Assembly: GCA_002269645.1 (NCBI GenBank) | Contig: NIVC01001960.1 | Location: forward strand, 124,001-188,000 | Length of the DNA stretch: 64,000 nucleotides | Source of the DNA: Macrostomum lignano | Taxonomy: Eukaryota | Reading direction: 5' to 3' | Shown here: piece after piece, positions 1 to 64,000 of the stretch | Position numbering within the stretch: position 1 is the stretch's first letter | Layout: the number at the start of each line of letters is the position of its first letter | The notes under the pieces: generated by a model | Database searches by the model: none | What the model saw: only the letters and a program-made list of their open reading frames with translations | What the model was told of the DNA's origin: nothing | Program-made: the position numbers and the translations under genes

Positions 1-3000
1 CGGACCGCCAGCACGGAGGCCGCAGCGGTGAAGATGGCGAGCAGGCAGCAGCTGGCCGCAATCAGCAGGTAGTTGGCCAGGCCCAGCACCAGCGCGTCCG
101 TCACGGTTGTCTCTGCGGAATTCATTGCGGCATGATCGGCTGTTTTTGCTGAACAACAACAACAACAGAAGCAACAGCAGCAACAACAACAACAAGGAAG
201 CACATTCCCACTCTGATTCCGCTGACAGGGGCTCGCGCTCACTGCGATGCCATAGTAGCCGATATAAACTGTTCCCTGTATCTATATACAAACAGAGGCA
301 GGGGCTGTGCGCTCTGGCGCACTTCAGACGACATTGTCACACAACCGGCGAGAGGCATTGCTGCCCATTCCGCCGACTCCCCTGGGCAGGCACACAAGCG
401 CGCGGATACGTACGCAGTCATACGCACAGGCACACACTCACACAGGAGTGTACAGCGGCCCTAACTTTATTTATCGTTAGGCATGTACACTTCACTGTGC
501 CTTGGGGTTTGGCCCTAAAGACCGTTAATTGCACGAGCAGAGCCAAGCCGGGATTCCAATTCAGCCCCAAATTCATGTGACTGCACTTGAAATCGAGCCT
601 GGGCCGCTGGCACATCAGAGCACCGCGCCAGACCACTGAGTCACGACCCCTTATTCCCTGTAGCTAAACATTTGCAGCAAGTTGCCAGAGCATCGATAGA
701 TTCAAATTAATTACTCAAATTTCTTAGTTTTCAGCCCTGAATTCAAATTCTTCAGAGGTACCAAACTTTCAGTAATAGAATCTGGATCGATCTCTCCTTT
801 GAGAAAAGAGACTCAAAACAGGGCTATCATATTCTGCTGTCAATTAAACAAAAAGTCAGAAAATTGAATGTTCATTTTCTGCTTATACTACTTGCACATC
901 GATGCTAGAGTAATAAAAACCGAACAGGACAACAAAAAAGAAAGACAAATGTCAGAAATTATTCAAATTCGTTCGAAACCGACTACGGAAAATCAAGCAT
1001 GACTGCTCAGATTTGTTTGCAGCCAGCCACCATGCCCATTCCACTGACCACTGCCTTGGGGCTTGGCTCTAAAAGACTGGTTTATATTACCCACAGCAGC
1101 TCCGCAGATTACAGATTGCTCAAACCAATTCTAAAACGGGACTTCGCAGCAGCTTACCGAGCTCAACACAACGATAGCGCGCCTGAAAGCCCCGATATTT
1201 CTGCGGCTGTCTCGCGTTGAACACATCGGTCTGGAAAGTGACCAGCAGGTGCAAACCGGTGCTCTGCGTGAGGTTGTTGCTGTTGCCTTTGACGCAGCTG
1301 TTGCCGCAGTATTGCCCAAACGAGTGGGCCCATAGGCGCTTTCCTGTGAGGGCAATAAGTGCATCAAATGACGTCATTAGCAGTAGAACTACCAAAAGGG
1401 GGAATCCCTCTCTTCACAATTTTTTGCTTCACCGGAACGGAGCAACGCAGGCACAAGAAATTCCAGACCACGGGCTGACTTTTTGCTGCGCACCTTCTGA
1501 AACAATAATCAAGTCGCCAACCCTCCGGACCGTCAAGATATTCAACAATTCTGTCAAATGGTCGAATTTTTCCCATAAGCGCTAGTGTATTCAGTACACC
1601 CCTGTGCGCCAATCAGCACTGCGCCTCGGTGCGGCCTTGCAAAGCCCCCAAATTTCATCAGCACGTGGACCGCATGTGTCTGCATCAGCTCTGACTTCGT
1701 TGGTCACTGGCGTACACTGGCGTACACTGGCGTACACGCGTACACTGGCGTACACTGGCGTACACTGGCGTACACTGGCGTACACTGGCGTACACTGGCG
1801 TACACTGGCGTACACTGGCGTACACTGGCGTACACTGGCGTACACTGGCGTAAACTGGCGTACACTGGCGTACACTGGCGTACACTGGCGTACACTGGCG
1901 TACACTGGCGTACACTGGCGTACACTGGCGTACACTGGCGTACACTGGCGTACACTGGCGTACACTGGCGTACACTGGCGTACACTGGCGTACACTGGCG
2001 TACACTGGCGTACACTGGCGTACACTGGCGTACACTGGCGTACACTGGCGTACACTGGCGTACACTGGCGTACACTGGCGTACACTGGCGTACACTGGCG
2101 TACACTGGCGTACACTGGCGTACACTGGCGTACACTGGCGTACACTGGCGTACACTGGCGTACACTGGCGTACACTGGCGTACACTGGCGTACACTGGCG
2201 TACACTGGCGTACACTGGCGTACACTGGCGTACACTGGCGTACACTGGCGTACACTGGCGTACACTGGCGTACACTGGCGTACACTGGCGTACACTGGCG
2301 TACACTGGCGTACACTGGCGTACACTGGCGTACACTGGCGTACACTGGCGTACACTGGCGTACACTGGCGTACACTGGCGTACACTGGCGTACACTGGCG
2401 TACACTGGCGCTTATGGGAAAATCCGACTTTCTGGCAGAATCATTGAATATCTGGACGGTCCGAAGGGCTGGCAACTTTATTTCCGGCGCAGTAAAAAAA
2501 CATTGTGAGGGGGGATTCCTCTGTTAAACTGAAGCTCCTTGAATAGAGCTGTGACTGCCTGCATTCTGGGTTGCCGGCTCTCACTTCAATTAAACTAATT
2601 GACCTAATAGCTAAATTATAGTACCAACAAATAAGATAAACCTGCGCAATTAAATTAGCTTTGATGCTCATGACGGGCACTTGAATAGCTAATTATTCAA
2701 ATTGAGAGCTGCCTATGAATTGTTTCAATTTAATTGCTCACCGTCCTTAACCTCTACGAAGTCCTGGGTGCAGGATGGGCTGTCCTGAATTTCAAAGTCA
2801 AGCACTTCGAATTCAACGCGAAATTTTGCCTCCGGCCGGAGAGGATTGGAGCAGCGGCAGGCGGACAGGACCCAGCGGCACACCTGGTTGCTGCGGGCGT
2901 CGCGCGGGGGATGCTTTGCTAATTAAAGAGATTAAGAGTAATCAGAGAGTTAAAGACAGGTGAAAAGAGTGCAGGAGGCGAATGGGAAGAAGGTCGGTGA

Positions 3001-6000
3001 CGGCTAGGAAAAAGAGATTCGGTGACGGCTGGGAAAAGAGATTCGGTGACGGCTGGGAAAAGAGATTCGGTGACGGCTGGGAAAAGAGATTCGGTGACGG
3101 CTGGGAAAAAGAGATTCGGTGACGGCTGGGAAAAGAGATTTGGTGACGGCTGGGAAAGAGATTTGGTGACGGCTGGGAAAGAGATTTGGTGACGGCTGGG
3201 AAAGAGATTCGGTGACGGCAGGGAAAAGAGATTTGGTGACGGCTGGGAAAGAGATTTGGTGACGGCTGGGAAAGAGATTCGGTGACGGCAGGGAAAAGAG
3301 ATTTGGTGACGGCTGGGAAAGAGATTTGGTGACGGCTGGAAAAAGAGATTCGGTGACGGCTGGGAAAAGAGATTCGGTGAGGAGAAGAGGATTGGCGGTG
3401 GGAAGAGGATTGGAGACGGGTGGGAAGAGGATTGGAGACGGGTGGGAAGAGGATTGGATACGGGTGGGAAGAGGATTGGATACGGGTGGGAAGAGGATTG
3501 GAGACGGGTGGGAAGGAAAGAAAGGAGAAAGTGAAGAAGAGAAGCCGTGCAAGATCACAGGTGGGAGGCCGACTCACTCAGCATAGGGGCCGGGATAGTT
3601 AGGGCTCCGGATGTACTGGTAGGACGTGTCAGCGAACGCTTGATAGTAGTCGGCGCAGCTGCCTTGAGTGGCAGTGGCATCGCAGGGTCCAGCTGCAGTG
3701 GAGACGTAGTCGCCTGCGGATAGGGCACAGACGAAAGTAGTTCCAAGACTAGCAATCTACGCCTCCCGTTGGGGAGCCAAAGAAATGCAATACACGTTTT
3801 TTTAATAAGCTACATGTATCCTTGAAATCTTAAAAAATCTCCTGTCAAACCTTGTAAGCCTTGACATGTCAGTAATTCCCCCCCCCACAAGCTTTAACAT
3901 ATCAACTCCCCCCTTGACATCTCAGCAATGCCCCCAATAAGCCTTGGAAATCTAAAAATATCTGTCAACCTTCTAACCCTAACCCTAGCCTAACCCTAAC
4001 CCTAACCCTAACCTAACCCTAAAGCATTGAAATTTCAGTAATAATTCTCTCTAAGAGTCATTATAGCACTACTACAGCATTATAGCGATTCCCTGCAAGC
4101 CTCGACATCGTAGGGATTCCCAAATGAATCTCTTAACTTCGACATGAAGCTTCTTTTATTTTTTACATTACACTTTTTTTATCAGCGATCCCTCCCCTGA
4201 GGAGGCATCAAATAATGTAATAAAAAGTTTTAAATAAACTACATGTAGCTTCTGACTTTAGCCTTGAAATCTCATTTATACCCCCGTGAGCCTTGACATC
4301 TCAGCTACTCCCCCCGTAAGCCTTAACATGTCAGCGATGGCGCCCATAAACCTTGAAATCTGAAAAATCCCCTGCTAACCTTGAAACCCGATAAAATATA
4401 ACCCTCAACCCACACCTGACCTAAACCTAACTTTAACCCAACCTAAAGCCTTGAAATCTCAGCAATTCTTCTCCCCTAAGCCTTGACATTTTAGTGATTC
4501 CTTCTTTAAGAATCACAGCACTATAACGATTTCCACCAAGCTTTGACATCGTAGCAATTCCCAAATGAATCTTTTAACTTCGACATGACTCTTCTTTTAT
4601 GTATACATAGTGCTACTTTTATTTTTTACATGACTCTTCTTCTATCAGCGCCCCCCCCCGTGGCGAGCCAACAAAGAATGCAATAAAAAAATTGAGTAAA
4701 GTACATGAACTTTGAATTAGCTTCTGGCTTTTGCTTTGACATCTCAGAAACCCCCCCCGTAATCTCAGTTATTTTCTGAGAGCCTTGACGTCTCAGTTTT
4801 TCTCCCCAGCACAGCATTATAGCTGCATTTAATTTTTCCATGACACCCTTCATGTCTGACATGACGCTTCTTTTATTCTACCATGATGCTTCTTATTTTT
4901 TTTAAATGACACTTTCATTAGTTTTTAAATGACGCTTCTATGATTTTTTAAATGGCGTTTTTTGATTTTTATATGACGCTTCTATGATTTTTATATGACG
5001 CTTCTATGATTTTTACATGACGCCTTTATGATTTTTACATGACGCTTCTATGATTTTTTACATGACGCTTCTATGATTTTTATATGACGCTTCTACGATT
5101 TTTTACATGACGCTTCTATGATTGTTTACATGACGCTTCTATGATTGTTTACATGACGCTTCTATGATTTTTACATGACGCTTCCATGATTTTTTACATG
5201 ACGCTTCTATGATTGTTTACATGACGCTTCAATGATTTTTTACATGACGCTTCTATGATTTTTATATGACGCTTCTATGATTGTTTTCATGACGCTTCTA
5301 TGATTGTTTATATGACGCTTCTATGATTGTTTACATGACGCTTCTATGATTGTTTACATGACGCTTCTATGATTTTTTACATGACGCTTCTATGATTTTT
5401 TACATGGCATTTCTATGATTTTTTACATGACGCTTCTATGATTGTTTACATGACGCTTCTATGATTGTTTACATGACGCTTCTATGATTGTTTACATGAC
5501 GCTTCTATGATATTTTACATGACGCTTCTATGATTGTTTACATGACGCTTCTATGATTGTTTACATGACGCTTCTATGATTGTTTACATGACGCTTCTAT
5601 GATTGTTTACATGACGCTTCTATGATTGTTTACATGACGCTTCTATGATTGTTTTCATGACGCTTCTATGATTGTTTACATGACGCTTCTATGATTGTTT
5701 ACATGACGCTTCTATGATTGTTTACATGACGCTTCTATGATTTTTTAAATGACGCATCTATGATTTTTTTATGACGCTTCTATGATTTTTTAAATGACGC
5801 ATCTATGATTTTTATATGACGCTACTATGATTTTTTATATGACGCTTCTATGATTTTTACATGACGCTTCTTTTTAAAAAGTCTTTTAGTTTTCCTGACG
5901 TTGAAAAGCTTTAATTAAAAAAATTATACTCTATGAAAATTCGAACCATCGTCGCTGCATTTAGCAGTTTAGTTTGTTCACCTTTAGGCTAGCTCTCATC

Positions 6001-6612
6001 GTTTTGATAACATCAACTTTTGCACTTATATAACTCAACACTTTTAAATCCAAGCATAGAGTAAATCACACGAAGCAGTTATGACATAATCAGTTTCTCA
6101 GTCAGTCAGTATCAGTTAACAATATGGTTACGCAATTTAAATCAAGTCTGGTGCTACGCTTCCACACTGCATTTCAATTCAAGTCGGAGTTACAATTCAG
6201 TTATGATGCAATCTATTTCAGAATCAGAATTCAACCAGTCAGTTTTTTCTCTAGCATTCTTACAATGCATTTCAAGTCGAAAAGTTTGCTTGACCTTTGC
6301 AAAAAAGCATGTTTTTCGAATATTTAATGCCTTTAGCATCGAGCAATTTCTTAGCCACGATGCATGTACCGTCACGGGAAAATTTCTGATCGAACAGTGC
6401 AAGTTCGAAGAAAATCGGTTGAGCCGTTTTTGCTAAAATCGATCACACACATACCGACAGACCATTTTTAGTATATGGACAGTCAGGTGGACAGGTGTAA
6501 AAGTGCAGGGCCGCGGCTACTCACAGGATTCCGCTTGCGCTGGTCCAGGCAGGAGCAGAAGACCGCAGCAGATGGCGACTGCCGCCCGCAGGATCCTGCT
6601 GGCACAGGCCAT
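1..6612 (-). CDS. Signal peptide + single CUB domain + transmembrane helix protein; exons 6612-6525, 3713-3578, 2890-2742, 1343-1158, 112-<1 (3' end outside window)
   Basis: Manual splicing with GT/AG ends and matching phases (1,2,1,1) gives MACASRILRAAVAICCGLLLLPGPAQAES|CDYVST...YIRSPNYPGPYAD|NQVCRW...FEVLDFEIQDSPSCTQDFVEVKDG|KRLW...GQYCG...STGLHLLVTFQTD...RGFQARYRCVEL|ETTVTDALVLGLANYLLIAASCCLLAIFTAAASVLAV. SPNYP, CxW, DFVEVxDG, YCG and RGFxAxY are canonical CUB motifs. Confidence 0.85.
302..636 (+). mobile_element. Dispersed ~335-bp repeat (family A), copy 1, in intron 4 of the CUB gene
   Basis: Near-identical to 14408-14736 (minus) and 56135-56778 (plus), e.g. CACACAACCGGCGAGAGGCATT...CGGATACGTACGCAGTCA...GAATCGAGCCTGG. 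Confidence 0.8.
1394..2524. mobile_element. Foldback/MITE-like element with long imperfect inverted arms (~1394-1589 and ~2401-2524)
   Basis: The reverse complement of 1500-1589 (TACACTAGCGCTTATGGGAAAAATTCGAC...GAATATCTTGACGGTCCGGAGGG) matches 2401 onward (TACACTGGCGCTTATGGGAAAATCCGAC...GAATATCTGGACGGTCCGAAGGG). The outer GGGGGAATCCC/GGGATTCCC segments also pair. No TSD found. Confidence 0.65.
1708..2410. repeat. 10-bp tandem repeat (TACACTGGCG), ~70 copies
   Basis: Directly visible and nearly invariant; it produces the spurious ORFs at 1585-2527. Confidence 0.97.
2996..3515. repeat. Compound minisatellite in CUB-gene intron 2: 23-24-bp GGTGACGGCTGGGAAAAGAGATTC array (to ~3378) followed by a G-rich GGGTGGGAAGAGGATTGGA(G/T)AC array
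   Basis: Directly visible. Confidence 0.92.
3800..4650. repeat. Diverged ~430-bp tandem duplication built from CCTTGA(A/C)AT subrepeats, containing a short (CCCTAA)n-like tract at ~3975-4022
   Basis: Both halves end in CCCAAATGAATCT..TAACTTCGACATGA (~4120-4147 and ~4560-4588). Confidence 0.65.
4930..5870. repeat. 21-22-bp minisatellite (ATGACGCTTCTATGATT(G/T)TTTAC), ~40 copies
   Basis: Directly visible, in CUB-gene intron 1. Confidence 0.95.
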
Positions 6613-7179
6613 CGCTCCGCACCGTCAGGCTCGCGCAGGCTGAGACAATGCATTTATAGCATAAGTTTCTCCCGCCTATCCCAGCTCCAGCCTCCATGTG
6701 ATTCTGTTTCTTCCTCGTGCTTTTTATTTGCCTCTGGTGGCCCCATCTAGCGCCAGCTGCTCCAATAGAGCAGCCTCGAAAGTCGATGAAAGCAGCTTTT
6801 TTTACTAAGGTAAAAAATCAATGGCCCAATGCACCGCATGAATATTGGGCTTTTAGTCCCAACCCCGCACTTCCCTTACTTTTTCCATCTCTCTCCCTTT
6901 CCTAGACTGCAAGAGTCTCTCTGTTGCCATAGCGACCCTGATAATCTGTAGGCTCTCCATGTGTGGCAGCTTTAGTTGCTTGGGTTGCTGAGTAAGCAGA
7001 GTCCGCCTGCCCCAGTCTGTCCTAAGGACTGTGATATGCAGATGGGAGAGGCAGAGAAAGGACTCGGTGAAGAATATCGCATCTATCGCTTGTCCCAGAG
7101 GTACCGGACTTGATTCTACGAGAATTTTAGAGTGTTTTCTACCAATTAAACGTCTCGAAACACGGACTTGACCTGTAAA

Positions 7180-7670
7180 GTCAATGAGTCATAGTCAAGG
7201 ATTCATAATCAGTGAGTCATAGTCAGCGAGTCATAGTCAGTGACTCATAGTCAATGAGTCAAAGTTAATGAGTCATATTCAAAGAGTCATACTCAGTGAG
7301 TCATAGTCAGTGAGTCATAGTCAATGAATTATAGTCAATGAGTCATAGTCAATGAGTCAAAGTCGGTGAGTCATAATCAATGAGTTATGGTCAGTGAGTC
7401 ATAGTCAATGAATTATAGTCAGTGACTCATAGTCAATGAGTCAAAGTTAATGAGTCATATTCAAAGAGTCATACTCAGTGAGTCATAGTCAGTGAGTCAT
7501 AGTCAATGAGTTATAGACATTGAGTCATAGTCAATGAGTTATATAGTCAATGAGTCATAGTCAATGAGTCAAAGTCGGTGAATCATAATCAATGAGTCAT
7601 AATCAATGAGTCATAGTCAATGAGTCATAGTCAATGAGCCATACTCAATAAATCATAGTCAATGACTCAC
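7180..7670. repeat. 14-bp minisatellite (AGTCAATGAGTCAT) rich in TGA(G/C)TCA
   Basis: Directly visible, about 35 degenerate units. Confidence 0.9.
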
Positions 7671-8804
7671 AGCTAATGGTAGATTATATATATGATTTCA
7701 TACTTAAATAATAATCAGCAGCCACTCGTTACAGATCTCATTGTCTCATCGGCTCATTGACTCGTGATAGAATACTCGAGTCACGCTACTCGTATTAAAT
7801 AAGGCAGATGTTTCTTCTTACCATAGACTAATTTCCACTGCCAGCGGATTGGCTCATTTTGGATAAATATTTGGTTACGGGGCAGATTAGTTGATACCAT
7901 TCACTAAAGATCAGCGAAGAGTTGGTGGCAGAAAATCAGTATCAAAGTCCAAGGAAGGAAAGAAATTGAAAAGAGAAACATGAAAAAACCCTCAGGGAAA
8001 AACTGCCCTCAATCAACTGGAAGAATCTGCCAGTGGATAGCCTAGATGGAGTCTCGTCAGCTGGGATTATTTTGCAAGTGAACTGAAGGTTTTATTAAGT
8101 TTCTGACCAATTTCGAGACTGCTGATGAGCCTGGTTGGACCCTAATGAAGGTTGCAACCGCTGTTAGCGACAATTTGGCTACGACGCCAACGGAGCAAAT
8201 GAAAGAAGTCGGCATCACAAGTGCAACTGGAATGAATCAAGCTCAAGTGGACATCAGCCGATGTTTGCCAAAAGCAAGAGAAGACTTAAATTATTTGTTG
8301 CCAACGCATTTCGTCTATCATAGACTAATTCAATCCAAGTGATCTTAGCACACCAGTGTATTTAAGAACAACAAGCTGCACACTCCAAAAACAGGTCAAA
8401 ACAGTCTGGTAAAGTTTAAAACGAAAATAAATACAGAACGGAGGGAGAGAGAGAATTGACACGGCACTGCTCACAGTACTTTGAGCTCACGCTCCACCCC
8501 ATTGCCAGCTAGCTGCACATTCAAGTTGGGTTTGTGCATTCTGATACACGAAGCTTCAATAATCTTGAAGTTTTTTAGCAAGTGTTCCCCAGCTCTATAG
8601 TGTGCAGGTGTGTCTTCGTTTGTCCAATATAGAAAACGCTCTGATCCCCAGAGCAGCGAAATTGGTAAAAAAACACCTGGCCTAATAGCAGGTGGAACAG
8701 CTGACTTGAGTCTGATAGCATAGCAACCAATCTTATCACTGCAAAAAACAATCATTTAAGTCATTTGCTAAACTTTGCCTTAATAACAAGTGATCTGGCA
8801 GTCA

Positions 8805-8930
8805 CATCAAGCATCCCGCCAGTCACATCAAGTGTTCCGACAGTCACATCAAGTGTTCCGCCAGTCACATCAAGTGTTCCGCCAGTCACATCAAGCATTC
8901 CGGCAGTCACATCAAGCATTCCACCAGTCA
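8805..8930. repeat. 21-bp tandem repeat (CAGTCACATCAAGTGTTCCGC), ~6 copies
   Basis: Directly visible. Confidence 0.9.
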
Positions 8931-9654
8931 CAGCGCGGTAATGACGCATTAAAAATAATACCAACTTCATCCAATTCCAAGCGTCTTTGATGTCAGAATC
9001 TGATCAAGTAAATACTCATAATTGAAATATCGAGTAATTTGAGTTGACATGAGCCTTCAACTCAATTTCCACTTGGCTTTTTGAGGGTCAGATTAAAAAT
9101 CCCTGAAAGGGGAAATCTTTGATTTCTGCGCATGTTCGCGTGAGCGAGGAGAAGCCAAGCGTGCCGGAACTGAATTCAGTTACGAAGCAGGGATTCTGGA
9201 TAGGGGTGATGGGGCGGTGTTTCAAAGCAACAATGACTTTCTGAGCCGCTTTCAGTGAGCACTGCCTATTGATGAAGGCAGAGAATGGCTGTGAATGCCC
9301 GGGCCCGAACTCTTGCAGTGCATTATGCATTCAGCTAGTAAGCCGCTTAAGCTCTCTCAGGCCCACCTGGCCAATTCGGGACTCGGCCAGCGGGAGCTTT
9401 GCTAATCCGTTTGAAACCAGAGCCGCCAGCAACTTGGCTTGGCCTCACTAAACTCGCCAGATAGACCGGCAGTTGCTAAAGGAAGTCTAGAAGAAAAAAT
9501 TCGAGTCTAGCGTTGAAATTCTGCTTATAGTGGCTTCTGCTGCGACGGAGTGTTGCCAAGCTTTGAGTAGATTTCTTGTTAACTAAGTCTTAGACTGTGA
9601 AGGTTTGACAGGCTTGACATTATCAAAAAGTTTCATAAATTATCAATAGATGGT

Positions 9655-9915
9655 AGGTGCTGACAGAATCACCGGAAGCTACAAGGGCACCAGGTGCTGA
9701 CAGGATCACCGGAAGCTACAAGGGCACCAGGTGCTGACAGGATCACCGGAAGCTACAAGGGCACCAGGTGCTGACAGGATCACCGGAAGCTACAAGGGCA
9801 CCAGGTGCTGACAGGATCACCGGAAGCTACAAGGGCACCAGGTGCTGACAGGATCACCGGAAGCTACAAGGGCACCAGGTGCTGACAGGATCACCGGAAG
9901 CTACAAGGGCACCGG
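9655..9915. repeat. 37-bp tandem repeat (CACCAGGTGCTGACAGGATCACCGGAAGCTACAAGGG), 7 copies
   Basis: Directly visible; TGACAG recurs at 9661 and 9698. Confidence 0.95.
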
Positions 9916-10496
9916 TGCCAGTATATCAATCCGCAATTCGGGAAAAACCGAATCTGCTTAGTATCAAACCGTCCAAGCAACTGGCGGTCAGGGGTTCGCG
10001 TGCCGCCGGCACTGCTGGCCGCGCCACAGGCAAATTAAATGATTGCGCTAGTTTCCACAGTGCAGGAGACAGATGCTAAATAATTAAATCAAGCAAGCAG
10101 AAGACTCTGCGCACTGATGTGATTTCCATCCTAATTGGTCTCTAATTAGATGCATTTTCATTCAAGCTGTTTGTGCTGCGTTTAGCTCAGACGAGAGTTC
10201 ATCTGACGCGTACAAAAAACTGCGACAACAGCTATTCGAAGATATGATTTTCCACTTACGCTTTTTTCCTTCGATTTTCCAGTCTGATAGGCAAAAAATT
10301 ATCGGCTTTGAAGCCGCTTCAACTGACTGAGCCGTGCGAGCGTCGGATTTTGCGATGAATTCGAGGGACCAAATCGGTTTATCGATTCTGACTACGTCTC
10401 ACGAGCAGCCGCTGTACCCAGTGCGATGTACTTTAGCTGCGAGATTGGAAATCTCACCTTTTGGACTGCCGTTTTGAAATGAAGCAAGTATGATTT

Positions 10497-11076
<580 letters not shown>

Positions 11077-11356
11077 AAGGTCAGGCTGCGTTCCTGAAGC
11101 ACAAAAGCCAGAAACGGCTGCGCGCTCCGCCTTCGTGGGTCTGTCGGCTCTGAAGGCAGGAGATTTATCAGCCAGCCTCCTATCGGACCGGTATCTGCAG
11201 CCTCAACAATTCAGACGCATAAATTCACCGAACCGCCGGGAGATCGTCAGCTTCAAAAATGGTAGATGGATCAAGTAGAACTTTTTAATAGCTGTTTTGC
11301 AAATATGAAGCATATCATGCAGCTTTATCAGCCTTAACATGAACGGCATCTTACAT

Positions 11357-12465
11357 CAAGGGTCAGCAAACTTCGGCCCGCAGGCCACATGCGGCCCGCG
11401 TAGCCTCTCTATCAGGCCTTCGGGTCCTTTGAAACTTCACTCATTTCTCCTCTCCTCTCCTCTCCTCTCCTCTCCTCTCCTCTCTCTTCTCCTCTCCTCT
11501 CCTCTCCTCTCCTCTCCTCTCCTCTCCTCTCCTCTCCTCTCCTCTCCTCTCCTCTCCTCTCCTCTCCTCTCCCCTCCTCTCCTCTCCTCTCCTCTCCTCT
11601 CCTCTCCTCTCCTCTCCTCTCCTCTTCTCTCCTCTCCTCTCTCTTCTCCTCTCCTCTCCTCTCCTCCTCTCCTCTCCTCTCCTCTCCTCTCCTCTCCTCT
11701 CCTCTCCTCTCCTCTCCTCTCCTCTCCTCTCCTCTCCTCTCCTCTCCTCTCCTCTCCTCTCTCTTCTCCTCTCCTCTCCTCTCCTCTCTCTTCTCCTCTC
11801 CTCTCCTCTCCTCTCTCTTCTCCTCTCCTCTCCTCTCCTCTCCTCTCCTCTCCTCTCCTCTCCTCTCCTCTCTCTTCTCCTCTCCTCTCCTCTCCTCCCC
11901 TCCTCTCCTCTCCTCTCCTCTCCTCTCCTCTCCTCTCCTCTCCTCTCCTCTCCTCTCCTCTCCTCTCTCTTCTCCTCTCCTCTCCTCTCCTCTCTTCTCC
12001 TCTCCTCTCTTCTCCTCTCCTCTCCTCTCCTCTCCTCTCCTCTCCTCTCCTCTCCTCTCCTCTCCTCTCCTCTCCTCTCCTCTCCCCTCCTCTCCTCTCC
12101 TCTCCTCTCCTCTCCTCTCCTCTCCTCTCCTCTCCTCTCCTCTCTCTTCTCCTCTCCTCTCCTCTCCTCCCCTCCTCTCCTCTCCTCTCCTCTCCTCTCC
12201 TCTCCTCTCCTCTCCTCTCCTCTCCTCTCCTCTCCTCTCCTCTCTCTTCTCCTCTCCTCTCCTCTCCTCTCTTCTCCTCTCCTCTCCTCTCCTCTCCTCT
12301 CCTCTCCTCTCCTCTCCTCTCCTCTCTCTTCTCCTCTCCTCTCCTCTCCTCTCTTCTCCTCTCCTCTCCTCTCCTCTCCTCTCCTCTCTCTTCTCCTCTC
12401 CTCTCCTCTCCTCTCTTCTCCTCTCCTCTCCTCTCCTTTCCTCTTCTCTCTCCTCTCTTCTGTCT
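11357..12465 (+). mobile_element. One end of an hAT-like non-autonomous element followed by an expanded (CCTCT)n pentamer array
   Basis: Starts CAAGGGTCAGCAAACT (hAT/Charlie-type terminus) and shares AGGCCTTCGGGTCCTTTGAAACTTC with the inverted copy ending at 13024. The second terminus was not found. Confidence 0.6.
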
Positions 12466-12617
12466 TCTCTACAACCAAGATTTTTCCAAAAGACAATTTT
12501 CTAATGTGATTTTTGTTGCACTACGAAAACTCAACAAGTTATATTGTCTGCCTCGAAGCGACTTAAGGGAATTAACGGGGAAGGCAAGAGGCGGATAAGC
12601 GGGCACAGAGTTTGAAC

Positions 12618-13024
12618 CTGGGGTCGGCAAACTGTTTTACCTCAAGGGCCAGATAAAGATTCTAGCTCTTGGCTGCGGGCCAGATGAGAGGGAGAAGAGA
12701 GTCGAGGAGAGAGAAGAGAGTCGAGGAGAGATAAGAGAGTCGAGGAGAGAGAAGAGAGTCGAGGAGAGAGAAGAGAGTCGAGGAGAGAGAAGAGAGTCGA
12801 GGAAAGATAAGAGAGTCGAGGAGAGAGAAGAGAGTCGAGGAGAGAGAAGAGAGTCGAGGAGAGAGAAGAGAGTCGAGGAGAGAGAAGAGAGTCGAGGAGA
12901 GAGAAGAGAGTCGAGGAGGGAGAAGAGAGTCGAGGAGGGAGAAGAGAGTCGAGAGAGAGAGAGAGAGAGGAGAGAAGTTTCAAAGGACCCGAAGGCCTCG
13001 CGAGCCCGAGTTTGCCGACCCCTG
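12618..13024 (-). mobile_element. hAT-like MITE with an internal 19-bp array (GAGAAGAGAGTCGAGGAGA)
   Basis: TIRs CTGGGGTCGGCAAACT / AGTTTGCCGACCCCTG; 8-bp flanks GTTTGAAC (12610-12617) and GTTCAAAC (13025-13032). Confidence 0.75.
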
Positions 13025-13193
13025 GTTCAAACGAATCGACGCGCACAGAGGCTCAGCTAAGCACACAACACAATGATGGAAATGTTGCCGTTTATGACAG
13101 CTTCAGTTCACGAGACACACGAAAACAACGGTTGGTTCATAGCTCGTGATGTAAGGACGAAAACGCCAGAGTGGTTCAGGTTCGAGAATTCGA

Positions 13194-15334
13194 TCAGACC
13201 AGGTGGCTCCGTCTCTGAGACTGCAGCGGCATCGCCTCCTCGCAGGCGATTTCCCCTGTCGAGCAGGCGGCGGCCGGCTTCGCTCTGCCGGCCTCTTGGC
13301 CGTTCGGCGCCGGCGGCTGGGCCCCATCGTCATCCTCAATCTCCACAGCGGCTGCGTCTTTCGCTTCGCCGCCTTTTGCAGCGGCTGGCGGTCCCGGCCG
13401 GCGGCACCAGGTGAGAAACACGTCAGCGAAGGTGTCGCGAAACTGCTTGGACATGGTGGTGTACAGCACGAAGTTGACGCTGTTGTTGATCAGGGACAGC
13501 AGGTCGAGGACGTCGCCGAGAGGACTGTAGACGTTGGTGTCGAAATTTTTAACTACGAAACAGAGAAGGGACATGATGCCCTGCGGCAGCTCGGTGATGA
13601 TGAAGATGATCACAATGGCCAGCAGCATGATGGTGGTCCGCTGCTCCCGCCTATCCTTCCGCTGCTCCCGCTGGGAACTCTTGCCACTGCTGAGCAGCTT
13701 TCGGCGCCTGCGGGCCGCGTTGGACAGCTGGACAATCAGCAGGACGGTCATCAACGAGAGCAGCAGGCAGGGCACGATCTTGTACAGCACGGCGATGGTC
13801 CAGTAGTTCGACTCCACCAGGCTTGCTGTCATCACGTCCGGCAGGCCGATGAAGTACACCACCTGGTCCCGGCTGGAGCGGCAGGCTTTGGCCACGTTCA
13901 CCAGGTAGTTGGGCGTGGTGGTCAGCGCGAACACCAGGCAGATGGCGGCTATGCTGATGTAGGCGTTGCGGAAGCTGGCCAGCTGGACACCGCGGGTCGG
14001 TAGGGCGATGTAGAGGAAGCGGAACACGGCCAGCGCCACCGTCAGCCAGCAGGCCACGGTGTGCAGCACCAGCACCAGGCTGATGGCGAACAGCGAGTAC
14101 ACGATCCACGGGTACGATAGGGTGTGCGGCATGCTCAGGCCCTCGCCCGGCGATAGCAGGGTGAAGTGCAGAATCTACGGGGCATTGTTGCGGGGCAGAG
14201 TGGCTCCGTGGTACTTCAAAAATGCTAAAGTGCTTTTTTGGCTCCAGGCCAAAAACTGGTCCCAGGAGTTGCCGTACGCTCGTGCGACTCACCCACTGCA
14301 ATCTAACTTAACTAACTAATGGGTACCATGGATATTTCTAATGCTTCTACTTGCAGTAGCTTAATTCTGCTAAATTTAGAAAAAGCACACTGCAATGATA
14401 CACATGTGTGGTCTGAGGTGGCGCTCCGATATGCCAGCGGCCCAGGCTCGATTCCAAGTGCAGTCACATGAATTTGGGGCTGAATTGGAATCCCGGCTTG
14501 GCTCTGCTCGTGCAGTTAGCGGCATTGATGGCCAACCCCCAAGGCACAGTGAAGTGTACATGCCTAACGATAAATAAAGTTAGGGCCGCTGTACACTCCT
14601 GTGTGAGTGTGTGCCTGCGCGTGTGACTGCGTACGTATCCGCGCGCTTGTGTGCTGCTCAGGGGAGTCGGCGGAATGGGCAGCAATGCCTCTCGCCGGTT
14701 GTGTGGCAATGTCGCTTAAAGTGCGCCAGGGTGCACACAGCCTCCTGCCACTGATAAAGCAGACTAAGATGCAACAGACTAAGCAATGGTGGCGCGTTAG
14801 TTATCCGGTCATTATTCCACAGCTGCTCCCCCAATGTACATTTGCCCCCCACGCACAAGCTTCATCACGTGACGAGATAATAAATGCGGTAAAGCAGTCA
14901 CGTGATGAAGTCTGTACATAGGGTACACGAGCTATGTACGAATCCATCAAACGGATTTAAATGTTAGCCGGCCCTAACCCTCAGAGCACAGCATGCTTAA
15001 AAAGTACCATAGTTATAAAAAATGAATTATTTAGTCAAAAAAGCACCTGAAAAAAGTACAGCAGCATTGTGAGCAGATCGGCGGCCGCCACAGCCAGCAG
15101 GATGACATTGATGGAGGAGGCCAGCATCACCTTGCGAGTGAGCACGGCAATGTTAGCCACGTTGGCCACCACGCCGAAGACGCACAGCAGCACGCACACG
15201 TAGCCATGGACAGGCCGGTAGAATTCCTGGAACCTGGCCAGCGCCTGGTGCTCTGAGGCTCGCAATCCGGATATGTTGCTGCAGGCTATCAGCTGGGTGC
15301 GGTTGGCCAGGGGCCCGCTCAGCGCTGATCCCAT
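13194..15334 (-). CDS. Rhodopsin-class peptide GPCR, DmsR/myosuppressin-receptor-like (Srw-type); exons 15334-15047 and 14174-13194, 422 aa
   Basis: Phase-0 GT-AG junction LLYFFQ|ILHFTLL; seven hydrophobic segments; GVVANVANIAVL (TM1), LAVAAADLL (TM2), WLTVALAVFRF (TM3), FIITELPQGI (TM6), LINNSVNFVLY...SKQFRDTF (TM7/helix 8); N-terminal NRT and NIS sequons. Confidence 0.88.
14408..14736 (-). mobile_element. Dispersed repeat family A, copy 2, in the GPCR intron
   Basis: The reverse complement aligns along its full length with 302-636. Confidence 0.8.
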
Positions 15335-15347
15335 GGTTGAGGATTTT

Positions 15348-15636
15348 CTGCAACAATGGGAAGCGGGGTGCTTGTGGTTGTTGGATACCCTGCAACAGTG
15401 GGAAGTGGGGTGCTTGTGGTTGTTGGATACCCTGCAACAGTGGGAAGCGGGGTGCTTGTGGGTGTTAGATACCCTGCAACAATGCGAATTGGGGTGCTTG
15501 TGGGTGTTAGATACCCTGCAACAATGGGAATTGGGGTGCTTGTGGGTGTTAGATACCCTGCAACAATGCGAATTGGGGTGCTTGTGGGTGTTAGATACCC
15601 TGCAACAATGGGAAGCGGGGTACTTGTGGGTGTTCA
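15348..15636. repeat. 42-bp tandem repeat, ~7 copies, abutting the GPCR first coding exon
   Basis: Minus-strand unit CACCCCGCTTCCCATTGTTGCAGGGTATCCAACAACCACAAG. Confidence 0.93.
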
Positions 15637-16134
15637 AGTCAAGTCAAGGTGTTTAAATCAAGTTTATTGCAACAACTATAAAGTATAAATAGAATTTCAA
15701 TTGGCAGCCCATTCCAGGATTATAAAATTTCTAATCCAGAGAAGTTTCGGGTCAGACCTACGTCAAAAGTTTTTCCCAAGATCCACACCGAGCCGCTGAA
15801 ATTTCTAATTCTCAGGAGGCTTGCATATAGTGATAGTAGAAATATGAATTGCCTCGGATACCATGAGCTGTGGTGTATTAACCAAACTGCCGACTTTAAT
15901 TCTGCTCGTAAATATTTATTATGGGCCATAATTTTGAGTAATTGCTGTCAACTGAAGTCAAGCCTGCTGACAGGACTGCAGCCTCACTGCCGATGTTAAA
16001 ATCCGTCACGGGAGTCCGGTGCCTAGATAAATTAATAGTTCACCTTTTATTACAAAATAGCACTCAATTTTATAGGGCTCAAGACTAAATCCATATTTTG
16101 TAGTTCCAGACGAGACTTTGGTAGGCAAGATTCT

Positions 16135-16480
16135 GGCGCGCCATCACCACTGATTTTGGCGCCATCAGCCCTGATTTTGGCGTCATCAGCACTGATTTTG
16201 GCGTCATCAGCTTTGATTTTGGCGCCATGAGCACTGATTTTGGCGCCATCAGCACTGATTTTGGCGCCATCAGCACTGATTTTGGCGTCATCAGCACTGA
16301 TTTTGGCGCCATCAGCACTGATTTTGGCGTCATCAGCACTGATTTTGGCGTCATCAGCACTGATTTTGGCGCCATCAGCACTGATTTTGGCGTCATCAGC
16401 TTTGATTTTGGCGCCATGAGCACTGATATGGCGCCATGAGCACTGTTTTTGGTGCCTCATCACCACTGATTTTAGCGCGC
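16135..16480. repeat. 21-bp minisatellite (GCACTGATTTTGGCG(C/T)CATCA), ~16 copies
   Basis: Directly visible. Confidence 0.93.
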
Positions 16481-16775
16481 CATCAACATTGATTGACATT
16501 CTTATTGCCCTCACCAGAAGCTATACCAGTACCGCCAGCCCCACTGAAACGTAGTTAGCTAAAGAAATTCATATTTCAAGCTTATGCGCGCGTCTTTTCC
16601 TCAAAATCTTCAAAGTATGATCATTAATTGGAGTGTCCCGAGTCTGCAATTCTGCCTCATTTTTTCAAATATTTTCTCCAATATTTTGCCAAGCTTGCTT
16701 CCTTTTTGTGTTGAAAGGAGAAAACTCCGGGAAAAAAGAAGAAAGTCAATAACCGATTAAATAGATTTTTTAGAA

Positions 16776-17175
16776 ACAAAAATCACGCCGTTTCAAATCA
16801 GCCCAGCTAACTATTATAACAAAAATCACGCAGTTTCAAATCAGCCCAGCTAACTATTATAACAAAAATCACGCAGTTTCAAATCAGCCCAGCTAACTGT
16901 TATAACAAAAATCACGCAGTTTCAAATCAGCCCAGCTAACTATTATAACAAAAATCACGCAGTTTCAAATCAGCCCAGCTAACTGTTATAACAAAAATCA
17001 CGCAGTTTCAAATCAGCCTAGCTAACTATTATAACAAAAATCACGCAGTTTCAAATCAGCCCAGCTAACTATTATAACAAAAATCACGCAGTTTCAAATC
17101 AGCCCAGCTAACTATTATAACAAAAATCACGCAGTTTCAAATCAGCCCAGCTAACTATTATAACAAAAATCACGC
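16776..17175. repeat. 43-bp tandem repeat (AACAAAAATCACGCAGTTTCAAATCAGCCCAGCTAACTATTAT), ~9 copies
   Basis: Directly visible. Confidence 0.95.
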
Positions 17176-18729
17176 TGACATTGGGAAAATGACTTTCAGC
17201 TACTATTACTCAAGCAGCCCTTCGCCTCATAACCCTGCAATCAACCGCCATGATGGAAGGCTCGCCAAATCTGCGAATGCACAAACGTGAAAGCGAGAGC
17301 CGCAGAGAGCCAAGTTTAGTGGACTGCGAAAGATTGAATGCATTCCGGAGAGCTCCGCTCCCATTAATAAGTCGCCGGACGCTCGCATCCTTGAAGCAGA
17401 AATCTGCTCTCTCCTCTCTCTCTGCTTTGCAACGCCATCTTGGCTTGTCGGGGCAAACAACTTCGTGGCTTAGGGCGGACTGGAGAGACGGGGCGTGGGG
17501 CACTCCGTTTGCTCAGCGCAGCCCTTTCCGCTTCAATGGCCGCCCGGATTTCCTTCAATTTGCACTCCTAGCCGCAATTAATTAGCATATTCATAGCGTA
17601 TTCCTGCGCTCGAGTACCTTTTTACTGTGAGGGATTGCGCTGCAGAGGAGAGACTGAAGTGTTGGACCAAGTTATGAAACGTTATGGCAGTCCAGGACCA
17701 CCCAGGACTGCATGTTGCTGGAATCGGAAACGAAACGCAAAAGACGAAACTCAATAGCGGGAGGCGCAGGGCCGTAATGAAGGGGTGAAAAACTCGGTTG
17801 GGATAGTTTTCAGTGAAACACGAAGTGCCCGCTGCTGCGGGTCTGCCACCAGCCCGCTTAAAGAGGATTTCAGCGCCTACTTACGCTTCCCAATTCGGCA
17901 GGTCGGCAACTTGCAGCAGCCATCATCAGACTCGGGATTTCTCTCTTGTTAAACCGGAGAGAAAGTATTTCGGCTGCTTCCCAGCCATATGTTGCGTGCC
18001 AAGCGTCACTCAAAGCTGACAGCTCGGCCCCACAGTTACAAGAACAAGTCTGGCATCTCTCTCTCCTCTTCCATTAATTGGAACCTGTACCTGCGCGTCT
18101 ACGAGCTGCTTAGCCGTAAAGCCATGGCAACTGACTGACCGAAATGAATACAGATAAGATCAGATCCGACTACCTTCATACTTGAGATCCCATGACCGCT
18201 TCCTAGGCTAATTATTTATTTTCCATCTCCCTATACGAACTGAGTTACGGAAAAGTCTAAAAGGAAGATTGGATTTCTGATTTCTCTCAATTTTCCTTGC
18301 TTCTCGTTTCTTTCGTTAGCATCCTTTGGACGCATGAGCGAGCCGGATCGAATGAGGCTACTCGGACTCGCACATCCGTCTCTGATTACGGGGTGGCGAC
18401 TGGCACCGTCCCGACGCACTTCCGTCACAACCCCAGTCCTAACCCTAACCAGAACTCTTTAACAATAATTTTAAACACAGTTGCCACTCACCACGTCAGA
18501 CAGTTTATGCGATTTCCGTATCCCAATCCTCGCCTGGGACTGCAATCAGTTTTCCTTGACTGCTCAGCTGTGGACTCTCGTCAGCTTTGAATTTATTCCA
18601 CTGCCTTCAGCGAATCCCCGACAGCGGCGATTCAGCCATTCTGCCTTCAGCCAGTCCTGTGCGATTCAGCCATTGGCTGCAAACTGCTCGCAGGGCATGG
18701 AGGGCAAATTGTTGTGACAGATGGCGAAC

Positions 18730-19114
<385 letters not shown>

Positions 19115-19839
19115 GTCTCTGAAAAAAGGCTATAATAATTAGCTTCTCGGACACCGAAATCGAGGGTCTACAGTCAGGATAATTATTGTTTAATTGACTA
19201 GAAATCTTGTTTAGCCAGCGGGCCCGCCTTGAGCCCTTTTTGACCTTTTGACTAATCAGGCCATTGACAGAGAAGGCCTTTGCTAGATTCTAACTGGCTT
19301 GGGGGTTTCTTTTCAATTTTGTGATGACGTTACGAGGGCGTGAGGACATTTAATCAGCTCGTAATTATTTGTCAGATGACGTCACAGTTCTCAGACTCTC
19401 CGAACAATCGGACAAGCCTCGAGAAAGTAAAACATTCAAGTTTCCGAATCGCATAGCCGGCATGATAGCAACTGAGTACTGATATTCTGCACTTCTGGAA
19501 GGCGAGACATGCGAAATCAGATGGGGGGTCGATGATTGCGTGGCGTGCAAGCTGAGGACGATTGAAGATGAAGTAAGCCAAGGGCCCGGCTCATTAGGTC
19601 CGCATGCATGGGGAGCTGGGGGGGGGGGTCCGGCTTGAGCTTGCCGCTTCGACGGGCGCGGCAGCACTGCAGCGGGGGGGCAGTCGATGGCGGCCCCGCC
19701 TGTGTTTTGAAAGCGAGAGAAAACTGACAGATCGAAATTCGAATTTGAGGGCGAATCACTGCGGCGATGATGGCGCGAGGGAAGCTTTTAGTGAGAGATT
19801 CTGAGTTGGACTCAGATTGGGAGTGCTGGTGAGATTTGG

Positions 19840-20530
19840 TGTGAGATCTAGAGTGGGATCTAGAGTGAGATCTAGAGTGAGATCTAGAGTGAGATCTAGA
19901 GTGAGTTCTAGAGTGAGATCTAGAGTGAGATCTAGAGTGAGATCTAGAGTGAGATCTAGAGTGAGATCTAGAGTGAGATCTAGAGTGAGATCTAGAGTGA
20001 GATCTAGAGTGGGAGTGAGTGAGATTGTGTGAGAGTGTAAAGGAGAATGTGAGATGTTGAGTGAGATTGTGTGAGAGTGTAAAGGAGAATGTGAGATGTT
20101 GAGTGAGATTATGAGATTGTGTGACAGTCTGATATTGTGTGTGAGTGTGAGGCTGTGTGAGAGTGACACTGTGTGAAAGTCTGAGACTGTGAGAGTGTGA
20201 GACTGTGTGAGAGCGTGAAACAGTGAGCGAGAGTGAGACAGAGAGTGAGAGTGAGACAGGGAGTGAGAGTGAGACAGTGAGTGAAGGTGAGACTGAGAGT
20301 AAGAGTATGACAGTGATTGAGAGTGAGACAGAGAGTGAGAGTGAGACAGAGAGTGAGGGTGAGACAGAGAGTGAGAGTGAGACAGTAATTGAGAGTGAGA
20401 CAGTGAGTGAGAGTGAGACAGTGAGTGAGGGTGAGACAGTGAGTGAGGGTGAGACAGTGAGTGAGGGTGAGACAGTGAGTGAGGTCGTGCGACAGTCTGA
20501 GATGGTGTGAGAGTTGTGAGACTACACGAG
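19840..20530. repeat. 12-bp array (AGTGAGATCTAG) followed by degenerate GA/GT-rich repeats
   Basis: Directly visible. Confidence 0.88.
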
Positions 20531-20929
20531 TGTGAGTTTGTTTGAGAGAGATCTGTGAGACTGAGTAAAAATACAGTTCATCGTATTATATTCAGAATAA
20601 ATCATTTTTACTGCAGACTCAATGCCGCCGTTTTAACAATTAAAATTGAATTTCAAAAAAAGATTTTGAGACCACTCGACTCATGGATCCCCACTTTAGT
20701 CGTTCAGGAAGAAGCTGCTGCCTTTGAGTGCAGCTGGTGCTCCAACCGCCTCACTGAGCCCAGCGCTAAAAGGTTGATGAGCTGACAGAATGAGAGAATT
20801 ACCTGCTTTGGTCTGACCAATCTCTCCTTGCCGACTTTCAATTGTGCTCCGCTACTCAGCGTCCATTGTTTGGGGAGCTGTCTATTGTGACACTCCTAAA
20901 TTTAGCTTACAATTGATGCCTGAGACAGA

Positions 20930-22195
20930 TCTGCCACTGACAGCAGTTTCTCTCCTGTACAGATTGAGAATCTGCCACTGACAGCAGTTTCTCTCCTGTA
21001 CCGATTGAGAATCGGCCACTGACAGCAGTTTCTCTCCTGTACCGATTGAGAATCGGCCACTGACAGCAGTTTCTCTCCTGTACCGATTGAGAATCGGCCA
21101 CTGACAGCAGTTTCTCTCCTGTACCGATTGAGAATCGGCCACTGACAGCAGTTTCTCTCCTGTACCGATTGAGAATCGGCCATTGACAGCAGTTTCTCTC
21201 TTGTACCGATTGAGAATCCGCCACTGACAGCAGTTTCTCTCTTGTACCGATTGAGAATCCGCCACTGACAGCAGTTTCTCTCTTGTACAGATTGAGAATC
21301 CGCCACTGACAGCACATTTTGTACAGATTGAGAATCTGCCACTGACAGCAGTTTCTCTCCTGTACAGATTGAGAATCCGCCACTGACAGCAGTTTATCTC
21401 CTGTACCGATTGAGAATCCGCCACTGACAGCAGTTTCTCTCCTGTACCGATTGAGAATCTGCCACTGACAGCAGTTTATCTCCTGTACCGATTGAGAATC
21501 TGCCACTGACAGCAGTTTATCTCCTGTACCGATTGAGAATCGGCCACTGACAGCACATTTTGTACAGATTGAGAATCTGCCACTGACAGCAGTTTCTCTC
21601 CTGTACAGATTGAGAATCCGCCACTGACAGCAGTTTATCTCCTGTACCGATTGAGAATCTGCCACTGACAGCAGTTTCTCTCCTGTACAGATTGAGAATC
21701 TGCCACTGACAGCAGTTTCTCTCTTGTACAGATTGAGAATCTGCCACTGACAGCAGTTTCTCTCTTGTACCGATTGAGAATCTGCCACTGACAGCAGTTT
21801 CTCTCCTGTACAGATTGAGAATCTGCCACTGACAGCAGTTTCTCTCTTGTACAGATTGAGAATCCGCCACTGACAGCAGTTTATCTCCTGTACCGATTGA
21901 GAATCTGCCACTGACAGCAGTTTCTCTCTTGTACAGATTGAGAATCCGCCACTGACAGCAGTTTATCTCCTGTACCGATTGAGAATCTGCCACTGACAGC
22001 AGTTTCTCTCCTGTACAGATTGAGAATCTGCCACTGACAGCAGTTTCTCTCCTGTACCGATTGAGAATCTGCCACTGACAGCAGTTTCTCTCCTGTACCG
22101 ATTGAGAATCTGTCACTGACAGCAGTTTCTCTCTTGTACAGATTGAGAATCCGCCACTGACAGCACATTTTGTACCGATTGAGAATCTGCCACTG
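20930..22195. repeat. 41-bp minisatellite (GCCACTGACAGCAGTTTCTCTCCTGTAC(A/C)GATTGAGAATCT), ~31 copies
   Basis: 41-bp period (21001 vs 21042); three shortened units at ~21310, ~21555 and ~22160. Confidence 0.95.
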
Positions 22196-24464
22196 AATGC
22201 AGTTTCTGTCCTGTTATTTTTACTGACAGAGAATCTGCAAGTGCCACACAGCAGTTGCTGCGAGACCTTATCAACTACATGTATTTCCCAGCTGCTAACG
22301 CGAAAGTCTGAAATCCTGCTCCGTCAGTCATTGCAGACACTTGAAGATCAATAAACAAATGATGAAAATTAAATAACAAAAAATGCTAGTAACTGGGTCA
22401 GTGATGAAGCATCGTCCCTGCAGAGTGTCAGCTGACTGTTGAAACCAGACCCAAGTTTCAGATGGCCCCGCCGTGTATCCAGTTACTAAATTGCCGTTTT
22501 TTGCTAGATTAACTTCAACTGCTATTTTTCGGACTGTGCTTATATAGACAGTACTATATAAGGGAACAATATGGATCCCCAAACTTGTCTTATACTTCTG
22601 CTAGGAAAGATCCACTGGGAAATGCAATGGAGGGGGATCGTGCCCGATTGTGTGTTTATGCCCGGTGCGCTGGTGCATGGTTAGACAGCTAATTGCAAAA
22701 ATACCGTGCGAGTGCCAGCACGCGGAGGGGATGGCGGGGGGTAGCTCTCTCTCGGGATGGGCCTCCCAGCCGCATATCTGTCTTGCCTTTGGTCTGATGG
22801 ATGCTGGCCTGGACTGATGATGACGATGATGTCTTCCTTGTGATGCGACTTGGTACAAGATTACCGGAGGCAACCCACTGTTTGCACTTCAATGGGCATG
22901 CGAAAGCTGAATAACAGAACAACCAGATAAGCAGGCACCCACAGGCCAATAGTTTTATAGGTTTTATTGAAGGCCCAAATTCATAATGATTGTTGGCGTT
23001 TGATTTTAAAATTTATTAACATGGCCAACAGAAGCAGAAATATTTGAGAGACGGCTACTGTAGTTGACCATGTAGCATTGGAAACTGGCAACAGGCTAAT
23101 AGTGATAATATACAATAGTGGCTGCATATATACATGTAGCTAGGGCTAAAACGCGAAAAAGTTAAGGCGTCATCTCGAACGATCAGTCGCAGCCTTTTTC
23201 AGCAGCGTTTCAGTCAAAGTCCCCACCAGCTGGAGTGCAAATTAGTATATATTACTGACGTATCTGTCCAAACAAAAAATTAATTATTAATATTATTACT
23301 TACTGTTGTTTCAATTTTACTGCAGCAGAGTGTGAAGAGTGTGCGAAGCACTGCCCGAAAGACGCTGCTATGCTAAAAAGGGACGAAATCAAAGGCCTCT
23401 CAATCCAGCATCAATTTTTGACGGAATTCCAAGACCGTCGTGCCTCGTTCAAACCCAAGGTTTTTAATTAAAAAGTGGCAGATTCTCCGCATCGGTACCA
23501 AAAATCCGACTAAGAAGGAGAGCTCTCTAGCTGGCTGTTTCCTCTATCAAGCGGTGATTGCCGGGGTAAACAAGACGCTGTTGATGAGCCTAAGAGGCAA
23601 AATATTGCTGCTTTCATATGATGTGCGTACGCTAACTGCGCTCTTTCGTTAGCTGCATCAAGCCCTCTCTCCCTCCCGCTGTTCTGCTGTAAAGCAAGCA
23701 CAGGCACCCCTTAGTCAAGTGGCCTCGGCCGCAGTTGCCGGGGCTCTTAGCCGATTTCCTAAGTGCTTCAATTTTCGTATTTCGTCTCCAATCCGTCCGC
23801 GCTCCTCGCTGCGGCGGGCAGCTGCAGAGGTCCCTGGGAGTGAGCGACTCTTGAGTACGATTCTCCGCGAGTGCCCCGGCATTCGGAAATCAAAGATGGA
23901 AGGTCCGGGAGGCCAGCATCGAGGAAGGAATGGCCTGAGAATGTCAGCCGTTATTACAACCGGACTCTGCGGGCTTAACTACCTAGGGTCACGTGATGTC
24001 AGCTGTCAGCTTCTCAAGATTTTTGTTTGAATAATTGCCTCATTGTCAGCTGAAAGTCATCAATAGCCAAGATAGGGATTGTATAATGCAATCCTGTCAG
24101 CTGAGGGTCACGCGATAGTCAAGATGGGGATTGTACGAGTATGATGCAATCCTGTCAGCTGAGATTTTATAATCCATTTTAGTTTCATTGTAGACTATAG
24201 GAATGATTTTTTGATGTAGCTTGTTTTCTTTTCTGCCAGCATTTATGGTGATTAAAGTTTAGTGTTTCAACGTAGTACAAAGCTTTTGACAACAATCATG
24301 CTCTACATGTATTTTAGCAACCTCTCTTTCACTACTGTTAGTAGGCTAAATAGAGACTTCAAACAAATTAGTGAGTGGCCGCAGATTTGGGGTTCGCTAT
24401 CACTGACCGTAAGCAGACTTGTAGAAAACACAACAATAGTAAACAAAATGATTGTAAACACATA

Positions 24465-25460
24465 ATATAAACACAATGATAGTATAAACACAATGATGGT
24501 ACAAACACAATGATGGTATAAACACAATGATGGTACAAACACAATGATGGTATAAACACAATGATGGTATAAACACAATGATGGTACAAACACAATGATG
24601 GTATAAACACAATGATGGTATAAACACAATGATGGTATAAACACAATGATGGTACAAACACAATGATGGTATAAACACAATGATGGTACAAACACAATGA
24701 TGGTACAAACACAATGATGGTATAAACACAATGATGGTACAAACACAATGATGGTACAAACACAATGATGGTACAAACACAATGATGGTACAAACACAAC
24801 GATGGTACAAACACAATGATGGTATAAACACAATGATGGTACAAACACAATGATAGTATAAACACAATGATAGTATAAACACAATGACGGTATAAACACA
24901 ATGACGGTATAAACACAATGATGGTACAAACACAATGATGGTATAAACACAATGATGGTACAAACACAATGATGGTACAAACACAATGATAGTATAAACA
25001 CAATGACGGTATAAACACAATGACGGTATAAACACAATGACGGTATAAACACAATGATGGTACAAACACAATGATGGTATAAACACAATGATGGTACAAA
25101 CACAATGATGGTACAAACACAATGATAGTATAAACACAATGACGGTATAAACACAATGATAGTATAAACACAATGACGGTATAAACACAATGATGGTACA
25201 AACACAATGATGGTACAAACACAATGATGGTACAAACACAATGATAGTATAAACACAATGACGGTATAAACACAATGATGGTATAAACACAATGATGGTA
25301 CAAACACAATGATGGTATAAACACAATGATGGTACAAACACAATGACGGTATAAACACAATGATGGTATAAACACAATGATGGTACAAACACAATGATGG
25401 TATAAACACAATGATGGTACAAACACAATGATGGTACAAACACAATGATAATAAACACAG
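24465..25460. repeat. 17-bp minisatellite (ACACAATGATGGTA(C/T)AA), ~58 copies
   Basis: Directly visible. Confidence 0.95.
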
Positions 25461-26094
25461 TGACAATAAACAAACAGTAATTATCAAGCATACATTAAAA
25501 CTAAATTATTGTAAACACAGTACGTAGAAAATGCACAGAACTGTAAAACACACTGACAGCTGCCTTCCCACCTTATAAATCCCTGTACCTGGGACAGGTA
25601 CCTGCCTAAAACTCAAAGGTAGATCGAACTGTGGCAATCAAAATAATTTTAGCTTAGATTTGTAATCTACATCGCGGAGACAAGAATTCGGATTGCCTAG
25701 CCCCCCCCTACCCCCCCCCCCTACGGGAAAAGTGTTGGCGGAAGGCCTGAGGGAAACGAGGAAGGCGTTTCCGATGCAAAGGCTCGGGTTGACACGCAAC
25801 GGATATCAAGTGCTGTCGGCGGGCATCGAACAGATTTCTGTCGATAAAATTCTGCTAAGGCAAGCCGTTTATGTGGGGGGCATGAAATGCTGATGCATCA
25901 ATATTGGCTATCGGGATGGCTGCCAAGTCATTCCTAATATTATAGATATAGATAATATTATAGATATAGATATTAGGTTTAAACCCCATAGGTTTAGGTG
26001 TCATGAGGTTCAGGTGTTATACGGTTTAGGTGTTATGGGGTTTACGCATTGAGGCCCAGGCGTTAATGACCAAGGTTCAGGGTTGAGGTTCAGA

Positions 26095-26800
26095 TGTGAT
26101 GACGCTCAGGTGTTATGAGGTTCAGGTGTTATGAGGTTCAGGTGTTGAGGCTCAGGCGTTATGAGGCTCAGGTGTTATGAGGCTCAGGTGTTATGAGGCT
26201 CGGGTGTTATGAGGTTCAGGTGTTATGAGGTTCAGGTGTTGAGGTTCAGGTGTTGAGGCTCAGGTGTTATGAGGCTCAGGTGTTATGAGGCTCGGGTGTT
26301 ATGAGGTTCAGGTGTTATGAGGTTCAGGTGTTGAGGTTCAGGTGTTGAGGCTCAGGTGTTATGAGGCTCAGGTGTTATGAGGCTCAGGTGTTATGAGGCT
26401 CGGGTGTTATGAGGTTCAGGTGTTATGAGGTTCAGGTGTTGAGGTTCAGGTGTTGAGGCTCAGGTGTTATGAGGCTCAGGTGTTATGAGGCTCAGGTGTT
26501 ATGAGGCTCAGGTGTAATGAGGCTCGGGTGTTATGAGGTTCAGGTGTTATGAGGTTCAGGTGTTGAGGTTCAGGTGTTGAGGCTCAGGTGTTATGAGGCT
26601 CAGGTGTTATGAGGTTCAGGTGTTATGAGGTTCAGGTGTTGAGGTTCAGGTGTTATGAGGTTCAGGTGTTATGAGGCTCAGGTGTTATGAGGCTCAGGTG
26701 TTATGAGGTTCAGGTGTTATGAGGCTCAGGTGTTGAGATTCAGATGTGATGAGGCTCAGGTGTTATGAGGCTCAGGTGTTATGAGGTTCAGATGTGATGA
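26095..26800. repeat. 16/14-bp minisatellite (GAGG(C/T)TCAGGTGTT[AT]) with higher-order structure
   Basis: Directly visible; a CTCGGG variant marks repeated blocks. Confidence 0.93.
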
Positions 26801-26839
26801 AGTTGGATGCTGAAATTGGAGACTGACCTCTCTTTGGTC

Positions 26840-29606
26840 CACACCCGTTCCCGACGGCTTGGCCCGAAATCGGGCCATAGACAAAGTTTTTCTTGTAATG
26901 CTCACACCCATTCTCGCCGGGAACAGTTTCTAAAGTACCACAGAGTTTCTACATAGACTTCACTTATACTTATTGACTGCCTGCGCGTAGAGTTTGCACA
27001 GAGATTTTCTGTTTCAAGCAAATATACATGGATTCAGACGCCAGTTTCGACTCTGATACTTCGTCGAGTCAGTATTCCACCGCTGATGAAACTTTCGAAT
27101 GGTCTGAGGACGATGAGATGGACATCGCTGAGAACAACGAGCAAGCCGGTGGGTGGCACATGGTTCAACCGAATGAGGACAACAGGCCATCAGCCCTACC
27201 CGATTTTCTCGGAACACCTGGCATCCGACCAGACTGGCAGCCTCCACCAACTGCTGATGGAAACGAAGATGCTTTCCTAAAGCTTTTTTTCCAGACCAGT
27301 TGTTCGAAGACCTCAGCAATTGGACTAATGCTAAGGCTTGGAGAATCTTTCAAGAAGCCGAAACAGAGGCTGCACTGCCGAAGCAAGTGTTGAAATGGCG
27401 GGACTCAACGACGGATGAAGTTCGTAAGTTAGTGGGAATCGTGCTTTTGATGGGTGTCGACAAGAAACCGGAAATCGCCAACTACTGGTCAACCGATCCA
27501 GCGTTTCATTGCTCCCTTCTGGCCAAGCCATTCTCGCTCTCAAGAGACCGCTTCAAGCAGCTGCTGTCCTGCCTGCGTTTTTACAACTGCGCTGAGGCTT
27601 TAGGAGACGGCCCTCTGGCAAAGATAGAGCCCTTTCTGCACAGCGTAAAGCATCTGTGCAGCAACAATTACATGCCACGGCAGGGACTGTCGGTTGATGA
27701 GACACTCGTTTTGTACAAGGGCAGAGTTGCTTTTAAACAGTACATTCCAACAAAGAAAAGTAAATACGGAATTAAAATGTATTGTATCTGTGAGAGTGAG
27801 AGTGCGTACTTATGGAACTTCGTCGTCCACACATTCCCTGAGGTCAATAATCAGTTCGGTGAAGGCCTCGGGTGTCAGGACTTGACGATGAGTGAGAAGG
27901 TTGTTGCAGAACTGTGCCGCGGTTTGCTTAATCTTGGACACCACGTCTTCACCGACAGTTGGTTTACGTCTCAGCGGCTGGCTACTTGGCTGCTGCAGCA
28001 TGATACGCTGCTAACCGGAACAGTACGGAAAAACCGCGGTATCCCAGCTGAACTGCAAGCTGCCAACCTACATCCGACTTCATCTGCATTCGCTCGCTCA
28101 GGGGACCTACTGGCTTGCAAATTTGTCGACAGGAAGCAGAGCGGCACAAAAACTGTGTATCTGCTAGATACAGCAGGAAAAGCTGATTGCACCCAGGTCC
28201 ATCGTACCCGTCGTGGAGGTGCCGTGCAGGTGGTGCCGAAGCCTGTAAGTGTGTTAGCATACTGTGCCAGCATGGGTGGTGTTGACCATCTGGACGCTTC
28301 AATGCACCCTTACCTAGCCAATCGTAAGAGCATGCGCTGGTTCCACAAGCTTGGGTTCCACCTTTTCCTGATGCTTGTGAGAAATGCCTGGGTCATCTTC
28401 AAGCAATCGGGCGGCACAAAGACCTTCTTGCAGTTTATAAGGCTCGCAGTCAAATATCTGTTGGAGGACACTGGTGTTGCCAGGCGACGCGGTCGAATGC
28501 CAGATGGAGCAGCTGCCGGTGCTGGCGCTGAAGCTGTAGGCAATGGAGCTGCTGCTCATTCTCCAAGCAAAGCTCCCAGACACGGGGACCAGGCTCGGCC
28601 ACGCAAACGATGCCGAGTATGCTATGCGGCTGGCCAAGTGAAGAAGACAGTGTTTGTATGCGAAGCTTGCCCGGGAACGCCAGCACTCTGCCTTGGTGCT
28701 TGCTTCATGCAATTTCATAACAATTAGGTCTGACGCCTGGCGATGTGTATTAGACAGTATAGAAAATATTGTAGTATCCACCCTTTCTGCACATTTGCCT
28801 TTCTATTTTGACTCCATTTTGAATCGGTGCCACCACAGCCCCTGGTTTCAAATAGTCCAGAAATTGTCCTGGTTACAGAAACTACTAATATGGGACGTAG
28901 GAATCAGAAAACAGTAGAAGAGGGTAGGGTCATGAGCACTAGCACAGGGGTAGAGGTGAGGGAATTACAATAGAAGGGGCGGATTCGCAGAGTGATAACC
29001 GCAGGCGCAGAGACGGGGGGAGGCAGGGGGTGTTAGAGATGGCAAGGATTCGCAATCAATCCAGGGACCAGGTCTCTCAGCTCCTAGACCTCAGTCCTAG
29101 CACCAAGGCCCCTTGAAATAAAATAATATATTTGTTGCATTATCGTGGATAGAAATTACATTATTCCGTATTAATTTGGAGTTATAATAAACTTAGATGC
29201 TTGTTGTTTCTAGATTACCTGTTTCTTTCCAGTTTTCTAAAAGTTTTCTAAAATCAACTCCACAGAAAATGACGTGACAGCGTGACAATTGTGACAGCTT
29301 CCCTCCAGTTTTGACCAGTAAAGAAATGACCCCACTTCACTATGTTCTAATATAACTTAAACCGTTAACTTTTAAACAGAAGAAAAATATATGAGTAATT
29401 GAAATAACTTTGTTTTGTTACAGGCTATCTTTTCAAAGTGCGTTTTCACTATCTTATTGGCCACTACTTGACCCGTTTTCGGGCCACATCAGTCCAGAAC
29501 GGGTGTGCCAATTTTGCTGGTTTTTTGGCCATAGATATAAAAAAATTCCCCGTTGGCTTTGGGTGTTGAGCCATGACCCGAATTCGGGCCATCCGTCTGC
29601 TCATGG
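26840..29606 (+). mobile_element. piggyBac DNA transposon; right end intact at TTAA 29607-29610, left terminus not identifiable
   Basis: Transposase ORF; the right end reads ...CCGTCTGCTCATGG|TTAA; a GGCCCGAAWWCGGGYCA motif occurs at ~26861 and inverted at ~29470 and ~29575. Confidence 0.8.
27028..28727 (+). CDS. piggyBac (PGBD4-like) transposase, split by one -1 frameshift in a T7 run at ~27284-27290
   Basis: Acidic N-terminus; catalytic motifs SVDE, FTDSWFTS and GGVDHLD; YIPTKKSKYGIK; C-terminal cysteine-rich domain RCRVC...CEAC...LC...CF..FH. ORFs 27028-27393 and 27300-28727 join at FLKLFF/PDQLFEDL. Confidence 0.9.
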
Positions 29607-29846
29607 TTAAGGCGATGTGAAATTTAAGTCTTACGAAAAAACTTCATCGTCTCCGGAAAAATCTGCAGGATTTGCGAGTGCAGACTTTAGTTGTCCATGA
29701 CCGTGCATGATTTCTACAAAAAAGTTGTCCCTTATACGCGGACCAATCCCAGAGGCCTAAGACAGCTGGGGTGGTGAGCTGTCTTAGATACAAGAGGCAA
29801 GACCCGCGGCACTCGCAGGCAGCTCAGACCCGCGCCCCGCAACGAC

Positions 29847-30422
29847 ATGACCGCCGCCGTCAGTCCGCTGCCTGACCAGCCCGACTCCGGGCTCGGCCGG
29901 TTCGCCAGTGACGATGGCAGGCCGATGCGCCGGACTGACTTCGCCAGGGTTGGCGCCTGCGGAGCCGCCCTGCTGCTGCACGGCTTCTTCCTGGCCTGCG
30001 TTGGCAGCTTCGAGCTCGCCGTCCAGTGCGTCCGAGTTCGGACCGGCCTCGCCCTGCTGGTGGGCATCGGCGACCTCGGCCTGGGCGGCCTCTGCCTCGT
30101 GCTCTGCAGCCTGCAGACCCTGCGCCGGGCCGCCGGCTGGTCTCACCGACTGGCGGTGCTGCTCGGCCTGGCGTTGCTCTGCCTGACAACCGTCTACATT
30201 GCCTGCTTCTACTCTCTGCTACTGGGCGGCGCCAGCCTGCGCGCCTGCAGCTCGGCCGTGCAGCTGCTGCTGGGCAGCCCCACCATCACCTGCCTGATCG
30301 TTGGCGTCCCGGCCACCTTCCTGCCTTTGGTCATCGTATGGAGCCACCGGAAAGGCCTGGCAGCGGAGGGCCGAGGCTCAGCGTTGGAGATTACGGCATC
30401 GACCACGCAGACTGCGGCATAG
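29847..30422 (+). CDS. Orphan single-exon protein with about four predicted transmembrane helices (191 aa)
   Basis: GC-rich ATG-TAG ORF with codon style like the neighbouring genes and four hydrophobic stretches. No family recognised. Confidence 0.6.
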   Translation: MTAAVSPLPDQPDSGLGRFASDDGRPMRRTDFARVGACGAALLLHGFFLACVGSFELAVQCVRVRTGLALLVGIGDLGLGGLCLVLCSLQTLRRAAGWSHRLAVLLGLALLCLTTVYIACFYSLLLGGASLRACSSAVQLLLGSPTITCLIVGVPATFLPLVIVWSHRKGLAAEGRGSALEITASTTQTAA

Positions 30423-30461
30423 ACCAGGGGCTGATGGCAGCCCTACTGATTATATTGACAG

Positions 30462-31885
30462 GAGGCAGATTGCAGCCCGAATCTACATGCAGATATCCGT
30501 ATTGGGTAGAGGCAGATTGCAGCCCGAATCTACATGCAGATATCCGTATTGGGTAGAGGCAGATTGCAGCCCGAATCTACATGCAGATATCCGCATTGGA
30601 TAGAGACAGATTGCAGCCCGAATCTACATGCAGATATCCGCATTGGATAGAGACAGATTGCAGCCCGAATCTACATGCAGATATCCGTATTGGGTAGAGG
30701 CAGATTGCAGCCCGAATCTACATGCAGATATCCGTATTGGGTAGAGGCAGATTGCAGCCCGAATCTACATGCAGATATCCGTATTGGGTAGAGGCAGATT
30801 GCAGCCCGAATCTACATGCAGATATCCGTATTGGGTAGAGGCAGATTGCAGCCCGAATCTACATGCAGATATCCGTATTGGGTAGAGGCAGATTGCAGCC
30901 CGAATCTACAGGCAGATATCTGTATTGGATAGAGGCAGATTGCAGCCCGAATCTACAGGCAGATATCCGTATTGGATAGAGGCAGATTGCAGCCCGAATC
31001 TACAGGCAGATATCTGTATTGGATAGAGACAGATTGCAGCCCGAATCTACAGGCAGATATCTGTATTGGATAGAGGCAGATTGCAGCCCGAATCTACAGG
31101 CAGATATCTGTATTGGATAGAGGCAGATTGCAGCCCGAATCTACAGGCAGATATCTGTATTGGATAGAGGCAGATTGCAGCCCGAATCTACAGGCAGATA
31201 TCCGCATTGGATAGAGGCAGATTGCAGCCCGAATCTACAGGCAGATATCTGTATTGGATAGAGACAGATTGCAGCCCGAATCTACAGGCAGATATCCGCA
31301 TTGGGTAGAGGCAGATTGCAGCCCGAATCTACAGGCAGATATCCGTATTGGATAGAGGCAGATCGTAGCCCGAATCTACAGGCAGATATCCGCATTGGAT
31401 AGAGGCAGATCGTAGCCCGAATCTACAGGCAGATATCCGTATTGGATAGAGACAGATCGTAGCCCGAATCTACAGGCAGATATCCGCATTGGGTAGAGGC
31501 AGATTGCAGCCCGAATCTACATGCAGATATCTGTATTGGATAGAGACAGATTGCAGCCCGAATCTACAGGCAGATATCTGTATTGGATAGAGACAGATTG
31601 CAGCCCGAATCTACAGGCAGATATCCGTATTGGATAGAGACAGATTGCAGCCCGAATCTACAGGCAGATATCCGCATTGGGTAGAGGCAGATTGCAGCCC
31701 GAATCTACAGGCAGATATCCGCATTGGATAGAGGCAGATTGCAGCCCGAATCTACAGGCAGATATCCGCATTGGATAGAGGCAGATTGCAGCCCGAATCT
31801 ACAGGCAGATATCTGTATTGGATAGAGACAGATTGCAGCCCGAATCTACAGGCAGATATCCGTATTGGATAGAGGCAGATTGCAT
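30462..31885. repeat. 47-bp minisatellite (GAGGCAGATTGCAGCCCGAATCTACA(T/G)GCAGATATCCGTATTGG(G/A)TA), ~30 copies
   Basis: 47-bp period (30462, 30509); ACATGC units occur before ~30900 and mostly ACAGGC units after. Confidence 0.96.
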
Positions 31886-33044
31886 GTCATGTTTGAATCA
31901 AGCCATGGCTAATTAATAATTCACTTAAAATAAAATAATGCATTCAAACTACAGGAAAAGTTGAATGATGCTGCTAAACATCGAATTTCTGTCATTATAC
32001 AATGCAAAGGAATTGCGTAACTTCACTTCGATAGCAAAATTAGTTGGAAACAAAGACATCGCAGATCAGTGTTACTCATATCGTTAATTCGGTCAGCAGC
32101 TGAAACCGCGCACACCAGACAATGGTATATTCATAATACATTGTAGCTGAGGAGCATAGCATAAGAGCACAGAGCTCGAGGCGGCGCACATGCCGAATAC
32201 ACAATAGGAGGCTGGGAAACGATGGCGCTATAAAAAGGCAATGCTAAATTCAAGCAGCTTCTTGTTGTTCGCTATACAATCAATACGGAGCAGAGAAGAC
32301 TAGAGTAAAAACCGGTCCAAGCTTGCGCTGTCCAGGCCGCCTAAGCGCCAAGGACCTCTAAATTAATCAGTCCGGACTGGAAGCATGATGTCAAAGTGGT
32401 GAAAGCTATGCTAGATATATAAATAGAACAGTAATGTCCATGATTTGCGCAAACAATTTTAGAAATTAAATATGCGTCCGCGGATATATAAATATAAAAC
32501 TAGTCATTGATAGCCTGAGTGCACTACTGAACAACAGTAGAAGTGCAGGGGCATTTTGTCTACAATACAAACTGAGCAGCGAACATACTTGAATATGACA
32601 GATCATGTGCCTGTGCGCGACACCAGAGTTTAAACCTGGGATACTTAACAACGAAATCCTTATTCTAGACTTTAGCTTATCTATCTTTCGCGGCGGTGTA
32701 GCCGGCTGTCACGTGGCTAATTCAGACCGAGCAGATGAAGTTCAACATGTACTTTAGTAATTGGCTTAAGCGCCGAGAAGCACCCGTGGGCAAGCAAAAT
32801 CGTGATGAAAACATTGTGAAAAGAAAAAAATGCAAATATTAATGTGACTGACTGTGTTTTAATGCGCAACGCATGTACATGTACGCTGATCAAAGTGAGT
32901 TTCACGGACGGTCAAAACGAATCACGCATAGAGGGAGAGCATAACTGGCCGCAGCGAATGGGATGTTTTGATGCAAAACAACAATGAGATGACAAATTTA
33001 CAGAGCCATAGAAAACTTCAGAGATTCAAAGCGAATAAGCCCCC

Positions 33045-33640
33045 GGAAGTTTCCACTCCAGATTCTAACTCTAGAAGCCCATGGTTTGGCCAGCAGTTTC
33101 CACTCCAGATTCTAACTCTAGAAGCCCATGGTTTGGCCAGCAGTTTCCACTCCAGATTTTAACTCTAAAAGCCCATGATTGGCCAGCAGTTTCCACTCCA
33201 GATTCTAACTCTAGAAGCCCATGGTTTGGCCAGCAGTTTCCACTCCAGATTCTAACTCTAGAAGCCCATGGTTTGGCCAGCAGTTTCCACTCCAGATTTT
33301 AACTCTAAAAGCCCATGATTGGCCAGCAGTTTCCACTCCAGATTCTAACTCTAGAAGCCCATGGTTTGGCCAGCAGTTTCCACTCCAGATTCTAACTCTA
33401 GAAGCCCATGGTTTGGCCAGCAGTTTCCACTCCAGATTCTAACTCTAGAAACCCATGGTTTGGCCAGCAGTTTTTACCCTAGATTCTAGGTCTAGAAGCC
33501 CATGGTTTGACCAGCAGTTTCGACTCCAGATTCTAGGTCTAGAAGCCCATGGTTTGACCAGCAGTTTCGACTCCAGATTCTAGGTCTAGAAGTCCATGGT
33601 TTGACCAGCAGTTTCCACTCCAGATTCTAGGTCTAGAACT
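33045..33640. repeat. 47-bp minisatellite with a 140-bp trimeric higher-order repeat
   Basis: Identical pseudo-ORFs at 33081 and 33221 (offset 140 = 47+47+46). Confidence 0.93.
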
Positions 33641-33940
33641 CTATGGTAAAACTCAATACACACAAAAATTGAAGCAACATTTTAACAGCCAACATTAGAA
33701 AACGTGCAATCCTACTTTAAGTAGACGCAAACTAAATTATACCAGACTGAATCAACGCTACGTAGAACTTAAAAGGATAGACGGGTCATATTATAGACTA
33801 TGTCAACTATATATAAAACTTTGGAACGTATTAAAATCAGCTCGCCTGAAAGAGGCACTAACTGAGTTATTAATTAAATAATTTGTCGGGCGGAAGCAGA
33901 AACGGCTTCTCCAACCAGTTATATAACTAAAACTCTAGGC

Positions 33941-34178
33941 CAGGGGCGTCGCCATGGATCTTGTGGTGGGGGGAAGCCAAGAATTCTACATGTACATGAC
34001 TAAATTCCTACATGTACATATTTTGAGAATCGTAGTTGTTAGCACTCATTTTGGCGCCACAGACGCTATATTTTGGCGCCCCGAAGCAAAATTACTGATT
34101 TCCACAACTGGTCACAAGGTGGGACGGCTGGGGAAACAAAGCCTTGGCATGCCCTCCCCCCCGGTGGTGACGCCCCTG
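33941..34178. mobile_element. 238-bp MITE, probably hAT-like
   Basis: TIRs CAGGGGCGTCGCCA / TGGTGACGCCCCTG; 8-bp flanks CTCTAGGC and CTGCAGGC (6/8 identical). Confidence 0.65.
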
Positions 34179-34369
34179 CTGCAGGCCTAATTAAACATAT
34201 ATAGTACGACACCTAAAGCTAATCAAAACAAACGACTGATAAGGCAGACAGACAGACGCAGATGAAACAAACATGTTCTCAATGCTTAATTAGGGACATC
34301 ACTTCCTGTAGGAAACTTTCAAGGTAGCTAAGCGCACCTCTGCGCGGCAAGGGGCACAGTTATTCATCA

Positions 34370-36312
34370 TCACCGGTCAGTGGACTGCGGGCTGAAGGTG
34401 TTCAGCAGGGCCGGATCGGCAGGCCGGTTGCAGGAGGGGCAGGCGCAGGAGCGCATCAGCCAGTCGTCGATGCAGGCGCGGTGATAGCCGTGGCCGCAGG
34501 GCAGGCACCGCAGCGGGTCACCTTCGGCGTATTCAACCATGCAGATCACGCACCTGGAAGGTGGACGGATGCGGGCCAGAAGCTGGTTTCCTTCTTGCAT
34601 AACAGAAGTTAGGGGTCACTATAGTACTAGGTAGAAAAAAGCTGAACTCTCCTAGGCATACAGTTTGACCATCAAATGCACAAGTGAAGCCAACAATGAA
34701 TAAAACAGCTGAATCTTGCGGCTGAAGCCGGCGCAGTCACCCAGCCCCTGCTATTGTCAATGCCCAGAATGCAGATCTGCTCTTAGATATAACTGGCTAA
34801 AATTAGAATTAGACGCATCTTATCCAGTGCAGAATATTCTTTAATAGCGTAGAATTAAACAGCCAGTTGAAATCTAGGCACGCACGTCAGCGAGACTGCA
34901 GCGCAGGGCTGCTGGACAACGCCCTATGATTTGAAAGTATTGTTTGCACTATCATAGCAGCCGGTGAAGGGTACACAGCGCACAGGTTAGTCTACAATAC
35001 AACTCGTGTTAAGGCCATATCTAGTAAAAACTGGATTAGGCATGCGATTTTACTCAGGTCAATCTGGAAATACAAAGACACGCACTCAGGATTGTTGTCT
35101 TTGTCGTCCTCTTCGCAGCTGTAGTGCCGAATTGGCAGGTGGCCAATCAGCCCCATCCTTTTCGCAATGCGCACCTGCTCCTCTTCAGACAGCTGGTCAA
35201 CCCGGCGCCCTACACCTGGGGCCAGGTAATAAAGTGGCGCTGGGTCCTGCAGAGTAGAGATAAGGTGGATGATTAGATTCATTGTGATAGTAGTCAAAAT
35301 CTTACCCAACAAACATGTTTACTAGAGTGCAAAATATATCAAGCCTATAAATTTGACCTAGATATGATACTTTTCTCATAAAAACTTGCAAAACTTTTTA
35401 TAAGTCTAAGTTATTAGCTTAAATTATAAAAGCTTTGCCATGTTTGTAAATAAAGCAAAATGATAACTTATTAACACAATTTAGTAAACCTTTTATATTA
35501 GTATAGTCACTATGAAAATAAAGCTATACATAAATGAGTTCTTTATTTAGTTCTGTCTATGACATTTTAGAACTGGATTTATTCAAATAAACCATAGACT
35601 ATTTATAATATCAAATTTAGCTAAATCTTAATAAAGAAAAAATAAACTTACAATATTAACATAATAAAAAATGTAAAAAATATATATACCATAAGATTAT
35701 GTCTGCTTGATTAAAAATAGAAATTAGAAAATATAAAATATTTCTATTTCATTTAGATCCAATTAAGATATATTTTAATAAGAGACATTGAAACAATTGC
35801 AAAAATATAAAGTAGTACAAAATAATTGTTATGATTATCAGATGCCTTTTAAAAATAAGTAGACTAACTTTTTTATTGCATATCAAAGCTTAATACCAAG
35901 TTGGCATAATTGCTAATTCAAAGCCAAGGTCAAAAGTATTAAGAATATATAATTTATTATTATTTAAATGCACAAAAAAGTTATAAAAAATTACATAAAA
36001 ATCTATCTAGATTCAGTAAATAAAATCTATCTGTCTTCAAATATCACAGACGATATTTACAGACCTACTAGAAAATGAACAACGATGAATGAAAAAATAA
36101 AAAAGAAACTAGTTTAAATGCAAAAAGCTCACTTGAACTCCATCCGAATTATGAGATGAGCGCCTTGTACCCCTTTGTAATTGATCCACAATCGGATTGA
36201 TAACAATGCCAGATTCGGAAGACGCTTGATTTCTACTATCAGGAAAAAAGTCGGAACCGCTATTGGGCCTAACTTGATCAGTTGAAAGACAATTCCGAAG
36301 GCAATTTCCCAT
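34370..36312 (-). CDS. RNF11: RING finger protein 11 orthologue; exons 36312-36133, 35246-35086, 34553-34370; 174 aa
   Basis: N-terminal MGNCL (myristoylation/palmitoylation motif as in RNF11), QLSEEEQVRIAKRMGLIGHLP, RING-H2 ECVICMVEYAEGDPLRCLPCGHGYHRACIDDWLMRSCACPSC; GT-AG junctions in phases 0 and 2. Confidence 0.93.
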
Positions 36313-39160
36313 TTGATTTATATTAAAATATAGTACATAATCTTGAAAATTTTCAAACTTCAAATTTATAGTAAGATAGTAGGCTTTTAAAGCTGGTATG
36401 CACTATGCAGTAGTTAATTTACTGGATAACCAGCAAAGGCCAAAAGGTACCTTGCCAGGTAAAGTTGGTAAAGTTGATAAATCACAGCAAAGATACCAAT
36501 AACTTTTAAAAATGTTTAAAAAATCAGCTGATTTTTAACTGAAGAATATTTGTAGTTTATGAAGAATTGAATGTTAGGCATTAAGCAATAACAGATACAA
36601 TTTTTAACCGTGGTAAAAAGGTTACGTATATTTTTCTGCTACTTTGTTTTAACATGCAATGACGAGCCGAGTAGAAATCTTTCAGTCGTTTAAAAGTAAT
36701 AATTACAAGAAATCAATTCTCGACATTGAATTAGTGTGCAAGTGACTTGTGACTAGAATGTTATAGGCTTTAAATTTAGGCGGAGAGACAAATCTTAGAC
36801 ATTTAGTATATGTAAACCAGTGGAATTGAGGCTAACTAGACTTAAGCTGCTATTAATTCAGAGTTTCATTTCTCAATTAATTAATCTTCTGTAGTAATTA
36901 GTAGTAGTAAGTAGCAACTAGCAACTTTGGTGATTATTTAAGTAACAAGTAGCTTAGCTTCATTAGTTTATTTAAATTATTTATTTAAATGGCGAAATGA
37001 ATTTCTATTTAATGAGATTTTTAGCCTAACCATTACTGAGTTTTACAATTTAATTTGCTAAGTTCTATTCTAATACTTAATATTATCATTATTATGGTGT
37101 GATTCTTTATTTCTTAGTAAGCTTTTTTAGACTCCTCAAATTCAAATGCTAAGATTGCTAAGAATCACTTAAATAACGATAAAGTAATTTAATGAACAAT
37201 TCTGCAGGATAGCCTATTTTTCATTTATGTAAAACATTTTATGTACATTGTATGTTAACTAGGCCTATCTTTTTTATTTTATGATTTTATACTTAAGAGT
37301 CTTAAGTATCTTGCCTAGAGTCTTGCCTTTAAGTATAGGGTGTAATGGCCAATTGCATCATTTTTAATTTAATAAATATGATATAAAGTAGAGCATAATA
37401 TAGTATAGGCATAAACTGAGAGGTCTAATATTATTGATTACATTGTGGTAGCTTAGTCTTAGGCCTATTGTTTAAACATTTTAATAGTCAAATTCTAAGC
37501 TTATCAGATGCACATCTAGGGCAATGCCCTAGAATTTATAATTTAAGTAATAAATTCTACTTAAATTAATAAATTAAAATAAAATAAAGACTAATAAATT
37601 CCAGGGCATTGCCATAGTTAGGAAGATGGCCTTTTTCATAAAATTATGGCACAAAAAGATGTTGAACAAGTAACTATGCTAGCACATTCTGGTGCAACAG
37701 CAGATGGGAAGAGGGAAATCTGGTATAGTATGGTACAAGACAAAAAAAGCTGGTACAATTTGGCAAGAAATTTTTTAGCAGAACAATAATTTTATAGATA
37801 GAAAATTAGCACTTTCTTGTTTAATAGTATATCTATATTGATAGATTTTTTCAAATAAAGTATATTAACATTGAATTTGCTATGAAATAGATTCAAATAC
37901 ATGTTTTATAAGTATTTTTTAAATAGAAAAATTGATTTTTGTGTTCTTGTATTTTTTCATAAAAATGTTCTGGCATATGATATAGCAAAGCAAACTTATT
38001 TGATAGGAATAGTTGTAGTGCATAGTGCAATCAAACTTTTTTATAGGATTTGTTCTGGCATATGTATGCCATAAACCTGACTATGGGGGAATTTAATGGA
38101 CTATTTTATTTTTAATATATATAAAATCATTTATTATCTTTGCATTATAACCCTACACTTTATGCAATCACATGGAAAAGTTTATATAATAAATAGAAAA
38201 TGTTCATTTTAGGCATAAATTCTTGAAGCTTTGCTTTGTACATTTGAATTTATATCAACTAGTATAGAATGATTAACAGGCATCAGGCAAAATATTATAA
38301 AAGATATTTTTGATTTTTAGCTGGTATGTACTAAAAACTTTTTTGATATACATTAGCATACATTTGGCCATCATTCAATTCTTGTTTAGACATGCAATTA
38401 GCATTATCTACACTATGGTATAGGATCAACAGTCCTATTTTTTAATGTGCTTTTTATTTAGTATAATGAGTTATTATTTGAGTACCCCTGGCCATAGATT
38501 TTTAGATAGATTTACAATATATTCTAACTTGGATAGAAGCAAGCATCAATAGAGCTAAGGAATTGATATTGGCTAAATAGTTTTTGCATTAATAAATATT
38601 GTATTAGTAGAGGTTTTGTTATTATAGTTTATCATCTTGATATATATTATTAATTTATTATTGAGCATATATAATAATATAGCTAATGGGGTTAGACATT
38701 ATAAGAATATAGAGAAATGCTATTGAAAGTAATTATTGATGATAGAAAAGGTGAAGTCAAAGTTGTACATTTGGCATAAAGGTTACTAACTACACTAATT
38801 AAATAAAAACTAACATACACCTGCAACCTCAAGTTTTACCTAGCTAGTAGGAAATTTTTCTACAAAAAAGATATTTTTATCTAGAAAGCCTTTATGTGAC
38901 AGTTTTTAGTACTTTGTTGATTTGTTTTGCCATAATTTAAGTATCAAAACTTAAAAAAAGGAAATTTAATCCTGAATGAAAGGTATTTAATGTAAGATTT
39001 GATATAAATTAAGATAACAATATGAAAAGGGTTAAACAAAGAGTTTTATTATCTTTTTCATAAATGTTTGCATTTATTTAATTATTGGTTACTTTTTTAG
39101 GATATAGGATATACGAGTAATTTTAATTAAATTTCCAATTTTCTTGTCATGCTGCCAGAC
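35280..39160. promoter_or_regulatory. AT-rich island free of tandem repeats, spanning RNF11 exon 1 and the RNF11/CLEC16A divergent intergenic region; putative bidirectional promoter/outrons
   Basis: Abrupt compositional change visible by eye and head-to-head gene arrangement. Function is inference. Confidence 0.4.
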
Positions 39161-39174
39161 CAGCCCTCGCTCTC

Positions 39175-42100
39175 ATGTTCTCACGCTCGGGCAAAGGCGG
39201 CGGATTCTTCTCCTCTGGCCAGCTGTGGAAGTCGAAGAATCCACACTCGCTTGAGTATCTCAAGTATTTGTATGGCGTGCTCTGCAAAAACCAAAATGTC
39301 ACTGAGCAGAATCGGAGCCTAGTAGTTGAGGCCCTGCGATCGATGTCCGAAATTTTAATCTGGGGAGATCAGAATGACGATACAGTGTTTGACTTCTTTC
39401 TTGAGAAGAGTCTGCTGTCATTCTTTCTTAATTATATGAAGCAGAAGTCTGGCCAGTTCATCTGCGTCCAGCTGCTTCAGACCCTCAGCATTCTGTTTGA
39501 GAACATCAGCAAGGAGTCTTCAGTGTATTATCTGCTGTCTAATAACCATGTTAACTCAATTATCTGTCAGAAGTTCGACTTCAACGATGAAGAGGTATGC
39601 GAAATGGTCTATTTTGTCAGCAATGCCAATAGCTTATATAAGTTTTAAGGGAAGAGCTTCTGGACTGGACAAACTGATGTACTTTTGAATGGGAATGATT
39701 CTGGGCGCACATATATACTTTTGAATGAAAATTATTCTGGACACACTGATGTACTTTTGAATGAAAATGATTCTGGACACACTGATGTACTTTTGAATGA
39801 AAATGATTCTGGACACACTGATGTACTTTTGAATGGGAATGATTCTGGACACACTGATGTACTTTTGAATGGGAATGATTCTGGGCACACTGATGTACTT
39901 TTAAATGGGAATGATTCTGGGCACACTGATGTACTTTTCAATGGGAATGATTCTGGGCACACTGATGTACTTTTCAATGGGAATGATTCTGGGCACACTG
40001 ATGTACTTTTCAATGGGAATGATTCTGGGCACACTGATGTACTTTTCAATGGGAATGATTCTGGGCACACTGATGTACTTTTCAATGGGAATGATTCTGG
40101 ACACACTGATGTACTTTTGAATAGGAGTGATTGGGTACATTGATGTACTTTTAAATAGGAGTGATTAGGCACATTGATGTGCTACAAATGTCAGGAGAGT
40201 CAGGATGCTATAGCATCTTTATTGCACAAAAAACCTGTTATAGGGGTTCTTGGCTCTCTAAAATCTTTTTTTAATCTTAGGCCTACTTTTAAATAGGAGT
40301 GATTATGAGAACACGGATGTACTTTTAAGTTGGAGTAATTGATGGGGCATAAAAACTATTGAGTCAAGTGATTAAAAAATATAGTTGAAGTGTCAAGTTT
40401 TACCCACCCTCTCTTTGCCCAGGTGATGGCCTACTACATATCGTTTCTGAAGACTCTATCGCTGAAGCTGAACAAGCACACAATTCACTTCTTCTACAAT
40501 GAGCACACTAACGACTTCGCTCTGTACACCGAGGCCATAAAATTCTTCAACCACCCGGAGAGCATGGTGCGCATAGCCGTTCGCACCATCACCCTCAATG
40601 TCTATAGGGTTGACGATAAGGCCATGATGCGTTATATTCGCGAGAAATCAGCCGGGCCCTACTTTTCCAATTTGGTCTGGGTGATGGGCAGCCACGCGCT
40701 AGAGATGGACGCTTGCATCCGGTCGGATCACACCGCCAGGGCTCGCCTAGCCGACCTGGTCTCCGAGCACCTGGACCAGCTGCATTACATTGGCGACGTT
40801 CTCCGTCTGGGCATCGAAGCGTTGAACGCCACCCTGACCGACTATCTGGTTGACGGTCTCCTGCTGCCGCTGACTGTGCGCTCCCTGCTTGGCGGCGACC
40901 CCAGCTCGGCATCCACCAGCGTTGGCGTCAACCGCTCCCTAGCCGCCTACCTGCTGGCTCACCTCTACCTGGCTGTACACCATCCGCCACTTTGTCGGCG
41001 CCTGCTTGACGCCGCTCTGACCGGACTGGCCGCCTGTCGCAACCGGGAATTCGTCCGGCCGGCCGAGAGTCTGGCCGAAGCGCTTGACAAACGGGCCGGC
41101 CGACCTCGGCCAGGCATTCGAGTCGGGCAGGATGGCAGCGTCCAGCGGCAGGGCTCCCTGCCGGACGAGGAGGCGGCAGCGACTGCCGACCTGGCCTCGT
41201 CTTCAGAGGACGGCAGCGGAGGCGACACGTTCGAAGACGCTCTTGACGATGTGCCTCAGCAGCTGGCGCAGACGCCCCAATCGGGCAGCCTGCTCGAGGC
41301 TCTGCTGTCCGCCTTGGAAGCCGCCGCCAATTCGGCAGATTCGGTCGATGCCGACTCGTTTGCGCTGCACTCGCTCGGCCTGCTGCACTCGCTGGCCCGG
41401 AGTCCCGGCTTGCACGGCCAGTCTATTGAACGGGTTGTGTCCGGCAGTGCCGGCCGCCTGGCCGAGGCCCTGCTAAAACTGCTTGCCAGCGCCTGCCAAG
41501 GAAATTCTCGGATTCGCTTGGCAACAGCTGAATTGGCAGCCGAGCTCATTGACCGATTGGCCACGTCTGAGAATGCCGAGATTGCCGGCTCGATGCGCCA
41601 GCAGGTGGGCTGATTGTACTTTATTATTTAGCCTAGCCTACTAGCCTACTTCTAGGATTTAGAAAATTTCAGGATTTTTAACCATAGCATAGGATAGATC
41701 AAACATAGGATGCACTGGCACCCATGTGAATCAGGCATACGATGCACTGGCACCCATATGAATCAGGCATATGATGCATTGGCACCCATATGAATCAGGC
41801 ATAGGATGCACTGGCACTCATATGAATCAGGCATATGATGCACTGGCACTCATATGAATCAGGCATATGATGCACTGGCACTCATATGAATCAGGCATAG
41901 GATGCACTGGCACTCATATGAATCAGGCATAGGATGCACTGGCACCCATATGAATCAGGCATAGGATGCACTGGCACTCATATAAATCAGGCATAGGATG
42001 CACTGGCACTCATATGAATCAGGCATAGGATGCACTGTCACCCATATGAATCAGGCATAGGATGCACTGGCACTCATATGAATCAGGCATAGGATGCACT

Positions 42101-44968
42101 GGCACTCGTATAAATCAGGCCATTTCAGCACTGGCACTCATATGAATCAAGGCATAGAATGCACTGGCACTCATATGAATCAGGCATAGGATGCACTGGC
42201 ACTCGTATAAATCAGGCCATTTCAGCACTGGCACTCATATGAATCAGGCATAGGATGCACTGGCACTCGTATAAATCAGGCCATTTCAGCACTGGCACTC
42301 ATATGAATCAGGCATATGATGCACTGGCACTCATATGAATCAGGCATATGATGCACTGGCACTCATATGAATCAGGCATAGGATGCACTGGCACTCATAT
42401 GAATCAGGCATAGGATGCACTGGCACTCATATGAATCAGGCATAGGGCGAGCATGAGCATTGGTTATTTATTATGTATGTTTTTCAATACATAGATTCAA
42501 CCTATAGATTTCACATACTACCGTACTTTCAGTAGGCAGTTGCGCGCATTGTCAAACAAATAAACAGTATACATATTTAAATATATCTGCAGGCTCTGCT
42601 AGACTCCGTCAGCCAGGCCAGCACGCTGGGCGTTCAGCTGCGCTTCCGCTCGGGTGACGATCTGTTTCTTGACCTATTCGAAGACGAGCTGGCCAGACTG
42701 AAGCCCGTCAACCTGGAGCTGCTGCTGATGGACTCCAGCCTGCTGCTGGCGCCGGCCGCCACGCCAATGTCCGGCATCGACGATTTCGCCCGTCGGCTGC
42801 CCTGCGGCGAGGTCGAACGATCGCGCCGCTCTGTGCGCCTGTTCCTAACGGTGCGTCGGCTCTACCAGCGACTGGCCAGCCCTCCTGGAGTGTCCGATGC
42901 CGACCTGCCGCTTGGCGGTCCGGCCGAGCCCGTCCGCGTGGCCGACTCGCTAGACTTGAACAATAGCGATCTGATTGGCTGCCGAGTAGAGCGGGAGGCC
43001 GGCCGGCCAGTGGAGCGGCGCTTCCTAGTTGTAGACGCGGTGCGGCACCAGGCCATGCTGGTTGAGCCAGACTCTCGCCGGCTCGGCTGGGGTGTGGTGA
43101 AATTTGTTGGCTACCTGCAGCACGTTGAGGCGGCCTCGGATAGGGAGGATTCGCGCTGTCTGCACGTCACTTTTCACAATCCGGGCACTGCGCCTTACGG
43201 GGGCCCTCGGCCGCCCCTGCTTGCCGCTAAGTACGTTTGCGTTTGTATCTATAGATCTGATTTTTAGTATATGGATGTGTATGTACATACAGATCTGATG
43301 TTTATGACTATATATCTGATGTTTGTCTATAGATTTGATGTTTCAGTATAATATAGATCTGATGTGTATGTCTCATCCATAGACGTTTATAGATTTGATG
43401 TTTATGTCAATAGATTTTATGTTTACGTTCATTAAATCCGATGTTTCTGTACGAAGATCTGATGTTCATGTCTATAGATCTGATGTTCATGTCTATAGAT
43501 CTGATGCTCATGTCTATAGATCTGATGTTCATGTCTATAGATCTGATGTTCATGTCTATAGATCTGATGTTCATGTCTATAGATCTGATGTTCATGTCTA
43601 TAGATCTGATGTTCATGTCTATAGATCTGATGTTCATGTCTATAGATCTGATGTTCATGTCTATAGATCTGATGTAGTGACTATAGATCTGATGTGTATG
43701 TCCATAGATCTGATGTTTATGCCTATAGATATGAGATGTGAGGTATGAGATATGAGACCTCTGTATTCGAATGTGATGAGATCTCTTAAAGGGAAAAGAT
43801 CAGAGACTATTGGCCTAGGCTCATAAAGCAGCTCATTATTTCCCCTCATCTTTATTTCAGATTTATATTCGACGACCACATCCGGTGCATGGCTGCACGC
43901 CAGCGCCTGGTCAAAGGTCGGCAACGTGTCAGACGCGAGAAATCCGTCCGTCTGGCCGCTCTGCTCGGCCTGGCGCCCGCCAACTCGGCGTCGGCCGCCT
44001 CGACGCATGCCGCTGCCGCATCAGCGTCCACGGCGGCTGCAGCAGCTACGCGACCAAGACGGGAGAAGCGGCTGTCTGCTTCAAGGAACTCGGCTGCCGC
44101 ATCGCCGCCCGCTAGCCTGGTTGGCCGGCCGTCTCGTGCATCCGGCTCCGCCGCCGCTACAGCTGCCGCCACCGCAACCTTCACCGAGACCTGCCTGCTG
44201 AGCCCCGCCGAAGCTGATCGAATCGACCTGTTTGTTGAGCAGGCCGCCTCTGAGGCCGCCGCGGCAACTGTCTCCAAATGCACTGTTGACCCTAAAGGCG
44301 ACACCGCTTGCAATGGCGTTTCTTTAGCCAGCAAGGCTAATGCCACTGCTGCTGCTCCTAGCAGCTCACCTGCCGCCAGCAATGCTGATGCTGCCGCTTC
44401 TGCTCCTAGCAGCAATGATGATGCTGCCGCTGCTGCTTCTAGCAGCAATGCTGATGCTTCCGCTTCTGCTCCTAGCAGCAATGATGATGCTGCCGCTGCT
44501 GCTTCTAGCAGCAATGCTGATGCTGCCGCTTCTGCTCCTAGCAGCAATGATGATGCTGCCGCTGCTGCTTCTAGCAGCAATGCTGATGCTGCCGCTTCTG
44601 CTCCTAGCAGCAATGATGATGCTGCCGCTTCTGCTCCTAGCAGCAATGATGATGCTGCCGCTTCTGCTCCTAGCAGCAATGATGATACTGCCGCTGCTGC
44701 TCCTAGCAGCAATGATGATGCTGCCGCTGCTGCTCCTAGCAGCAATGATGATGCTGCCGCTGCTGCTCCTAGCAGCAATGCTGATGCTGCCGCTTCTGCT
44801 CCTAGCAGCAATGATGATGCTGCCGCTGCTGCTTCTAGCAGCAATGATGATGCTGCCGCTGCTGCTCCTAGCAGCAATGCTGATGCCGCCGCTGCTGCTC
44901 CTAGCAGCAATGCTGATGCCGCCACTGCTGCTCCTAGCAGCTCACCTGCCGCCAGCTCGGAGAACTAG
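39175..44968 (+). CDS. CLEC16A: CLEC16A/Ema/GOP-1 orthologue (FPL domain); exons 39175-39594, 40423-41604, 42593-43230, 43861-44968
   Basis: KNPHSLEYLKYLY, EILIWGDQND, FDFFLEK, YYLLSNNHVNSII, EEVMAYYISFLKTLSLKLN, FFNHPESMVRIAVRTITLNVY, PCGEVER, GWGVVKF, KFIFDDHIRCMAARQRL; all junctions GT-AG and in frame. Confidence 0.95.
39670..40130. repeat. 36-bp minisatellite in CLEC16A intron 1, ~13 copies
   Basis: ACTGATGTACTTTT recurs every 36 bp. Confidence 0.93.
41705..42445. repeat. 32-bp minisatellite (ATGAATCAGGCATAGGATGCACTGGCACTCAT) in CLEC16A intron 2, ~23 copies
   Basis: Directly visible. Confidence 0.94.
43245..43730. repeat. 21-bp minisatellite (TCTATAGATCTGATGTTCATG) filling most of CLEC16A intron 3
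   Basis: Homogeneous core ~43450-43670 with degenerate flanks. Confidence 0.92.
44341..44950 (+). repeat. Coding 33-bp (11-aa, AAASAPSSNDD-type) tandem repeat in the CLEC16A last exon, ~18 copies
   Basis: In frame within ORF 43889-44968. Confidence 0.92.
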
Positions 44969-45631
44969 GCACCTCGAATAAACAACGCGTTTTGTTTAAA
45001 ATATGTTTTAGTAGATTTTTGCATTTATCATCAATAAAACTGCAGTGTATTTTGCATTCTCTGGCTTATACGAGCGCTCCTATGCTCGTATTTTATATCA
45101 GTGATAAGATTTGTTAGAAAGTGTGCGATTTACTCGTATGTTGCGATAGCATGCCCTGTTACCTGATTTATAACTCACTGTGCATATAGGGTACTCCCAT
45201 TGATGTATTTCTCTGGTTCTGGTGAATCTAATCTCTGATAATCTTACGAATCTACCGTATCCTATCGTTTCCGTACTTTTCTCTTCATCAAAAATGCTAA
45301 TTGGCATAATAAAATTTTACTTTAAAATTTATTCGATTCTGTTTATAAAAACTATGGTTTACTTTGGTGTAATCTGATTAGAATTCGTTTGTCTTCTAAT
45401 ATTGAACTTTAACTAGTCAGCCACTTTTTCTGCAAAGATGCAATTTTGTGTGCTTAAGTGGCTTTTGAGTTATTGTTGGCTCTTGTGTATCCATTTTTTG
45501 TTCTTTGTTGCTGTCCACTTCTATAAAGTTTTTTTACATGCCGTTTTTTTATGCGGTCAACTTGTTTTAGCGTGTCTTTTGCTTTGCTGCTCAGTCAAAA
45601 AATCCACCAGGGGTTCTTTCTGCGGTGCAAG

Positions 45632-45805
45632 CAGACAGACAGACAGACAGACACTAGGACAGACAGACAGACAGACAGACAGACACTAGGACAGACAGAC
45701 AGACAGACAGACAGACACTAGGACAGACAGACAGACAGACAGACACTAGGACAGACAGACAGACACTAGGACAGACAGACAGACACAAGGACAGACAGAC
45801 ACTAG

Positions 45806-45849
<44 letters not shown>

Positions 45850-45973
45850 CAAGGACAGACAGACAGACACTAGGACAGACAGACAGACACTAGGACAGAC
45901 AGAAAGACAGACAGACAGACAGACAGACACTAGGACAGACATACAGACACTAGGACAGACATACAGACACTAG

Positions 45974-46068
<95 letters not shown>

Positions 46069-46642
46069 GCTAGGACAGACAGACAGACGCTAGGACAGAC
46101 AGACAGACACTAGAACAGACAGACACTAGAACAGACAGACACTAGGGCAAACAGACACTAGGACAGACAGACAGACACTAGGACAGACGGACAGACAGAC
46201 AGACAGCCAGACAGACAGACAGACAGACAGACTGACACTAGGACAGACAGACAGACACTAGGACAGACAGACAGACACTAGGACAGACAGACAGACACTA
46301 GAACAGACAGACACTAGGACAGACAGACAGGCACTAGGACAGACAGACAGACACTAGAACAGACAGACACTAGGACAGACAGACAGACACTAGGACAGAC
46401 GGACAGACACTAGGACAGACAGACAGACACTAGGACAGACGGACAGACAGACAGACAGCCAGACAGACAGACAGACAGACTGACACTAGGACAGACAGAC
46501 AGACACTAGGACAGACAGACAGACACTAGGACAGACAGACAGACACTAGAACAGACAGACACTAGGACAGACAGACAGGCACTAGGACAGACAGACAGAC
46601 ACTAGAACAGACAGACACTAGGACAGACAGACAGACACTAGG

Positions 46643-46682
<40 letters not shown>
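45632..46682. repeat. (GACA)n microsatellite with recurrent CACTAG interruptions
   Basis: Directly visible. Confidence 0.95.
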
Positions 46683-46683
<1 letters not shown>

Positions 46684-47173
46684 TAAAATTTTTATGTGTA
46701 ACATATTGATTGAGTACTTTGATTGAGTATAATAATTGAGTATATTGATTGCTGTAGACTAGTTGTCAGATTCAAGATATAAATGGTATGTTTCTTTGGT
46801 GCCGGAACAATCATACATATTTATTAACTGTATGCTTGAAGTCGGTGTTCAGTGCTATAATTATATTATAATTTTTCATCTCGGGCATTATGAGTTCGAT
46901 CGTTGCATCTCCCATCTCTATGTTGATTGAGCGAGTAGTCACACTTGGAATTCCCTCACTTTGATTATTGATTTATTGATTGTTTCATCTATCGCTATTG
47001 GTGTAACTCGTGCCCTATCGGCTTGATGCATTCCCATTGGAATTCTCAGCTTGTGATTTCAATATAAATTGCAAAAATTATAAATTGAACGAATTTTGCT
47101 CTTCGGTTTGTTTGTTTAGCTCTTTTCTGCTTGATTTTTAATAGTAATCTAGTCTTATTGTCTCGTGTTCAGT

Positions 47174-47660
47174 CCCATAGCTACCACAGAGACCTTTGCA
47201 TACCTGTACCGGAAGCAGACCTGCACATACCAATGTGTCCCATAGCTACCACAGAGACCTTTGCATACCTGTACCGGAAGCAGACCTGCACATACCAATG
47301 TGTCCCATAGCTACCACAGAGACCTTTGCATACCTGTACCGGAAGCAGACCTGCACATACCAATGTGTCCCATAGCTACCACAGAGACCTTTGCATACCT
47401 GTACCGGAAGCAGACCTGCACATACCAATGTGTCCCATAGCTACCACAGAGACCTTTGCATACCTGTACCGGAAGCAGACCTGCACATACCAATGTGTCC
47501 CATAGCTACCACAGAGACCTTTGCATACCTGTACCGGAAGCAGACCTGCACATACCAATGTGTCCCATAGCTACCACAGAGACCTTTGCATACCTGTACC
47601 GGAAGCAGACCTGCACATACCAATGTGTCCCATAGCTACCACAGAGACCTTTGCATACCT
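47174..47660. repeat. 65-bp tandem repeat, ~7.4 identical copies
   Basis: Identical pseudo-ORFs offset by 65 bp (47181, 47246, 47311...). Confidence 0.96.
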
Positions 47661-48186
47661 GGACAGACAGACAGACAGATTAAATAATCAATATAGAATC
47701 GCTGACTAAAGAGTCATTGAAAACAACTCACTCGTGACTCTAGCGACTCTTGTGACTTTTTAACGACTCAAGCGGCTTTAATGCGATGGAGAGGCGACTC
47801 TGACCCGATGAAAAACCGAGAGTCGTTGCAGGTAACACAGGTAAAATAGGAAAGAAGTGACTCTGAACCGACGAGTTGTCATGGTAAATGTCGCCAACAA
47901 GTCGTCAAAGAGTCGCCCAATAGTCATTTTGAAGCGTTTTTATAGTCTGCGACTCTGAAACGACTCTGGCGCGACGGTAGAACGACACTCGGGCCATAGA
48001 GTCGTATTTGAGTTGTGTTTGAAGTGCATTTGCTTCGGCTGACGAATTAGAGTCGTATATTCAGCGAAAGTTAAGCGCCAACACAACGACTCTTGGATGA
48101 CTCTTTCGCGACTCTTTAACGATTCTGCAACTCGCATGATGCGCTTGTAATGCAACAGCTGCCTCTCCGTCGCATTAGACACATTT

Positions 48187-48803
48187 GTGAGGAGGTTGTA
48201 GCCTAGTGAGGAGGTTGTAGCCTAGTGAGGAGGTTGTAGCCTAGTGAGGAGGTTGTAGCCTAGTGAGGAGGTTGTAGCCTAGTGAGTAGGTTGTAGCCTA
48301 GTGAGGAGGTTGAGGAGGTTGTAGCCCAGAGAGGGGGTTGTAGCCTAGTGAGGGGATTGTAGCCTAGTGAGGAGGTTGTAGCCTAGTGAGGAGGTTGTAG
48401 CCTAGTGAGGAGGTTGTAGCCTAGTGAGTAGGTTGTAGCCTAGTGAGGAGGTTGAGGAGGTTGTAGCCCAGAGAGGGGTTGTAGCCTAGTGAGGGATTGT
48501 AGCCTAGTGAGGAGGTTGTAGCCTAGTGAGGAGGTTGTAGCCTAGTGAGGAGGTTGTAGCCTAGTGAGGAGGTTGTAGCCTAGTGAGTAGGTTGTAGCCT
48601 AGTGAGGAGGTTGAGGAGGTTGTAGCCCAGAGAGGGGGTTGTAGCCTAGTGAGGGGATTGTAGCCTAGTGAGGAGGTTGTAGCCTAGTGAGGAGGTTGTA
48701 GCCTAGTGAGGAGGTTGTAGTCTAGTGAGGAGGTTGTAGCCTAGTGAGGAGGTTGTAGCCTAGTGAGGAGGTTGTAGCCTAGTGAGGAGGTTGTAGTCTA
48801 GTG
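48187..48803. repeat. 19-bp minisatellite (GTGAGGAGGTTGTAGCCTA) derived from the SINE 5' end/A-box
   Basis: The unit contains GTTGTAGCCTAGTG, identical to the SINE head at 57627-57640; the array runs into GTGGTTAGAGC. Confidence 0.9.
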
Positions 48804-48908
48804 GTTAGAGCCGTACGCAGCCTTTAGATGATCTGCGCAATAGCTGCGGCTGAGCTGTCGGTTGCACATCTGACCCAATCAGGGCAGGTGTGAATCAATT
48901 ATTATAAG
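48790..48908 (+). mobile_element. Internally deleted copy of the tRNA-derived SINE
   Basis: The head TAGTCTAGTGGTTAGAGC is joined directly to the 3' part CCGTACGCAGCC...GGGCAGGTGTGAATCAATTATTAT, matching 57836-57930. Confidence 0.8.
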
Positions 48909-49175
48909 TATATTATCACTGAAGCAATAAAAAACGAAGACCACTATCTGAGCACATGATGAGCAGGCCACCAGGCTAGTTAGTTAAGTAAACATTTCAC
49001 ACTAATAAGAGATGCTTCTTGGCCTAGGTAGCGTTTTCATCGGGCAGCCCCCTTGCTGCCTACAGGTCAACTGTAGCCTTGATCTACCTGCGGCAGCGCC
49101 TGCAGCCCCCCCCCCAATGCAAACTAACGGCACACGGCTATTGTTACATTTCTGCCAGGGTAGGCGGCATCTGCC

Positions 49176-52100
49176 ATGCCAAACGAAGCCGCCATGGAGC
49201 CGCAGCAGCGACTTCGCCGCCTAATGAGCTCAGCTGAGAGTTTCGCAATTCAAAAAGAGATTGGCGTTGAGAAATATCTGAGATCGGGGGTTGAAATGAT
49301 GCGAATGGCTAGGATGTACTTGCGGACTAAGGAGCTGCAGAATGCCTACGTGCTGTTCTCCAAGTTCGCCATTATGGTGCTGGACAAACTTCCCAAGCAT
49401 CCTGGATTTGCTGCTGCACCGGAGCATTTGAAGAAAAATGCAAGGTATTGGCGACATGCGGGTTTTTCTCTGAAGTCCAATAATTTGGTTATTGATTGAT
49501 AAATCTCCCATTTCTTTAATGTTTTCCCAGTTTCCTAAAAGTACTATCTAGATTGACGGATTCTTATAAGGTTCTCTCAGGCTACCCAGTGTTCTCTCAG
49601 GCTACCCAGTGTTCTCTCAGGCTACCCAGTGTTCTCTCAGGCTACCCAATGTTCTCTCAGGCTCTCCAGTGTTCTCTCAGGCTCTCCAGTGTTCTCTCAG
49701 GCTACCCAATGTTCTCTCAGGCTCTCCCGTGTTCTCTCAGGCTACCCAGTGTTCTCTCAGGCTACCCAGTGTTCTCTCAGGCTACCTAGTGTTCTCTCAG
49801 GCTACCCAATGTTCTCTCAGGCTACCCAGTGTTCTCTCAGGCTACCCAATGTTCTCTCAGGCTCTCCAGTGTTCTCTCAGGCTCTCCAGTGTTCTCTCAG
49901 GCTACCCAATGTTCTCTCAGGCTCTCCCGTGTTCTCTCAGGCTACCCAGTGTTCTCTCAGGCTACCCAGTGTTCTCTCAGGCTACCTAGTGTTCTCTCAG
50001 GCTACCCAATGTTCTCTCAGGCTCTCCCGTGTTCTCTCAGGCTTTCCAGTGTTCTTTCAGGCTCTCCAGTGTTCTCTCAGGCTACCCAATGTTCTCTCAG
50101 GCTCTCCAGTGTTCTCTCAGGCTACCCAATGTTCTCTCAGGCTCTCCAGTGTTCTCTCAGGCTCTCCAGTGTTCTCTCAGGCTACCCAATGTTCTCTCAG
50201 GCTACCCAGTGTTCTCTCAGGCTACCCAATGTTCTCTCAGGCTACCCAGTGTTCTCTCAGGCTACCCAATGTTCTCTCAGGCTACCCAATGTTCTCTCAG
50301 GCTCTCCAGTGTTCTCTCAGGCTCTCCAGTGTTCTCTCAGGCTACCCAATGTTCTCTCAGGCTCTCCTGTGTTCTCTCAGGTTACCCAGTGTTCTCTCAG
50401 GCTACCCAGTGTTCTCTCAGGCTACCCAGTGTTCTCTCAGGCTACCCAGTGTTCTCTCATACTACCCAGTGTTCTCTCAGGCTACCCAATGTTCTCTCAG
50501 GCTACCCAATGTTCTCTCAGGCTCTCCAGTGTTCTCTCAGGCTCTCCAGTGTTCTCTCAGGCTACCCAATGTTCTCTCAGGCTCTCCTGTGTTCTCTCAG
50601 GCTACCCAGTGTTCTCTCAGGCTACCCAGTGTTCTCTCAGGCTCTCCAGTGTTCTCTCAGGCTACCCAATGTTCTCTCAGGCTCTCCCGTGTTCTCTCAG
50701 GCTACCCAGTGTTCTCTCAGGCTACCCAGTGTTCTCTCAGGCTACCCAGTGTTCTCTCAGGCTACCCAGTGTTCTCTCATACTACCCAGTGTTCTCTCAG
50801 GCTATCCAGTGTTCTCTCAGGCTACCCAGTGTTCTCTCAGGCTACCCAGTGTTCTCTCAGGCTACCCAGTGTTCTCTCAGACTACCCAGTGTTCTCTCAG
50901 GCTACCCAGTGTTCTCTCAGACTACCCAGTGTTCTCTCAGGCTATCCAGTGTTCTCTCAGGCTACCCAGTGTTCTCTCAGGCTACCCAGTGTTCTCGCAG
51001 GCTACCCAATGTTCTCTCAGACTACCCAGTGTTCTCTCAGACTACCCAGTGTTCTCTCAGGCTACCCTGTGTTCTCTCAGGCTACCCAGTGTTCTCTCAG
51101 ACTACCCAGTGTTCTCTCAGGCTACCCAATGTTCTCTCAGGCTACCCAGTGTTCTCTCAGACTACCCAGTGTTCTCTCAGGCTACCCAATGTTCTCTCAG
51201 GCTACCCAGTGTTCTCTCAGGCTACCCAGTGTTCTCTCAGGCTACCCAGTGTTCTCTCAGGCTATCCAGTGTTCTCTCAGGCTACCCAGTGTTCTCTCAG
51301 GCTACCCAATGTTCTCTCAGGCTACCCAGTGTTCTCTCAGGCTACCCAGTGTTCTCTCAGGCTACCCAATGTTCTCTCAGGCTACCCAGTGTTCTCTCAG
51401 GCTACCCAGTGTTCTCTCAGGCTACCCAATGTTCTCTCAGGCTCTCCCGTGTTCTCTCAGACTACCCAATGTTCTCTCAGGCTATCCAGTGTTCTCTCAG
51501 GCTCTCCAGTGTTCTCTCAGGCTACCCAATGTTCTCTCAGGCTACCCAATGTTCTCTCAGGCTATCCAATGTTCTCTCAGGCTCTCCAATGTTCTCTCAG
51601 ACTACCCAATGTTCTCTCAGGCTACCTAATGTTCTCTCAGACTACCCAGTGTTCTCTCAGGCTATCCAGTGTTCTCTCAGGCTACCCAATGTTCTCTCAG
51701 GCTACCCAATGTTCTCTCAGGCTCTCCAGTGTTCTCTCAGGCTCTCCAGTGTTCTCTCAGGCTACCCAATGTTCTCTCAGGCTCTCCCGTGTTCTCTCAG
51801 GCTACCCAATGTTCTCTCAGGCTACCCAATGTTCTCTCAGGCTACCCAATGTTCTCTCAGGCTACCCAATGTTCTCTCAGGCTCTCCAGTGTTCTCTCAG
51901 GCTCTCCAGTGTTCTCTTAGGCTACCCAATGTTCTCTCAGGCTCTCCCATGTTCTCTCAGGCTCTCCAGTGTTCTCTCAGGCTCTCCAGTGTTCTCTCAG
52001 GCTACACTGTGTTCTCTCAGGTTACCCAGTGTTCTCTCAGGTTACCCAGTGTTCTCTCAGGCTACCCAGTGTTCTCTCAGGCTACCCAATGTTCTCTCAG

Positions 52101-54479
52101 GCTACCCAGTGTTCTTTCAGGCTACCCTGTGTTCTCTCAGGCTACCCAATGTTCTCTCAGGCTACCCAGTGTTCTCTCAGGCTACCCAGTGTTCTCTCAG
52201 GCATTCCAGTGTTCTCTCAGGTTCTCCAGTGTTCTTTCAGACTACCCAATATTCTCTCAGGCTACCCAGTGTTCTCTCAGGCTACCCAGTGTTCTCTCAG
52301 GCTACCCAGTGTTCTCTCAGGCATTCCAGTGTTCTCTCAGGTTCTCCAGTGTTCTTTCAGACTACCCAATGTTCTCCCAGGCTATCCAGTGTTCTCTCAG
52401 GCTACCCAATGTTCTCTCAGGCTCCCCAGTGTTCTTTCAGGCTACCCAATGTTCTCTCAGGCATTCCAGTGTTCTCTCAGGTTCTCCAGTGTTCTCTCAG
52501 GCTACCCAATGTTCTCTCAGGCTACCCAGTGTTCTCTCAGGCTACCCAATGTTCTCTCAGGCATTCCAGTGTTCTCTCAGGTTCTCCAGTGTTCTTTCAG
52601 ACTACCCAATATTCTCTCAGGCTACCCAATATTCTCTCAGGCTACCCAATGTTCTCTCAGGCTCTTCAGTGTTCTCTCAGTCTACCCAGTGTTCTCTCAG
52701 GCTACCCAATGTTCTCTCAGGCTATCCAGTGTTCTCTCAGGCTACCCAATGTTCTCTCAGGCATTCCAGTGTTCTCTCAGGTTCTCCAGTGTTCTTTCAG
52801 ACTACCCAATATTCTCTCAGGCTACCCAATGTTCTCTCAGGCTATCCAGTGTTCTCTCAGGCTACCCAATGTTCTCTCAGGCTCCCCAGTGTTCTTTCAG
52901 GCTACCCAATGTTCTCTCAGGCTACCCAATGTTCTCTCAGGCTCTCCAGTGTTCTCTCAGGCTACCCAATGTTCTCTCAGGCTCCCCAGTGTTCTTTCAG
53001 GCTACCCAATGTTCTCTCAGGCTATCCAGTGTTCTCTCAGTCTACCCAATGTTCTCTCAGGCTATCCAGTGTTCTCTCAGGCTACCCAATGTTCTCTCAG
53101 GCTACCCAATATTCTCTCAGGCTACCCAATATTCTCTCAGGCTACCCAATGTTCTCTCAGGCTCCCCAGTGTTCTTTCAGGCTACCCAATGTTCTCTCAG
53201 GCCCTTCAATGCACGAGTGCTTAATTAGAGTATCCCGAGCACACTAATAACTGGATGGGCCACTCGGGCACACTGGCTTGCTAAAACTGTCTCTACTTTC
53301 AGCTCAGTAGCAAGGCAGAATGCATAAGCTATTCTATGAAAAGACAGGCAGTTGGAGTGACTAGCAGACGCCAACACAACTGGCTATTGGTGCAGCCGTA
53401 ATGTACATTTACCAGCCAGAGCCACTGAGAATGTACATGCCAGCTTTAGGCTGCCACTCTGATATGGGCAATAAAATTCAGCGGGGGGGGGCGGTGCTAA
53501 GAGGGCCAATAAATGAGTCTCGTCTTAAAATACGTTAAAATGCTTCTATTTGAACTGCCTACTGAACTGAAAGTAGCTTATGCGCAGATGTGCACTCAAG
53601 TCCTTTTACGAGTAGATGAAAAAATCTTGTTCAAAAAGAAGACAAAAACTTTGCTTCTTGCTCAGGCTCGAATGCAAAACCGCTCTAAGCGAGGCCGAGC
53701 GCATCAAGCGCCTCCTGTTAGACCAGTTCGCCGCCGAGCACGCCAAAGCCAAGGCCGAAGCCGAAGCTGCCGAGGCCGCCAGGGCGAATGCCGTTGCTGC
53801 CAAACAGGCCGAGGAGATCCTGCCGCCTGTTGAACCGAGCGCGCCGCCGCCGCCGTACAGCGGTGCCGATGCGTCCTCGTCGACCATAGCACCGCCCAGC
53901 CTGTCGGAGGACTTCGGCCTCTCTGACAGCAGCTGGGGCAGCCATTCGGGCGTTGGTTCGCTGCGCACTCTGGTGCTGCCGGCCCAGCTCGGGCTGAGAT
54001 TTCTCCGCCTGGCCGACAGCAACACCGCCGCTAATAAGGAGACCTGCGGCATTCTCTGCGGCTCAGTGAGAGACGGCGCCCTGGCCGTCACAGATTTGGT
54101 GCTGCCGAAGCAGAGCGGAACTTCGGACTCCTGCACCACCAGCGGCGAGGAGGAGATCTTCGGCGTGCTGGACAGGTTCGACCTGGTCACCCTCGGCTGG
54201 GTGCACACGCACCCTACTCAGACTGCTTTCCTATCTAGCATCGACCTGCACACTCACCTGTCCTATCAGCTCATGCTGCCCGAAGCTGTTGCCGTTGTGT
54301 GCGCGCCGAAATTCGGCGACACGGCTACGTTCACCCTGACCCAGCACGGCCTGGACTATCTCAGCCGCTGCTCTGGCAAGGGCTTCCACCCGCATCAGGA
54401 GCATCCGCCCCTGTTTGAGCGGGCCAAGCACGCCATTGATGCGCCCGAGGGCGATCTTAAGGTGCACGATTTGCGCTGA
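49176..54479 (+). CDS. STAMBP: AMSH/STAMBP family JAMM deubiquitinase; exons 49176-49444 and 53666-54479
   Basis: N-terminal domain KYLRSGVEMMRMA...AYVLFSKFAIMVLDKLPKHPGF; phase-2 junction KNAR|LECK; MPN/JAMM motifs ETCGILCG, PKQSGTSDSC and GWVHTHPTQTAFLSSIDLHTH...YQLMLPEAVAVVCAPK. Confidence 0.95.
49571..53200. repeat. 20-bp minisatellite (GTTCTCTCAGGCTACCCA(G/A)T), ~181 copies in unbroken register, in the STAMBP intron
   Basis: Register is constant on every 60-nt line; local 200-bp and 120-bp higher-order periods. Confidence 0.98.
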
Positions 54480-54679
54480 ATACATCTGGGCCTGCTCCGT
54501 TTGGATTGTGTTGCCTTCGGAATAGTTTGTTTCAACACATATCGGTGTTGTTGAAGCCTAACTCTGAATGGCTTAACCTGCTGAGTTCGATCAATTCTAA
54601 CGGATACTGATTTGCTAGCTATCCAGATGTACTCAAGCATTTTGGGCTAGAGACTCTTGTAGAGCCTTAATCTTAATCT

Positions 54680-55310
54680 CACCCAGTCACTCTCCCAGTC
54701 TCTCTCGGTCTCACCCAGTCACTCTCCCAATCTCTATCAGTCTCACCCAGTCACTCTCCCAGTCTCTCTGTCTCACCCAGTCACTCTCCCAATGTCTCTC
54801 AGACTCCCCCAGTCACTCTCTCTAATCTCTCTCAGTCTCACCCAGTCACTCTCCCAATCTCTCTCAGTCTCACCCAGTCACTCTCCCAATCTCTCTCAGA
54901 CTCCCCCAGTCACTCTCTCTAATCTCTCTCAGTCTCACCCAGTCACTCTCCCAATCTCTCTCAGTCTCACCCCTGTCACTCTCCCAATCTCTCTCAGACT
55001 CCCCAGTCACACTCTCTAATCTCTCTCAGTCTCACCCAGTCACTCTCCCAATCTCTATCAGTCTCACCCAGTCACTCTCCCAGTCTCTCTGTCTCACCCA
55101 GTCACTCTCCCAATGTCTCTCAGACTCCCCCAGTCACTCTCTCTAATCTCTCTCAGTCTTACCCAGTCACTCTCCCAATATTTCAGTCTCACCCAGTCAC
55201 TCTCCCAATCTCTCCCAGTCTCACCCAGTCACTCTCCCAATCTCTCTCAGTCTCACCCAGTCACTCTCCCAATCTCTCTCAGTCTCACCCAGCCACTCCC
55301 AATCTCTCAC
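54680..55310. repeat. Degenerate pyrimidine-rich ~30-bp array (TCTCACCCAGTCACTCTCCCAATCTCTCTCAG)
   Basis: Directly visible; a related array occurs at 61870-62105. Confidence 0.88.
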
Positions 55311-56134
55311 AGTGATTGATCACACCGATAGACTACTATTCTATTACTAATAGTAATATTGGGCGTAAATTTTTATTAATTACGCATTAAATCTAGCTTA
55401 AAATGAAAAAAGAAGTGTGATTTTGATTTCTATCTCTGCAAGCGGCAGTGTGTATCCAGTCTATTGTTCTGTCTTTTCTCTATGCAATATGATGCCGTCA
55501 GTGTTGCAGTAGCTCTGTGTTCAATGTACGATATTTTTATATCCCTATATTGATAGAAAAACTCCTATTCTGCGCCGAGCTGTTTCACAGTACATACTGC
55601 TCTGTTATTTGCCAAAACGGATGCTTCTCGTATACAGTGAGCGAAATGAGAAAGAGCTGACTGCTTCCTTTATAACCCCCAATTTTCATATTTGTTTACA
55701 TAATGCGATGCTTGCACAGTATTTTTGTTATGATATACTAAGCGTTTCGGCTTGACACTGCTTATAATTAATGCTATATTTTTATTATTCCTTGGCTGAA
55801 TTAAATTCGATAATACGACAACAAACGCTTATTGGAAATTTATTTGTGTAGCACAAATTTCTGCTTTTATTTATTTATTTATAGAGAATTCGATTTAGGG
55901 GAAACTTTCATTTTGGCATTATGAATTTGGATCCTTGTATGTCAAATGTCAAATCTGGTTCATATTTCATTTTTAGTGCTAATAGTTTTATATTTATTGG
56001 GGTTCTTGGTGTTTCTGGACCTCTATCGGTTGTCAGCTTTGAGCAATCTGTGAGCATGGAGTCTGCAAACTTCTGCAACCCTCTGTGGGTCAGAGAGGCT
56101 CTGTACTATGCTATAGAGTCAGGGGGCTGCAGGC

Positions 56135-56778
56135 ACACAACCGGCGAGAGGCATTACTGCCCATTCCGCCAACTCCCCTGAGCAGGCACACAAGCGGCGA
56201 GAGGCATTACTGCCCATTCCGCCAACTCCCCTGAGCAGGCACACAACCGGCGAGAGGCATTACTGCCCATTCCGCCAACTCCCCTGAGCAGGCACACAAC
56301 CGGCGAGAGGCATTACTGCCCATTCCGCCAACTCCCCTGAGCAGGCACACAACCGGCGAGAGGCATTACTGCCCATTCCGCCAACTCCCCTGAGCAGGCA
56401 CACAAGCGCGTGGATCATGGATGAAGCAATAGAAAGGCTCGCTCATCTGAAACCGGCGTACAAGCTTCAGCCAGTAAGAACTTGGGGGGGGGGGAGGGTA
56501 CTATTATTAAATTCCAGCAGCCAATGAAATTCATGGGGGGAATATCCCAATTTTTAGGAAGTCTTGGCCGTAGACTCGCTTTCAGATGAGCGATCCTTTC
56601 TATTCCTTCATCCATGGCGCGGATACGTACGCAGTCATACGCACAGGCACACGCTCACAGTTAGGCATGCACACTTCACTGAGCCTTGTGGGGTTGGCCC
56701 TCAAGGCCGTTAATTGCACGAGCAGAGATTCCAATTTGGCTCCAAATTAATGTGACTGCACTTGGAATCGAGCCTGGA
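56135..56778 (+). mobile_element. Dispersed repeat family A, copy 3, with five tandem 53-bp units and a nested MITE
   Basis: GGCACACAACCGGCGAGAGGCATTACTGCCCATTCCGCCAACTCCCCTGAGCA x5, then family-A sequence interrupted at 56416-56616. Confidence 0.8.
56416..56616. mobile_element. 201-bp hAT-like MITE
   Basis: 37-bp TIRs with 2 mismatches (CATGGATGAAG(C/G)AATAGAAAGG(C/A)TCGCTCATCTGAAA); 8-bp TSD GCGTGGAT/GCGCGGAT; the empty site is seen in family-A copies 1 and 2. Confidence 0.88.
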
Positions 56779-56998
56779 GAACGCAGTGCTGGATGCTCAG
56801 CAATGTAAAGGGTAGGGATTGAACTTTTTGGTTAATGCCAGCTGGCATCCTGGTTTTCAATTTGGCATCTTGAATTTGCGTGGGAGTGTCACTTCCATGT
56901 CTCCCGCTCCGTGTTCCCTGATCTGAATATCTATGGAGCTTAGACCTGTTGTTTTACCTCAGTAATTAATATTAATAATTTGTCCGGCCATCCCGCAG

Positions 56999-59900
56999 CC
57001 TCAGCAAGACGCTCAACAGACCCCGGCGCTGGCTGACGAGTTGGCCAGTCTGCACCAGCAGCTGCGCCAGGAGCGCCTCTTTGTCTGCTGCGAGAAGGAT
57101 CTCATCAGGCAGCTGTTTGATCAGCTGAGCGACGCCTCTCGTAGAATACTGCACGAAGGCTTCCGTTTGCACCTGCAGCAGCGACTGCTCACCCGCGAAG
57201 CTGCCACAGCCTCGGCCGCTACAGGCTGCGTGGATTTGGCTCGCTTCGCCGCCGCTTTGGACGCCGAGCTGCGCTATCGCGATGCCTACTCTCTGCTCAC
57301 CTGTCACGAGCACAAGTACGCCGACCTGCTCAGGCTGCTGCGAACCAGCCCGGACCTGCTGGCTCACGTGCTGCTCACTGTTGAGCGGCGGCCTCTCGCT
57401 GACACCGACTGCACCAACGACCCGCCCGGCAGCGGCGGCTGCCTGCCCAGACTGCTGCAGTGCGTCTTCGCCTGCCTGTTCGGCCACTGCCTGGCCGAAT
57501 CGTCCGAGGAGGCCTGCTATCAGACTCTGATGCGCCTGATGGAGATTCAGGTTGGTGCTCAGTTAGCGAGAACTCACTGGCCCTTCCTGTTAAGTCAGTG
57601 ATTTATTGATGGATATTTATTACTCTGTTGTAGCCTAGTGGTTAGAGCAACGGACTCACGACTTGAAGGTCGGGGGTTCGATTCCCGATCCCACTGGAAC
57701 AGTTTGTGTCCTCGATCAAGACACTTAACTCTACACTGCTTCAGTTCACCCAGCTGTAAAATGGGTGCCAGCATTAGCTGGGGTAATTGAGGCTGTGTGT
57801 AGCGACCCCCCCCCCCCAGTCCTTGGACTGAACAGCCGTACGCAGCCTTCAGATGCGCCGCGCAAATAGCAGCTGAGCTGTCGGTTGCACACCTGGCCCA
57901 ATTAGGGCAGGTGTGAATCAATTATTATTATTATTATTATATTAAAATCCTGGGATTTATGGTTATTTATCTAATAGTCAAATGTAAGGGACATAAAGTG
58001 ACTCAAAAATCTGCCAACCCCTGTCTCATACTCAGGTCCTGCCGCTGGACAATCCCGTCAAGCTGTTGTCTCGCGGCACGGCCACTTTTGTCCGACTGCT
58101 CCGCCTCAGCCTGGACGCCGGCGCTGGCGGCTTCCTGGTGCAGACCCTACGCCGGCCGATTCACACCCTGCTGGCGGAGTTCAACGATGTCTTCTTGGAT
58201 CTGGATCTCAACAAGGCTGTGCAGGTAACTGCCGGTATATGCCTTGTCGCTTGCCTGTGGCTTCTACTGGCTATTATTGCCAGTTGTCTCTACCCTGTCA
58301 TTCTACTGTCTACCCTGTCATTCTACTGTCTACCCTGTCTACCCTACTGTCTACCCTACCGTCTACCCCTACCATTCAACCCTGTTGCAGGACCGGTTCT
58401 GCCGGGACCGACGCGAGCACATGTTTGGGAAGGAGGGCAGCGAGCAGTTTGAGCTGTGCGTGCGCGACTACCGCAAGCAGATGGCCGATAGGTAAAATTT
58501 GCGACTTAACCTAAGCTGCAAACTGACTGCGGCCGGCAAACCCGCACGAGCTCTGGTTTCCATATTTCAGAGTGGCCCGCCTGGCCCGCCTGTTCATAGA
58601 CGAGCTCCGCGAGAACACGCGCGCCTTTCCACGACCGTTCCTCTGGTTGCTGAGCGGCCTCTACCGGCAGGCCAGCGGCCGGCCCAACAGTCGAATGTCG
58701 CCTGCGGCAGCGCGCTCCCTCTGCGGCCACCTGGTGTTTCAGCACTACCTGATCCCGGCCCTGCTCGACCCCGAGCACAGCGGCATAGTTTGCAGCGTGG
58801 CTATCAACTACATCCAGCGGAACAACCTCATGCAGATGGGCCAGGTACTCGAGGCATTGTGCCAGGGCGGCTCGCTGGACTCGCGCGTATTCAGCCCGGA
58901 GATATTCGGCCAGTTCGAGCCGGACTGTCTGACTGGCTGGCTGGACTCGCTGCTGCGGATCGGCGCCGGGCTCAGCGGGCCAGTTGCCGGCCTGCAGCCG
59001 CAGCAGCAGCACCAGCAGCTCCAGCTGAGCAGCCTGGCTGTCACGCCGGACGATCTGGACCTGCTTGTCCGGGCCTGCCGCGTTGCCGTCGGCTCCGGCC
59101 AGCAGGACGACGGAGCGGGGGCGGCTGCCGCAGCCAGTGCGGCCGCATCGCAGCAGCGACGCAGACTGGAGGCCTGTCTGGCCGACCTGCCCGAGTCCGT
59201 GCCGGGTCGCTCCGCTGCCAACGCCACCGGCTCTTTCTCGACGGGAGCAGCCGCATCGCCAGCTCACAATGTCGGCTCGGCCTCTTCAACGCCGAGGGCC
59301 GAGGCGGCGCTGTCGCACTCGCCAGCGTCCAGCTCGTCGCCTTTTGTGCATCGCCGCCGGCAGGTGACGTCATTGCTCGGCAACTTTGGCAGCGGAGGCG
59401 GCGGCATCGGAGCCCACTCGCCTCTGACTGGCTCTACGGAGTCGCTGTGCGCTCCGGACTCCGGGCAGGAGATGGTAGGGCTTGATGTACTTCCATAGCT
59501 CATGTATAGTGCTATGCTTCAAACTAAGAAAAAATAAGTACAAACGGATTCTGTGTTCTCTTTATAGACGGGACATTGTGAACTTTATCGTGGTCTTATT
59601 GATAAAGCTTAGGTACCTAAGGTTCCGTTAGGTTTGTCTAAACTTTGAAGAATAGGATATTCTACTATTAGTAAACATTTAACATTTCCTCATTCCTCAT
59701 TAACAGATCCGGCAGTCCCGCGACGTCCTGGTGCTCCAGCTGGACCCGCCGGCCGACTGTCCCGGCCTGCTGCCCGAGGACCGGGTGCTGGAGAAGGCCA
59801 GCAAGCGAGCCAGGGTGTCAATCTTCGCGCCGGAGGAGTCTTCCTACACTAGGGGCGGCGGCGGCGGTGGCAGCGGCGGCAGCGGCGGCAACGAGAAGAA

Positions 59901-61804
59901 GACCCGGTTTTCACTTAGCGGACTCGGCGGCGGCGACTCCGAAGCCGGCGGCTCAACATCTGGCAGTCATCAAGGCGGAGGCGCCGGTGGCGGCGGCGGC
60001 GGTGGGGGTGGCGGCAGCGGCGGAGACTGTCTGGAGATTGTCAGCGAGACCGCCATCTCGGAGGTGGCCTCCACGCACAGCGCGCCGTCAGTGGAGATGG
60101 ACGAGGAGGACGAGAGTCTGGTCTCCGCCAACGTCAGCGGCCGCGGTACGCCCAGCATCAGCGGCCGAGACAGTCCGCTAGACGCCCTGCCAGACGGCAG
60201 CAGCGGCAAAGACGTCACCGAGCGATTCAACAAGTTCGACATTCCGCCCCCGCAGCGGGACATGTCGCCAGTTGAACGCCCCGACGATCAATGGTCTACG
60301 TCGGTGATTGACAGCGAAGGCGACAGGGACGCCACGGCGCGCGACCTGATGCTGGACACCGACGACAAGTTCTCGATTGAAGTGCCAGCTAGCGAGGCCG
60401 ACGACAAATATTCGGAGCGGCTTGGCGAGGATTTCGACGAGACGGCCAGCAACTGCAGCAGCAGCGTGTCGGCCGCCAAGGTTGGCGCAGCCGCGGCGGC
60501 CGCAGCCAACGCAGCCGCGGCAGCCGCCAATCGGCGCCGATCGCAAGACGACCACGCCGGCCCAGTCGAAGCCGCAGCTGCCGGCATCGGGGCCAGCGAC
60601 ACCGGCAGCGAGCCGGGCGGAGGCACCGGCGGCGCGATCGGCAGCGGCGGTGGCCGACCATCCCGGCCGGCCGGTCCGGCTGGCAAGCTGAAGAAGCCGC
60701 TAGCCAAGAAGACGCTGCTGAACGCGGCCGCCAAGTCTGGCGGCATCGTCGGAGGCGGTGGTGGCTCCAGCGGCGCCGTTGAATCAGAATCGGCGGCGTC
60801 CCCAGCGGTGACTGCCTCGCCGGCTGCAGCGACTCCACTGTCGGCCGCTGACCTGGTGTTCACAAAATACAAAACTGCCCGAAGGCCGCCGGCCGGGCCA
60901 GCCACGGCCTCTGCCGCCGCGGCCAACAACTCAACCGGGTCGCCGGCGCCCGCTGCCGCCGCTGACGCCGAAGACGCCGCCGACGGTGCGACCGGCGCCG
61001 AGTCCTCCCAGGCGGAGGACGGGACAGCCGCGCCGCCGTTTTTCGATCCTAGCAATCCGGAGGACAGCCCGGCCTTCGCCGAGGCCAAGCGGCGGCTGCG
61101 CTCCGCCCTCACCAGCTCGGAGTTCCGCCTGCTGCCGCCCGGCGGCTTCGACTCCGGCTCGGCTAGCGGCGGTGTCGCCGACCTGTTGAGGCGCCAACTG
61201 GCCGAGGCGGCCGAACTGGGCCTGGACCAGCTGGCTGCCGCCCTGGCCGACCTGTTGGCCGTGCTGGCCCGTTCGACGCGCACGCCTTGAAGCGGCTGCT
61301 GCTGTCGATGCGGCGCGACCTGAAGCAGCGGGCCGTGTACGCCGCCTACCTGGTGAACACGCGCACGCCCTGGCCGCCAGGCGGGACCGAGCCGAGCACG
61401 CGCTTCGCCGCCTGCGACACTCCCGCCGCCTGGCCTTTCAACAGTTGCTGCTGTGCGAGCTGCGCGCCTTCTTAAAGCGCTCGGACGAGCACGAGGTGCG
61501 CAGCCTGCAGGCCACGCTGCGTCAGTGCAATTCTGCTGACGAGAAATGCGAAGAGACCCAGAAACTCGTGGCTCACCTGTGCGCCAGGCTCAACTGGAGC
61601 CGGTCTGCCGGCCTAGGATTCGATCAGCAGGACTCGTCAGTGGCGGCCGCGGCCAACTCCGAGGAGGACTCGCCAGCTGGCGACCTGCTGCAGCAGTCCT
61701 ACGATTATATTGAGCGCTGGCTAGTGAGCTACCCGGAGGTCTATGCCTACCTGAGCGGCTCTAACGACATGCGCGTCATGCAGGAGCGGGACGAGGTGTT
61801 CCGG
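56999..61804 (+). CDS. GAPVD1: GAPVD1/Gapex-5/RME-6 orthologue, 3'-partial; exons ~56999-57550, 58036-58224, 58391-58491, 58571-59474, 59707-61804; no in-frame ATG at the 5' end; two apparent -1 frameshifts near 61270 and 61363; VPS9 exons expected beyond the window
   Basis: LHQQLRQERLFVCCEKDLI (N-terminus), DNPVKLLSRGTATF, MFGKEGSEQF, FPRPFLWL, IPALLDPEHSGIV...INYIQRNNLMQMGQVL (RasGAP-like), EVASTHS, SANVSGRGTPSISGRDSP, FAEAKRRLRSAL, KQRAVYAAYLV; GT-AG junctions in consistent phase. Confidence 0.9.
57626..57940 (+). mobile_element. tRNA-derived SINE in GAPVD1 intron 1
   Basis: A-box TAGCCTAGTGG (57631-57641), B-box GGTTCGATTCC (57675-57685), central CACCCAGCTGTAAAATGGG segment reminiscent of conserved SINE core domains, and an (ATT)n tail. 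Confidence 0.85.
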
Positions 61805-61869
61805 GTGAGAGTTGGCTCCATGCTGGCCGCTTTGATGCCTGCTGCCACTGCACCTCTTGGCACTTCTCA

Positions 61870-63525
<1,656 letters not shown>

Positions 63526-63569
63526 ATTAAATTAATTAAGTCTTTGATTTTTTTAAACACGCCGTGACC

Positions 63570-63744
<175 letters not shown>

Positions 63745-64000
63745 AGCCTTTTGTTGCTCCTTTCTTAGAAATTTTTTTATTCTCATCGCTAGCCCAAGCA
63801 CAGCTTTTGTATATTCTCAGCATTTATTCTGCATCAACATTTCTATTGTTTCTTGACACCCTGTACTTTTTATTACACTTTTTACTTTTACTCTTTTGCT
63901 TATCGTACAATTGCTCTTTTTTTAAGTTTTTGAGGGCCTTTCACCTTATTTATTTATTTATTGATTTACTGCTTATTTATTTATTGAGGTCAATTTTGTA

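Follow-up and report, generated by a model that had tools for sequence, protein, structure and literature searches.

Spliced leader trans-splicing most likely supplies the start codon of GAPVD1 in a four-gene neighbourhood of Macrostomum lignano

Genes and features of the locus

We analysed a 64,000-nucleotide stretch of DNA (the window), which matched scaffold NIVC01001960.1 of the Macrostomum lignano assembly GCA_002269645.1 base for base (record position = window position + 124000). This match, together with the protein names, bore out the flatworm origin given in an earlier sequence-only reading of the window. Two initial homologue searches yielded no close relative, and a further search with a piggyBac transposase pointed to Macrostomum. 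That reading had described RNF11 on the minus strand, followed by CLEC16A, STAMBP and GAPVD1 on the plus strand with no other gene between them. All four proved to be genuine and adjacent, in that order and on those strands, and every motif that it had listed was found in its place. The features discussed below are as follows, in window coordinates.

34370-36312, minus strand: RNF11 coding region, 174 aa (exons 36312-36133, 35246-35086 and 34553-34370)
36313-39156, no strand: divergent RNF11-CLEC16A intergenic region, 2844 bp, 27% G+C, where a bidirectional promoter had been proposed
39152-39158, plus strand: CTGCCAG acceptor-like motif before CLEC16A, 16 nt upstream of the ATG at 39175
39175-44968, plus strand: CLEC16A, our model, 1115 aa (exons 39175-39594, 40423-41604, 42593-43230 and 43861-44968)
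44969-49175, no strand: CLEC16A-STAMBP gap, 4207 bp, with tandem arrays at 45634-46683, 47172-47661 and 48187-48803
44977-44982, plus strand: AATAAA, 8 nt past the CLEC16A stop codon (TAG, 44966-44968)
49152-49158, plus strand: CTGCCAG, the acceptor earlier proposed for STAMBP, 17 nt upstream of the ATG at 49176
49176-54479, plus strand: STAMBP/AMSH (exons 49176, or 49194, to 49444 and 53666-54479; splice junction read)
54480-56998, no strand: STAMBP-GAPVD1 gap, 2519 bp, with a tandem array at 54677-55313 and a dispersed repeat at 56129-56777 that contains a 53-bp array
56992-56998, plus strand: CCCGCAG, GAPVD1 acceptor, most likely a spliced leader (SL) trans-splice site
56999-61804, plus strand: GAPVD1 exons in the window (56999-57550, 58036-58224, 58391-58491, 58571-59474 and 59707-61804; splice sites read)
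61857-63110, plus strand: Penelope-like retroelement remnant with a GIY-YIG ORF (Pfam GIY-YIG 1.1e-4, just above the cut-off)

NCBI protein accessions at the locus run in series (PAA62228, RNF11; PAA62230, STAMBP; PAA62231, GAPVD1), and the gap in the series indicates that PAA62229 is presumably CLEC16A. The four-gene block was found on two further scaffolds of the assembly (copies B and C), and the series is unbroken on all three, which makes the plus-strand genes direct same-strand neighbours. Nothing is annotated among the four genes, the called genes at the three copies list none there, and the longest ORF in the gaps was at most 86 aa in an ORF scan. An Rfam search and a tRNA scan of the window gave no matches, the spliced leader sequence was absent from the window, and the gene identifiers of the locus were not mentioned in the papers and supplements searched. 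The presence of the block in three copies is probably due to recent duplication. Unique non-coding sequence is 98-100% identical among the copies, and therefore their agreement carries no weight as evidence of conservation; a conservation test using the three copies was set aside, as it would have no power.

The RNF11 model is identical to PAA62228.1, PAA64434.1 and PAA56154.1. Hallmarks of RNF11 are an N-terminal Gly2/Cys4 acylation motif, a PPxY motif and a C-terminal RING-H2 domain (PMC7697665). We found the acylation motif (MGNC) and the RING-H2 domain (Pfam zf-RING_2, 7e-13). Compared with the human sequence, the protein is 53% identical over 109 aa, with a likeness that reaches outside the RING domain; a canonical PPxY is absent, the stretch aligned with it reading PAPLYY. 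Our spliced CLEC16A model, with splice sites read, translates without an internal stop and contains the FPL and CLEC16A_C domains of its family (Pfam E-values 1.9e-28, 2.3e-23, 8.8e-24 and 5e-45). Its homologues are 59-73% identical, named CLEC16A proteins reaching 73%, and its C-terminal tail is encoded by a 33-bp tandem array at 44377-44941. The annotated product of the window copy has 973 aa over 39157-44586, and the exons of copy C sum to 2598 nt (438+1182+638+340), or 865 aa and a stop; in two of the copies the public product is truncated, and the models need correction.

STAMBP combines the USP8_dimer (MIT-type) and JAMM/MPN+ domains of its family (Pfam USP8_dimer 1.5e-12, JAB 1e-17), carries the JAMM motif HTHPTQTAFLSSID and has proteins named STAM-binding protein as its best matches. 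Within its intron lies a 3.6-kb array built of 20-bp units (49571-53202). GAPVD1/RME-6 was identified by a RasGAP domain in the window (Pfam) and by VPS9 Pfam matches on copies B and C. The sequence-only reading had let this gene run to 61804. Exons do extend to that point, but it marks the end of the penultimate exon only, and the final VPS9 exon lies outside the window at the equivalent of 70047-70475 (L005 23049-23477; tblastn with the intact copy). The Penelope-like remnant sits in the last intron, which is enlarged to 8.2 kb here, compared to 0.77 kb in copy B. The window copy of GAPVD1 is also broken as assembled, the frame shifting by 1 bp near 61270 and again near 61364; tblastn of the intact copy against it returned the frame order 2,1,2,3,1,3,2. 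The public model of this copy needs correcting for the two shifts.

The 5' ends of the three plus-strand genes

Each plus-strand gene had been credited with a splice acceptor just before its coding start. For GAPVD1, the acceptor CCCGCAG is present and most likely serves as a trans-splice site, as three models start there, but no coding ATG follows it. From the acceptor onward the first exon lacks an ATG, the first in-frame Met being ∼170 codons in, and an in-frame TAA lies upstream of the acceptor at 56963. The public GAPVD1 models are 5'-partial in all three copies, two of them starting immediately after the CAG at 56996-56998 and the third one codon later. PAA62231.1, with its coding start at 56999, begins PQQDAQQ (query residues 1-184 align to protein residues 1-184), while copy B begins QQDAQQ and copy C PQQDAQQ, neither with a Met. 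Orthologues of GAPVD1 start 8-9 residues inside the start of this exon.

The M. lignano spliced leader terminates in ATG (PMC8629364, PMC10468722). When a leader ending in ATG was joined at 56998|56999, the reading frame was open and in frame, and read MPQQDAQQ. GAPVD1 thus has the features expected of an initiator AUG donated by the spliced leader, namely a first exon with no usable ATG, an open frame and a leader ATG in frame. The lack of a first-exon ATG, the 5'-partial models beginning at the acceptor and the in-frame leader ATG together make SL trans-splicing of GAPVD1 well supported. Judged from the sequence and the public gene models, GAPVD1 is most likely trans-spliced at 56998 with a start codon given by the leader. 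The mRNA would be made by SL trans-splicing at the CAG ending at 56998, and the terminal AUG of the leader would act as the in-frame start codon because the exon has no ATG of its own. Leader AUGs are already known to initiate translation in flatworms (Cheng 2006, J Biol Chem, as cited in PMC9851317). All the public GAPVD1 models would then be marked partial because the start codon seems to be leader-derived, and GAPVD1, a conserved protein of ∼1425 aa, would represent a clear case of a start codon seemingly given by the spliced leader.

The annotated coding region of CLEC16A begins at 39157, 2 nt from the acceptor earlier proposed, so that it takes in the AG of CTGCCAG; it starts AGACCAG in all three copies. 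This annotated 5' end suggests that CLEC16A is probably also trans-spliced, at or beside 39158. A leader AUG would here be out of frame and would open a 32-codon upstream ORF.

The proposed STAMBP acceptor, with ACTAAC upstream of it at 49123-49128, fared less well, as neither it nor the ATG that follows is the annotated 5' end. The annotated coding region (PAA62230.1 in this copy, 355 aa, partial) begins at 49191, and at the same point in copies B and C, 31-33 nt downstream of that acceptor and beyond its ATG, and the counterpart of the CTGCCAG in copy B reads CAGCCAG. The annotated end is consistent with an AAG|CC junction at 49188|49189, which has a poor pyrimidine tract. From the annotated end, the STAMBP mRNA would start at ∼49189-49191, and translation would probably begin at the second ATG, 49194, within GCCGCCATGG; the public model should be corrected to this probable start. 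The leader AUG would again be out of frame on STAMBP, opening an upstream ORF of 12-22 codons.

Of all ATGs in the window, 17-26% have an acceptor-like YAG with a pyrimidine tract in the 30 nt before them, and such motifs alone are therefore close to chance. The annotated 5' ends themselves vary: that of GAPVD1 fits an exact cut after AG, that of CLEC16A precedes the junction by 2 nt, and that of STAMBP fits only AAG|CC. We tried a single rule for all three (a cut after AG, or 2 nt earlier), and neither form fitted every gene.

The intergenic intervals

A single bidirectional promoter at 36.5-37 kb had been proposed to drive RNF11 and its plus-strand neighbours. We took such a promoter to mean divergent transcription starts less than ∼1 kb apart with one common regulatory region. 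Measured between coding boundaries, the distance from the RNF11 ATG to the CLEC16A 5' end is 2844 bp here and 7221 bp in copy B. The interval contains no ORF of at least 60 aa, and it is 99.6% identical in copy C. Three insertions, amounting to 4.4 kb, lengthen it in copy B, where only 593 bp beside CLEC16A stays conserved. Nothing in the sequence points to the proposed promoter.

The two gaps between the plus-strand genes had been described as mostly repeats and T-rich sequence, and this description holds, several of the unique stretches being 38-42% T. Tandem arrays make up 51% of the CLEC16A-STAMBP gap (2157 bp), leaving ∼2.05 kb that is non-tandem. In the STAMBP-GAPVD1 gap they make up 36%, or 51% once the dispersed repeat is added, leaving ∼1.23 kb of unique sequence (2519 minus 1286). 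These repeat-adjusted values, obtained by subtracting tandem arrays and, for STAMBP-GAPVD1, the dispersed repeat, are upper bounds. Operons of M. lignano have a gap mode of ∼100 bp and were called with a cut-off of 1 kb after repeat adjustment; they may comprise as many as nine genes, and their gaps are enlarged by repeats (PMC8629364). By this measure the CLEC16A-STAMBP gap is about twice the cut-off and 20 times the mode, which speaks against the three-gene polycistron of the sequence-only reading, and the STAMBP-GAPVD1 gap, at ∼0.9-1.23 kb, is borderline.

The AATAAA noted earlier does follow the CLEC16A stop closely. A further AATAAA is found at 48926, and if the CLEC16A 3' UTR were long and repetitive, only ∼230 nt would separate this signal from the STAMBP acceptor. 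Near this site we also observed a candidate STAMBP promoter, with a CCAAT box CCAATCAG at 48875 and TATTATAAG at 48900; CCAATCAG occurs 4 times in the window against 3.07 expected, and we therefore regard this promoter merely as a lead.

The plus strand of the STAMBP-GAPVD1 gap has no AATAAA; ATTAAA occurs in the gap at 55386, 55800 and 56506. The repeat-adjusted distance would be ∼0.9 kb if the STAMBP 3' UTR ended after the ATTAAA at 55386, and the gap would fall below 1 kb if unrecognised transposon sequence lay inside it. In an older gene model (UniRef A0A1I8IYU6), STAMBP exon 2 continues into GAPVD1 exactly at the 56998 acceptor, through a splice from AAG|GTGCAC at 54461, and this junction is in frame in the window sequence. 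Because it derives from an older, error-rich assembly containing indels and leaves the reading frame in parts of both genes, the model may be an ab initio artefact. Chimeric gene models often mark polycistronic precursors in flatworms, where some gaps are several kb long (PMC12582326). We therefore regard STAMBP-GAPVD1, backed by this one chimera, as the sole, borderline, operon candidate at the locus.

Weighing the alternatives

Could the locus be explained with no trans-splicing at all? The three acceptors would then be cis sites for unannotated 5' UTR exons, one of which would hold the GAPVD1 ATG. Parasitic flatworms often use the same acceptors for cis- and trans-splicing (PMC12582326), and all three sites deviate from the enriched YTNCAG trans-splice motif (PMC8629364). 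However, three independent public models begin GAPVD1 at the acceptor and show no exon upstream of it, the M. lignano annotation pipeline behind them cuts transcripts at mapped SL sites and so sets such boundaries from SL reads (PMC5730564), the leader ATG is in frame on GAPVD1, and trans-splicing affects 45% of human-conserved M. lignano genes, all of which leaves this explanation with very little probability. The model of the sequence-only reading was as follows: a bidirectional promoter at 36.5-37 kb with RNF11 to its left, a CLEC16A-STAMBP-GAPVD1 polycistron to its right resolved by SL addition at the three acceptors, and a co-regulated endosomal sorting module as the outcome. In every copy the three genes do share a strand and are not interrupted by any annotated gene, their annotated 5' ends are all 5'-partial coding regions at or near an AG, and the repeat-inflated operons of this species can be long. 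Functional links between the genes are also genuine in other animals, as RNF11 binds AMSH (PMC7697665) and the role of CLEC16A/GOP-1/Ema in endosome maturation is borne out in the literature. Against this stand the ∼2.0 kb left between CLEC16A and STAMBP without tandem arrays, the AATAAA just past the CLEC16A stop, a STAMBP acceptor that is not the annotated end, a featureless promoter interval that tolerates the insertions of copy B, and the chance frequency of acceptor-like motifs. Conservation of the block was seen only among the near-identical duplicates within the M. lignano genome; no partner gene was present within 10 kb at three loci of other species (one of STAMBP, and those of CLEC16A in Rotaria and Heterobilharzia, the last too large to reach its neighbours), so that the proposed selected module lacks linkage in the other taxa examined. 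We estimate roughly that a genome would hold several four-gene runs sharing some broad theme. We consider this model unlikely, and still less do we expect a co-regulated endosomal ubiquitin/Rab module expressed as one repeat-inflated, SL-resolved polycistron with an occasional in-frame AMSH-GAPVD1 fusion through a cryptic donor at 54461. If true, a single three-gene transcript would be a rare animal operon with members in one pathway and could help to show how flatworm operons withstand the expansion of repeats.

A smaller operon has more in its favour. STAMBP and GAPVD1 may share one precursor, from which STAMBP would be cleaved and polyadenylated and GAPVD1 freed by SL trans-splicing at 56998, with CLEC16A and RNF11 transcribed separately. 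Trans-splicing of GAPVD1 is very probable, no public model gives this gene its own 5' exon, and operons account for 40% of the trans-spliced genes of M. lignano (PMC8629364). The repeat-adjusted gap of 0.9-1.2 kb is at the edge of the published criterion, the canonical polyadenylation signal is missing from the plus strand between the two genes, and the chimera joins the 54461 donor to the GAPVD1 acceptor in frame. The gap is nevertheless 10 times the operon mode, the chimera may be artefactual, and ∼800 bp of unique AT-rich sequence (55314-56128) could house a promoter, for which the upstream 1-2 kb is enough in M. lignano (PMC5730564). We therefore hold the two-gene operon to be possible and on balance doubtful. 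The account that we prefer, with modest confidence, is that of an ordinary neighbourhood, recently duplicated, in which GAPVD1 is trans-spliced, the genes have separate promoters and the theme is coincident. The three plus-strand genes would most likely each have their own promoter inside the gaps, a shared transcript would extend at most to STAMBP and GAPVD1, and the common endosome/ubiquitin theme is most likely a coincidence and not a selected module.

Comparison with known systems

The C. elegans gro-1 operon includes gop-1, the CLEC16A orthologue, together with gop-2, gop-3, gro-1 and hap-1, which are unrelated genes. It resembles the arrangement considered here in placing a CLEC16A orthologue in an SL-resolved operon, in another phylum; unlike that arrangement, its partners exclude STAMBP and GAPVD1, which makes it a parallel and not a case of conserved linkage.

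The closest likeness is to the SL genes and operons of M. lignano itself (Wudarski et al. 2017, PMC5730564; Ustyantsev and Berezikov 2021, PMC8629364). The organism is the same, the genes belong to the conserved class of which 45% are trans-spliced, models begin at a CAG, and the neighbours lie on one strand with gaps swollen by tandem repeats. Unlike those operons, the repeat-adjusted gaps here are ∼2.0 and 0.9-1.2 kb, not ∼100 bp, and the three acceptors here all depart from an exact match to the enriched YTNCAG motif (PMC8629364). The fusion of STAMBP exon 2 to the GAPVD1 acceptor in A0A1I8IYU6 is similar to the chimeric models at polycistronic loci of parasitic flatworms (PMC12582326), but it stems from an indel-bearing older assembly and reads both genes out of frame in places.

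In Schistosoma, a leader AUG out of frame with the coding region, as predicted here for CLEC16A and STAMBP, is the majority state (72% not in frame). More than 40 Schistosoma cDNAs with an SL-donated AUG have been described. Unlike these cDNAs, GAPVD1 of M. lignano is known from genome sequence and gene models alone; like them, it combines an exon with no ATG, an open frame and a leader ATG in frame.

Identity and copies of the four-gene block

By ORF and Pfam scans the sequence is that of an animal: exons are rich in G+C, spacers are rich in A+T, and minisatellites are numerous. The retrieved locus on NIVC01001960.1 was identical to the window at every base, window coordinates plus 124000 giving those of the record; the flatworm origin proposed by the sequence-only reading was therefore correct, and the locus belongs to Macrostomum lignano (GCA_002269645.1).

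Genes modelled in the window
13194-15637, minus strand: Srw/rhodopsin-type GPCR gene, two exons; the first-exon ORF also spans a short coding repeat
34370-36312, minus strand: RNF11, 3 exons, 174 aa, RING-H2; the model is PAA62228.1
39175-39594, 40423-41604, 42593-43230, 43861-44968, plus strand: CLEC16A, 1115 aa, no internal stops
49176-49444, 53666-54479, plus strand: STAMBP, USP8_dimer and JAB domains (Pfam)
56999-57550, 58036-58224, 58391-58491, 58571-59474, 59707-61804, plus strand: GAPVD1, RasGAP

RNF11 was 53% identical across 109 aa to human RNF11. An MGxC acylation motif is still present, as is RING-H2 (36133-36312, 35086-35246); the canonical PPxY, through which mammalian RNF11 binds NEDD4-family ligases, is absent, with PAPLYY in the aligned stretch. 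CLEC16A carries FPL and CLEC16A_C domains (Pfam), and homologue searches gave maximal identities of 73% for CLEC16A and 59% for STAMBP. The first GAPVD1 exon, used as query, matched PAA62231.1 (BOX15_Mlig011836g2) at 100%.

Protein accessions run unbroken from PAA62228 to PAA62231 on this scaffold, from PAA64431 to PAA64434 on NIVC01001751.1 and from PAA56151 to PAA56154 on NIVC01002658.1, and the ORF scan found no ORF longer than 86 aa in the intergenic gaps. The claim of four genes in succession with none intervening therefore holds. The three copies of the block share 98-100% identity in unique non-coding sequence and are, as judged from sequence, recent duplicates; M. lignano is a hidden polyploid (PMC10468722).

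The copies differ in several respects. A 33-bp (11-aa) tandem array (44377-44941) encodes the C-terminal tail of CLEC16A, whose annotated products are 973, 1210 and 865 aa long across the three copies. A 20-bp unit, repeated about 180 times over 3.6 kb (49571-53202), takes up most of the single STAMBP intron, and the STAMBP coding span including this intron measures 5289, 6785 and 2764 bp. A search with an intact 1424-aa copy (tblastn) revealed two 1-bp frame shifts in the window GAPVD1, at about 61270 and 61364, so that the annotated product ends at 61290 with 1109 aa (1424-1425 aa in intact copies). In the CLEC16A gene of copy C, one of the two further copies, a 1-bp deletion leads to a premature stop. 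These 1-bp lesions may be assembly errors or the decay of redundant copies. The VPS9 exon of GAPVD1 was found (tblastn) 6 kb past the window end, after an intron of 8.2 kb (61805-64000 in the window; 14808-23048 of L005, the retrieved locus), as against 0.77 kb in copy B, the other further copy. Long CT repeats lie within this last intron, and so does a Penelope-like ORF that includes a GIY-YIG domain (61857-63110). Elsewhere in the window, a piggyBac-type transposase ORF (27028-28727) has DDE_Tnp_1_7 and zf-Tnp_2 domains, and public annotation calls no gene there; the closest named relatives of its 27300-28727 portion are from M. lignano (61-84% identity), with 30-37% elsewhere.

Splice acceptors and the start codon of GAPVD1

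Splice acceptors had been proposed at 39158 (CLEC16A), 49158 (STAMBP) and 56998 (GAPVD1), and every motif coordinate was confirmed in the sequence. Acceptor-like motifs alone prove little, because a YAG with a pyrimidine tract occurs in the 30 nt preceding 17-26% of all ATGs in the window. The exact form of YTNCAG, the enriched M. lignano trans-splice motif (PMC8629364), was found at none of the three sites.

For GAPVD1, the proposal of flatworm trans-splicing is well supported by the annotated products and the reading frame. The frame is open 3' of the CAG at 56996-56998 and runs some 170 codons before its first ATG; upstream of the acceptor it is closed by a TAA at 56963. The public product of the window copy starts PQQDAQQ..., at the first base past the acceptor, while the other two start PQQDAQQ and QQDAQQ; all three models are marked partial. 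The annotation pipeline trims transcripts at mapped, leader-clipped spliced leader (SL) reads (PMC5730564). In GAPVD1 orthologues, the initial Met lies just 8-9 residues further in.

The M. lignano spliced leader is CGGTCTCTTACTGCGAAGACTCAATTTATTGCATG (PMC8629364), and its terminal ATG is considered a start codon in Macrostomum (PMC10468722); in Schistosoma, leader AUGs are documented as initiators (Cheng 2006, as cited in PMC9851317). Joining the leader at 56999 brings this ATG into frame (MPQQDAQQTPALADE...). The mRNA junction would read ...TTGCATG/CCTCAGCAAG, and the protein would begin MPQQDAQQ.... Taken together, these features suggest that GAPVD1 is very probably SL trans-spliced, with its start codon supplied by the leader.

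5' ends of CLEC16A and STAMBP

The annotated coding start of CLEC16A is 39157 (AGACCAG...) in all three copies, 2 nt before the proposed junction, and exon arithmetic in copy C agrees with this position. For STAMBP, the annotation gives a partial product of 355 aa and puts its first base at 49191 in each copy, implying that the transcript begins at 49189-49191, downstream of both the acceptor and the ATG (49176) that had been assigned to this gene. The sole AG fitting this 5' end is AAG/CC at 49188. Two ATGs separated by 18 nt are in frame with STAMBP (49176-49197), and the annotated transcript apparently starts between them; the second (49194, in GCCGCCATGG) is kept by the public models and is the start of an older model.

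Since no single trans-splice boundary rule fits the annotations of CLEC16A, STAMBP and GAPVD1, we rate trans-splicing of the first two as likely and unproven, the odds being somewhat better than even for CLEC16A and about even for STAMBP. As a base rate, 45% of conserved M. lignano genes are trans-spliced. In neither gene would the AUG of the leader be in frame, which is the usual situation in flatworms (PMC9851317). Upstream of the STAMBP acceptor region by 230-285 nt lie CCAATCAG (48875), TATTATAAG (48900) and AATAAA (48926). These elements (48875-48931) may represent either a promoter or a distal poly(A) signal; with four occurrences in the window against 3.07 expected, CCAATCAG is at chance frequency.

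Promoters and transcription units

A bidirectional promoter had been proposed between RNF11 and CLEC16A. The spacer (36313-39156; 2844 bp, 27% G+C) contained no feature that we could find in the window. In copy B it measures 7221 bp (2780-10000 of its locus, L009), with insertions of about 2.1, 1.3 and 1.0 kb near the positions that correspond to 37342, 38119 and 38563 of the window, and only 593 bp beside CLEC16A and about 1 kb beside RNF11 remain contiguous with the genes. We infer that this favours gene-proximal promoters; the shared promoter is unsupported.

In M. lignano, genes were paired into operons when less than 1 kb separated them after subtraction of repeats; the commonest distance is near 100 bp, and inflation of gaps by repeats is known (PMC8629364). 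The gap between CLEC16A and STAMBP is 4207 bp, of which three tandem arrays make up 2157 bp. The remainder of about 2.05 kb exceeds the limit, leaving the polycistron of CLEC16A, STAMBP and GAPVD1 envisaged by the sequence-only reading unsupported and improbable. An AATAAA lies 8 nt 3' of the CLEC16A stop. A two-gene operon of STAMBP and GAPVD1 is a borderline case by the same measure. Removal of an array (637 bp) and a dispersed repeat (649 bp) reduces the gap from 2519 bp to about 1.23 kb, and a STAMBP 3' UTR that stopped after ATTAAA at 55386 would bring it down to about 0.9 kb. The dispersed repeat, which encloses a 53-bp array, has three copies in the window (56129-56777, 338-602, 14442-14705), and its 56129-56777 copy has an extra 200 bp or so (about 56410-56620) between inverted repeats of about 40 bp.

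UniRef A0A1I8IYU6, from the older ML2 assembly, gives a further hint of the two-gene operon: it joins AAG/GTGCAC at 54461 to the exact GAPVD1 acceptor, and chimeric gene models in flatworms often signal polycistronic precursors (PMC12582326). This cryptic donor (54459-54463) lies 17 nt upstream of the STAMBP stop and is in frame with the GAPVD1 acceptor (56996-56999) in the window sequence; if joined, the two would yield an AMSH-GAPVD1 fusion short of only the last five AMSH residues. However, the model may be an ab initio artefact, because it holds portions of both genes out of frame and its source assembly is indel-rich. We regard the two-gene operon as possible though rather unlikely, and separate transcription units as slightly more likely than not.

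Functional clustering

GAPVD1 is a Rab5 exchange factor. The biology cited in favour of an endosomal module is sound: RNF11 binds AMSH and is located on endosomes (PMC7697665), and GOP-1/CLEC16A and Ema help endosomes and phagosomes to mature (PMC5461019, PMC2835942). Conserved linkage was not found. STAMBP in one compact genome lies between genes for an AAA ATPase and an F-box/SPRY protein, Rotaria CLEC16A is flanked by RPL22 and an LRR gene, and tblastn found no partner genes at these two loci or at the Heterobilharzia locus. The four-gene linkage is thus not conserved outside M. lignano in the three loci examined. Within M. lignano the three copies do agree, but as recent duplicates. If, as a rough assumption, endosomal genes make up about 5% of the total, a genome should contain about 0.1-0.2 four-gene runs on this one theme, and several four-gene runs when every theme a reader might notice is counted. 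The functional module is unproven.

The earlier observation was largely right.

What the first reader, a model, noticed from the sequence alone, without database searches (positions are those of the whole stretch)
56960..57070. GAPVD1 has no initiator ATG; a spliced-leader AUG would start it in frame
Seen: in the coding frame there is a TAA at 56963-56965 and no ATG before the conserved N-terminal block LHQQLRQERLFV. The acceptor CCATCCCGCAG ends at 56998, and the next base starts an in-frame codon (CCT CAG CAA GAC...); alternative CAGs ending at 57004 and 57019 are also in frame. Known: flatworm spliced leaders end in AUG, which can serve as the initiator Met, and in the orthologues the homologous block lies within about ten residues of the N-terminus. 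Inference: translation is obligatorily dependent on trans-splicing (MPQQDAQQTPALADELASL...).
Basis: partly seen in the sequence, partly recalled or inferred. Interest (0 to 1): 0.72.

Follow-up and report, generated by a model that had tools for sequence, protein, structure and literature searches.

The report
Flatworm gene borrowing spliced-leader start codon
A Macrostomum lignano GAPVD1 gene has no start codon of its own and most likely takes its AUG from the trans-spliced leader RNA, a mechanism already shown in schistosomes, so this is a further example and not a new principle.

Summary
In the GAPVD1 reading frame a TAA sits at 56963-56965. No in-frame ATG follows it before the conserved block LHQQLRQERLFV (57050-57085). 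A CAG acceptor ends at 56998, and the next base opens an in-frame codon.

The window is Macrostomum lignano, assembly Mlig_3_7, contig NIVC01001960.1. The deposited RNA-seq-based annotation (PAA62231.1, "partial") starts its Met-less CDS exactly at 56999. A second copy of the gene starts at the same base and a third starts 3 nt downstream. All three copies carry the same TAA.

The published M. lignano spliced leader is 35 nt, ends in ATG and is followed by a GTAAG donor. Joined at 56998|56999 it reads ...GCATG|CCTCAGCAA, giving M-PQQDAQQ... in frame. That places the conserved Glu at residue 26. In 71 Met-started orthologues it lies at residue 9-38, median 21.

I found no SL-containing read or transcript for this site, so trans-splicing here and initiation at the SL AUG remain inferred.

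The mechanism is established for Schistosoma mansoni (Cheng et al. 2006). I rate this a new member of a known kind, of modest interest. The window copy also has two 1-nt deletions and an enlarged last intron.

The parts
56933..56965 (+). Short in-frame ORF in the presumed outron (ATG GAG CTT AGA CCT GTT GTT TTA CCT CAG TAA).
   Evidence: Translation. Identical in all three genomic copies except one G>C change in codon 2 of L003.
56978..56998 (+). Pyrimidine-rich tract and CAG acceptor (AG at 56997-56998): the proposed SL trans-splice acceptor.
   Evidence: Sequence. The annotated CDS of PAA62231.1 begins at 56999. The ParaSite models P0001 and P0002 splice into the same site. GC content steps from 0.38 to 0.65 here.
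56999..57550 (+). GAPVD1 exon 1 (184 codons, phase 0, no ATG until near its end). With the SL attached it reads AUG|CCU CAG CAA..., giving MPQQDAQQTPALADELASL...
   Evidence: 100% identical to residues 1-184 of PAA62231.1.
57002..57019 (+). Alternative in-frame CAG acceptors ending at 57004 and 57019. The out-of-frame AAG ending at 57008 lies between them.
   Evidence: The annotated CDS of copy L002 starts at the position equivalent to 57002.
57050..57085 (+). Conserved N-terminal block LHQQLRQERLFV.
   Evidence: Aligned to L..HLKQERLFV in orthologues.
58036..58224 (+). Exon 2.
   Evidence: Canonical splice sites and continuous reading frame. Matches PAA62231.1.
58391..58491 (+). Exon 3.
58571..59474 (+). 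Exon 4, carrying the RasGAP domain.
   Evidence: Pfam PF00616, E = 6.3e-08.
59707..61805 (+). Exon 5. In this copy two 1-nt deletions (about 61271 in a C run, about 61364 in GG) create a premature TGA at 61288-61290. The donor is at 61806. The final VPS9 exon lies outside the window, at about window-equivalent position 70053.
54459..54479 (+). End of the upstream same-strand STAMBP/AMSH-like gene (stop at 54477-54479). It contains the AAG|GTGCAC donor (54462) that the ParaSite models use to fuse STAMBP to GAPVD1.

Best explanation
The window holds one of three near-identical copies of the Macrostomum lignano GAPVD1 (RME-6) gene. Its first coding exon begins at a 3' splice acceptor (AG at 56997-56998) and contains no initiator ATG. 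The pre-mRNA is SL trans-spliced at this acceptor. The 35-nt spliced leader ends in AUG, and joined to 56999 it gives ...UUGCAUG|CCUCAGCAA..., which puts that AUG in frame. Translation therefore starts at the SL-donated AUG and yields MPQQDAQQTPALADELASLHQQLRQERLFV.... Shown here: the missing genomic ATG, the in-frame stop, the phase-0 acceptor, identity of these features in three copies, and the annotated Met-less CDS boundary at the acceptor. Taken from the literature: the SL sequence ending in ATG, the way transcript 5' ends were defined in this annotation, and the use of the flatworm SL AUG as initiator in Schistosoma mansoni. Inferred: that SL reads map to this particular site, and that ribosomes initiate at the SL AUG.
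For: No in-frame ATG lies between the TAA at 56963 and the conserved block. The acceptor is in phase 0. PAA62231.1 (BOX15_Mlig011836g2, 'partial') starts with P at 56999; PAA56151.1 starts at the same base and PAA64431.1 starts 3 nt later. The Mlig_3_7 annotation cut transcripts at mapped SL sites and then ran TransDecoder (PMC5730564). A 5'-partial ORF that starts right after an AG, with an in-frame stop 33 nt upstream, means the annotated transcript begins there. The neighbouring STAMBP CDS is also 5'-partial and starts 2 nt after an AG in all three copies, which is the same signature of SL-defined ends. The SL is CGGTCTCTTACTGCGAAGACTCAATTTATTGCATG followed by GTAAG, and 30% of genes are trans-spliced (PMC8629364). 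The three copies are 99% identical upstream and all read CAGTAATT. With an SL-Met the conserved Glu sits at residue 26, within the range 9-38 seen in 71 orthologues. [quoted passage not shown] 2006, as summarised in PMC9851317). All reported parasitic-flatworm SLs end in ATG (PMC12582326).
Against: I recovered no SL-containing read, EST or transcript for this site. Searches of paper supplements for GAPVD1 found nothing, and a protein search seeded with the SL-encoded peptide found nothing. The acceptor CCGCAG does not match the enriched trans-acceptor motif [T/C]TNCAG, although only 44% of sites contain that motif. The SL AUG has T at position -3, a weak Kozak-type context. The L002 annotation starts 3 nt off the AG boundary. 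Two older gene models join this acceptor in frame to a donor inside the upstream STAMBP exon. The three copies are too similar to give evolutionary evidence.
Confidence: 0.75

Rival explanations
1. A very small cis-spliced 5' exon supplies the start. The ATG at 56933 (MELRP or MELRPV) would be joined to 56999 by removing a 51-nt or 48-nt intron (donor CCT|GTTGTT at 56948 or GTT|GTTTTA at 56951, acceptor at 56998). That excises the TAA and keeps the frame.
For: Both mini-introns are multiples of 3 and begin with GT. The ATG is kept in all three copies. This gene's own intron 1 uses a non-consensus GTTGGT donor. The resulting N-terminus, with the conserved Glu at about residue 31, is still within the orthologue range.
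Against: The donors do not match the M. lignano consensus GT[G/A]AG. The better-looking donor CA|GTAATT at 56962 gives a 37-nt intron that breaks the frame, and all three copies read CAGTAATT, so a lost G is not the explanation. The RNA-seq-based annotation starts a Met-less partial CDS at 56999 in two copies and does not call a complete CDS from 56933. The three copies are 99% identical everywhere, so retention of the ATG carries no weight.
Confidence: 0.07
2. The start lies in a distant upstream cis exon. One version splices from the donor AAG|GTGCAC at 54462, inside the last STAMBP exon, to give a STAMBP-GAPVD1 fusion protein as in UniProt A0A1I8JQ11 and A0A1I8IYU6. The other version uses some other ATG-containing exon in the 2.5-kb intergenic region.
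For: Two ParaSite models join ...APEGDLK directly to PQQDAQQ... in frame. Sharing of acceptors between cis- and trans-splicing is reported for parasitic flatworms (PMC12582326). Enumeration finds 47 in-frame ATG...GT candidates, a few with GTRAG donors: 56417-56473 CCA|GTAAGA and 55921-56049 TCT|GTGAGC.
Against: The evidence-based GenBank annotation keeps STAMBP (355 aa, with its own stop) and GAPVD1 as separate genes in all three copies. None of the candidate exons resembles anything in orthologues, whose conserved block starts at about residue 11, so no extra N-terminal exon is expected. The best-scoring candidates lie inside repeats: one overlaps an arm of a 40-nt inverted repeat, and tandem repeats are nearby. 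Fusion models are what a gene predictor would produce when a downstream gene lacks a start codon. The in-frame join has a 1/3 chance.
Confidence: 0.08
3. Translation starts at a non-AUG codon (for example CTG or TTG within 57029-57052) or at the distant internal Met, on an mRNA that may or may not be trans-spliced.
For: Several in-frame CTG and TTG codons precede the conserved block; the ORF listing reports a TTG-started ORF from 57041. Near-cognate initiation exists in eukaryotes (discussed in PMC9851317).
Against: If the SL is added, a 5'-proximal in-frame AUG is available. Starting at the internal Met would delete about 175 conserved residues. No evidence specifically favours a near-cognate site.
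Confidence: 0.05
4. The missing ATG is an artefact of a degraded or mis-assembled copy: this locus is a pseudogene or carries assembly errors.
For: The window copy has two 1-nt deletions in homopolymer runs inside conserved coding sequence, and a last intron of about 8.2 kb against about 0.8 kb in the other copies.
Against: The two copies with an intact 1,424-1,425-aa ORF have the same 5' region: the same TAA, the same acceptor, and no ATG.
Confidence: 0.03

Closest known systems
[quoted passage not shown]
   Same: The SL ends in AUG. The acceptor is in phase with a conserved ORF that has no AUG of its own. The SL therefore supplies the start codon.
   Different: This case is in a free-living macrostomorph, not a parasitic trematode. 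Here the mechanism is inferred from genome sequence and annotation and has not been shown by cDNA or translation assays. The M. lignano SL papers I read describe the SL and its ATG but do not analyse SL-AUG-dependent ORFs.
slORFs: open reading frames created by SL addition (slORFfinder, PMC9851317)
   Same: The start codon is supplied by the trans-spliced leader, so annotation on the genome alone misses the true ORF start.
   Different: That work covered nematodes, Oikopleura and trypanosomes, mostly with near-cognate NUG codons, and often found novel or alternative ORFs. Here a canonical AUG would start the main conserved ORF.
GAPVD1 / RME-6 (Rab5 GEF with an N-terminal RasGAP-like domain and a C-terminal VPS9 domain)
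   Same: Same domain order, conserved N-terminal block and 32% identity to the best metazoan orthologues.
   Different: The 71 Met-started orthologues analysed begin with their own Met 9-38 residues before the conserved Glu. Every M. lignano model examined lacks a Met start.
Downstream genes of SL-resolved operons in M. lignano (Ustyantsev and Berezikov 2021)
   Same: A same-strand upstream gene (STAMBP) is conserved in all three copies. Both genes have annotated 5' ends at AG acceptors.
   Different: The raw spacing is 2,519 nt, about 1.6 kb after subtracting the two tandem arrays. That exceeds the published 1-kb repeat-adjusted cut-off unless more of the spacer is repeat.

Membership tests
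SL-AUG-initiated flatworm mRNA (Cheng et al. 2006 class) | The organism has an SL RNA whose exon ends in AUG directly before the GU donor. | tested here: met
   The organism is identified as M. lignano. The published SL is ...TTGCATG followed by GTAAG (PMC8629364). No SL gene lies in the window.
SL-AUG-initiated flatworm mRNA (Cheng et al. 2006 class) | The mRNA is SL trans-spliced at an acceptor at the 5' edge of the ORF. | tested here: inconclusive
   The annotated 5'-partial CDS starts exactly at AG|56999 in two copies and 3 nt downstream in the third. The annotation method used SL-read peaks. No SL read or cDNA for this site could be retrieved.
SL-AUG-initiated flatworm mRNA (Cheng et al. 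2006 class) | The SL AUG is in frame with the conserved ORF with no intervening stop. | tested here: met
   56999 is phase 0 and the frame stays open to the end of exon 1.
SL-AUG-initiated flatworm mRNA (Cheng et al. 2006 class) | No genomic in-frame AUG lies between the acceptor and the conserved N-terminal region. | tested here: met
   The same holds in the other two copies.
SL-AUG-initiated flatworm mRNA (Cheng et al. 2006 class) | Translation actually initiates at the SL AUG. | not testable with these tools
   This needs ribosome profiling, N-terminal proteomics or reporter assays.
GAPVD1 / RME-6 | N-terminal RasGAP-like domain. | tested here: met
   PF00616, E = 6.3e-08; RasGAP is recorded for all three annotated products.
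GAPVD1 / RME-6 | C-terminal VPS9 domain. | tested here: met
   PF02204 is recorded for the two full-length copies. The VPS9 exon of this copy is at L001:23055 onward, outside the window and cut off from the ORF by the two frameshifts.
GAPVD1 / RME-6 | The best hits from other species are named GAPVD1 orthologues. | tested here: met
   Hits at E = 1e-46 to 1e-30, named GAPVD1 or RME-6 in Batillaria, Trichinella, Ciona and Soboliphyme.
Operon downstream gene (M. lignano definition) | A same-strand upstream gene less than 1 kb away after subtracting repeats, with the downstream gene SL trans-spliced. | tested here: inconclusive
   The spacing is 2,519 nt (54480-56998). Tandem arrays of 637 and 277 nt leave about 1.6 kb. 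Other repeats were not masked.

The most novel reading that the evidence does not exclude
GAPVD1, a conserved endocytic Rab5 regulator, has lost its own start codon in Macrostomum lignano, and every genomic copy depends on the AUG donated by the spliced leader. That would make trans-splicing indispensable for producing the protein, and not merely a form of 5' UTR processing. It would also place SL-AUG initiation in an early-branching free-living flatworm lineage, implying that the mechanism predates the parasitic Neodermata in which it was demonstrated. The neighbouring STAMBP gene may show the opposite situation: an out-of-frame SL AUG 8 nt upstream of the gene's own ATG.
Probability: 0.7. 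Interest if true: 0.35.

Novelty: new member of a known kind. Interest (0 to 1): 0.3.

Why it matters
If confirmed, this is a clear case, present in all three genomic copies, of a conserved housekeeping gene in a free-living model flatworm whose ORF is completed only by trans-splicing. It extends the schistosome precedent to Macrostomorpha.

It also has practical consequences. Public M. lignano proteins for this gene are either 'partial' and Met-less (GenBank) or falsely fused to the upstream STAMBP gene (UniProt/ParaSite). SL-aware ORF calling would correct both. Transgene or knock-in designs for such genes need to include the SL acceptor or add an ATG.

It does not reveal a new mechanism.

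Tried and rejected
1. Assembly-error rescue. I suspected a lost G that would create CAG|GTAATT and a 37-nt intron. All three copies read CAGTAATT, so I rejected this.

2. Upstream ATG exons. Enumerating them gave 47 chance candidates, none with homology.

3. SL RNA gene or other known RNA in the window. There was no SL match with up to 3 mismatches and no Rfam hit at gathering thresholds.

4. Direct transcript evidence.
- The search for homologous proteins with exon 1 alone found nothing.
- The same tool with the SL-encoded peptide fused to the N-terminus found nothing. In both searches it also missed P0001 and P0002, which are known relatives, so these negatives are uninformative.
- Supplements of three M. 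lignano papers hold no GAPVD1 or STAMBP entry.
- The Wasik 2015 paper is not held.

5. DNA for the ParaSite models P0001 and P0002 is not on record.

I did not pursue it by other means.

7. The tRNA-like stretch in intron 1 is not called as a tRNA by ARAGORN.
Full report
**Observation**

The sequence at 56900-57553, translated in the coding frame, reads ...*ISMELRPVVLPQ*LILIICPAIPQPQQDAQQTPALADELASLHQQLRQERLFVCCEKDLIRQL....
- The stop is TAA at 56963-56965.
- No in-frame ATG lies between it and the conserved block LHQQLRQERLFV (57050-57085). The next in-frame Met is about 175 codons downstream.
- The acceptor tttgtccggccatcccgCAG ends at 56998, and 56999 begins CCT CAG CAA GAC.
- Further CAGs end at 57004 and 57019 and are also in phase 0. 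The AAG ending at 57008 is not.
- GC content steps from 0.38 in the 60 nt before the acceptor to 0.65 in the 60 nt after it.

**What the locus is**

I built a five-exon model from canonical splice sites: 56999-57550, 58036-58224, 58391-58491, 58571-59474 and 59707 onward.
- Exon 4 matches Pfam RasGAP.
- An exhaustive HMMER search of the first four exons returned a 1,109-aa protein, 100% identical, aligned 1-409 to 1-409. That protein itself begins PQQDAQQ, with no Met.
- It is GenBank PAA62231.1, 'hypothetical protein BOX15_Mlig011836g2, partial [Macrostomum lignano]'.
- It is encoded on NIVC01001960.1 of assembly GCA_002269645.1 (Mlig_3_7). The annotated gene range corresponds exactly to window 56999-61290 (offset checked).
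- Other-species hits (E = 1e-46 and weaker, about 30% identity) are GAPVD1 or RME-6 proteins.
- The upstream same-strand gene (window 49191-54479, 355 aa, USP8_dimer plus JAB) is STAMBP/AMSH-like.

**Three copies**

The same 90% cluster holds two further GenBank proteins from other contigs.
- PAA56151.1 (1,424 aa) starts PQQDAQQ.
- PAA64431.1 (1,425 aa) starts QQDAQQ.
- Both are 'partial', and both have RasGAP plus VPS9.

I fetched their loci (L003, L002) and aligned 400 nt upstream and 100 nt downstream of the acceptor. The three copies are 99% identical. All carry the ATG at 56933, the TAA, the string CAGTAATT and the CAG acceptor.

This removes one explanation I had considered. A lost G in the assembly would have hidden a CAG|GTAATT donor and a 37-nt intron. 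The idea was worth testing because the window copy does contain two 1-nt deletions in homopolymer runs inside conserved coding sequence (about 61271 and 61364).

In L003 the annotated CDS starts at the base after the AG, as in the window. In L002 it starts 3 nt later.

**Why the annotation boundary matters**

The Mlig_3_7 annotation was made in three steps (PMC5730564):
- transcriptional units were assembled;
- they were cut at positions where SL-trimmed reads pile up (the TBONE pipeline);
- TransDecoder was then run.

An in-frame stop lies 33 nt upstream of 56999. A 5'-partial ORF can start at 56999 only if the annotated transcript starts there. If the transcript reached further upstream, or included an upstream exon, the CDS would either extend or be forced to start at an ATG.

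The neighbouring STAMBP CDS shows the same signature in all three copies. It is 5'-partial (AMEPQQ...) and begins 2 nt after an AG (49187-49188). That is the first full codon of a transcript starting right after that AG, even though an in-frame ATG lies 15 nt further upstream in the genome. Ends placed by chance would follow an AG about 1 time in 16.

This is good indirect evidence that 56998|56999 is an experimentally defined SL site. I did not see the reads themselves.

**The spliced leader**

The published M. lignano SL is the 35-nt CGGTCTCTTACTGCGAAGACTCAATTTATTGCATG.
- It is followed in the 109-nt SL RNA gene by a GTAAG donor.
- About 30% of genes are trans-spliced.
- The enriched trans-acceptor motif is [T/C]TNCAG, present at 44% of sites (PMC8629364).

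Joining the SL to 56999 gives ...GCATG|CCTCAGCAA, with the ATG in frame. The acceptor here (CCGCAG) does not match the enriched motif, and the SL AUG has T at position -3. These are minor points against.

**Fit to orthologues**

In 71 orthologues that start with Met and align well to the block, the conserved Glu of QE(R)LF lies at residue 9-38, median 21. With an SL-Met it would be residue 26 here. No sizeable N-terminal exon is therefore missing.

**Rivals**

(a) A tiny cis exon from the ATG at 56933.
- Introns of 51 or 48 nt would keep the frame.
- Their donors (GTTGTT, GTTTTA) are far from the GT[G/A]AG consensus.
- The evidence-based annotation does not use them.

(b) A cis splice from the upstream gene.
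- Two WormBase ParaSite/UniProt models (A0A1I8JQ11, A0A1I8IYU6) join ...APEGDLK of STAMBP, five codons before its stop (donor AAG|GTGCAC at 54462), directly to PQQDAQQ.
- This confirms that other pipelines chose the same acceptor.
- The fusion is more likely a predictor's way round a gene without a start codon. GenBank keeps the genes separate in all three copies.

(c) Other upstream ATG exons.
- There are 47 in-frame candidates by enumeration. None has homology.
- Of the candidates with the best donors, one overlaps an arm of the 40-nt inverted repeat, and tandem repeats lie nearby.

(d) Non-AUG initiation cannot be excluded, but nothing specific favours it.

(e) Pseudogene or artefact is excluded for the 5' end by the two intact copies.

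**Comparison with what is known**

Use of the flatworm SL 3'-terminal AUG as initiator Met was established in Schistosoma mansoni (Cheng et al. 2006).
- The 2025 survey of parasitic flatworms notes that all reported SLs end in ATG and can provide a start codon (PMC12582326).
- The M. lignano SL study I read does not analyse SL-AUG-dependent ORFs.

This locus is therefore a new, well-defined member of a known class in a lineage where individual examples have not been described. It is not a new mechanism.

**What remains unshown**

Two things remain unshown: SL reads or cDNA at this junction, and initiation at the SL AUG. My attempts to find transcript-level evidence failed or were uninformative.

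**Verdict**

- Novelty: new member of a known kind.
- Interest: about 0.3.

Noticed in passing
window 61265-61370 (about 61271 and about 61364): The window copy of GAPVD1 has two 1-nt deletions relative to the other two genomic copies. One is in a C run and one in GG, both inside conserved coding sequence. They create a premature TGA at 61288-61290, and the GenBank protein (1,109 aa) is truncated there. This could be a long-read assembly error or a decaying paralogue.
   Followed up: partly
window 61806-64000 and L001:14808-23054: The last intron of this copy is about 8.2 kb, against about 0.8 kb in copies L002 and L003, so the VPS9 exon lies outside the window (L001:23055). The extra DNA includes microsatellites and an ORF (61857-63110) with a GIY-YIG-like motif that suggests a Penelope-like element.
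   Followed up: partly
window 49186-49200: The annotated STAMBP CDS is also 5'-partial (AMEPQQ...) and starts 2 nt after an AG (49187-49188) in all three copies. If the SL is added there, its AUG lies 8 nt upstream of the gene's own ATG (49194) and out of frame with it, opening a 12-codon overlapping uORF. This is the opposite situation to GAPVD1.
   Followed up: partly
window 54459-54462 joined to 56999 (UniProt A0A1I8JQ11, A0A1I8IYU6): Public ParaSite/UniProt models named 'MPN domain-containing protein' are in-frame STAMBP-GAPVD1 fusions that use a donor five codons before the STAMBP stop. They are probably annotation artefacts caused by the missing start codon.
   Followed up: partly
window 49629-53250: The STAMBP intron holds a tandem array of about 3.6 kb. 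It reads as open 'ORFs' of up to 1,131 codons in several frames, with a repeating peptide unit of about 20 aa (VFSQATQCSLRLPSVLSGYP). This is a trap for ORF finders.
   Followed up: no
window 54677-55313 and 56129-56405: Two tandem arrays lie in the STAMBP-GAPVD1 spacer: a 32-nt unit x 20 copies (88% matches) and a 53-nt unit x 5.2 copies (99% matches).
   Followed up: partly
window 56416-56455 and 56577-56616: A 40-nt inverted repeat (93% complementary, arms 121 nt apart) lies immediately downstream of the 53-nt array. It looks like a MITE or a hairpin element.
   Followed up: no
window 57630-57700: A tRNA-like stretch (gtagcctagtggttagagcaacggactc...ggttcgattccc) lies in GAPVD1 intron 1. ARAGORN does not call it as a tRNA, so it is probably a tRNA-derived SINE.
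   Followed up: partly
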